In this document: one piece after another, positions 1-25,745 of the stretch
Layout: the number at the start of each line of letters is the position of its first letter
How positions within the stretch are numbered: the stretch's first letter is position 1
Origin: a virus
Direction: 5' to 3' (one strand)
IMG/VR virus record: IMGVR_UViG_3300009519_000012
Length of the DNA stretch: 25,745 nt
Made by a program: the position numbers and the translations under genes
The notes under the pieces: generated by a model
Database searches by the model: none
The model's input: the letters and a program-made list of their open reading frames with translations, nothing else
What the model was told of the DNA's origin: nothing

Positions 1-322
1 GAACAACTTTCTTCCGAGTCTGTGGTTTAGTTGCTATACTTTTTGTTTTTGGTCCTGCTACACGCTTCTTGGAATCTTTTTCATGTTTATTCCAAGCATC
101 CTCGTTTTTCAAATGAGCTTGCTTTTCCCTGATGTTGTCTTCCTTGTTGGCTGGAGTTTCGTATTCGTGACTGTACCCTGCGTATGCTTTTTCAGCCTGT
201 TTCCGATAACGACCATGCTTCCACTTTTCCGTAGAACCTTTTCCGTAATACTCACCTTTGGTTATCCCATAGGGAATATCTGATTTACCGGAAGGATTCT
301 TTTTGGATTTCTTGGTCTCCAT
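1..322 (-). CDS. Lys-rich hypothetical protein, 3'-partial (runs off the window)
   Basis: Not in the ORF track. Manual translation from ATG at 322 gives METKKSKKNPSGKSDIPYGITKGEYYGK...KKRVAGPKTKSIATKPQTRKKVV, open to position 1; it starts 7 nt after the upstream stop. Confidence 0.75.
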   Translation of the reverse strand, partial: METKKSKKNPSGKSDIPYGITKGEYYGKGSTEKWKHGRYRKQAEKAYAGYSHEYETPANKEDNIREKQAHLKNEDAWNKHEKDSKKRVAGPKTKSIATKPQTRKKVV

Positions 323-328
323 AGGACA

Positions 329-523
329 CTACTTTCCCGCAACTCTTTTGTGTGTGGTTTTCTTGTGGTGTTTCTTTGTTACCTTTACCGCAGGATGACC
401 CTTACTTGCTGCTTTTATGCGCTTCTTTGCGTGATGTTTCTTTGGAACAGCAGGATTATCCGAGAAATGCGCGTCATCCCCATCTTCCATCCACAACTTT
501 GTCTTCGTCTTTTTTGTTGCCAT
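329..523 (-). CDS. Small Lys/His-rich basic protein (histone H1/protamine-like composition)
   Basis: 64 aa, MATKKTKTK...KKHHAKKRIK...KKHHKKTTHKRVAGK; purine-rich RBS (AGGAAAGGG) upstream. Confidence 0.75.
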   Translation of the reverse strand: MATKKTKTKLWMEDGDDAHFSDNPAVPKKHHAKKRIKAASKGHPAVKVTKKHHKKTTHKRVAGK

Positions 524-544
524 CGAAATCCCTTTCCTGTTAAA

Positions 545-585
545 ACGCCCTCCATAGTCAACCCTTCCGGGGCTACAGAGGGCGT
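545..585 (-). other. GNRA-capped RNA hairpin in the intergenic region upstream of the basic-protein gene
   Basis: Minus strand reads ACGCCCUC-UG-UAG-C-CCC[GGAA]GGG-UUGA-CUA-UG-GAGGGCGU; the tandem G.U pairs form only on the minus strand. Confidence 0.55.
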
Positions 586-638
586 AAGTTGTCTGTCCAC
601 CGGGAGAGGTTTAGATCAGACCTTGTGAAAAATCTTTA

Positions 639-968
639 CTACTGTGGTGCTCCAATCACACCCATCTCAATTTGCTCTGCGGAAAGATTTTGACCGGTAA
701 CTGCTAACCATGCAGGGAATGTATACCATTTCAACGTCCATCCTTCAGCACTTCCGATTCCTATCGGCTCAGGAACCGCCGCATAATTTCCACTCAGCGT
801 CACCACTAAACCAGCTAACGGAGCATCAATGTTAAAGGGATTCTCTGTTGAAAGAATGTCCCCCGTGGTCGAATTGTACGACGCAGGTCCATATCCACTT
901 CCGACGTAAATCTGTCGGTTGCCTACCATTGTCGGATAATCCACATCGTTAATCGATGAAAGAATCAT
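639..968 (-). CDS. Probable virion structural protein (capsid-associated)
   Basis: 109 aa, Gly/Thr-rich with a GPASY..TGD motif; second gene downstream of the major capsid gene. Confidence 0.6.
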   Translation of the reverse strand: MILSSINDVDYPTMVGNRQIYVGSGYGPASYNSTTGDILSTENPFNIDAPLAGLVVTLSGNYAAVPEPIGIGSAEGWTLKWYTFPAWLAVTGQNLSAEQIEMGVIGAPQ

Positions 969-979
969 TTTTTCACCTT

Positions 980-1005
980 GTAGGGGCGGATATTAAACCG
1001 CCCCT
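980..1005. repeat. Perfect 8-bp GC-rich palindrome (AGGGGCGG/CCGCCCCT), GTAG-REP-like or mRNA stem
   Basis: GTAGGGGCGG-ATATTAAA-CCGCCCCT lies in the intergenic gap; single copy in the window. Confidence 0.5.
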
Positions 1006-1016
1006 TTCCCTAATCG

Positions 1017-1841
1017 TTAGTCTTGGATACATGGTCCGTCAAGAAGAATCTTAAACGGAGTATTTGCAAGAGGTGTAGCGATAGGATCAACAACAGAACC
1101 GATTGCGTAAGGACCAAAAGTTGCACTCGATGCAGTCATTGTTCCATCTGCCAAAGAACTCTTAACAATTGCAAACTGGTTAGCAGCCTGAGTTTGCGAA
1201 GCCGTTGCAAGTACCGTGGCAAGTCCTAGCTCTTGAACAAATCCGTAGTTACCCGGAGTAATCGAATTCAAGAACACCACAGGACGTACAAAGTTTGTCG
1301 CAACATCCGCACTCGTAACAATGTTAGGAGTCGAGTTCAACTGCGCCACCACTGTTCCAGGAGTTCCACCTGTTACCAATGTGAACGTAGGTACTGACGT
1401 GTACCCATATCCACCATTAAGAACAGTAACAGTAATCGCCGTGGCACTCGTTACAACAACTTGAATAAGGGCACCTGTTCCGCCACCACCTGTAGCTGCA
1501 ACTCGGTAGGTTCCTACCGTCTGACCAGTTCCTTCAGTCAGAACAACAACACTGGCCACAGACGTTCCTTGACGCATAAAGCCAACTGTTCCAGTTTTTA
1601 CATTTGCAGCAGTTGCTCCTGAATCAACAAGAACCCAGCGATAACGACCGTTGTACAAAATCCCTGTAGCCGTATCGGAAGCATCCAATGCCTCTTTGTT
1701 TGTTAGGTCCGCATAGATTCCAGGATACAATCCCTCACCGTACCACGGCTGTCCTGTCATGTTATCGGTTTGACCCGATAACGAAGTGGAATTCTGCGAA
1801 TTGATGTTTTTCCAAGATGGAAATCCGCGTACTAATGGCAT
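1017..1841 (-). CDS. Probable capsid decoration/cement-like structural protein
   Basis: 274 aa directly downstream of the MCP; Gly/Thr/Val-rich beta composition, SITPGNYGFVQ motif and an internal NGGYGYTSVP-type module. Confidence 0.6.
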   Translation of the reverse strand: MPLVRGFPSWKNINSQNSTSLSGQTDNMTGQPWYGEGLYPGIYADLTNKEALDASDTATGILYNGRYRWVLVDSGATAANVKTGTVGFMRQGTSVASVVVLTEGTGQTVGTYRVAATGGGGTGALIQVVVTSATAITVTVLNGGYGYTSVPTFTLVTGGTPGTVVAQLNSTPNIVTSADVATNFVRPVVFLNSITPGNYGFVQELGLATVLATASQTQAANQFAIVKSSLADGTMTASSATFGPYAIGSVVDPIATPLANTPFKILLDGPCIQD

Positions 1842-1890
1842 TTTGAATCTCCTTTACTGCAAAACTGATTCCTTTGTTTAGTTCCACTTA

Positions 1891-2069
1891 GTGAACTACC
1901 CCCATGTCTAAATCCGGGGGCTTCCGGTTTCAACGGCATCTGCGTAGGTTGAGGACTTGCGTCCCAACTTACGTCTTACGTTGCCTCCACCGGCTGTAGC
2001 GCCAATCCCTGACGCCAGTATCCGTAGACCTTCGTCTCGGATATTCCTTGCCGCATTTATATCGCGGTC
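1891..2069 (-). mobile_element. tnpB: IS200/IS605 remnant A: tnpB 3' end plus right end (omegaRNA-scaffold-sized); no left end
   Basis: Minus strand translates as DRDINAARNIRDEGLRILASGIGATAGGGNVRRKLGRKSSTYADAVETGSPRI* (DRDxNAAxNI is the TnpB RuvC-III motif), then the RE hairpin CCCCCGGATTTAGACATGGGGG and the terminus TAGTTCAC. Confidence 0.88.
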
Positions 2070-3335
2070 TTAAGCATGGAACCCGAACGCATAAGCATTC
2101 TTGTTAGGCTGGCAGCAATACAGATTCGTAGCCAACTTCAAAAATACTGCATTCATGCTAGGATTGTCGTACTGCTGCGTTTTACGAGTACCAAAGTTCC
2201 AATCTGGATTATTCGTTGTGCGCAGTTTGAATGTCGATGGGTCAAGGAAGTAAATTGCTTCCGATGGCTGAATAATCGCATTCGATGGCAAATTCGAGTT
2301 CGTTGGAGAGAAATTGATTGCCGCTCCAGTGCTGTCATAGAACTGTGGAGTCTGATATGCGATTGTTGCAGTGTTCGATCCAATACCATCCTTCAACTGC
2401 GTATTGCCTGTCGATCCTGCTGATCCATTGATCGGAATGTAATACTGAGCTACTGCTGAAGGTGCCAACGGGTCTTTGAAAATCTCTGTTCCGTTGAAGT
2501 TAATGGAACTCCAGCTTAGATTGTGGTCACTATGCTGCGTATCGCGGTAATAGGCCATAAGAGACTTCGCAATCGCCTTGAAACCAAAGACGTTTGTGAT
2601 TCCCAACTTCGGCTTACCACCCCACATTTCGCACTGAGAACTCAATTGAATCAATGTATCAAAATCAATCTGCCCAGGCCCGCTAGTTGCAGGAGAAGAC
2701 GAACTGCTACTGTAGTTTCCTTGACCACAATAGACCGGAGTCACGTTAATCGCCTTGCCAATCGCACCATTGCGTAACTGTTCGCCATAGGAAAGATAAC
2801 GGTTCCCATAAAGCGATGTGTCGATAGCGTTGTTCAGCGCTTCATCAAGGCCGTTTGATGCCTTATGACGGTCATCACTTACCGTCGAAGATGAATTCTG
2901 TCCGTGACGGAAAGCATCCATCGCAAGCATCGTATTGATGTTTTGCATCATAGCACTCATGAAGATTGAATAGAGATTAAAGATTCTCGACGGACCAGAG
3001 TTGATAACTCCGCCGTCCGGTCCCATCTCCCAATCACTATACGGGAAGTTTGATTGGTATCCCTTCTCGTAGAACTTCAGTTTGTCTGTGATCTGCTGGC
3101 GCATCAACGTAACTGTCTGCGCAGGATCGATTGCAGAACCGTTAGGAGTTCCATACAAAATCGGCTCTGTCATGCCAGCACCGCCAAGATACGGTTCTGC
3201 TACTCCAGCATGGCGAAGTTCGTCAAGAAACGGAGTCCCAACGAAAAACTCGTTCCACACAACTTCATCACGAACAGACTCTAGGTTCGCGCTGTCAACT
3301 TCAGAAAAAGTTGGATCATTCTGCACGTATGGCAT
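2070..3335 (-). CDS. Major capsid protein (HK97 fold expected)
   Basis: 421 aa, positioned after portal and scaffold; N-terminal EVVWNEFFVGTPFLDEL and C-terminal LKLATNLYCCQPNKNA resemble phage MCPs. Confidence 0.85.
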   Translation of the reverse strand: MPYVQNDPTFSEVDSANLESVRDEVVWNEFFVGTPFLDELRHAGVAEPYLGGAGMTEPILYGTPNGSAIDPAQTVTLMRQQITDKLKFYEKGYQSNFPYSDWEMGPDGGVINSGPSRIFNLYSIFMSAMMQNINTMLAMDAFRHGQNSSSTVSDDRHKASNGLDEALNNAIDTSLYGNRYLSYGEQLRNGAIGKAINVTPVYCGQGNYSSSSSSPATSGPGQIDFDTLIQLSSQCEMWGGKPKLGITNVFGFKAIAKSLMAYYRDTQHSDHNLSWSSINFNGTEIFKDPLAPSAVAQYYIPINGSAGSTGNTQLKDGIGSNTATIAYQTPQFYDSTGAAINFSPTNSNLPSNAIIQPSEAIYFLDPSTFKLRTTNNPDWNFGTRKTQQYDNPSMNAVFLKLATNLYCCQPNKNAYAFGFHA

Positions 3336-3377
3336 GTTGTTTCCTTTCAGCTACTTAAGCTGCTTTCCTGATTTTAA

Positions 3378-4373
3378 TTACGCCGCTACTGTTTGGCGTT
3401 GTTCCTCAAAGCGTTTGATTACATTTTGTTGCGTCAATTTCAACCGAGCTTCTGGAGTCATCTTCGTCGGGTCTGGACGTTCTCCCGCAGAAACGGCTCT
3501 CTTGATTTCTGCTACCCTTGCCGATCCTGGCGGTAAGTGCATATCAGGATGAGAACTAATCTGCTCGGCCATCTTGCGTTCCTTGGCAGAAAATTCAGCA
3601 GCTTGGGCATCCATCTTTGCCTTCCACTCAGATTCCTTTTCGGCTGCGGTTTTTGCAGCAATCTCATCATCGTGCTTCTTTGCTTCAGCCGCACGATGCT
3701 CCGCTTCCTTCTCCGCAAACTTAAATGTCCTAGCCGCATATTCCATCGGGCTAAGTTTTAGACGATCTGCCTCAGATACAAGTTGGCTAGGAGAAATAGG
3801 AATCGGAGTTCCATAAAGTTGCTGATACTTCCAGCCAATGTCCTGAATCGTGTGTACTCCCTGATCCAAACGCTTCATAATCGCATCTTCTGAAAACGTA
3901 GGCGTTCCGGGAGTTTTGTTTTGGTCTACCACTGGAGCAGGGGGAGGGGTAAATACTGGAGCATTTGATGGATCGATTCCTAGTGTCCCAAGGTAACTTT
4001 CTCTCTGAGCCTTATAGTAAGCAGCCTCAGCTTTTGCATCTGCCGCTTCTTTGGCCAGTCTTGCTTTTTCTGCTTCCGCTTCCGCATTCGCAGCAGGATA
4101 AACATTTGCCCAAAAATCTTGTGCTTGCCTTACGTTCAGTTCCGCAGCTTCCTGTGCTGCTACTGCTGCTGCTGTTGCGGCTTCCTGCGCTTTCCTATCC
4201 TCCTCAGCCTTTTGTGCTGCCGCTAATGCCGCTTGTTCCTTTTGCTCTGCTGTCTGATAAATGTTTGTAACGTAACTATTGAGACCCGTGCGGGCCTGCG
4301 CATCAAGAGCATCAATCTGATCTTGCGTCCAACCGGATTGCTTCAAAACTTCTGCTAATGTCGGTACTGGCAT
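3378..4373 (-). CDS. Probable capsid scaffolding protein
   Basis: 331 aa with Ala/Glu/Lys-rich coiled coils and a Pro-rich linker, immediately upstream of the MCP. Confidence 0.7.
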   Translation of the reverse strand: MPVPTLAEVLKQSGWTQDQIDALDAQARTGLNSYVTNIYQTAEQKEQAALAAAQKAEEDRKAQEAATAAAVAAQEAAELNVRQAQDFWANVYPAANAEAEAEKARLAKEAADAKAEAAYYKAQRESYLGTLGIDPSNAPVFTPPPAPVVDQNKTPGTPTFSEDAIMKRLDQGVHTIQDIGWKYQQLYGTPIPISPSQLVSEADRLKLSPMEYAARTFKFAEKEAEHRAAEAKKHDDEIAAKTAAEKESEWKAKMDAQAAEFSAKERKMAEQISSHPDMHLPPGSARVAEIKRAVSAGERPDPTKMTPEARLKLTQQNVIKRFEEQRQTVAA

Positions 4374-4400
4374 AATTCACTATTCTCCCGGATTTCCTTG

Positions 4401-4691
4401 TTAAGAGTACGATGGCTGTTGACTTGTAGGCGTTGGTTGAGGCGGTGCAATCAATTTTGTCTGTGCCTCTCCTATTGCCTGCACGATCTTGTTCAATTCA
4501 GCAGCTATTTGAGGATACGCTTGCGCTATTTCCTGCGCTGCTTGACTCCACTTACCTAACAATTGTTGGATTTGATTTGCTGGACCCTGAGACGGTGGGC
4601 CTTGCTTCCCTCCACCATCAGGAGGCGGAGGAGGAGGACCACCCTGCGGTGATCCCCCCTGATCTGGCATTGGCATTGCATTCGTAGCCAT
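4401..4691 (-). CDS. Pro/Gln-rich hypothetical protein of the head module
   Basis: 96 aa; GGAG RBS; lies between portal and scaffold. Confidence 0.7.
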   Translation of the reverse strand: MATNAMPMPDQGGSPQGGPPPPPPDGGGKQGPPSQGPANQIQQLLGKWSQAAQEIAQAYPQIAAELNKIVQAIGEAQTKLIAPPQPTPTSQQPSYS

Positions 4692-4712
4692 GATTTCTCC
4701 GTTAGGGGTTGG

Positions 4713-4814
4713 TTACAGCTTTACGGCTGTCTTCTTGCTGGTGCGCTTGTGGCCACGGCCTTTTTGTGTGGCCTTCTTCAAATGACTCTTTTTTCCACTT
4801 ATGCGATGCTTCAT
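4713..4814 (-). CDS. 33-aa highly basic peptide MKHRISGKKSHLKKATQKGRGHKRTSKKTAVKL
   Basis: Below the ORF-track cutoff; strong RBS AAAGGAGAAACACC-ATG; fills the gap in the operon. Confidence 0.75.
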   Translation of the reverse strand: MKHRISGKKSHLKKATQKGRGHKRTSKKTAVKL

Positions 4815-4851
4815 GGTGTTTCTCCTTTGGGTTTGAGGTTTTTTATCCAAC

Positions 4852-4917
4852 AAAAATGGCTTGAGCCATTTTGATGGTCTCAAGCCACGCTGGTTCCCAA
4901 AGGGAGGGCGGTCGCCC
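4852..4917 (-). promoter_or_regulatory. Structured leader: two short hairpins plus a terminator-like stem and U-tract with an alternative pairing
   Basis: Hairpins GGGC-GACC-GCCC and TCCC-TTT-GGGA, then TGGCTTGAG...CTCAAGCCA followed by TTTTT; alternative stem AAAATGGC-TCAA-GCCATTTT. Confidence 0.5.
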
Positions 4918-4933
4918 GATTGATTCTTTTTAG

Positions 4934-4962
4934 ATCATTCCACTTTTTTGCTGTCTTGTCAA
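4934..4962 (-). promoter_or_regulatory. Putative sigma70-type promoter for the scaffold/capsid genes
   Basis: TTGACA-17 nt-AATGAT on the minus strand in an intergenic region. Confidence 0.55.
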
Positions 4963-4980
4963 GAGGTAAAATGACAAAAT

Positions 4981-5220
4981 TTAGATTATTTTGTCTTCTA
5001 TCCCTAATTCCTTCTTAAATTTCGCTGCCAAAACCTCTGAGACTCTGGTTTTTTGTTCAACAGTTACTCCCTGCACTCCGCCTCCACAATATACAACAGA
5101 CATTTTTCCATCTGTCTTTCCTGCGCGTACTTCATCGTGAGCCTCTCCTACATCTGTAGGGAGATCGAAGCTGGATTCTGTAACCAAGTATACCTTTTGC
5201 GCCTTAATTCTGAGTGCCAT
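4981..5220 (-). CDS. Hypothetical protein
   Basis: 79-aa ORF with GGAGAG RBS, directly downstream of the portal gene. Confidence 0.7.
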   Translation of the reverse strand: MALRIKAQKVYLVTESSFDLPTDVGEAHDEVRAGKTDGKMSVVYCGGGVQGVTVEQKTRVSEVLAAKFKKELGIEDKII

Positions 5221-5252
5221 CTTTCTCTCCTATGGTGTTTGATTTGTACTAC

Positions 5253-7361
5253 TTAGCTCTCTTTCACAATTGTTCTCGGAGTTCCACCTGCTCCACCTTT
5301 TTGTGCAAGACGAGGTTGTTTTTTACCACTTGGATCACGTCCCCCCGCGTGCTGCCCTGCCGGTCCTTTTCCTCCCTTGCCACCTTGAGGCTGTCCTCCT
5401 CCTTCCAATACAGATGGATCAATCCCCATTTCCTTCAACTTCATGAAAGCCTTGGCCTTGGCAATAATTGCCATGACCTGCAATTCTGTTTCCTCGTTGA
5501 AAAACTTTTCTTTTTCCGTCGCGCCCGGAGAATCTCCCCAGTTCGCTATGTCTATTGTTTTCATCACTGTAGACCAGCTTAACGGGGCACCGCTGCGCTT
5601 CAGTTGCAACATCATCATCTGACGCTGCATAGCCGTAATCCTTAGCAGCGTATTCGGCACAGAAACAAGCCTCAACTTCTTTACAAAATACTTTGCCCGC
5701 GTCAGACGATCATACATTGATGGTGTAGTGGGAAATTGACCACCGAATAATTCATCTGGCAAGTGGCTAGGAACCATATCGTCAGGATTGAAGTCAAACA
5801 TTTCCTTTGCTATATTGTCTGGCCCTACATACTCAATAAGCCTTCCTGCGTCAAACCATTGAGGAATAAGAACTTTCATCCTTTCTCCTACGCGCTTGTT
5901 GGCTTTTTCTATCCTCATCGCTATCCCCTTAGCGATAGGACCGATAGACTCCAGCATTTTATCTGCTGTATCGTTTGCAATGTTCATCTTCATGTTGGCT
6001 AGGTTTCCAACATCGTTCAATCCTAGTTGAGCAAGTTCTTTCTCGCCTAGATATTTTAGGTATCCTGTATTTTCTCCGGTTACTCGAACTTCTTCTGGAA
6101 GAAGAGATTGTAATGTCTTCCTTGGTTCACTCCCACCAAACAATCCTAGCCTTTGATCTGGTGCAAACATATCCCATGTTTCAATGCTCTTTCCTCCGTT
6201 TTCATCTGCGTTATATCCCAACGGAGGGTCCATTTGCGCAGAAAGAACCTGATCCATAAGCCTTTCATGCTTGCGAATCGTTGATTCAATTGAAGATACA
6301 TCTCCTACTAACGATCTTCCTAGCGCCTCCCATGCCCAATCATCTACTGTGTACTGAATAACAGGTATTTTAGAGTCCCAATCGTAGGAAGTACCGTCAT
6401 ACATCGGCTTGTCGAGTCCTGATGACGTGATGATGAGCCGTAGGTTAGGGTAGATTCGGCAATCTTCCACCATTGCAGGACGCATGTATGGTTTACCATC
6501 TCTCATCCCTCCAAATATCGGTTGGCCCAAAGACGGAACTTTATAAAACCAAGACGTTCCCGGCTCGCCGCATTGCATCTCTTTTCCAGAAGTATTGATG
6601 CGTATGTCCCTTATAAATGTGTATCTTATCTCCGTATAAAGATTTCCAAAACTGCGACTCTGTGACTCTCCTACGCTTCCATAACGATACATCGCAGCAA
6701 AATCCTGCCGCTGTGCTTGTATCAGTGTCTTGTAATTATTCCGTCCGACTGTTTGTAATTGTCCTTGGAATAGAGGAAAGTTCGCACACGCCTCGGCAAT
6801 CGGCATATAATCGTAAATTGTTACAGCGTAAGCATCTTGAACGTCATTTGACTTTGAAGGAATCTGGACTGGAACTACATCTAATAGTCCTAGAGCATCA
6901 AATTTCATCTCTCTTGGTCCAAAATGATACTCGGACGCAACTACTTTAGGCCATAGGTATCCAATACCCATGACCGTCGCATACTGCAAAACTTTCAAGA
7001 TTTGGTAGGGAAAATCAGACTCTAAATAAACACATTTGCTTACCTTTGTAAGCATCTCCGCCATTGCTTTATAGGCAGGAACATCTGAGCTAAATCCAGC
7101 AATTTCACGTACTTCCGCTAAAGTTGTACAAAATTTATTGATATTATATTTTAACTGATTGGTTACTAACGAACTTCTAGTCTTGTCTTTGAATATACCA
7201 TCAAAGACACGAAGATTTTTCTCAAGATTTCGGTAGCAGGCTTGACCAGAAAGGAATCCCTCACCCTCTTTGATTTGTTCCTCAACCCAAGCGATTTTTT
7301 CCGCGTTGGATGCTTCAAAATTCGGAACTCGCCATTTTACGGTTTCAAGTTCAGCAGGCAC
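5253..7361 (-). CDS. Portal (head-tail connector) protein
   Basis: 702 aa, mostly helical, located between terminase and scaffold/MCP; Gly/Lys-rich C-terminal tail; size fits long P22-like portals. Confidence 0.8.
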   Translation of the reverse strand: MPAELETVKWRVPNFEASNAEKIAWVEEQIKEGEGFLSGQACYRNLEKNLRVFDGIFKDKTRSSLVTNQLKYNINKFCTTLAEVREIAGFSSDVPAYKAMAEMLTKVSKCVYLESDFPYQILKVLQYATVMGIGYLWPKVVASEYHFGPREMKFDALGLLDVVPVQIPSKSNDVQDAYAVTIYDYMPIAEACANFPLFQGQLQTVGRNNYKTLIQAQRQDFAAMYRYGSVGESQSRSFGNLYTEIRYTFIRDIRINTSGKEMQCGEPGTSWFYKVPSLGQPIFGGMRDGKPYMRPAMVEDCRIYPNLRLIITSSGLDKPMYDGTSYDWDSKIPVIQYTVDDWAWEALGRSLVGDVSSIESTIRKHERLMDQVLSAQMDPPLGYNADENGGKSIETWDMFAPDQRLGLFGGSEPRKTLQSLLPEEVRVTGENTGYLKYLGEKELAQLGLNDVGNLANMKMNIANDTADKMLESIGPIAKGIAMRIEKANKRVGERMKVLIPQWFDAGRLIEYVGPDNIAKEMFDFNPDDMVPSHLPDELFGGQFPTTPSMYDRLTRAKYFVKKLRLVSVPNTLLRITAMQRQMMMLQLKRSGAPLSWSTVMKTIDIANWGDSPGATEKEKFFNEETELQVMAIIAKAKAFMKLKEMGIDPSVLEGGGQPQGGKGGKGPAGQHAGGRDPSGKKQPRLAQKGGAGGTPRTIVKES

Positions 7362-7427
7362 ATATACTCACAATCCTCCCGGTACACTGTTTTGTCCTGG
7401 CTCCCAAGCCAGAACATGACTAAACGC

Positions 7428-7456
7428 ATGATAAACTATTTTTTGTCAAGTGTCTA
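7428..7456 (-). promoter_or_regulatory. Putative sigma70-type promoter upstream of the portal gene
   Basis: TAGACA-17 nt-TATCAT; followed by a 10-bp leader hairpin at 7393-7416 whose G.U pair forms on the minus strand. Confidence 0.55.
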
Positions 7457-7466
7457 CAAAAATTTT

Positions 7467-8273
7467 CTATCGTCCGTTCTCATAACCCTCGCTGTGTAGA
7501 AATGACTCCCTTTGACGTTCCCAAGATTTCGGTTTCTTGCTAGACCACTCTTCCGCCGAACGAAGAAAATCACGATTCATATTATTCCTTGCGTTTTCCA
7601 TCAGTGTTCGCCTATGACGACGAATCTCATCCAATCTCGGTTCTTCAATTGCCCGTCTCCTCTCGTTCTCAATCCTGAGTTCACGACTTTCCTGCTGGCG
7701 TTGGAGTTCCGAATACTTCTCTGCCTCAAATACATTATTGCAAACGATCTTTTGTACATTTTTCGGAGCAGGACGATCTTCGGGAAGTCCGAGACTCAAT
7801 CTTCCGTTCCTATCCTTATAGTACACAATCTTCTTGTCAAGTTGTGCTGCCCCTCGACTCCAAGACTTCGGCCTCAGATCGTATGCCATATCCGATGCGC
7901 CTTGGGTAAAACGCTTCCATATATATAGGATAGCGTTCTTGATTCCTGGTCCGCGCATAGGAAAATCGGTCGTTACCATCCAATCCGTTGCACACCAATG
8001 AGTCACATCACTGATTACATCCTTGTTCTCTAGGAAATACGTCCCATTGTAGACAAACCAATTCCCGTCATGAAACCAGCAGCACTCCATCCTGCCGTCA
8101 TGCCATGCAATTACTTTTTGAGAATCCTTAGCGGGTACTCGTTTCTTGACACTCACCCACTTTTTAGACTCTTTCAATGCACGTGCTTGTTCCTTGCTCT
8201 CTTGCTTCAGCGCAGCAAGTTCCGCCTTGAGTTTCGATTCCCGTTGTTCGATCATTCCTTGCGCGTTAGGCAT
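7467..8273 (-). CDS. Hypothetical protein with a DUF551-like central segment
   Basis: KWVSVKKRVP...VTHW pattern typical of DUF551 phage proteins; the charged helical C-terminal half begins MAYDLR. Confidence 0.6.
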   Translation of the reverse strand: MPNAQGMIEQRESKLKAELAALKQESKEQARALKESKKWVSVKKRVPAKDSQKVIAWHDGRMECCWFHDGNWFVYNGTYFLENKDVISDVTHWCATDWMVTTDFPMRGPGIKNAILYIWKRFTQGASDMAYDLRPKSWSRGAAQLDKKIVYYKDRNGRLSLGLPEDRPAPKNVQKIVCNNVFEAEKYSELQRQQESRELRIENERRRAIEEPRLDEIRRHRRTLMENARNNMNRDFLRSAEEWSSKKPKSWERQRESFLHSEGYENGR

Positions 8274-8955
8274 TTTTCTTATCCTCGAAATTAGTATAAT
8301 ACCCTACATACGATTGCGTTGCCGCCCTCACCCATACTGTAGGATACTTCCCTCCTCCAGACGCGGTCAAATCGCCGCTAAGTGCAATGGAGTTAATTTT
8401 ATACCATCCATTTCTCACGGATTCTATGAACCGTTCCATCGTCATCGGATAACTAAACTTTGTCGTATACCAACCAGACTTCTCTAAAAATTCTTTTCTT
8501 GATTGATAAAACCTAGTAAACCCCATCCTCTTTAATTGGTGCTGCGTAGTATCTCCAGGAGCCGACACTTGCTCAATTACAAGCAATGGTCCTCTCGGAT
8601 CAATACATTCCTCTCCGTAATACCTAGCAATTTGTGCAACGATTGGAACTAACTCTACTGGACTCTGCTCGTGCGAAACATATTCCGCTACCTGTACGCA
8701 AGGTTCATCTATTTTTCCTACGCGCATCACAGAAATCACGGATGGGTCTACTCCAAGTCCATGCCCTGTTTCAACCCCTATACTATAATCGTATCCTTCG
8801 CGTGGTTCCTCGTAAATCGTCAAACCGTCTATTTCAAGTTTTCCTATCGCAATAGGAGAATACTCTTTAGGTGTTATCTCCGCAAATATGTTCGGCGCAA
8901 CCGCTGCAGTAGCCGCTCCGATACCTAAAAACTTAAAGAATGTTCGTCTGTTCAT
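8266..8955 (-). CDS. Terminase-large-subunit nuclease-domain paralog with an N-terminal twin-arginine (Tat-like) signal; probably catalytically inactive
   Basis: Likely start MNRRTFFKFLGIGAATAAVAP (ATG at 8955; the ORF track starts at 8994). Aligns by eye with the C-terminus of the adjacent TerL: IYEEPREGYDYSIGVETGHG vs VYEGPKEGFDYACGVDTADG, IEQVSAPGDTTQHQLKRMGF vs IEQVRGPGDTCQNQLKIMGF, VRAATQSY vs VRAAAQSY. Confidence 0.85.
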   Translation of the reverse strand: MNRRTFFKFLGIGAATAAVAPNIFAEITPKEYSPIAIGKLEIDGLTIYEEPREGYDYSIGVETGHGLGVDPSVISVMRVGKIDEPCVQVAEYVSHEQSPVELVPIVAQIARYYGEECIDPRGPLLVIEQVSAPGDTTQHQLKRMGFTRFYQSRKEFLEKSGWYTTKFSYPMTMERFIESVRNGWYKINSIALSGDLTASGGGKYPTVWVRAATQSYVGYYTNFEDKKNA

Positions 8956-9035
8956 TATTTCTGCTACCTTTCTAGTGTGCAAAAGTGAGCACACTGGTTA
9001 GTTCCTGCTTCTTCCAAACCGCTTGCCCCATCCCC

Positions 9036-11213
9036 CTACTTCCAGCTTCCTATCGACACCATGTTTGACCTACAGACTCCCTCGTTGGGGTCTACTGTCT
9101 CTCTCTTAGGTACATAATACCTCTTTTGGCTACGAGATGCAAAGTCATCCAAATCATGCGTAGTAAAATAACTTTGCGCAGCTGCCCTTACTCGATCATC
9201 AAACTGTCCTTCTCTATGTTCCATCTTTGATTTGCTTCCTGTTATGTGACGCTCAAGAGTCTTGCATTCCTCAATCAACCACTTTGATTTTGGAATATAC
9301 CATCCTCCGTTAATAGCGTCTACAAAACTCGTCATAAGCATTGGTACGCTCCACGAGTTTGAGTACCATCCCTGTTTAGTTTTAGATTCATCTTTAATCT
9401 TTTTTGAATCATACCTCTTGGGAGCATGATGATAATTAAAACCCATGATCTTTAACTGGTTTTGGCAAGTATCACCCGGTCCTCTAACTTGTTCAATGGC
9501 AAACTTTACCCCTCGATGATCCTTTGTTCTTTTCCCATACCATGTAGCCATACAAGCCACAAATGGAACCATCTGCGCAGGATTCATCCTCTTGCTCGTT
9601 AATTCACAAGCCTGCTCGTCACATCCATCTCCTTTCCCTACTTTAGAAATAGACGCACAAGCTCTCTCTTCATCTTCTTTATCAAGACCATCTGCCGTAT
9701 CTACTCCACAAGCATAATCAAATCCTTCTTTTGGTCCCTCATAAACCAATAATTTATCCATCGTATCTTTCTCATTGTATTCATTGACTGGAAGCAGTGG
9801 AATCATATTCCACTTATATTTCTCTCCTCTTCTTGAAGTCCATTCTACTTCTATAACAGACTTATCTTTATCTATTTCTGATTCGTCTGGGTAAAATGTT
9901 TCTTCAATTGAGTGTCCAGTAATCGCATAGGCTTGCATCGGTTCACTACGAACCATCTTATGTCCTCTTCCGTCTCCTATTACCTCATATACATTATTCT
10001 CAACCGCCGCTATAACGTCTGGGTCAAATACTGTGTCATGTACTCCTGTCAATGCTTCATAGTCATCCGCCGCCATCTGAGCAAGCCAAATCTTTTGCGT
10101 GTGATTCTTACACGCTTGGTCATAATTAAATTGCCAAAACCACTGCTGTTCAACTGGCATACGCCAATCTTTACCGACTACTCTTGATAAATATGGCGTA
10201 TTACGAACATAAGACTCACATCGTGTTACGTGCTTTCGCGTTACATCCGAAATTACTCTATTCCAATCTCCCGGTACAGGAAACTTACGAACCCAATCAT
10301 CCTCTGGATAAAGATCAGGAACCATCACCCACGGAATAAAGATAGGACATAATCTGGATTTTCCTAAAGGCCAATCCTCTTTTGAGCTTTTCCATGTATC
10401 AGCAAGCCATCCAGTATTTCCACCTCCCGTTCCCTCAAGGACCATAAACAGATTCCTAGATGAGTGCGTTGCTCTTAACAATCCTTCCTCAATCGTCTTC
10501 TTCGCATCCTTAAAATCCGCCAACTCTGAGACGTGAATATTTGTAGGCGTCCATCCTTGCGCTAGACCCGTCGCCTGTGATCCTGATTGAATAGAAAGAA
10601 TCGACTTGTTTTCATACTCTCTAATATACTGAGAGTCTTTTATCGTGCTAGGAACCAACCAAAAAGGGCAGTTATCGTGAGCGGTATCAATAATTCTTCC
10701 AATCAACTCTGACTTCTTAGATTCTACAGAAGCCATAATTGATTGCGTGTGTGGAATGAATAACATACGATTGATAAATTTAAGAGCCGTCTTGGTCGTG
10801 ATGCCAACCTGGCGAGCCTTCAAGATAATCAGTTCTATAGATACTTGATCTTCGTCGAATTTTTCAATTACTGAGTCAAATATCTGCTGTGATAGCCTAT
10901 TTTGAAATTTATATATCTCTCCCTTCTCGTTGCACACGTATGCGTAGCGGCTCTCCCAATAATTTGAATCTAAACGACATAACACCTTTTCGTTTTGGAT
11001 AAATCTCTGTACTTCTTGTATCCTTTTCTCTGTTAATCCAGATTTTACTCTAATATACGTGTTTTTTGAGTTACTTGAATCATCTTTATATGTGATCTTT
11101 TTCATGTATTCTATGAAGTCTTGAACCTCTGCTAGTGAATGATAAACAGGTTCCCAACCTTCACTAGCAGAGAAGTAGTTTAAGTGCTTATCTATTGTCT
11201 TTCTTGAATACAT
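9036..11213 (-). CDS. terL: Terminase large subunit
   Basis: Walker A-like IILKARQVGITT, Walker B-like IHVSELAD, coupling motif VLEGTGGG, RNase H-like nuclease motifs CGVDTADG, IEQ and FDDRVRA. Confidence 0.92.
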   Translation of the reverse strand: MYSRKTIDKHLNYFSASEGWEPVYHSLAEVQDFIEYMKKITYKDDSSNSKNTYIRVKSGLTEKRIQEVQRFIQNEKVLCRLDSNYWESRYAYVCNEKGEIYKFQNRLSQQIFDSVIEKFDEDQVSIELIILKARQVGITTKTALKFINRMLFIPHTQSIMASVESKKSELIGRIIDTAHDNCPFWLVPSTIKDSQYIREYENKSILSIQSGSQATGLAQGWTPTNIHVSELADFKDAKKTIEEGLLRATHSSRNLFMVLEGTGGGNTGWLADTWKSSKEDWPLGKSRLCPIFIPWVMVPDLYPEDDWVRKFPVPGDWNRVISDVTRKHVTRCESYVRNTPYLSRVVGKDWRMPVEQQWFWQFNYDQACKNHTQKIWLAQMAADDYEALTGVHDTVFDPDVIAAVENNVYEVIGDGRGHKMVRSEPMQAYAITGHSIEETFYPDESEIDKDKSVIEVEWTSRRGEKYKWNMIPLLPVNEYNEKDTMDKLLVYEGPKEGFDYACGVDTADGLDKEDEERACASISKVGKGDGCDEQACELTSKRMNPAQMVPFVACMATWYGKRTKDHRGVKFAIEQVRGPGDTCQNQLKIMGFNYHHAPKRYDSKKIKDESKTKQGWYSNSWSVPMLMTSFVDAINGGWYIPKSKWLIEECKTLERHITGSKSKMEHREGQFDDRVRAAAQSYFTTHDLDDFASRSQKRYYVPKRETVDPNEGVCRSNMVSIGSWK

Positions 11214-11214
11214 C

Positions 11215-11460
11215 CTACTTCACCAAACTCCTAGTTCTTTTGGGAACCCACGGCGGGAGTAAACTCAGTATCCGTCGCGTATACACCGCATCGTTATCAT
11301 CTAAACAGTCTTTCAAGTCCTCTATCGAGTCAAAAACAACTCGACTATCAAACGACACGAAACTAGCTTGCAGCGTATCATAGAAACAAAATTCCCGCGC
11401 CCATTCAGGGTCGTCGGGATCACTTGCTATCTGCTTGCCAAGGTCAATAAATCGAATCAA
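11215..11460 (-). CDS. Hypothetical protein
   Basis: 81-aa ORF tightly packed between the putative terS and terL. Confidence 0.7.
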   Translation of the reverse strand: MIRFIDLGKQIASDPDDPEWAREFCFYDTLQASFVSFDSRVVFDSIEDLKDCLDDNDAVYTRRILSLLPPWVPKRTRSLVK

Positions 11461-12357
11461 TCATCCCTCCAGCAACCGTTGTTTGATTTTAATAATCTTT
11501 CCGTCCAAGATGTCGTCTCCACCAAACAATCTTTCCTCTACATCGTCTCCTTGGTAAACAGACTGACTATTTACTACATCTTCCCCATCCTTACTTTTTC
11601 CTCCTGGAAACGTTGCTACCTGTTGGTTGATATTTACCGTTGCACCCCTCGGCGATTGCAAAAATCCATTGACTATATCAAGTGCTTCCCTGTCCTTTAC
11701 GCCTCCAGCCATCTTTGCAAACTTGATTCTATTCTTTGTAATCTCAGGATGACTAGATACTGCTAGAAACCTACTCTTGTTCCAACTGTACGTCTGCACC
11801 GCCATCTGAATAGCCCCAAGTAAGTATATCGGATTCACTTTGGCTTTTATCATTATAGCTTCCCATGGCAATCTGTCCCTATCGCCAATAGGAATCTTGT
11901 CGTAAACCTTCAAGAAATCCGCTACTACTTCATCGTTCGTTGTAAAACGCATAGCCTCAAGAGCGGTTCTTAGTCCGCCTTTGAGACTTTTTTTCAACAT
12001 TGGTGTTATCTGTGGCAACGATTGAAATGCTTCCGGCTTTACCTTCAACCTCTTCAACGCTTGCAGTGTCCTGCTCTCCAACGCTGACAGTTTCGGTACT
12101 GGCATCAGAGACTTTGGTTTTCTTTCCTTCTTCGGGGTGAGTTCTTCTCCACTCTCTAACTCGTTCTCCAACGTATTCTTCTTCATCATCGTCGTCTGTT
12201 TGTCTAAGATTTGTGAGCCATTGCTCAATAGGGATGTTAATGTCTCCTCTGCGCTCTTTGGCTTTATCCTCTTCGGTTTGGACACGACTGATGATAACTT
12301 CTTTTTGCGGTCCTGGCTCTGGCCAGTATCGGGTTCCTGCTCTCTTAGCTGCTTCAT
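11461..12357 (-). CDS. Hypothetical protein, candidate terminase small subunit (true start uncertain, possibly 12105 MPVPKL)
   Basis: Lies upstream of terL, has a helical core and a TVNINQQ-type C-terminal motif; its 5' part overlaps 11957..12427. Confidence 0.55.
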   Translation of the reverse strand: MKQLREQEPDTGQSQDRKKKLSSVVSKPKRIKPKSAEETLTSLLSNGSQILDKQTTMMKKNTLENELESGEELTPKKERKPKSLMPVPKLSALESRTLQALKRLKVKPEAFQSLPQITPMLKKSLKGGLRTALEAMRFTTNDEVVADFLKVYDKIPIGDRDRLPWEAIMIKAKVNPIYLLGAIQMAVQTYSWNKSRFLAVSSHPEITKNRIKFAKMAGGVKDREALDIVNGFLQSPRGATVNINQQVATFPGGKSKDGEDVVNSQSVYQGDDVEERLFGGDDILDGKIIKIKQRLLEG

Positions 12358-12427
12358 TCAAACCTTCCAAAGATTTCGCAATGGATTCAAAGGATACTAC
12401 AATACGTTCAATTTGTTCTTTGGTCAT
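11957..12427 (-). CDS. Hypothetical acidic/charged protein
   Basis: 156 aa; GGGAGG RBS; ATGA overlap with the upstream ORF. Confidence 0.7.
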   Translation of the reverse strand: MTKEQIERIVVSFESIAKSLEGLNEAAKRAGTRYWPEPGPQKEVIISRVQTEEDKAKERRGDINIPIEQWLTNLRQTDDDDEEEYVGERVREWRRTHPEEGKKTKVSDASTETVSVGEQDTASVEEVEGKAGSISIVATDNTNVEKKSQRRTKNRS

Positions 12428-12570
12428 ACATCCTCCCGATTGTAGTATTCCTTAACAACTTCTTGAAGTTTCAAGAACGATTCTCTCGCCATACGTTCAA
12501 TTTCTTCGTTGCTTGTTCCTATTGAAATATAAGCATTTACCGAAAAAAATTGTCCAGGATTAACTCTCAT
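12424..12570 (-). CDS. Hypothetical 48-aa protein (MRVNPGQFFSV...)
   Basis: Manual translation; ATGA overlaps on both sides. Confidence 0.65.
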   Translation of the reverse strand: MRVNPGQFFSVNAYISIGTSNEEIERMARESFLKLQEVVKEYYNREDV

Positions 12571-12746
12571 CGCCCATTCATAAGGGAGTAAAAGACATAA
12601 TTCCCCTTTTTAATCGCAGCGCGAGGATCTGGTGTTGTGTGGTCCATCTCCCAATCCTTCGTTGTTCGGTTATACACCATACGTGGTCCTTCTTCAACTT
12701 CTTTTGGAATCGAATCACTCGTTATAACAATCTGTTCATCTCTCAT
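12567..12746 (-). CDS. Hypothetical 59-aa protein (MRDEQIVITS...)
   Basis: Manual translation; AGGAGG RBS. Confidence 0.7.
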   Translation of the reverse strand: MRDEQIVITSDSIPKEVEEGPRMVYNRTTKDWEMDHTTPDPRAAIKKGNYVFYSLMNGR

Positions 12747-12754
12747 ACCGCCTC

Positions 12755-12958
12755 CTAGTCAAAATCAACCATATACTTCTGATCCACCGCATCAAGAAAT
12801 TTTATCACATCTCCAAGAGTTCTAACCTGTGACCACTTAACGGGATACATCGTTCTTCTTCTTTCCTCATATCGTGATACCGCAACCGCATTCATCCACA
12901 CCAGAACAGGAGCAGTAATCACGAGAATTCCTAGAAAGATATACGACATAATTATCAT
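12755..12958 (-). CDS. Small membrane protein
   Basis: 67 aa with an N-terminal hydrophobic helix; ATGA overlap. Confidence 0.65.
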   Translation of the reverse strand: MIIMSYIFLGILVITAPVLVWMNAVAVSRYEERRRTMYPVKWSQVRTLGDVIKFLDAVDQKYMVDFD

Positions 12959-13161
12959 TTCAGTTCTCCTGTTATCCTCTGCGACCGAACAATCTCAGGC
13001 ACCATTGCGGCTAGGATTTCTGATAACTTCTTGTTATTGTCGTAGAACCTGTCCAAATAATGCTCTACTGCCCAGTCTGCATCTATTTCAGGATACCGTT
13101 CCTTGACTGCCGCACGTACAGTGTCTTCCAACTCAATCATCTTTTCAAGTTTCGTTTTCAC
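12955..13161 (-). CDS. Hypothetical protein (likely GTG start, VKTKLEKM...)
   Basis: The track ORF 12955..13302 overlaps the MTQQ ORF; a GTG at 13161 directly follows that ORF's stop. Confidence 0.6.
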   Translation of the reverse strand: MKTKLEKMIELEDTVRAAVKERYPEIDADWAVEHYLDRFYDNNKKLSEILAAMVPEIVRSQRITGELK

Positions 13162-13162
13162 A

Positions 13163-13330
13163 TTAAATCCCCGTGTAGTCGTTCTTACGCTTCGGCTTTT
13201 TCCACATATCCTCAAGAATAGGACACATCTCTGGCGCAGACGAATGGAGTCCTTGTTCCTTACGTGAAGTCTCACTGTAGTATGGACCACAGATACGATC
13301 ACACTCGGATTGTTTTTCTTGTTGCGTCAT
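13163..13330 (-). CDS. Hypothetical 55-aa protein MTQQEKQSECDRICGP...
   Basis: Manual translation; the start codon lies inside the 94-bp repeat. Confidence 0.55.
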   Translation of the reverse strand: MTQQEKQSECDRICGPYYSETSRKEQGLHSSAPEMCPILEDMWKKPKRKNDYTGI

Positions 13331-13414
13331 AGATTTTGTCGCATGAAACCCACTGTTTTAACGGTGGGCTGAATGCGATTTTCCTTTCGTTTGACAAAGT
13401 AACGTAAAAGATTT
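13321..13414 (+). repeat. Remnant B: 94-bp exact copy of 16298..16391 (10-bp flank plus IS200/IS605 left-end hairpin and TTGACA box)
   Basis: Base-by-base identity over 94 nt; contains TCGCAT..CCCACTGTTTTAACGGTGGG..ATGCGA. Confidence 0.92.
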
Positions 13415-13486
13415 TGGTTCAAGATTTCCTACCTCGTCACTGTCGTACAAAACAAGATACTTTGAGTTTGTGCTCAATTTTTCCAT
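13358..13486 (-). CDS. 42-aa ORF MEKLSTNSKYLVLYDSDEVGNLEP..., with its 3' end supplied by repeat B (possibly a disrupted gene)
   Basis: AAGGAGAG RBS; the reading frame runs into the repeat and stops in the hairpin. Confidence 0.5.
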   Translation of the reverse strand: MEKLSTNSKYLVLYDSDEVGNLEPKSFTLLCQTKGKSHSAHR

Positions 13487-13507
13487 TTTCTCTCCTTTTC
13501 AATTCCT

Positions 13508-13542
13508 ATGCGCGTGCCGGGTTGGTTACCGGCTACGCGCAT
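13508..13542. terminator. GC-rich 13-bp hairpin downstream of the Ig-like gene (terminator or stabilizer; no clear U-tract)
   Basis: ATGCGCGT-GCCGG-GTTGGTTA-CCGGC-T-ACGCGCAT. Confidence 0.4.
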
Positions 13543-13562
13543 CTCTCCTCGTAAGGTACTTG

Positions 13563-14051
13563 TTAAGCTACCTGCGTAAGTTGCAAAGCGAACACCTGCG
13601 GAGCCGACGTTACAGGAATGCTAATCGTCCCCGTAAGAGGATTTCCGTTAGGGTCTACCGTGGTTGCTGTGATGGTAACGCTGGTGGACGTGTCTCCTGC
13701 CGGTACATTGACGACAATCTGCTGTCCAAGAGGAACTGCACCATCAGAATCGTCCGCTGTAGCCGGGGTAAAGGTCACACTAGGATCGGATGCTGTCCAT
13801 GTGAACGTGGGAGCGTAGGTAGACCCAACAGGAGGGTTGTACAGTACGCCATTCTCATATACTTCCGCCTCAATCTGTCCTGTTGTACCAGCAACGATGT
13901 TTCCAATGCTCATTCTTATCTCCAGTGAAAAATGGTTGTGATGCGGTTGAAGTTGATGAAGGATTTCCCGCAAGAATTTCATGATCTCTCGCGTTAATCT
14001 TAGTATATCCTCCAGTAGTCTACTGTGTTTGAACATTTCTTGAATCCTCAA
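13563..14051 (-). CDS. Protein with a C-terminal Ig-like beta-sandwich domain
   Basis: TFTWTASDPSVTF...SVTITAT resembles Big_2-type Ig domains; a possible internal start at MSIGNIV has its own GGAG. Confidence 0.6.
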   Translation of the reverse strand: MRIQEMFKHSRLLEDILRLTREIMKFLREILHQLQPHHNHFSLEIRMSIGNIVAGTTGQIEAEVYENGVLYNPPVGSTYAPTFTWTASDPSVTFTPATADDSDGAVPLGQQIVVNVPAGDTSTSVTITATTVDPNGNPLTGTISIPVTSAPQVFALQLTQVA

Positions 14052-14060
14052 ATTCGGTTT

Positions 14061-14909
14061 TTACGCATTAAACAAATCTACTGCTCCCCCAAAAGGCTCT
14101 CCACCAATACGTTCTGCCGGTTGAATAACAGGATTTTGCCTCGGAACTGGACCACTATTTGCCAAATATAATGATTGGTCTATTTCCGGCATATCTTTCA
14201 TTGGATTGTTAAATACTGGCTGTTGAGATTGTGCATAACCAAAATTCACAGAGCTTTGTGGTCCTGAAACGTGATTAAATCTATTAAATTCATCCGTTTC
14301 CACATGAGGATCAATCGTTCCTCCTAACGCCCTAATCGTCTGAATCAAACGAGGCATCTTCGCTGTTAATCGCGCCGCCATTTCATCATGAAAGGCTAAT
14401 TCCTCTCTCGCTTCATCGTATTCCTTTTCCGCTACTGAAAGAGCTTTCCCGTAAATCTTGGACACTGGCTTTTCTTTTGAAGCCCTCTTTCGTCCTTTTT
14501 CGGCAGGACTAGGACTATTATTTGTCCTAGTTGGTTGGGAAACTACGGGACCGGGATCGTAAGGATGTTCTATCGTTAAAAGAAGGTGCGTTCCTTCACC
14601 TTTTTCTATACTTTGTCCGTTTAAGCAAGCAGGGCAGTGCTTGGATTCCTGAGTAGATTCTGTTTCTCCAAAAGGCTCAGGATTTGGTTTTGGCTCTTCC
14701 TTGTATATAAACGGAACAGGAATAAGTGATGGCTCCGTTTTTTCTCCTGTTCCTTGATTTACATAAGCATATTCTACTATAACTGGAGTCTCTTTTTTCT
14801 TTGCCCATCGTTTCGCAGATGCAATCTTGGCTATTGCACTACGCTGCTCTTTCGACAGCTTTTCCGCTCTGGCTTTTCCGCCATTCGTTCCTCGATTACT
14901 TTCACTCAT
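14061..14909 (-). CDS. Hypothetical protein with an N-terminal GGKARAEKLS..RSAIAK..A..RW basic motif
   Basis: The motif resembles the N-terminus of P63C-associated/KGG-like nucleic-acid-binding proteins; also has a CPAC motif and a coiled coil. Confidence 0.65.
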   Translation of the reverse strand: MSESNRGTNGGKARAEKLSKEQRSAIAKIASAKRWAKKKETPVIVEYAYVNQGTGEKTEPSLIPVPFIYKEEPKPNPEPFGETESTQESKHCPACLNGQSIEKGEGTHLLLTIEHPYDPGPVVSQPTRTNNSPSPAEKGRKRASKEKPVSKIYGKALSVAEKEYDEAREELAFHDEMAARLTAKMPRLIQTIRALGGTIDPHVETDEFNRFNHVSGPQSSVNFGYAQSQQPVFNNPMKDMPEIDQSLYLANSGPVPRQNPVIQPAERIGGEPFGGAVDLFNA

Positions 14910-14937
14910 TCTTTCTCCCGGTAGTACAGTTCTTCAA

Positions 14938-15051
14938 TTCCTGCCGCTTATCCGGTATCGTGTTTACTCGCAACGCATGGCTTTCAAGCAACGCCGGATT
15001 TCCACCTTTACGAAGCGGCAGGGAGTTTTCTGGTTGTCAGTGGACCAGAAA
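14938..15051. ncRNA. Candidate structured RNA filling the intergenic region
   Basis: Nested stems CCTGCCGCTT(14940-49)/AAGCGGCAGG(15013-22) and ATCCGG(14950-55)/CCGGAT(14994-99), plus TTTCTGGT(15027-34)/ACCAGAAA(15044-51). Confidence 0.45.
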
Positions 15052-15053
15052 CT

Positions 15054-15527
15054 TTATACTACATCAACCGAACCGCCTACGGCAACATTTCCACCACTAT
15101 CTTCCATGGTCGCTGCCATTGCGTCAATTATACTCCTGCGCGTATACTTGCGCTTGGTTCGAGTAGGAGTATTCGTTCCATCCTCTTCGCTAGGCTCCGG
15201 TGGAACTTCCATCTTGGCATCCTTAATACGTCCTCGTACTATATTAAGGTTTGGTTCCTCGTCAACCACTACACTTTCTTTGACCTCGACAGGATTCTCA
15301 ACTACTTCCTTTGGCAATTCAACCTTGAGAGGAACTTCAATGTTCATGTCCAGCGAAACTATACTTGAATCGTACAGTTTCAGGTGAATCTCTGCTGTCG
15401 CACTGTACGAACGATAACGATCTGAGTCTCGTAAATCACACGAATAATTCAGTTTACGAAGGATATGATCGAGTAAATCATCCTTGATTTCTGTTCCTGA
15501 AAGCCCTTGAACAATTTCATCCGCCAT
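15054..15527 (-). CDS. Hypothetical protein
   Basis: 157 aa; GGGAG RBS. Confidence 0.7.
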   Translation of the reverse strand: MADEIVQGLSGTEIKDDLLDHILRKLNYSCDLRDSDRYRSYSATAEIHLKLYDSSIVSLDMNIEVPLKVELPKEVVENPVEVKESVVVDEEPNLNIVRGRIKDAKMEVPPEPSEEDGTNTPTRTKRKYTRRSIIDAMAATMEDSGGNVAVGGSVDVV

Positions 15528-15570
15528 TGCATATCTCCCTTTGAATCAGTTGTTTGGATTGTTTATACTG

Positions 15571-15855
15571 CTAGAAACTGTACTCTTCCTCTTCGTCCTT
15601 GGGTTTCTGCTTGCGCTTTTTGCCCATCTCGTACTTCTTTTTTAGAGCCTCATACTTTTGTATTGTACCCTCTTGCGGAATAATCGTACCCGTTTCAATG
15701 TTCTGAATAGTCCGTCTGCTTATCCCGCAAATTTCCGCTAAAAACGTTTGAGTCAATGCGTTATCGATCCTGAACTGCCGCCACGTCTGCGCGATTGACT
15801 CCATCTCGCCCTTGACTTCTTCATCCACTATACGCTTTGTTCTCGCCATACGCAA
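15571..15855 (-). CDS. XRE-family helix-turn-helix regulator
   Basis: FRIDNALTQTFLAEICGISRRTIQNIETG is a canonical HTH_3 pattern. Confidence 0.88.
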   Translation of the reverse strand: MRMARTKRIVDEEVKGEMESIAQTWRQFRIDNALTQTFLAEICGISRRTIQNIETGTIIPQEGTIQKYEALKKKYEMGKKRKQKPKDEEEEYSF

Positions 15856-15867
15856 GCATCCTTTCTG

Positions 15868-15896
15868 TTTTTATACGCTTTGTTCTGGTTTGTCAA
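15868..15896 (-). promoter_or_regulatory. Possible promoter for the XRE gene
   Basis: TTGACA with TAAAAA at 17-nt spacing (or TATAAA at 15 nt). Confidence 0.35.
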
Positions 15897-15899
15897 GCA

Positions 15900-16307
15900 T
15901 TATTTTCTCGTGATCCCCCTTCTTGCTCTCACTAGTGCCTCTGCTACCGCATCTAGACTGTCCTCATGAAGACTGCTCAACCATTTATCTTCATCCATAA
16001 CTTTCATCACTTTTGGATGATCTCTCCACGTAACCTCTTTAGTGTGTAGAAGTTCATGAACAATAACAACTTCCAACTCTCTTCTGAAATACTCTCTATC
16101 TGTGTTCGTCCTATCGTTAGGATGACGTAGAATAATCTTCTGTCTATGACGAATAGGGCAAACCTTACAGTTTCCTAATTTATCTCCCATCTCTTCCGCA
16201 TTACTTATCACAATATCAAAATCGATATGGTCTAATCGGAGTTGCGGTTGCCAATAGGATAGATACTCCTTGGCTTGCTGGAGTTCCTTGTCTTCTAGTT
16301 GCGTCAT
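15900..16307 (-). CDS. HExxH (zincin-like) putative metallopeptidase
   Basis: ELEVVIVHELLH motif with downstream acidic residues. Confidence 0.65.
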   Translation of the reverse strand: MTQLEDKELQQAKEYLSYWQPQLRLDHIDFDIVISNAEEMGDKLGNCKVCPIRHRQKIILRHPNDRTNTDREYFRRELEVVIVHELLHTKEVTWRDHPKVMKVMDEDKWLSSLHEDSLDAVAEALVRARRGITRK

Positions 16308-16522
16308 AGATTTTGTCGCATGAAACCCACTGTTTTAACGGTGGGCTGAATGCGATTTTCCTTTCGTTTGACAAAGTAACGTAAAAGATTTACGCTTAAA
16401 AGATACGGCGGGACACGTCGGACTTTAAGCGCGTGGAGCGGATATGAGACTTGCCAGATGTTTTGGAAAGCAATCCGCGATGAAACGTGAATCCCATGAA
16501 TTTATTCGTGGGAGGATGTCAA
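16308..16522 (+). mobile_element. Remnant C: 215-bp non-autonomous IS200/IS605 mini-element (PATE-like) comprising LE hairpin, promoter, tnpB tail/omegaRNA scaffold and RE ending in TCAA
   Basis: LE hairpin at 16316-16355; TTGACA(16368)-17-TACGCT(16391); degenerate TnpB tail TAGHVG..ARG..KRESHEFIRGRMS; RE CCCATGAATTTATTCGTGGGAGGATGTCAA. Confidence 0.88.
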
Positions 16523-17166
16523 TTCTTTTCCTTTTCGATTTCCTCTTTCAATTGCTTCCAAAGAGTCTCCATGTCGATCCTCTCCTTACCCGGATACCAG
16601 CACGACGGTCCTTGCGCTTTAATAACCTTATTGAGTGCTTCTACAGCCTTCCATACTTCATCAGATAGTTCTCCATCATCCGCAAGATCGTCACACCATT
16701 CATCTCCGTCAAGTTGATGCAAGTAGTGAGGCTCTGCAATAACCACGTGCATCTCCGGCTCCTCACCGCGCTTCGTCGCCTCTTCCAACTGCCAGTACAT
16801 CTCATCTAACAGTTGATCTTTATCCCAAAAATACTTGTCCCGCGCATCATCAACTGTTGGCGTGTTGCCATCCCATTTAGCAACGGGAAGAGCGTAGTAT
16901 TTATCGCAATCTATCTTTGCTTGACATGATCGGCATCGAGTTTCTCCTTGGCGCATCACTGATCCGCAAGCGCACTTCTGATGAGTGCAACCTGACCACC
17001 TCGCCCCATGCTCACTGCTAGGATTGTCGCCGGGGTAAAATACTCCAGTACGAGACTTCCAGCCTATTTCAGAAACTTTCTTGGCAGCTTCATCGCTATT
17101 GTACATCACTACTTTTTCTTCTGACATCTGATCCTCTCCCATTATCGCACTAACCGATACTCCCAT
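16519..17166 (-). CDS. Hypothetical protein with Cys motifs (CxxxxCxC, CxxC); current stop codon contributed by element C
   Basis: 215-aa ORF; the likely start is MSEEKVV (ATGA overlap). Confidence 0.7.
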   Translation of the reverse strand: MGVSVSAIMGEDQMSEEKVVMYNSDEAAKKVSEIGWKSRTGVFYPGDNPSSEHGARWSGCTHQKCACGSVMRQGETRCRSCQAKIDCDKYYALPVAKWDGNTPTVDDARDKYFWDKDQLLDEMYWQLEEATKRGEEPEMHVVIAEPHYLHQLDGDEWCDDLADDGELSDEVWKAVEALNKVIKAQGPSCWYPGKERIDMETLWKQLKEEIEKEKN

Positions 17167-17540
17167 GCGTTTGAGTCCACAATCCTGCGCTTCTCAATCA
17201 CATGACACCCATACTCTGGCAAGCGTAAATCACGAATACGGCTCTTAACGCTGGAATCACAGACGAATACATTCTCTTTTTCTTTTATAAACGCCTGCAA
17301 CCTCCACGGAATCCACCACTCATGATTCCTCATCAGTCGCAACACAATCCCATTTAACGTTTTCCTATCGGGATCAGCAGCCTTGAAATTATACATTTCC
17401 TTGGCTTTCTGTTCCGCGTTCTCGTATCCAAAATCAACTAAGAACTCATATCCTTTGCTCTCAAGAAAATCAGCCGCACGCTTCACTTGAGAGGACACCT
17501 TCACGTTGTTTTCCTTGCACCACTGATTCAATTCGCTCAT
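17142..17540 (-). CDS. Hypothetical protein (possible winged-helix C-terminus)
   Basis: 132 aa; GGAGAGG RBS; the SVKSRIRDLR..YGCHVIEKRR...WEYRL pattern resembles small phage wHTH proteins. Confidence 0.65.
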   Translation of the reverse strand: MSELNQWCKENNVKVSSQVKRAADFLESKGYEFLVDFGYENAEQKAKEMYNFKAADPDRKTLNGIVLRLMRNHEWWIPWRLQAFIKEKENVFVCDSSVKSRIRDLRLPEYGCHVIEKRRIVDSNAWEYRLVR

Positions 17541-17775
17541 TTTTCCTCTCCTTCTCCCAGTGCCTTAGTTTCGCAGCACATGAGTTTGTACAACACCTGC
17601 GGATACCGTCTGGAATCCTATTCATTTCACGTAACTTCCACGTAAACAAATCCTTACACCATTCACAGCGAAGATTCAAGGTTATCAGCGTGTATATATG
17701 CTTACTCTCTCCGCATTTACACATCGTCCTTCCGTCTAACCGGAACCTCTTACACTCTGTGCAGATAGCAGCCAT
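17470..17775 (-). CDS. Cys-rich putative zinc-binding protein
   Basis: CTEC, CKC, CEWC and CCTNSC motifs. Confidence 0.6.
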   Translation of the reverse strand: MAAICTECKRFRLDGRTMCKCGESKHIYTLITLNLRCEWCKDLFTWKLREMNRIPDGIRRCCTNSCAAKLRHWEKERKNERIESVVQGKQREGVLSSEACG

Positions 17776-17776
17776 T

Positions 17777-17983
17777 TCAATCCCTCCGCATCAAACTGAA
17801 CTCTGACGGATTACCTTTAGGCCAATTCCAGTCACTTACATCACAGACACCTTTTTCTGTTAGACAAACATCACATCCACCTGTCCAGAAAGTTGCTACG
17901 TGTCCTGTCGGCCATAACGCTCCATTCTGTTCTGCGCAGTCATGACATATAGTGTAGACTCCTATCAACTTTTCTTTCTTCAA
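17777..17983 (-). CDS. Small Cys-rich protein
   Basis: CHDC and CDVC motifs; ATGA overlap. Confidence 0.65.
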   Translation of the reverse strand: MKKEKLIGVYTICHDCAEQNGALWPTGHVATFWTGGCDVCLTEKGVCDVSDWNWPKGNPSEFSLMRRD

Positions 17984-18213
17984 ACCTTTTCCTTGTCCTT
18001 CCAGTTACCCACTATTCGCTCAACACTGGCGGCGATAGGATACGTGCTAATAGTCTTTTTGTGAACTCGGCAGTTTGGGTCTAAAGACGTTACCATTATC
18101 CCTTGAAGATCGTAGGGTTCCCCACCGTTTCTGCACGAACACTTAGCCTCTGGAGACCACTTTGCAGTAGTCTCCAGTTCCTCTTCATCTTCGTTTTCGA
18201 TCCAACGTCTCAT
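17980..18213 (-). CDS. Hypothetical protein
   Basis: 77 aa with ATGA overlaps. Confidence 0.6.
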   Translation of the reverse strand: MRRWIENEDEEELETTAKWSPEAKCSCRNGGEPYDLQGIMVTSLDPNCRVHKKTISTYPIAASVERIVGNWKDKEKV

Positions 18214-19202
18214 AAATTGTCCTTATTAGAATTAAGATTCTCCTGTTCTAATTCATCACTATAGTTATCGTCACTTTCTTCATTTGAGAATAATCCATAG
18301 TTTATACTGGTGGCGTGTTCTATGTTTTTACATCCTTGTTCCCAGTATGATGTTTTTAATTCGCTTCCGATAAACCGTCTTCCTAGTTGCATTGCAATAA
18401 ATCCTGTTGATCCTACTCCTGAAAACGGATCGTATATAACATCTTTTGGATTAGACCAAAGATGAACACATCTTTCGATTAAGTCTAACGCCATAGGACA
18501 TATATGTCTTTCGTCTTGATTCTCTCTTGCGCATCTTCCGTTTAACGTGCGAGTAAAATCAATATCCATCCACACTGGAGAAGCGTATCTCCTCCATCTC
18601 TCATGAGATAATACCCCGTTCTTTGGTGGGTTTTCTCCTGAAAACCATTCTAATCCTTTTTCATGAGCGATAGGTTCCGCATTCTCTCCCGGTATTCTGA
18701 ATGCAAGGATGTATTGAGGAATACCAGCCCTCACCATAGATGAATCTTTGCAAAGTTGTTTATGCATCAATCCTATTGCTTTGGTTCTTGTCGCTTCTAA
18801 TAGTGGATCTTTCCACGCACAGTGTTCACTGTGGAATATAAATCCAGCATCTAAAAACTGCCGAATAATATCACCCCGAAAATCTTTTAATCCAATATAT
18901 CCATCCCTGCTCTTCATTGCAGGGATATTCATGCAATCTATTGCTACTATTCTCCCTTTTTTTGTGATCCGAAACAACTCATCTATAAGCACACGAAAGT
19001 GTGTTTGAAACTCTTCATCAGTCCTACTGTTCCCCATATCCCTCTCGCTTCCAGAATAGCAATATAAGTTCGAGTACGGGCAAGAAGTAACGGTTAGATC
19101 AATTGATTCTGTTGGTAAAGATTTAGCAACATCTACGCAATCCGCATTGTAAGAAACCCAATCTGTTCCTGTTTTTTGGTTTATAACTTTTGAAGTAGTC
19201 AT
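18210..19202 (-). CDS. DNA methyltransferase, N4-C/N6-A, beta-class motif order
   Basis: N-terminal catalytic-type motif TSCPY (SPPY variant) and C-terminal SAM motif IYDPFSGVGSTG. Start MTTSK at 19202 with GGAGG RBS; the track starts at 19223. Confidence 0.9.
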   Translation of the reverse strand: MTTSKVINQKTGTDWVSYNADCVDVAKSLPTESIDLTVTSCPYSNLYCYSGSERDMGNSRTDEEFQTHFRVLIDELFRITKKGRIVAIDCMNIPAMKSRDGYIGLKDFRGDIIRQFLDAGFIFHSEHCAWKDPLLEATRTKAIGLMHKQLCKDSSMVRAGIPQYILAFRIPGENAEPIAHEKGLEWFSGENPPKNGVLSHERWRRYASPVWMDIDFTRTLNGRCARENQDERHICPMALDLIERCVHLWSNPKDVIYDPFSGVGSTGFIAMQLGRRFIGSELKTSYWEQGCKNIEHATSINYGLFSNEESDDNYSDELEQENLNSNKDNL

Positions 19203-20662
19203 TTCGATCCTCCGACCAACCATTCTGGTATGTCTATTTCATGTTTAGGTTCGTAAGGAGTGACTTCACGAACTGTTCCTGTCAAGTTCAACCTAGTCAA
19301 GTCTTGCATATTTGCCACCATTTCATCGGCCATTTGATTAGCTTCTTTTTCTTTCCTCTTCAAATTTTCTAGAACATTCCCCTCTGTCGATGCAGCGATG
19401 ATATGTACGTGGACTGGTTTCGTTTGTCCAAACCTCCAGCAACGCCTTACGGATTGGAAAAAACTCTCAAAACTATCCGTAACTCCAACGTGAATCATGT
19501 GAGAACAACTCTGGAAATTCGACCCCCAACCAAAAATTGAAGATTTGCTGACAAGCCTATGTATACCACCTTCTGAAAATTCAAGAGCGCATTGAGCTTT
19601 GTATTCGGATGAATCTGATCCTGTTACTTCAATAGAACCGTCAAGAGATTTAGTGATTAGATCGCTCTCTCGATTTAGGTTTGTCCATATTAGCCATATC
19701 TCTTTATCTTCTTTATTAACGATTTCTACGGCTTTTTCTACTCGACTATCGACAGTAGAACGTCTTGCGGATAAACGCTCACTCATTGTCTCCGCTGGCA
19801 TCGCAAATAACATTCCTTCAGATAGATTGTTTACTTTTACGATATGTTCGTGGTAAATCAATTCTGGAAGTATGAATGGTCCTGGGTCATATCCTACGTC
19901 ACCAGGAGTCCGTATATTTACAGCCCAAGAGCAAACCCATTTCCAAAAGTCCTGTCTAGCGTGTCCTTTTAATCTCCACTTTTGAGTCTCCCCACCATCG
20001 TGAGTAAAAAACGTAGACAACATCTCGTTAGATTTCATTATTCCAAGAAACTCAGCATGATTTCCTAGTTCCATTGTGTCATTAGGAGATGGAGTAGCAG
20101 TTCCGCATAATTTATATGGTGTATTTGAAAATAAATCTATGAGTAATTTTTTGGTAACACCGTCCATCGCTTTCAAGCAACTTGACTCGTCAAGAACAAC
20201 TCCTGAATAATCAGATGCGTCAAAGTGATCTAAACGCTCATAGTTTGTTACGACGATAGAAACACCGTTAGATTCTTCTGAATTATGGCAGTATTTTACT
20301 CCTTTGATGCCAAACTTATCAGCCTCGCGTACCATCTGGTAGCACACGGAAAGAGGAGCTAGAATAATAACTGGCATATTTGTATGCGATGCAATAACCT
20401 CACTCCAATTTAGCTCTATAAGGCTTTTCCCTAACCCTGTTCCGAGAAATGCAGCCGCTCTCCCTAATCTCAATGCCCACGATGTAACGTCTCTCTGGTG
20501 AGGAAACATATTAATGTTTAATTCTGGAATATCGGTCAACCCTGAAACTATAGGGGTGTACCTTTTTCTTTCCAGAAATTTTTCATACTGTGATTTATCC
20601 ACGTACTCTCCCATACAACGTTTCACTTTCAATACTATTTCACAATCGCAGAAAATTGTCAA
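19199..20662 (-). CDS. SF2 (SNF2-like) helicase/ATPase
   Basis: Motif I FLGTGLGKS, motif II VVLDESS, motif III GTATP, motif VI QSVRRCWRFGQ; the start may be 20614 (MGEYV). Confidence 0.9.
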   Translation of the reverse strand: MTIFCDCEIVLKVKRCMGEYVDKSQYEKFLERKRYTPIVSGLTDIPELNINMFPHQRDVTSWALRLGRAAAFLGTGLGKSLIELNWSEVIASHTNMPVIILAPLSVCYQMVREADKFGIKGVKYCHNSEESNGVSIVVTNYERLDHFDASDYSGVVLDESSCLKAMDGVTKKLLIDLFSNTPYKLCGTATPSPNDTMELGNHAEFLGIMKSNEMLSTFFTHDGGETQKWRLKGHARQDFWKWVCSWAVNIRTPGDVGYDPGPFILPELIYHEHIVKVNNLSEGMLFAMPAETMSERLSARRSTVDSRVEKAVEIVNKEDKEIWLIWTNLNRESDLITKSLDGSIEVTGSDSSEYKAQCALEFSEGGIHRLVSKSSIFGWGSNFQSCSHMIHVGVTDSFESFFQSVRRCWRFGQTKPVHVHIIAASTEGNVLENLKRKEKEANQMADEMVANMQDLTRLNLTGTVREVTPYEPKHEIDIPEWLVGGSK

Positions 20663-20675
20663 GGTTTTTCTGCGC

Positions 20676-21167
20676 CTATTTTCCTACCCAAAACCGCGTT
20701 TTTTTGTATGCCGCCTTCTCAGCCAGCAACACCGCCGCCCCAGTGAAATTGATACGATTGAGTCGCCATACATCTTGTCTCATATCCGCTACACGTGCAT
20801 CTCCTATCTCAAAACTCATTCCGAATTTACCTTTGCGTATCTGCTCTACATCTTTAGGACAGTCTCTTCCGTATAGTATTCCTCGTACTACTATCCTGTT
20901 TCCTATCATCCTAGCTTTTAAGATGACTCCTATTTTCCTTTGCGCATCATGCCCCTCATTATCCATCCTCCGACATAATCCCATGCCTACAATCGATCCT
21001 AAAGCCTCTACTACGGCCTTGCGCTCCAGTAGTATTTTATGTCCTCTTGCGCCACTAGGAGCTTTATCGGAAGGCTCATCTACAAATCCTAGCACGCCAA
21101 GGAAAGGTAGCCTGTTCGGATGTTTCGGATACTTTGGTAATTCTACTGCAAAGCACTCAATTCTCAT
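20676..21167 (-). CDS. Prohead-protease-like protein (S78/DUF2213-type fold)
   Basis: GHDAQRKIG (His) and GMSFE (Ser) motifs in HK97-protease order, followed by FTGAAVL..KAAY. Confidence 0.55.
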   Translation of the reverse strand: MRIECFAVELPKYPKHPNRLPFLGVLGFVDEPSDKAPSGARGHKILLERKAVVEALGSIVGMGLCRRMDNEGHDAQRKIGVILKARMIGNRIVVRGILYGRDCPKDVEQIRKGKFGMSFEIGDARVADMRQDVWRLNRINFTGAAVLLAEKAAYKKTRFWVGK

Positions 21168-21375
21168 TGGATTCCTTGACTTGAATCTTTATGCAATCCG
21201 GCCACTTAGGGCACTTAGGAGTTTCACCAAAATGTTCCATAACGTACTTCCCATGTTTGAAACACTCTCCGCCTGCACGATGCTCCCCTTCGTGTCCCTT
21301 GGGTAGTACGCACGAAAAGTACGTTCCCCAACGAGGGATGAAACTGGCCGCGTACTCTCCGCATTGATCGTCCAT
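21157..21375 (-). CDS. Small Cys/His-rich hypothetical protein
   Basis: 72 aa; CVLPKGHEGEH motif. Confidence 0.6.
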   Translation of the reverse strand: MDDQCGEYAASFIPRWGTYFSCVLPKGHEGEHRAGGECFKHGKYVMEHFGETPKCPKWPDCIKIQVKESNEN

Positions 21376-21989
21376 TATTTAGCTGATCCCTTGCCGCGAT
21401 AGAAATCTACATTACGACACTGTGCGCTTCTACATCCACAGCTACTATAATGTTCATCCTCTTTTTGCCCACACGCGCAATATCCTGGTTTATTATACAT
21501 ATATTCGGATGTTGACAATGGTTCTGAGTACATATATCCACTATCGCATTTAGAACAGTTGCAATATATTTTTTCTTCTTTAGCTTCCTTGCCGCGTCGG
21601 TAGGCTTCGATAATTCGATCATTAACCTCTTTTTTAACTGTAACAGTGTTATCTGCCAATACAACAGGAATTCCTTGCGCGACAGGAAACATCAAACTTT
21701 TGATCTCCTCCGGCACTTCCGTTTCCGGCGCAAGGAACATACGGCGCACAGATTCCACTGCGATACAATAAGCATCATCGCAGGGGAACTTACCGCGATC
21801 TTTCCGAGCGGCGTATACATTGTCCACGATGAGCCTGAATGAGCTAGTTCCAAGCGCATCACTCAGCCAGCGCAAAGCCGCTTCGAGAATCTTATTGGTG
21901 ATAACTGCGCCGTTTTCTCTCCAGTTTTTGTCATACGCAGCCTTCGCCACCTCTAGCATCCCATTAGGAACTACAATCTTGTCGCTCAT
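21375..21989 (-). CDS. Hypothetical protein with a C-terminal Cys-rich region
   Basis: 204 aa; AAGGAG RBS. Confidence 0.7.
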   Translation of the reverse strand: MSDKIVVPNGMLEVAKAAYDKNWRENGAVITNKILEAALRWLSDALGTSSFRLIVDNVYAARKDRGKFPCDDAYCIAVESVRRMFLAPETEVPEEIKSLMFPVAQGIPVVLADNTVTVKKEVNDRIIEAYRRGKEAKEEKIYCNCSKCDSGYMYSEPLSTSEYMYNKPGYCACGQKEDEHYSSCGCRSAQCRNVDFYRGKGSAK

Positions 21990-22126
21990 TTGCTCTCCTT
22001 GGTTTTCATATTAGGCTTTTCAACTTTCTCAGGAATTAGCCTTGTAGCAAGACAAAGGACGCATTTCTGCGTTGGGAAGAATACTCCAAAAGTACGCCAA
22101 TCGTGTTTGCATATATTGTCGCTCAA
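21986..22126 (-). CDS. 46-aa hypothetical protein (TTG start, ...ICKHDW...KCVLC...)
   Basis: Manual translation; start and stop overlap both neighbouring genes. Confidence 0.55.
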   Translation of the reverse strand: MSDNICKHDWRTFGVFFPTQKCVLCLATRLIPEKVEKPNMKTKESK

Positions 22127-22701
22127 GCCGCCACCTTTTCATTCGCCGCTTTCACGGTATCTCTATTCACTCTCCTAGCCGCATCAGACCATGCCAACTC
22201 AAAAGCCCTACCACGGCTATCCTTATCGACATAGGAGTATTCCCTTGAAAGTCTCCTAACGATGAAACTTTCTGTTCTCTCTAATTTTACTTTCTGTTTT
22301 ATATATCCGATTGTTCCTTCGACAAAACCATCCTCCCAGTATTTCCGCTCTCCATGAACTCCAAGCATGAGAATCTTTCTATTATGGTCCTCGTACAACC
22401 ATACATTTCCGCGTTTATACTTCCTGTAAACTATCTTTTGGTTATCCTCTATCTTGGATGGTTCATCGATTCCAGATGTAACACAGATAGGATTTTTTGA
22501 CCACGCGGATTTGTACTCTTTCCAATACTTACGCTCCAAAGGAACAGGTATTTCAGAACACGAAATCCCTAACGCGCTCAACTCCATTACAGCGTCACAC
22601 GTTGCACACCGGATACCACGGTAATCACTAATAGGACCATCTCTCCTAATAAAAGGAGATACAGGCTCTACTATTGTTTCATGTTTACATTTTTCGCTCA
22701 T
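22123..22701 (-). CDS. Hypothetical protein
   Basis: 192-aa ORF with a purine-rich RBS. Confidence 0.65.
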   Translation of the reverse strand: MSEKCKHETIVEPVSPFIRRDGPISDYRGIRCATCDAVMELSALGISCSEIPVPLERKYWKEYKSAWSKNPICVTSGIDEPSKIEDNQKIVYRKYKRGNVWLYEDHNRKILMLGVHGERKYWEDGFVEGTIGYIKQKVKLERTESFIVRRLSREYSYVDKDSRGRAFELAWSDAARRVNRDTVKAANEKVAA

Positions 22702-22718
22702 CCCCGTCTCCTCTCAAA

Positions 22719-22872
22719 CTACCACCGCAGCACCTTCATCTCCATCAAAGTCTTTCGGTACTCACTCATTCCCAAAACATCGTCCATCCGTTCAAGAAAT
22801 TTTGACGTTACTATTCTTTTGACATCCTCCCCACGGATAAATCCGGGGGGCTTGCGCTCACTCGTCGGTCAT
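22719..22872 (-). pseudogene. Small ORF MTDE(R)IVTSKFLERMDDVLG... interrupted by remnant D
   Basis: Removing 22819..22861 restores a 36-aa open frame. Confidence 0.45.
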
Positions 22873-22984
22873 TCTTTAATTTTCTCCCACACTCAGGCCA
22901 ACCATCGGTGAATCCTTTGTATACAAGAATCCCATATTGCGCTAAAACAACTACTATCAGAAATCCAGCAACTATGTTTTTCAT
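22811..22984 (-). CDS. 57-aa small membrane protein MKNIVAGFLIVVVLAQYGILVYKGFTDGW..., C-terminus now read through remnant D
   Basis: Manual translation; ATGA overlap with the upstream gene; one TM helix. Confidence 0.55.
   Translation of the reverse strand: MKNIVAGFLIVVVLAQYGILVYKGFTDGWPECGRKLKNDRRVSASPPDLSVGRMSKE
22819..22861 (-). mobile_element. Remnant D: ~43-bp IS200/IS605 right-end hairpin ending in TCAA
   Basis: Minus strand GTGAGCGCAAGCCCCCCGGATTTATCCGTGGGGAGGATGTCAA; same terminal GGGAGGATGTCAA as element C. Confidence 0.8.
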
Positions 22985-23394
22985 CTTTTTTCCTGTGGCG
23001 CACTAGATTTTTCAATCACGCTAGGATTATTCAGTAGATGATGTAGCGCAGAACTTGGCTCAGTCGGTTTTTCAAGAGTATCTACAAAATCATGAAACTC
23101 TTTGGGCGATAATACAATTTCTTTTTCTTCAGGATAAGGACGTGGTGTTAATTCCTCTCGCATATATTCTACAAACTTATCTATATATTTCATCTTCCTA
23201 ACCGCCTTTGGTTTTCCTAGTTTTCTCAACTCTACTAATTCACGCAAGCACTCCTGTACATCTTCCGATATATTGCACATCATTGGATCGTAGGCCAACT
23301 GGTATAGACGCTCATCGGATACGGTCATTTCATCCCCCTTTGTAGTTCCGTTAATACTGACAACTCCCGTCCTAATATCCGAGAGTTGAGACAA
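22981..23394 (-). CDS. Hypothetical protein with a DUF1778/TacA-like C-terminal segment (likely start MTVSDERL)
   Basis: IVLSPKEFHDFVDTLEKPTEPSSALHHLL resembles the C-terminus of DUF1778 antitoxins. Confidence 0.5.
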   Translation of the reverse strand: MSQLSDIRTGVVSINGTTKGDEMTVSDERLYQLAYDPMMCNISEDVQECLRELVELRKLGKPKAVRKMKYIDKFVEYMREELTPRPYPEEKEIVLSPKEFHDFVDTLEKPTEPSSALHHLLNNPSVIEKSSAPQEKR

Positions 23395-23684
23395 AGATCA
23401 TAGAAAGAATCCCATTCGCAATCCACAAACTCTATTCCATCCACTTCGTTTATTAAATCTATCACAACATCAAAATACATATCCCTAACTTTAACTAATT
23501 CTTTAATTTCTTCCTTTACTTGCCTAATTTCCTCAAGCCGCTCATCTGTGAATTTCCTAGCCGCTGCATAATTCATCTCACCTTCCATGTCGCATATATC
23601 CATACGTCCATAGGTCATAGGACAGTAGTCGCTCCAGTGACTATTCACATATTCGTAATCAAGTTTATCTTGTACTGTATTCAT
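23325..23684 (-). CDS. Hypothetical protein
   Basis: 119 aa; ATGA overlap. Confidence 0.65.
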   Translation of the reverse strand: MNTVQDKLDYEYVNSHWSDYCPMTYGRMDICDMEGEMNYAAARKFTDERLEEIRQVKEEIKELVKVRDMYFDVVIDLINEVDGIEFVDCEWDSFYDLCLNSRILGRELSVLTELQRGMK

Positions 23685-23830
23685 CGTCTATCTCCCGTCA
23701 AAACATCAAACAATTCAGTCAGCGCACAGTGAGCGCACTGCCACATAGTACACTTCCTACCCCGCACGTCCATGTATCCTAGTTCTTTCCATACGTGACC
23801 GAATCGGAACCAGCACAAAAAGCGTTTCAT
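23681..23830 (-). CDS. 49-aa DUF1660-like protein MKRFLCWFRFGHVWK...CAHC
   Basis: Manual translation; the LC..FGH.W pattern of small prophage proteins. Confidence 0.6.
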   Translation of the reverse strand: MKRFLCWFRFGHVWKELGYMDVRGRKCTMWQCAHCALTELFDVLTGDRR

Positions 23831-24036
23831 CTTACTCTCCCAGTATAATCAAGAAAGTCCCACCACCTATGGTTAAAATCATATACCGCTTCTGGTGGAC
23901 ACAGATCAATTTTCCTAGTCGGCAACTTGCTCACCTTTTCATTTTCAAAGTCGCCACCGTGATCCTTGCAGTACAGATGTTCGTCTATAATATGAAAGCA
24001 TCGTGAGCAATGAGAACTATCCATTATTGTTTCCAT
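23827..24036 (-). CDS. Hypothetical protein (CxxC..C..H)
   Basis: 69-aa ORF in the gene run. Confidence 0.6.
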   Translation of the reverse strand: METIMDSSHCSRCFHIIDEHLYCKDHGGDFENEKVSKLPTRKIDLCPPEAVYDFNHRWWDFLDYTGRVR

Positions 24037-24245
24037 TTCCTATGCGGTCTCTTCTCGCTTGCCGACTCGCCTGTTATCTCAACCCCATCACTCATCTGCT
24101 CACGCGCTATCCAACCCCTACAAGCCCAAATCATTTCTCTCCTGCCGCCACCGGATAACATGAACTGTCCATGCTCCTTCCACCACTTCTGGAAAGGGTG
24201 ACTTGGATTATCAAAATCTCGGAAGCGCGTCCTAAAGTCATCCAT
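24024..24245 (-). CDS. Hypothetical protein
   Basis: 73-aa ORF in the gene run. Confidence 0.6.
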   Translation of the reverse strand: MDDFRTRFRDFDNPSHPFQKWWKEHGQFMLSGGGRREMIWACRGWIAREQMSDGVEITGESASEKRPHRKWKQ

Positions 24246-24248
24246 TTA

Positions 24249-24434
24249 TTATTCGACCTTATTTGCTACATAAAGTGCAGGTCTGTAAAAAGGATTATCT
24301 TTATACACTCCCGCTGAACGCAAAGCGCGTATGGCTGTTTGGCGAGAGAAATAAAAATCCCCCCACACAGGTTCCCATCGTCCAGTCTTTTTGTTCATCA
24401 ACGATTCAATTACCCAAACTTCCCTCTTTCGCAT
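24249..24434 (-). CDS. Hypothetical protein
   Basis: 61 aa; GGAGG RBS. Confidence 0.6.
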   Translation of the reverse strand: MRKREVWVIESLMNKKTGRWEPVWGDFYFSRQTAIRALRSAGVYKDNPFYRPALYVANKVE

Positions 24435-24729
24435 ATTCCTCCTTTTTCCTCACGTAAAACCGCAGTGTCGTCAAATCGTATCCGCGCTCTTCTAATTCCT
24501 TTATGAACGAGTTTCCGTATTTTGTCCACAGTATCCTTGGCGAACCCAAAGGCACATCCCAATTTGTACTACATTTCTTATCGCATAGAGTATTATGCAA
24601 AAGATGGGAATCTCTTTTAGATATTTCCGAACCCCAATAATAGCACAAATCAGGATCGTTTCCATCTACACGCCCCCACTGCGCACGAAGCTCACCGTCT
24701 TTAATCTTTGGCTTGCGGTATCGCTTCAT
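24406..24729 (-). CDS. Hypothetical protein
   Basis: 107 aa; ATGA overlap. Confidence 0.65.
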   Translation of the reverse strand: MKRYRKPKIKDGELRAQWGRVDGNDPDLCYYWGSEISKRDSHLLHNTLCDKKCSTNWDVPLGSPRILWTKYGNSFIKELEERGYDLTTLRFYVRKKEEYAKEGSLGN

Positions 24730-24914
24730 TCTGCAATCTCCCAGTCCTCGGCCATGAGTTCTATTACAGTGAATACAGCTTCCCTGTCCAAATCATCGTG
24801 GACTTTCGCAAAGCTATTACACGCGTGAAGTTTTACAGGAGACGTACCCCACGCTTTCCTGTGAACTTGTTTTCCTTGTTGCATCCACTTGGCGGCTTGC
24901 TTAATACTAGCCAT
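24726..24914 (-). CDS. DUF2829/Tad2-like small protein
   Basis: IKQAAKWMQQGKQVHRKAW...ELMAEDWEIAE matches the family pattern F..AL..LK.GKKV.R.GW...D.LAEDW.IV. Confidence 0.6.
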   Translation of the reverse strand: MASIKQAAKWMQQGKQVHRKAWGTSPVKLHACNSFAKVHDDLDREAVFTVIELMAEDWEIAE

Positions 24915-24924
24915 CGTTTATCTC

Positions 24925-25605
24925 CTAGTCGAATACCCGTTCCCGCTCCATACGCCTCAGCGTCTGCTCTGGAGTCTCACTGGGAAGCATCTCATATCCA
25001 CAACCTACCGTACCTCCCTTCCACGAGCCTGTACGCTCCCCTACCTCATCATCAAACGCTACACTGATACTCTGACGCACCTTCTCAAACAAGACCGTCC
25101 AAGTGAATCCTTTCGGCCTCCATGCCATCCTCTCCACGTAAACCGTAACTGTCCGATTCTGGACCTCACCACGCTTTAACTTGTACTGGTACGGAAAATA
25201 AAACTCCTCGCGTCCATCCGGTTCCTTGTCTTCCCAACACCCCACATACGGAACCCACTTCCCATCCGCACGTCGTACCTCATGCCGCTGGTGAACACTG
25301 GAGAACCACGGCAAGCCCCAAACCTTTACGATCTCATTCCAGTGAAAATAAATTGCGTCATCGTAAGACGAAAATCCCCACTGCTGCCACTCTCTACACC
25401 AACGCTCTTTTTTGGACACCGGAATATACTGAAAAGGAAAATGCAAGAACAGATTAAGAAAAAGGAAATGAACGTGAATCATCCACGGCCATTTATCCTC
25501 ATCGTTTCCCGTATAAATTACATCGAAATCGACTCCCCACCGATTCCAGTAAAACTCGAAAAATCCAGAGGCGCGATACCCATGATCCTCTTTGATGATG
25601 TGCAT
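24925..25605 (-). CDS. Trp/aromatic-rich hypothetical phage protein
   Basis: 226 aa; GGGGAG RBS; ends GERTGSWKGGTVGCGYEMLPSETPEQTLRRMERERVF. Confidence 0.75.
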   Translation of the reverse strand: MHIIKEDHGYRASGFFEFYWNRWGVDFDVIYTGNDEDKWPWMIHVHFLFLNLFLHFPFQYIPVSKKERWCREWQQWGFSSYDDAIYFHWNEIVKVWGLPWFSSVHQRHEVRRADGKWVPYVGCWEDKEPDGREEFYFPYQYKLKRGEVQNRTVTVYVERMAWRPKGFTWTVLFEKVRQSISVAFDDEVGERTGSWKGGTVGCGYEMLPSETPEQTLRRMERERVFD

Positions 25606-25690
25606 TTATCTCTCCCTATGGTGATTCTTTTTCCTACCCGCGACTAGAATCCGTCACCACACCATACAGCGCAGTGACGGATGGTTAAAT

Positions 25691-25745
25691 TTACCCCGAC
25701 CGCGACCCCGACCGCGACCCCGACCGCGACCACGACCGCGACCCC
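25691..25745 (-). CDS. 5'-partial ORF ending in Ser/Arg/Gly repeats (GSRSWSRSGSRSGSRSG*)
   Basis: The 12-bp tandem repeat translates in frame to a TAA at 25691-25693. Confidence 0.6.
   Translation of the reverse strand, partial: GSRSWSRSGSRSGSRSG
25694..25745. repeat. 12-bp tandem repeat (CCCCGACCGCGA)n, about 4 copies, truncated by the window edge
   Basis: Directly visible, with one variant unit (CCACGACCGCGA). Confidence 0.9.

Follow-up and report, generated by a model that had tools for sequence, protein, structure and literature searches.

The window, a 25,745-nt stretch of viral DNA from IMG/VR (IMGVR_UViG_3300009519_000012), is of phage origin: according to PHROGs, it encodes a major head protein, a portal protein and a large terminase. 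All of the phage genes in the window lie on the minus strand. A megablast search of the phage collection returned no match to the window. At the strain level, the comparison set comprised ~40 near-identical (99.9%) metagenome contigs. The search for a partner TnpB covered the window and ~47 kb of strain contigs overlapping it, from a genome that is not closed.

The original prediction described four IS200/IS605 pieces in a window devoid of tnpA and tnpB. According to tblastn and the gene tables, the window indeed contains neither a tnpA nor a tnpB ORF. The four pieces are all real, but they differ in kind: A is a tnpB tail with a right end, B is a left-end copy, C is a mini element and D is a right-end hairpin. 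Each piece had been described as retaining a tnpB tail of 130–180 nt together with the right-end hairpin. This description is limited to A and C, because B is a copy of a left end and D is a right-end hairpin with little else. No Rfam family matched the pieces in gathering-threshold or E-value scans. A 22-nt, 91% inverted match to the tail of C at positions 20777–20798 was considered as a fifth piece and taken as chance because it lies inside an ordinary ORF.

Piece A and the major capsid gene

Piece A (1891–2069, minus strand) consists of a right end and the 53 3′-terminal codons of tnpB, which begin at the RuvC-III motif DRDINAARNI. It was identified by its TnpB homology and its TTCAC end. 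The translation, DRDINAARNI...SPRI*, shares 90.6% amino acid identity with residues 343–395 of P0006, an intact 395-residue TnpB containing the domains PF12323, PF01385 and PF07282. The terminus of A is a right-end hairpin followed by the motif TTCAC. A is not a complete element: it starts at codon 343 and has neither a left end nor an intact tnpB. Other phage contigs contain copies, some intact and some truncated, to which A is 90–93% identical in nucleotide sequence over its full length. In its TnpB C-terminus, subterminal hairpin, terminal motif and covarying fold, A resembles the tnpB-only IS200/IS605 elements (IS1341-type, e.g., ISDra2). It differs from these elements in that no nuclease gene or left end is present and no Rfam model matches.

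A lies directly behind the major capsid gene (2070–3335, minus strand; PHROG major head protein). The latter ends in a TAA stop codon and the first base of A is the base after this codon, such that A follows at once and in frame. The sequence TAAG occurs at both junctions of A. This flush, in-frame position is not predicted by random deletion and, in this respect, speaks against decay. In relatives, the intergenic site downstream of the capsid gene spans only 15–69 nt and does not contain A. No terminator-like site was found at A. According to the original prediction, A and C each sit downstream of a plausible transcription source. For A, this is plausible by position, because A directly follows the capsid gene on the same strand; it is probably transcribed as a 3′ trailer of the capsid mRNA. 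The claim did not hold for C, as described below.

In the IS200/IS605 tnpB family, the guide RNA (omegaRNA or reRNA) is encoded across the 3′ end of tnpB and the right end. The consensus fold of the A family, calculated using RNAalifold from 18 family members, comprises 29 pairs, of which 20 show compensatory changes. All 29 pairs are kept in A, as compared to 26–28 in the intact phage copies. The structured core of A, a guide-RNA-like scaffold supported by these covarying helices, spans positions 1898–2017 on the minus strand. The folding energy of A is −69 kcal/mol, with a z-score of −4.6, and the pattern ...GGAAGCC-hairpin-GGGTAGTTCAC is common to A and 17 family members. In the right-end hairpin, the outer five G-C pairs are kept and three of the four inner pairs are broken. 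This hairpin contains four of the seven A-specific changes; the intact copies preserve the inner pairs through covariation. Fold-breaking scaffold mutations, which would argue against the original prediction, were not found among the 29 pairs of A; breaks were confined to the inner stem of the terminal hairpin, which varies within the family. The RNA scaffold of A shows no visible decay, an observation that runs counter to the decay reading. Judged by its sequence and predicted fold, A still contains the guide-RNA-coding region of the TnpB family. C probably retains the corresponding region as well.

The flank after the right end of A, TAAGTGGAACTAAACAAAGG (1871–1890, minus strand), would be the guide, based on its position relative to TTCAC. 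In the guide search space of 1.46 Mb of collected related DNA, this sequence had no match beyond its own locus. We also compared pairs of copies for a target-adjacent motif of the A family; the left-end boundaries were too inconsistent to name one.

Pieces B, C and D

Piece C (16308–16522, plus strand) is a 215-bp, protein-less mini element consisting of a left end, a degenerate tnpB tail and a right end. It was recognized by the hairpins at both ends and by an empty site in the relative L088. The left-end hairpin spans 16308–16391, and the right-end hairpin terminates with ...GGAGGATGTCAA at 16522, ending in GTCAA. The degenerate tail contains stop codons and its fold has a z-score of −3.3. 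C is antisense to the phage genes, and the ORF at 16519–17166 has its stop codon within C. In L088, the two genes flanking the corresponding site meet in an ATGA stop/start overlap, the arrangement expected of an empty site.

PATEs are minimal, palindrome-associated IS200/IS605 elements that often encode guide RNAs needing TnpB in trans (Meers et al., PMC10055086). C is PATE-like: it has similar hairpins at its left and right ends, no protein gene, and a scarless insertion with a recognizable empty site in a relative. C differs from PATEs in that it occurs as a single full copy plus the partial left-end copy B, which shares its flank, in that no TnpA in the window and no cognate TnpA or TnpB was found, and in that its location is a phage genome rather than a bacterial chromosome. 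Mini elements similar to C occur as two copies in a 354-kb phage. An exact-pattern search of IMG/VR for the C hairpins found nothing.

A promoter candidate for C, TTGACA-17-TACGCT, was not passed by a consensus scan. The flank after the right end, TTCTTTTCCTTTTCGATTTC (16523–16542, plus strand), directly follows GTCAA and would be the guide of C. In the same 1.46 Mb of collected related DNA, it matched only its own locus. In L088, a similar stretch is offset by 3 nt relative to the TCAT motif.

Piece B (13316–13414, plus strand; direct repeat D1) comprises a solo copy of the left end of C (13331–13414) and 15 nt of the C flank. This 99-nt piece is 99% identical to positions 16293–16391 and has neither a tail nor a right end. 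An assignment of B as a tnpB 3′ end was accordingly ruled out. The 99-nt stretch common to B and C ends at the ATG of two genes. The identity of the 15-nt flanks of B and C is unexplained by simple decay and stands as an observation against it.

Piece D (22819–22875, end approximate; minus strand) consists of a right-end hairpin with the terminal GAGGATGTCAA and a tail of ~15 nt, and was recognized by the hairpin and the TCAA end. A 57-codon ORF (22811–22984) terminates in D, whose right end is similar to that of the intact tnpB carried by the IMG/VR phage G407. The terminal motif is TTCAC in the A family and TCAA in C, D and an extra piece, F. The proposal that A and C derive from different elements was borne out: A is of the P0006 type ending in TTCAC, and C ends in TCAA like D and F.

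Distribution in strains, relatives, other phages and prokaryotes

A, C and D were present in every strain-level contig covering their site (~40 contigs, 99.9% identical), and no empty allele was found among these contigs. The presence of the three pieces in all covering contigs fits drift in a near-clonal population and also drive or selection. Relatives have neither A nor C at the respective sites, and the insertions are thus confined to this phage species. In the relative G001, we found neither a TnpB zinc-finger domain nor a homologue of the gene adjoining C.

Piece F, a fifth tail cassette located outside the window, is 98% identical to an intact TnpB. Some strains lack F together with three genes, corresponding to a 959-bp deletion between 8-nt microhomologies. 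The variant L151 holds an intact IS605 element (tnpA and tnpB). The L151 TnpB is ~34% identical to the A-family TnpB and the element has different ends. The nearest named relatives of this TnpB, at 64–65%, are from Blastocatellia (Acidobacteriota).

Intact copies of the A-family element are found at different loci in three or more other phage backbones. Broken copies in other phages include one split into 108 and 282 residues, one of 180 residues, and one of 70 residues at a contig end. In the phage contigs carrying A-like tnpB 3′ ends, the core genes are only 66–69% identical to those of the window, as compared to 90–93% for the DNA of A. The element is thus far younger than the split between the phages and moves horizontally, one tnpB lineage crossing phage backbones diverged to ~67% identity. 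According to matches in IMG/VR, relics without tnpB are common in other phages. A 94-kb phage (100% complete according to CheckV) contains at least four solo tails beside a single intact tnpB, and some phages have kept an intact tnpB with decayed transposon ends. Cyanophage A-1(L), in which tnpB and the host copies are identical (bioRxiv 10.64898/2026.02.14.705889), also documents that such elements enter phage genomes. Intact A-family tnpB is likewise present in relatives of the window's phage. By contrast, the window's phage has leftovers only.

Among prokaryotes, represented by one genome per species, no close copy of A was detected, the only matches being cyanobacterial TnpBs that share at most 77% amino acid identity. 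A DNA search of 400 sampled cyanobacterial genomes, in which two candidates were scored per genome, likewise yielded no close copy of A or C.

Origin and possible roles of the pieces

Overall, these data favour a reading in which the pieces are ordinary IS200/IS605 decay relics that stem from at least three separate invasions and are passively carried, which we consider probable. Ordinary decay, posed as the null hypothesis in the original prediction, best fits the mixed remnants and the ongoing invasion and loss in the population. With regard to deletion endpoints, named in the original prediction as a possible refutation, the remnants are of mixed kinds, B being a left end only and D a right end only; tails in related contigs range from 53 to 180 codons, and these few cases suggest a broad spread of endpoints.

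In such a process, the invaders would be mostly of the tnpB-only type and would circulate among phages of the same habitat. Based on what is known of the family, the elements would insert beside a short target motif. The phage would then delete most of the insert; a comparable deletion, the 959-bp event between microhomologies, was directly seen in the population. The endpoint of the deletion would set what remains: a tail and right end in A, a left end in B, both ends joined in the PATE-like C, and a right end in D. Retention of the guide-RNA region by A and C may reflect that these pieces are young or unselected against, and not use by the phage. With intact, broken, gutted and deleted states of IS200/IS605 elements occurring together, this phage population provides a well-documented example of invasion and erosion.

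The original prediction instead proposed that the phage carries a homing or interference system made of RNA only and dependent on a borrowed TnpB. More specifically, A, C and perhaps F would be transcribed and loaded by the TnpB of a host or co-infecting phage, and would direct the cutting of genomes with an uninterrupted site, spreading through repair or through exclusion of competitors. Bacterial precedents exist for protein-less guide-RNA elements that depend on TnpB in trans, PATEs (PMC10055086) being one. A second is provided by the standalone omegaRNAs of OMEGA systems, which can act in trans when a compatible effector is present (Altae-Tran 2021, cited in PMC10691335). As in these, a guide-RNA-coding region occurs here with neither an effector nor a transposase beside it. 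However, the standalone omegaRNAs share a genome with effector loci, and no compatible effector was found in the contigs of this phage.

Several features of A are consistent with such a role, including the complete, conserved scaffold and its location on the sense strand directly after the capsid gene. Moreover, cognate intact TnpBs occur on other phage contigs, (A family, 91–93% nucleotide identity in this region; F, 98%), and the maintenance of intact tnpB in some phages despite decayed ends suggests a use for TnpB in phages. The search for cognate loci succeeded in other phages but not in the window or the ~47 kb of contigs from this phage; the only TnpB encountered in the population, that of L151, is ~34% identical to the A-family TnpB and belongs to an element with different ends. 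The searches of one genome per prokaryote species for A and of 400 cyanobacterial genomes for A and C likewise yielded no close copy. Further, no empty allele was found among the ~40 strain-level contigs, the would-be guides match only their own flanks, and, relative to the guides, indels and mismatches are present at the corresponding sites of relatives. Lacking a left end, A is unable to excise and has no need of being restored. F is not essential, as some strains have lost it; B and D are incapable of making a guide RNA; and the promoter of C is weak by consensus. The proposed system thus received no positive support, and we regard trans-acting guide RNAs as unlikely. A further version, in which phages of the habitat trade protein-less guide cassettes, A is expressed at late-gene levels, and the TnpB of a co-infecting phage or host cuts rivals with uninterrupted sites, is likewise unlikely. 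If trans action were true, RNA-guided homing would extend to protein-less elements and would represent a new form of phage competition.

Finally, it is improbable that the pieces have been exapted in cis, with A acting as a 3′ RNA structure that stabilizes or punctuates the late capsid transcript and the left ends of B and C acting as regulatory or antisense-promoter modules before two gene starts: no terminator-like site was found at A, relatives manage with 15–69 nt and no such structure downstream of the capsid gene, the pieces are species-specific and recent, such that long-term retention is not shown, and the promoter-like motif of the left end is oriented antisense to the phage genes and was rejected by the consensus scan. 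Nevertheless, A is very stable and its position coincides with the end of the capsid ORF, the 99 nt shared by B and C end at two start codons, and the pieces are kept in all of the strain-level contigs covering them.

Anatomy of the IS200/IS605 pieces

In tblastn searches with intact TnpBs as queries, the sole TnpB-like stretch of the window was piece A (1891-2069, minus strand), which comprises a TnpB tail (DRDINAARNI...SPRI*) followed by a hairpin and TTCAC. The tail shares 90.6% identity with residues 343-395 of P0006, an intact 395-aa TnpB. No TnpA was found in the window by tblastn, bearing out the original prediction that it holds neither a tnpA nor a tnpB gene. The further claim, that each of four pieces combines a tnpB tail with a right-end hairpin, held for A and C, failed for B, which is a left end only, and applied in part to D.

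The first base of A directly adjoins the TAA stop codon of the capsid gene, whose reading frame it shares, and TAAG is present at both junctions. The shared frame is probably a coincidence, with a chance of one in three. Read-through at the boundary (2067-2072) would extend the capsid protein by 53 TnpB-tail residues. At the same intergenic site downstream of the capsid gene, the relative L086 carries a 558-nt insert (18435-18992) with an ORF of ∼180 codons. Selfish elements may land preferentially at this position.

Piece C (16308-16522, plus strand) is a PATE-like mini element comprising a left-end hairpin, a degenerate tail and a right-end hairpin followed by AGGATGTCAA. The tail still resembles the TnpB C-terminus despite stop codons, and its fold has a z-score of −3.3. 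When C was deleted in silico, the two genes met by an ATGA stop/start overlap, and the homologous gene pair of L088, another relative, shows exactly the same overlap. This correspondence identifies C as a clean insertion that left no scar. Piece B (13316-13414) reproduces the left end of C at 99% identity, together with 15 nt of the flank of C, and has neither tail nor right end. Because this flank (13316-13330 in B, 16293-16307 in C), which lies outside the inferred left-end boundary, is common to both pieces, two ORFs begin with an identical ATGACGCAAC; the contig gene tables do not list one of these ORFs as a gene. Transposase target choice, which involves 4-5 nt, does not explain identity over 15 nt, and a duplication that included the flank is likelier. 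Piece D (22819 to ∼22875, minus strand) consists of a right-end hairpin with GAGGATGTCAA and makes up the end of a 57-codon ORF.

Turnover of the elements in phages

A large protein collection contained full-length 395-aa TnpBs, located in phage contigs, whose tails are 90-96% identical to A's 53 residues. The P0006 gene has small genes on one side and the portal gene on the other, in contigs that are syntenic with the window and order terminase, portal and capsid in the same way. The backbones of these contigs share only 66-69% DNA identity with the window; their tnpB 3' end is 90-91% identical to A across exactly its 179 nt. In two further unrelated phage contexts (L190 and L191), an A-lineage TnpB is intact and its ends are decayed. 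Elsewhere the protein is broken: it is split into 108 and 282 aa in L130/L131, whereas L129 has 180 aa of it and L198 has 70 aa, at the end of a contig. Together, these comparisons indicate that the A-type TnpB element lineage moves among phages. A matching host TnpB, as the original prediction envisaged, was not found among one genome per prokaryote species, where the nearest tails were cyanobacterial (≤77% identity), and no closer copy emerged when 400 cyanobacterial genomes were searched at the DNA level. From a cyanophage, a tnpB that is identical to copies in the host has been described (10.64898/2026.02.14.705889).

Exact-protein look-ups yielded ∼40 contigs 99.9% identical to the window. 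A, C and D were each present in every one of these contigs that covered the respective site, and the empty alleles that had been proposed were not seen among them. Contigs extending past both window ends brought the coverage of this phage to ∼47 kb, which encodes no TnpB belonging to either the A or the C/F families; the rest of the genome had been proposed as one place to look for a partner with a matching 3' end. A fifth cassette, F, occurs ∼8.6 kb beyond window position 1 (L148:8729-8925), on the same strand as the phage genes and after a 74-codon gene. It comprises a ∼50-codon tnpB tail that starts inside the zinc finger and a right end ending GTCAA, and matches the intact 392-aa TnpB P0078 at 98% identity. 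L150 and L152 are without 959 bp comprising F and three small genes, the deletion junction being an 8-nt microhomology, CGCTTTAY. One near-identical contig carries an intact IS605 (L151:60-1735) encoding a 131-aa Y1 TnpA and a 379-aa TnpB; the insertion immediately precedes the ATG of a 61-codon gene. The right end of the element finishes in GGTCAC and so represents a third type, and the nearest named relatives of its TnpB are from Blastocatellia (64-65%). Because the F tail, the 959-bp loss and the intact IS605 occur in one population, invasion, truncation and deletion are all ongoing in this one phage species.

Guide-RNA potential and decay

The consensus structure of the A family, built from an alignment of A and 17 family members, contains 29 pairs, 20 with compensatory changes, and covers A positions 53 to 172 (window 2017-1898). 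All 29 pairs are kept in A, compared with 26-28 in intact phage copies, and the predicted fold of A is much more stable than that of shuffled sequence (z −4.6). Of seven A-specific changes, two are synonymous, one is non-synonymous and four lie in the right-end hairpin region, one of these four also altering a codon. All five outer G-C pairs of this hairpin are retained, but three of the four inner pairs, which other copies retain partly through covariation, are broken. The expectation of an intact scaffold was thus borne out for the consensus pairs and not for the inner hairpin: A is still a plausible candidate guide-RNA scaffold by its predicted fold, and its transposase-binding hairpin has started to decay. 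A recent origin is sufficient to account for the intact scaffold.

Searched against 1.46 Mb of related DNA that had been collected, the 16-nt stretches following the right ends matched nothing but their own loci. Relatives at A's site have short intergenic regions that differ from the would-be guide, and in L088 the similar stretch at C's site sits 3 nt off a TCAT motif. Therefore, neither the collected DNA nor the relatives' sites for A and C contained a cleavable target.

Degenerate right-end patterns matched 19 IMG/VR stretches. Six of the ten C/F-type matches were without TnpB in the upstream DNA examined (158-1,640 nt), and several matches were mini elements in which left end, tail and right end are all present; one 354-kb phage carries two copies of this kind. 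In G407, a phage of 93,790 bp (CheckV 100% complete; L197, L199-L202), a single intact 404-aa tnpB occurs alongside at least four tails that have right ends but no tnpB, two of which are arranged in tandem; for trans-acting guide RNAs, this phage offers a better test than the window does. The original prediction also turned on whether deletion endpoints are random across related phages. Tails retained in G407 and related contigs span ∼55 nt to 540 nt, so no sharp common boundary was seen, in searches that used tails and right ends as anchors and under-count left-end-only relics such as B. In L167 (6787-8342), an intact 377-aa tnpB is followed after 80 nt by a 113-aa truncated F-family tnpB tail, a newer element in front of an older relic.

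Overall, the pieces are genuine remnants of IS200/IS605 elements, among them one intact predicted guide-RNA scaffold, A, and one mini element of the PATE-like kind, C. That they are products of decay is the probable reading, and it accounts for the mixed kinds of remnant, the species-specific, polymorphic pattern and the missing partner. The guide RNAs that are often encoded by PATEs would require TnpB in trans (Meers et al., PMC10055086), and standalone guide RNAs, found in genomes where effector loci are also present, function in trans (Altae-Tran et al. 2023, PMC10691335); our literature search turned up no publication describing protein-less cassettes from phages. That the cassettes supply such trans-acting guides is unlikely: A is structurally competent in its predicted fold and favourably positioned for expression, and other phages carry cognate TnpBs, but nothing in the data supports this role directly. 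A role of the structures in cis is slightly less likely still.

Phage backbone

All sizeable ORFs of the window lie on the minus strand, and PHROGs matches identified the major head protein (2070-3335), portal (5253-7361), large terminase (9036-11213) and a DNA methyltransferase; a SNF2-type helicase was identified by Pfam. No similar entry was found in the phage collection. Within IMG/VR the closest relative is L001, whose capsid protein is 80% identical, and metagenome relatives of the terminase are ≤66% identical. For a 226-aa product (24925-25605, minus strand), the contig gene tables give a precomputed Pfam match, PF25187 (Acb3). Within the ORF at 21375-21989, 180 bp (21399-21578) are absent from L139 and L141, an in-frame length polymorphism of 138 versus 204 codons. 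At the right edge of the window (25693-25740), a 12-nt tandem repeat, ACCCCGACCGCG, occurs in about four copies, and many contigs of this phage break near it.

Follow-up and report, generated by a model that had tools for sequence, protein, structure and literature searches.

Why would a phage keep, directly behind the gene for its large terminase, a second copy of the terminase nuclease that bears an export-type leader and appears to have lost the residues needed for cutting? The question is raised by one gene in a 25,745-nt stretch of viral DNA (IMG/VR record IMGVR_UViG_3300009519_000012), referred to here in its full length as the window. A preliminary description, made from the sequence alone, had placed at positions 8266-8955 a duplicate of only the RNase H-like domain of TerL, fused to a possible twin-arginine (Tat) signal. 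The whole gene (8266..8955, minus strand) encodes a 229-aa protein, P0001, composed of a Tat-type leader, a linker and a TerL nuclease-like domain that is predicted to be dead. Its open reading frame runs from an ATG at 8955 to a stop codon at 8266-8268. An in-frame GTG at 8994 would lengthen the protein by 13 residues, but the start is assigned to 8955 because all relatives begin with MNRR. The terL stop codon and the P0001 start are separated by an 80-bp spacer, in which a terminator-like site was looked for and none was found; the hairpin in this spacer is no better than those of shuffled sequences (z -0.53). At the other end, as read from the sequence, the last codons of P0001 (…AAA AAT GCC TAA) also supply the start of the next gene (ATG CCT AA), an overlap of 8 nt (8266..8273, minus strand) that accounts for the conserved KRNA/KRNV C-termini of all the cargo types described below. 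P0001 lies within the late operon that extends from terL to portal and is co-transcribed with it. There are no tRNA genes within the window.

The parent gene, terL (9036..11213, minus strand), encodes 725 aa with intact GVD, IEQ and DDR nuclease motifs and is assigned to the PHROG terminase large subunit (E 2.4e-10). Its product shares 27% identity over 96% of its length with the TerL of Tunturiibacter phage Tunturi_1; a sequence search against solved structures gave no matches for the TerL or the portal of the window. According to BLASTP and a phylogenetic tree, TerL residues 482-700 (9114..9770, minus strand) form the parent-type domain of the paralog. Residues 39-185 of P0001 align with TerL residues 482-639 at 41% identity over 158 columns (BLASTP, E 1e-35), and profile alignment stretches the match as far as the AA(A/T)QSY helix. 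A profile of the domain behind the leader (the tagged domain) in turn recovers hundreds of TerLs of 600-1350 aa. The AlphaFold2 model of residues 40-225 (8281..8838, minus strand) consists of blocks mostly at pLDDT 76-95; in Foldseek searches of the PDB it matches the RB49 gp17 nuclease (3c6a, E 5.6e-9) as well as 3cpe, 5m1f, 5tge and 4dkw, and in a structure atlas it reaches TM scores of 0.70-0.77 to Terminase_6C clusters. In the model, P0001 is a complete terminase nuclease domain of the RNase H-like, Terminase_6C type, in line with the paralogy first proposed. No ATPase domain accompanies it: P0001 is a separate reading frame with its own stop codon, and the approximately 40 tagged relatives, all of 200-280 aa, are likewise never joined to an N-terminal packaging ATPase. 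The C-terminal tail of TerL, roughly 35 residues, is also absent.

Could such a domain still cut DNA? The catalytic residues were mapped from the fold, the secondary structure of the model and the invariance of positions in approximately 110 TerLs. The TerL motif GVDTADG pairs with GVETGHG in P0001, which places E62 (codon GAA, 8770..8772, minus strand) at the end of strand 1, on the site of the first catalytic Asp, where TerLs have G-V/I-D. When the tagged family is aligned with TerLs, this site holds E, D, Y, F, V, H, S or Q in the tagged forms. Further along, FDDRVRAAAQSY of TerL aligns with PTVWVRAATQSY of P0001, and E128 of the IEQ motif (codon GAG, 8572..8574, minus strand) is the sole active-site acid retained, being invariant in the tagged family alignment and kept in most TerLs; the PGD and GWY motifs are shared as well. 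Towards the C-terminus, ...HREGQFDDRVRAAAQSY in TerL stands against ...GGGKYPTVWVRAATQSY in P0001. Here a shortened variable segment, followed by the start of the AA(A/T)QSY helix, replaces the TerL hairpin and its DD (residues 189-216; 8308..8391, minus strand; FDDRVRA in TerL, PTVWVRA in P0001). The DD motif occurs in none of the tagged forms; all of the TerLs compared (~110) keep G-V/I-D, and DDR where it can be aligned. The full set of metal-binding acids of the fold (the strand-1 Asp, a Glu/Asp after strand 4 and an Asp before the C-terminal helix) is thus not present in P0001. Every motif quoted in the preliminary description (GVE for GVD, the lost DD, the retained IEQ Glu) was found, and with the first catalytic Asp and the DD lost family-wide the tagged family is predicted to be non-catalytic.

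The leader (residues 1-25; 8881..8955, minus strand) comprises MNRRTFFK, a Gly/Ala-rich uncharged stretch and IFA before E26. Its twin-arginine motif reads N-R-R-T-F-F-K, close to the S/T-R-R-x-F-L-K consensus; the family pattern is RR-x-F-F/L-K, and among 45 leader proteins R4 is invariant and R3 nearly so. The h-region, FLGIGAATAAVAPNIFA, has 17 uncharged residues and ends in I-F-A; the leaders of relatives end in V/M/L/I-L-A, with Lys frequent in the c-region. In close relatives the leader is nearly invariant, while distant members keep the RR though their h-region has diverged, and one of these distant leaders ends in a lipobox-like LPAC. At the DNA level, the window holds the leader pattern a single time, whereas 100 shuffles give an expectation of zero; this is well beyond chance. 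Leader codons vary at synonymous sites, so the constraint probably acts on the peptide rather than on a nucleotide-level element such as a pac site or an RNA; in some pairs leader pS is slightly lower (0.42-0.65, from only 25 codons) than domain pS (0.7-0.9). The leader is followed by a linker (residues 26-39; 8839..8880, minus strand) that varies in length and sequence across the family alignment and is modelled at pLDDT <50.

Is this a functional Tat signal? The form claimed in the preliminary description holds, down to the hydrophobic stretch ending IFA/E, and 32 of the 45 leader proteins match TIGR01409 at E<=0.1 (best 1.8e-5). The formal prediction stands only in part: P0001 itself falls just below both curated cut-offs (Pfam TAT_signal, 16.9 bits against 22.7; TIGR01409, 15.0 bits against 16.7), whereas two relatives, P0004 (17.7) and P0017 (19.3), exceed that of TIGR01409. 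The atlas feature search gave weak leads only, and these were to Tat-signal proteins. The leader is fused to the domain in every family member, which sets aside a fusion created by this one assembly, and the architecture of a Tat-type leader on a TerL nuclease fold without catalytic acids holds throughout the family. Judged by its motifs, the leader has each of the three Tat-signal parts, and it persists throughout the family; P0001 is probably targeted to Tat. Two observations bear on routing: a genuine PhoX-like Tat substrate bears a look-alike leader, in favour of Tat, and the position of the P0001 leader just under both curated cut-offs counts against the export reading.

A duplicate without catalysis could simply be decaying. 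There are, however, approximately 40 full-length relatives carrying the same fusion, 27 of them at 45-62% identity to P0001, with intact frames, pN of 0.17-0.40 against pS of 0.57-0.91, and omega of 0.11-0.28 where it can be estimated. The variant of the window recurs at ≥99% identity on at least 60 contigs, with frameshifts absent, and some 28 residues, in the core and on the surface, are invariant in the family alignment of the nuclease-like cargo. The whole fold of the tagged domain is thus kept under purifying selection, and the recent decay that the preliminary description had envisaged is not seen. Regarding its origin, 36 of the 39 tagged forms tested make up one clade (SH-aLRT 99), which adjoins the clade with the TerL of the window (98). 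A separate second origin of P0049, P0090 and P0120, hinted at by a quick tree, is not supported, since a forced single clade has the better likelihood (p-AU 0.83). The family derives from the 3' half of a terL belonging to this lineage, and the topology test does not reject a single origin. Among cultured phages only TerLs match, with no equivalent of the tagged gene, and a scan of 185,579 species genomes found no prophage copy of P0001, the sole find being a PhoX-like Tat protein. The phage looks lytic because no copy occurs in these genomes.

The leader is not confined to the nuclease. In sister phages, the same leader at the same locus carries at least eight other cargo groups (~100 collected sequences). 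Among these, one conserved class derives from residues 414-460 of the portal (cargo HMM against portal, E 5e-10); the portal gene of the window (5253..7361, minus strand; 702 aa, PHROG portal) holds the source type of this class, a piece of only ~47 residues that is not a fold. Some cargos measure only 47-60 residues and cannot be recognisably related to any virion protein, which counts against the mimic reading preferred below. Searches of the other cargos against Pfam and PHROGs returned nothing above threshold, a match of the L016 cargo to Podovirus_Gp16 (17.4 bits) being sub-threshold. The leader is therefore a portable module with interchangeable cargo. Gene placement also differs: in phage L002 the tagged gene follows a head-tail adaptor gene, far from any terL. 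A split terminase in L002 was ruled out, since the 449-aa gene upstream is SU10-adaptor-like and not a TerL ATPase. Neither the swappable cargo nor this alternative placement had appeared in the preliminary description.

On the other side of the leader gene lies a 268-aa gene (7467..8273, minus strand) with a coiled coil, a DUF551-like insert and a conserved C-terminal core domain of ~125 aa. The window, L001, L004, L005 and L007-L029 all have it behind the leader gene; it is common to every cargo type and does not co-vary with the cargo. A short form is found between terL and portal in the distant, leaderless phage L024 (E 4.9e-7). Within the phage group this gene belongs to the conserved core. 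A fold search with its protein matched nothing; the idea that the protein binds the leader as a chaperone, or is co-exported with it as a hitchhiker, is weakened because L024 has the core domain at this position without any leader gene.

Does the cargo have a function at all? The locus might be the by-product of a recombination hot-spot, at which a small leader gene picked up in-frame pieces of its neighbours. The flanking genes do supply the cargo pieces, variable accessory genes occur between terL and portal, and the conserved 5' leader together with the 3' overlap could guide exchange. Against functionless cargo, the nuclease class forms an old clade whose frames are intact, with the low omega and the invariant residues given above; it also occurs away from terL, and the variant of the window is near-invariant on its contigs. 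For the nuclease cargo it is largely refuted, and we regard this reading as hardly credible.

If the cargo has a function, where does it act? Taking the probable Tat targeting as a starting point, we tentatively favour a protein that is made late, is routed to Tat and mimics a part of the packaging motor, without catalysis and by binding alone. P0001 would fold in the cytoplasm and be recognised by TatBC through its RR leader, after which the domain, already folded, would be moved to the periplasmic side. Cleavage could then follow IFA (xLA in relatives), or the uncut leader could serve as an anchor, and the domain on the periplasmic side would bind rather than cut. The whole chain, up to export and a binding role, is possible, and we put it forward with reserve.

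Alternatively, the leader may be what works. Its identity of 70-90% exceeds the 45-60% of the cargo, and on account of this stronger conservation it could itself be the working part. It might occupy or overload TatBC late in infection, blocking host Tat export or draining the proton-motive force, with the cargo as a stable folded filler that is harmless without catalysis. The interchangeability of unrelated cargos agrees with this, as does a fold kept without its catalytic residues. A filler, however, would hardly need a nuclease-like cargo with many residues invariant over long divergence, or two cargo classes each of which is conserved. We know of no precedent and consider this reading very unlikely.

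It is also conceivable that the protein never leaves the cytoplasm. Docked at TatBC or in the membrane without full export, the leader would leave its cargo in the cytoplasm, where TerL-like cargo could hold the portal and portal-like cargo could hold TerL; packaging would in this way be positioned or timed at the membrane. Such a tether or regulator would suit a gene co-transcribed between terL and portal, one or two leader genes per phage and two conserved cargo classes derived from two motor partners; moreover, the identity of the tagged nuclease between phages tracks portal identity more closely than TerL identity. The C-terminal tail of TerL is the portal-binding part in several phages, and it is just this tail that P0001 misses. 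Many relatives in the group (L020, L023-L025) have other cargo or no leader gene, which argues against a core packaging part, and in L002 the gene lies far from terL. Nor would tethering call for more than a plain membrane helix, whereas both the RR motif and the xLA end have been conserved. A role in packaging at the membrane seems unlikely.

A decoy for cytoplasmic Avs-type sensors of TerL and portal, as raised in the preliminary description, would be another cytoplasmic role: the mimic would soak up the sensor, and the leader might drag the complex to the membrane. TerL and portal are reportedly the two known Avs triggers, exactly the two sources of conserved cargo, and polymorphic cargo on a constant leader resembles an arms-race locus. 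However, the active-site acids, which Avs3 contacts according to the preliminary description, are precisely those lost, although the fold is kept; the portal piece of ~47 residues has no fold; and a Tat leader would take the protein out of the cytoplasm. On balance a decoy would be quite unlikely.

What would the Tat-routed mimic, which we prefer, do at the envelope? Since its cargo is polymorphic and copied from packaging-motor parts, it would most likely be a competitor or mimic in an envelope conflict; that it plays a conflict role there, against rival or superinfecting phages or host defence, is itself somewhat doubtful. To our knowledge neither portal nor TerL acts outside the cytoplasm, so a periplasmic mimic would lack an obvious target. 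A late gene in an apparently lytic phage also fits classical superinfection exclusion poorly. In the broadest form of the proposal, the locus would be a polymorphic Tat-routed effector locus, in which parts of the phage's own motor (the TerL nuclease, a segment of the portal channel) and further small domains acquired the leader by recombination, and the resulting mimics at the translocon or in the periplasm intercept genome-delivery or packaging parts of rival phages, or host defence. This we regard as doubtful.

If true, such a locus would be an undescribed phage accessory system and the first terminase fold used outside packaging. As far as we know, the terminase nuclease fold occurs only within packaging motors, and Tat substrates encoded by phages have received hardly any study. 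In the literature no paper was found that links terminase domains with Tat signals, and no published description was found of the arrangement of a Tat leader with a dead terminase nuclease, nor of a role for it, as the preliminary description had supposed. Should these proteins be exported, phages would be delivering look-alikes of parts of their own motor to the envelope, and a new kind of interference between phages, or between phage and host, would open up. If cytoplasmic, P0001 would be a candidate regulator of, or decoy for, two proteins read by Avs sensors. In either case the family offers a ready natural set of leader-cargo swaps.

How does the locus compare with known systems? The closest likeness is to large-terminase nucleases (the C-terminal domain of T4 and RB49 gp17, 3C6A/3CPE; TerL of G20c and P74-26, 5M1F/5TGE; Pfam Terminase_6C), which share the RNase H-like fold over residues 40-225 (TM 0.6-0.77). 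Differently from these, P0001 has no ATPase domain, first Asp, DD with its hairpin segment or C-terminal tail, adds a Tat-type leader, and is an accessory rather than a core gene. The phi29 packaging ATPase gp16 reportedly has a vestigial nuclease domain at its C-terminus. As in P0001, a terminase-type nuclease fold would there be kept without catalysis and reused for binding, which for P0001 is proposed; the gp16 domain, however, stays in the motor protein and serves packaging, whereas P0001 is encoded on its own and bears an export leader. The sole trace of homology to gp16 is the sub-threshold 17.4-bit Pfam match from the L016 cargo. Among Tat substrates, a PhoX-type protein of 519 aa (L006) has a leader (MNRRTFLEFLGLG...) of the same type as, and closely similar to, that of P0001 (MNRRTFFKFLGIG...). 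The cargo of P0001 differs from PhoX-type substrates in being a packaging-enzyme domain, without known cofactor or periplasmic chemistry, that is phage-encoded in a late operon.

The organisation of the locus has two further parallels. T4-type internal-protein loci combine a conserved capsid-targeting leader with variable cargo, and the leader locus likewise shows a short, near-invariant N-terminal leader with polymorphic, unrelated cargo at one place. Many of its leaders end in L-A-E, resembling the T4-type L/I-x-E cleavage motif; they nevertheless fit Tat models (RR, h-region) and not the T4 capsid-targeting sequence, and no prohead protease was identified within the window. Polymorphic toxin and effector loci join a conserved trafficking N-terminus to a C-terminus that can be exchanged, and an immunity gene follows (PMC3482391). 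Here, in contrast, the cargo is tiny or predicted to be catalytically dead, and the downstream gene neither co-varies with it, as in an immunity pair, nor depends on the leader, being present in short form in leaderless L024. What the leader locus does share with polymorphic toxins is a constant trafficking module, cassette-like variable C-termini and conserved flanks.

Minus-strand terL (9036-11213, 725 aa) is followed in the window by an 80-bp spacer, the 229-aa ORF P0001 (8955 to 8266), a 268-aa gene (8273 to 7467) that overlaps the P0001 stop by 8 nt, and the portal gene (7361 to 5253), all on the same strand. P0001 residues 39-185 align with TerL residues 482-639 at 41% identity (BLASTP, E 1e-35), confirming the paralogy to the TerL nuclease part proposed in the preliminary description. 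The active-site changes read there are also present: the first catalytic Asp (GVD in TerL) has become Glu (GVE, E62), the IEQ Glu is retained (E128) and the C-terminal DD is gone (FDDRVRA to PTVWVRA). An AlphaFold2 model based on 24 relatives has the complete terminase nuclease fold; confidence is high across residues 40-225 (pLDDT blocks mostly 76-95), and leader and linker are disordered. Its top PDB matches in Foldseek are all terminase nucleases, with RB49 and T4 gp17 (E 5.6e-9 to 4e-8), G20c and P74-26 among the best, then those of SPP1, P22 and herpesvirus; against TerLs and Terminase_6C clusters of the ESM Atlas, TM is 0.70-0.77. In the model E62 lies at the end of strand 1 and E128 after strand 4; the missing DD would sit before the last long helix. 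Mapped by fold and conservation rather than by residue-level superposition, these are the predicted metal-binding acid places of the fold. When the three active-site stretches are tabulated, every TerL has G-V/I/C-D in the first and, where alignable, DDR in the third. Among the leader-bearing forms, the relatives with the same Tat-type N-terminus, the first site is E, D, Y, F, V, H, S, Q or a gap, none of these forms has DD, and nearly all retain the IEQ Glu. P0001 is a pseudo-enzyme derived from a terminase nuclease; lacking an ATPase domain and the full set of catalytic acids, it does not count as a terminase.

The N-terminus reads, as first described, MNRRTFFK followed by 17 uncharged residues, ending IFA before E26. 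In Tat signal prediction the window copy scores just under both curated thresholds (Pfam TAT_signal, 16.9 versus 22.7; TIGR01409, 15.0 versus 16.7); 32 of 45 leader-bearing proteins match TIGR01409 at E<=0.1 (best 1.8e-5), some above the curated cut-off. In close relatives the leader is almost invariant (MNRRSFFKFLGIGAATAAVAPK-x-LA) and more conserved than the domain that follows. Distant members have a quite different hydrophobic core and keep the RR-x-F motif, the uncharged stretch and the small-residue end (MNRRDFLRLSAITAAA..., MIDRRKFLKYIGLAP... and MINRRHFMGLLGATAAVSVLPAC..., the end of the third resembling a lipobox). Leader codons vary at synonymous sites between loci, and the constraint therefore probably acts on the peptide. 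A closely similar leader is found on a 519-aa PhoX-like protein of a Flavobacteriales MAG; PhoX-like proteins are a classical kind of Tat substrate. The leader is predicted to behave as a true Tat signal.

How old is the fusion, and is it maintained? A word-indexed search found 27 relatives of 127-251 aa, almost all full-length, at 45-62% identity. Searching 1.84 billion representatives with a profile gave 1044 matches at E<=1e-3, including full TerLs of 600-1350 aa; about 40 short proteins align from profile position 1, leader included. In a 161-row tree, one clade (SH-aLRT 99) unites 36 of the 39 leader-bearing forms and adjoins the clade (98) with the window's own TerL. Three tagged forms fall outside, and enforcing one group improves the likelihood and is not rejected (p-AU 0.83). 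P0032, a tagged protein, retains the TerL segment preceding the nuclease domain. Given the tree, the p-AU value and P0032, a single old duplication of a terL 3' half is the simplest history. Selection on the nuclease-like domain is purifying: between nine loci with DNA, pN is 0.17-0.40 against a pS of 0.57-0.91, and omega is 0.11-0.28 where dS is estimable. The window's protein occurs as 15 variants at >=99% identity, differing by single substitutions and free of frameshifts, on at least 60 contigs from four sources (JGI, ENA, Logan and NCBI; longest contig, 36 kb), so the window phage is common in public data. Given these values and the intact variants, the survey of related phages proposed earlier thus recovers a conserved leader-nuclease family, and neither a decaying duplicate nor an RR leader fused as a separate ORF only in this assembly. 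That the locus is a neutral by-product of recombination is extremely improbable, and for the nuclease-like cargo largely excluded.

Other arrangements of the domain occur. P0085 (331 aa) belongs to the tagged clade and has, instead of a Tat leader, a different N-terminal region of ~150 aa; its first Asp is Asn. Nine proteins of 260-320 aa (P0114, P0117, P0122, P0130, P0141, P0154, P0155, P0162 and P0165) have neither ATPase part nor Tat leader, N-termini like ...WNGRLL(I/M)W and an intact TerL-type G-V-D, with DD alignable only in P0117. These proteins group with other TerL clades and could be nuclease subunits encoded on their own, or else fragments cut at contig ends.

The nearest cultured TerL, that of Tunturiibacter phage Tunturi_1, is 27% identical; no equivalent of the P0001 gene was found in cultured phages and no copy in 185,579 species genomes. 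The window has ~44% G+C and no tRNA genes. The 268-aa protein downstream of P0001 combines a coiled coil and a DUF551-like insert with a conserved domain of ~125 aa at its C-terminus. In L004 and L012-L016 the leader gene is followed by this core domain only; the short form (MPNAQ...) has ~130 aa in L004, L012 and L016. In the window (7467-8273, minus strand), coiled coil and DUF551-like domain are apparently inserted after the first five codons of the core gene. L024, a phage more distantly related and lacking the leader gene, has a remote homologue of the core domain (E 4.9e-7) in its terL-portal interval. The adjacency of leader and core genes is therefore positional, and the leader gene is an insertion that separates terL from a core gene. 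L020 and L025 have a similar-sized ORF at this position, below the search threshold and alike by eye only. Searches of Pfam, of PDB sequences and of solved PDB folds gave no match to the core domain.

Several sister phages carry a recurring set of further small accessory genes between terL and leader (L009:848-2836, L021:2647-3928, L027:7192-8686, L005:1-1462, L018:4644-5700), which the window lacks. They encode a charged ~78-aa protein, a ~90-120-aa protein ending ...NKPRKENDGF.PD.EL, a ~76-aa protein ending YRVWRVK and a ~230-aa protein with the motif CRGTDEFELVIKY. With no terminator-like site found between terL and the leader gene, the latter should be expressed late, with the packaging genes. 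TerLs of this lineage often reach 900-1350 aa, a window-type sequence being split by large inserts (L027:3194-7228, 1344 aa; L007:1-2748, 915 aa, cut at the contig end; L021:3-2633; P0039, P0042, P0053, P0064 and others). A neighbour of P0024 weakly matches Intein_splicing, and the inserts are probably inteins. L018 (2489-4711 and 7200-9089) has three genes that are each split into two ORFs: terL (631 + 88 aa), portal (431 + 177 aa) and the 268-aa-type gene (116 + 170 aa). The splits reflect either a degraded phage or sequencing errors.

Beyond the preliminary description, comparison of these loci indicates that the leader is portable and its cargo, the part behind it, exchangeable. In ~24 related IMG/VR contigs, most with 65-85% portal identity to the window, the same gene order is found again (terL, leader gene, 268-aa-type gene, portal), and the leader is 75-100% identical while the cargo differs. 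The cargo is the nuclease-like domain in L007-L015, L004, L005 and L011; a ~100-aa domain with the motif YVRLAPTSLPVSAGD...GYGIG...PGYYGFIQ in L017, L021, L022, L026 and L027; a small GSGY-type domain in L016 and L017; and short helical pieces in L018 and L029. A further, conserved class consists of ~47 residues homologous to portal residues 414-460 (BLAST against the window portal, E 5.6e-11); an HMM of nine cargo sequences, most with the portal segment, gave E 5e-10 and matched over 20 portals, all at this position. Proteins of this class (P0205, P0215-P0217, P0223; loci L019:11311-11580, L028:8988-9257, L017:4556-4879) have 84-108 aa and the motif ...LP..VQV..EF...LK..Q.KQ.QLGL.DI.ALQKVKRNA. 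L017 has a tandem pair of leader genes. Leader-only searches added 55 matches (22 and 33), the previously unseen ones of 68-150 aa, bringing the total to ~100 leader-bearing sequences in at least eight cargo groups. All cargo types share a K-R-N-A/V C-terminus, because the cargo stop overlaps the start of the next gene (MPNAQ...); the locus is therefore a variable middle between two conserved flanks. A leader more conserved than its cargo would suit Tat jamming, in which the leader would be the effector and the cargo would serve as filler, but each cargo class is long conserved, and this reading is very unlikely. It is also quite unlikely that the proteins are decoys for sensors of TerL and portal, Avs for example: the portal-derived cargo makes the idea more appealing, but the very active-site residues are lost, the portal piece is small and the leader is of export type.

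The nuclease-type gene is also found outside the terL-portal interval, after an SU10-adaptor-like gene among tail genes in L002 and after small ORFs on the P0024 and P0026 contigs, and is therefore a mobile accessory gene rather than a fixed part of the packaging module. The leader itself occurs in unrelated, larger phages (L030:8001-8306, on a 134-kb contig, and L002:2912-3550) in a different context, where its neighbours are an adaptor-like gene and a tail-like gene of 1200 aa. In L030, the final 18 cargo residues weakly resemble (67-72% identity) residues 383-413 of this neighbouring tail-like protein (1199 or 1249 aa). Between phages, portal identities of 85, 84, 76, 69 and 66% go with paralog identities of ~60, 55, 55, 53 and 49%, and L011 and the window share 87% in the TerL nuclease domain and 55% in the paralog. 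Identity of the nuclease-like protein thus goes with that of portal rather than TerL; in so few loci, this may come from nothing more than linkage to the genes downstream. A role as membrane tether or as regulator of packaging would agree with the gene position and the two motor-derived cargos, but is unlikely for an accessory, mobile gene that lacks the TerL tail and conserves export features.

What, then, could a folded, acid-depleted domain under purifying selection do behind a conserved Tat-type leader in the late operon? We tentatively prefer a Tat-routed mimic of a packaging-motor part, acting in an envelope conflict, and consider the chain as far as export and binding possible, if somewhat short of probable. 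TatBC would recognise the leader, the folded domain would cross to the periplasmic side, the leader would be processed after IFA or xLA, and the domain would bind, not cut. The weak point of the Tat-routed mimic is that we know of nothing in the periplasm that a TerL-like or portal-like piece would target.

The preliminary description knew of no role for this architecture, and our literature search likewise found none and nothing linking terminase domains to Tat signals; the parts are known and their combination undescribed. For a nuclease fold kept for binding, we take the C-terminal domain of phi29 gp16 to be the closest analogue. T4 internal-protein loci and polymorphic effector loci, also among the closest analogues, share with the P0001 locus a constant leader and swappable cargo, but both differ from it in the type of leader and in its downstream gene, which does not co-vary with the cargo.

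Follow-up and report, generated by a model that had tools for sequence, protein, structure and literature searches.

IS608 (ISHp608) of Helicobacter pylori, the prototype of the 'peel-and-paste' elements of the IS200/IS605 family, has subterminal hairpins and a four-nucleotide guide 5' of each hairpin (PMC3201880). At the right end, the cleavage site TCAA is located 10 nt 3' of the hairpin foot and is read by the four bases 5' of the foot (PMC3201880). Insertion takes place 3' of a target tetranucleotide without duplication (PMC3201880). The left guide of IS608 is AAAG, its target is TTAC, and the left site is about 19 nt from the hairpin. PATEs, found in Haloquadratum and Geobacillus stearothermophilus, keep both ends of such elements within a few hundred bases, contain no protein-coding gene, and are presumed to be mobilised in trans. 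In TnpB systems, the omegaRNA takes its guide from the flank beyond the right boundary, and the transposon target serves as TAM (PMC8612924). PATEs often encode omegaRNAs, for which the partner TnpB must come from another element (Meers et al., PMC10055086). Gene-less IS200/IS605 elements, often with omegaRNAs, are a kind already described, and the element reported here is an ordinary, well-delimited example.

The element is located in a phage genome that was assembled from metagenomes of peat and wetland. The window, i.e., the whole stretch of DNA analysed, is 25.7 kb long, and nearly all of its long ORFs are on the minus strand. Two tightly packed genes of this strand are separated by 211 non-coding bases, in which the element lies (Table 1). 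Our analysis indicates that 16308-16522 is very probably a non-autonomous, gene-less IS200/IS605 derivative (PATE) that was inserted by TnpA 3' of TCAT at the stop/start overlap of the two genes. The homology of its ends to those of elements with tnpA and tnpB, the code relating guides to cleavage sites, the spacings, and the boundary positions support this reading directly. From these we infer the transposition event itself, and the element may still be mobile.

Table 1. Features of the element and its surroundings (window coordinates)
Feature	Coordinates	Strand	Description
Probable gene-less IS200/IS605-type element (PATE)	16308..16522	+	215 nt; between two minus-strand phage genes
TCAT, predicted left cleavage site and target tetranucleotide	16304..16307	+	18 nt 5' of the left hairpin foot; ATGA overlap on the minus strand
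Predicted left-end structure	16316..16355	+	Outer stem 16316-21/16350-55; guide GAAA 16322-16325; imperfect palindrome 16326-16345
Promoter-like site	16368..16396	+	TTGACA 16368-16373, 17-nt spacer, TACGCT 16391-16396; points rightwards; putative function
Internal segment; may derive from the 3' end of a tnpB gene and an omegaRNA scaffold	16392..16488	+	Fold z -2.4
Predicted right end	16489..16522	+	Guide GAAT 16489-92; imperfect palindrome 16493-16512; 10-nt linker; cleavage site TCAA 16519-22
Right flank, would-be guide	16523..16538	+	16 nt; last codons of the upstream gene on the minus strand; assigned by the TnpB/omegaRNA layout (PMC8612924, PMC10055086)
Upstream phage gene	16519..17166	-	215 aa; stop codon now from the TCAA of the element
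Downstream phage gene, HExxH motif	15900..16307	-	135 aa; 215 nt from its former AAGGA ribosome-binding site
Copy B	13316..13414	+	Left 84 nt of the element and 15 nt of left flank; 1 mismatch in 99 nt; no right end

Only short ORFs, of at most 76 aa, overlap the element. When seven TnpA/TnpB proteins, a TnpB-tail fragment, and a 504-aa cargo protein are searched against the window by tblastn, no match falls inside 16308-16522; the sole match in the window is that of the TnpB-tail fragment in element A (E 0.018). The element presents subterminal hairpins at both ends, each homologous to ends elsewhere, and has no terminal inverted repeats. TCAT precedes it and TTCT follows it, with no target-site duplication. 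On both strands, the fold of the insert is better than that of any of 200 shuffled sequences (z -3.6 and -3.9), and both of its ends belong to large sequence families elsewhere. Therefore, its sequence features are far beyond chance.

The left end contains a guide, a hairpin, and an outer stem around both, and its fold as single-stranded DNA has a z of -3.7. The left hairpin motif has 67 matches in genomes and 19 in viral contigs, compared with about 1 expected by our own estimate; an exact scan of viral contigs with the 41-nt left hairpin region gives no match. The outer stem is kept by compensatory changes in dozens of relatives. In one Lachnospiraceae genome, the motif belongs to a multi-copy element whose copies have unrelated flanks, each ending in TTAC, and share a common sequence that begins 18 nt before the hairpin. 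Guide and target, 18 nt apart, form the pairs AAAG/TTAC (27 relatives), AAAA/TTAT (8), and AAAC/TTAG (4), and the spacing between hairpin and boundary ranges from 17 to 21 nt across the family. The guide of the present element is GAAA, and therefore the target TCAT is predicted at 16304-16307, where it is present. Counting 18 nt back from the GAAA hairpin places the boundary at 16307|16308 (TCAT|AGATTTT). The pair GAAA/TCAT also occurs in an independent element (L233), at its right end. Thus, 16316-16355 with its 18-nt spacer is, by homology, a transposon left end that fixes TCAT as the target. The rule comes from unrelated genomes, is independent of the argument from the restored ATGA overlap, and reproduces both the left boundary and the target. 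We also considered a left boundary after TTCT at 16296, which would place the gene start inside the element. This boundary was rejected because of the family spacing of 17-21 nt and because the homologues of both genes natively start with M-T/S-x-x-E.

The right end follows the same logic. In a scan of metagenome contigs with the right hairpin, 16489-16522 belongs to a sequence family with up to 33 of 34 bases identical, the flanks of which diverge directly after the shared sequence; the exact 20-nt right hairpin has no match in viral contigs. Where the upstream DNA suffices, such right ends are positioned 49-89 nt past ORFs of about 340-390 aa (L050, L084, L092, L122, and L126), and these ORFs have the Pfam domains Cas12f1-like_TNB, OrfB_IS605, or HTH_OrfB_IS605. 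A comparison of 45 distinct right ends shows covariation between the tetranucleotide immediately 5' of the hairpin and the final four bases of the element. The pairs are GAAT/TCAA in 19, GAAG/TCAC in 12, and GAAC/TCAG in 11. In 44 of the 45, the element ends in a base complementary to the fourth base 5' of the hairpin, and 33 have a linker of 10 nt. In addition, near-identical right parts diverge directly past TCAA in four independent contexts. On this basis, 16489-16522 is a transposon right end. The code GAAT/TCAA and the divergence of the other contexts reproduce the boundary at 16522, and the right flank begins with TTCTTTTCC at 16523.

Relatives that share these ends carry the genes of the family. 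Two elements with the same left-end family, L181 and L222, encode a Y1 transposase (Pfam Y1_Tnp, E 1e-36 and 2e-34) together with a divergent TnpB, the matches of which to NCBIfam guided_TnpB (E 3e-14 and 9e-25) are below the curated cutoff. Two others, L191 and L219, encode TnpB alone according to Pfam. A 1.35-kb element, L049, combines left and right hairpins of the types found in 16308-16522 with one long ORF, the domains of which were not scanned. The end family of 16308-16522 is therefore assigned, from these matches, to IS200/IS605.

The element resembles IS608 in its subterminal hairpins, in the four-nucleotide guides 5' of each, in its insertion 3' of a tetranucleotide without duplication, and in its right cleavage site TCAA, which is also 10 nt 3' of the hairpin foot; the corresponding guide of the element is GAAT. 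It differs from IS608 in the left guide and target, which are GAAA and TCAT, and in the distance of the left site from the hairpin, which is 18 nt. The hairpins of the family are near-perfect palindromes with sequences unlike those of IS608, and this copy lacks tnpA and tnpB. Each of the two hairpins of 16308-16522 has one T.G mismatch, whereas the palindrome is perfect in the family consensus. Like the described PATEs, the element has both ends, no protein-coding gene, a length of a few hundred bases, and presumed mobilisation in trans. Unlike them, it occupies a stop/start overlap of a phage genome; one complete and one partial copy are known, and its omegaRNA is putative.

The closest likeness in layout is to two mini-elements of one Deltaproteobacteria genome bin, L166 (213 nt, compared with 215 nt for the present element) and L172 (435 nt), each inserted after TTAG. 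Both consist of a left end, a promoter, a tnpB tail, and a right end, and the interior of L172 contains a recognisable TnpB TNB domain. They share with 16308-16522 the 18-nt spacer, guide, hairpin, promoter position, a stretch of about 110 nt, second guide, second hairpin, and the 10 nt to TCAA. They differ in the target TTAG (guide AAAC), in their promoters, which score 10-11 of 12, and in their interiors, to which that of the present element has no detectable similarity. L191 and L163 have full sigma-70 promoters in the left end, scoring 12 of 12.

The insert might instead be an intergenic regulatory repeat or non-coding RNA of the phage itself, for example a cassette of hairpin and promoter, which resembles IS ends by chance. 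A second gene start is likewise preceded by the left 84 nt, the structure is strong on both strands, and another promoter-like site on the minus strand (16551-16522) reads into the insert, all of which are consistent with such a cassette. However, both ends match transposon ends in sequence, spacing, and covariation across unrelated organisms. Moreover, related phages have no such cassette at the homologous junctions, the insert contains no terminator-like site, and it matches no Rfam family. We regard a regulatory cassette as extremely improbable.

The site without the element can be reconstructed cleanly. When 16308-16522 is deleted in silico, the minus-strand protein upstream ends with ...EKEKK, its TGA stop codon overlaps the ATG of the HExxH gene (ATGA), and AAGGA lies 6 nt before this ATG. 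With the element present, the upstream protein ends with ...EKEKN, so that its last residue changes from K to N, and its stop codon is the reverse complement of 16519-16521, inside the element. The HExxH gene has no recognisable ribosome-binding site in this arrangement. The restored junction resembles those of related phages. Homologues of the 215-aa gene have the ATGA overlap at their end in five related viral contigs, in which the downstream genes differ. In other phages, intact homologues of the HExxH gene (59-68% identity) closely follow the preceding gene, without an insert. A blastn search of 15800-17300 against GenBank phages gives no match. An empty-site joint that skips the element was found in none of four runs, one of them an RNA library, and all eight of the fetched contigs encoding the HExxH protein, which come from several samples, carry an identical insert.

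These observations bear out much of an earlier note on this DNA. The note described a 215-nt mini-IS, and every sequence feature that it listed is present where it was placed, with ends homologous to those that flank tnpA and tnpB. Its right end terminating in TCAA agrees with the boundary given by the family code, and its insertion 3' of TCAT without duplication agrees with the target that the GAAA guide rule gives at 18 nt and with the clean empty site. The restoration of the ATGA overlap and of AAGGA on deletion was reproduced. The positions on the sequence likewise confirm that the element supplies the upstream stop and parts the HExxH gene from its ribosome-binding site. The note had also proposed a search for parent elements with the same ends; relatives with tnpA and tnpB are found, but a second complete copy or a direct parent of 16308-16522 was not.

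Taken along the top (+) strand, the proposed mechanism would start from a complete left end (18-nt spacer, GAAA, and hairpin) and a complete right end (GAAT, hairpin, and 10 nt to TCAA). A Y1 (HUH) TnpA, supplied in trans, would insert the element into single-stranded DNA 3' of TCAT without duplicating the target. On the coding strand, this TCAT would be the ATGA stop/start overlap of the two phage genes. With the insertion, the upstream gene would end at a new stop, a single codon change from the old one, and the HExxH gene would be cut from its ribosome-binding site. If an omegaRNA is produced, its guide would be the flank from 16523, its TAM would be TCAT, and it would possibly be transcribed from the promoter position retained in the left end.

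The complete element is found at a single site only, its right part (16426-16522) in at least three other contexts, and its left part in copy B. Copy B corresponds to 16293-16391 with one mismatch, and the shared flank takes in TCAT together with codons 1-5 of the adjacent gene. The flanks of copy B and of 16308-16522 are otherwise unrelated. The 10-15 nt of flank that the two have in common beyond TCAT cannot be explained by a 4-nt target, and the GCAAC shared by both flanks is not expected by chance. The gene start that abuts copy B is native to its gene family, in which homologues begin with M-T-Q/E/P. The homologues of the HExxH gene start with M/V-T/S-E/D and have acidic residues at position 3. 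Convergence therefore accounts for part of the flank that the two have in common. The shared flank implies recombination or gene conversion, either besides or instead of a second transposition. We favour the co-conversion of a short flank during recombination between the two copies, possibly from copy B to the locus of 16308-16522. This puzzle leaves the boundary unchanged because the boundary rests on the guide/cleavage rule of the family.

Alternatively, the sequence could be truly IS-derived while its placement, or that of copy B, is the work not of TnpA but of recombination or gene conversion, with exchange either among phage genomes or between the two loci. The 15 nt of left flank shared with one mismatch speak for such a history. 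So do the shared M-T-Q codons, which look native at copy B, whereas the HExxH homologues have an acidic position 3, suggesting co-conversion from copy B to the HExxH locus. Fragments with the right end only (L232 and pieces A and D of the window) show in addition that such sequences undergo frequent rearrangement. However, both ends of 16308-16522 are complete and its junctions are exactly where the guide/cleavage code predicts them. A clean empty site is expected of transposition and is not guaranteed by recombination, and the otherwise unrelated flanks offer no far-side homology to drive an exchange. We therefore consider arrival without TnpA unlikely and retain insertion by TnpA as the preferred explanation for 16308-16522.

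The promoter-like site matches the consensus at 9 of 12 positions; its -35 is perfect, its -10 weak. Shuffled versions of the 90-nt sequence reach about 7.8 of 12 on average, and a promoter scan by program does not list the site. Its -35 is positioned 22 nt past the hairpin, the same offset as in the promoters of L191, L163, L172, and L166. As to the claim in the earlier note that the element has its own promoter, the TTGACA-17-TACGCT arrangement is present and the family offset of the -35 speaks in its favour; the weakness of the -10 and the score of 9 of 12 tell against it.

No Rfam family is found in the whole window at the gathering threshold or in 16000-16900 at E up to 10. Against the interior of L166, of L172, and of element A, the internal segment 16392-16488 aligns no better than shuffled sequence. 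An exhaustive phmmer search with the 43-aa read-through of 16393-16521 gives one match, to a spurious ORF that starts inside another copy. The tnpB-linked ends share only the last 34 nt of the element. The note had called this part a tnpB tail of about 120 nt, which finds no significant similarity to any TnpB or other omegaRNA region by tblastn, phmmer, or alignment; its basis is the analogous layout of the mini-elements L166 and L172. Nor is a cognate TnpB gene present in the 25.7-kb window. The right 100-130 nt may be, or may once have been, an omegaRNA scaffold, and TCAT at 16304-16307 would then double as the TAM for a TnpB. If transcribed, this part would resemble the omegaRNA (reRNA) of ISDra2-type TnpB in ending at the right boundary, in taking its guide from the flank, and in using the target as TAM (PMC8612924). 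It differs from that omegaRNA in that it has no Rfam match or homology and no TnpB gene nearby.

Copies of the right part occur apart from the rest of the element. In L232, 16426-16522 is almost identical except for a 2-nt deletion, lies right after the stop codon of an unrelated small gene, and diverges past TCAA. Contigs from the RNA library cover only 16417-16522 and continue into other flanks, and so represent other copies of the right part; DNA-library contigs contain it in further contexts. The phage itself carries other right-end fragments (pieces A and D of the window). Fragments with only the right end are common.

A functional alternative is that the phage has kept the element as an orphan omegaRNA gene. 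The left-end promoter would then drive a scaffold of about 120 nt up to 16522, followed by the guide from the flank, and a host TnpB would be loaded with this RNA. The loaded TnpB would cut phage genomes with the empty site (TCAT followed by TTCTTTTCC...), which would lead to homing or to the exclusion of competitors. The -35 at the family promoter position and the intact right end with its guide/cleavage pair accord with this proposal. The donor sequence TCAA differs from the empty-site TCAT, so that the element would be spared its own targeting. The identity of the insert in the eight contigs and the other right-end fragments in the phage are also in line with it, and omegaRNAs of PATEs that work with TnpB in trans are discussed in PMC10055086. 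However, the identity across samples may only mean a recent clonal phage, and the RNA-library contigs stem from other copies. The weak -10, a scaffold with neither an Rfam match nor likeness to other omegaRNA regions, and a window without TnpB also argue against it. We judge an orphan omegaRNA gene improbable and return to the gene-less, IS-derived element as the better description of 16308-16522.

For that element, a change of one base in the left guide, from AAAG or AAAA to GAAA, redirects IS200/IS605 insertion to TCAT. Where genes are tightly packed, this tetranucleotide corresponds to the ATGA stop/start overlap, and insertion there destroys no coding sequence. The element is therefore a natural example of the predictable retargeting that has been shown experimentally for IS608. 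It also documents a phage genome in which IS200/IS605 ends accumulate in the absence of nuclease and transposase genes. Transcription of its right part would make the locus suitable for testing whether a phage omegaRNA can act in trans with a TnpB of the host. If the orphan-omegaRNA reading is true, the outcome would be RNA-only homing or the exclusion of co-infecting relatives, and the other right-end fragments could be further guides.

A 22-nt inverted match between 16429-16450 and 20777-20798 was also noted within the window. The latter segment is in an ORF without TnpB domains, and we treat the match as chance.

Three partial sequences of the IS200/IS605 type lie in the window apart from element C, the gene-less 215-nt element. 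Copy B, which corresponds to the left end of element C, stops immediately short of the -10 position. Copy B leads into a small minus-strand ORF (13486 downwards), the last 18 codons of which are now copy B sequence. In run X14, the contig over the shared left-end segment (window 16302-16391) has a depth of 34, compared with 8-11 in the flanks. This depth exceeds the expectation for two copies, which hints that the X14 sample contains additional copies of the left end.

Features in and around the IS200/IS605-type sequences of the window
Feature	Window position	Strand or orientation	Description
IS200/IS605 fragment, second and distinct from element C	1891-2069	minus	TnpB tail and right end
Copy B	13316-13414		left 84 nt of element C plus 15 nt of flank; 1 mismatch
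Promoter-like site	16522-16551	minus	TTGAAA, 18 nt, AAGAAT; score 9/12, which is at chance level
Third fragment	22819-22861	minus	right end only, about 40 nt

The second fragment retains a TnpB tail (DRDINAARNI..., tblastn, E 0.018) and a right end that terminates in ...GTAGTTCAC immediately past the stop of gene 2070..3335 (421 aa). No left end accompanies this fragment. The third fragment has the same terminus as element C, ...GGAGGATGTCAA, but differs from it in the hairpin. The promoter-like site spans the right junction of element C and is directed into the element, towards the downstream HExxH gene.

Related ends are also found outside the window. A right-end-only fragment (L232 347-446, in a 963-nt ENA contig) begins directly 3' of an 85-aa gene's stop codon; it is nearly identical to window 16426-16522 and has a 2-nt deletion. 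A single Deltaproteobacteria genome bin contributes three loci. Two of them, L166 (213 nt) and L172 (435 nt), are mini-elements that carry no gene and belong to the end family of element C; each is inserted 3' of TTAG and has a strong left-end promoter, and L172 still encodes a remnant of the TnpB TNB domain. The third, L160, presents a matching left end only, as there is little downstream sequence to view.

The tnpA-linked cargo proteins (504-578 aa) of three other loci (L152, L181, and L222) have no match in Pfam, and match NCBIfam guided_TnpB only below the cutoff (E 3e-14 to 9e-25). These proteins look like divergent relatives of TnpB of unusual length.

The extreme end of the window (25693-25740) is made up of about four copies of a 12-nt tandem repeat, ACCCCGACCGCG.
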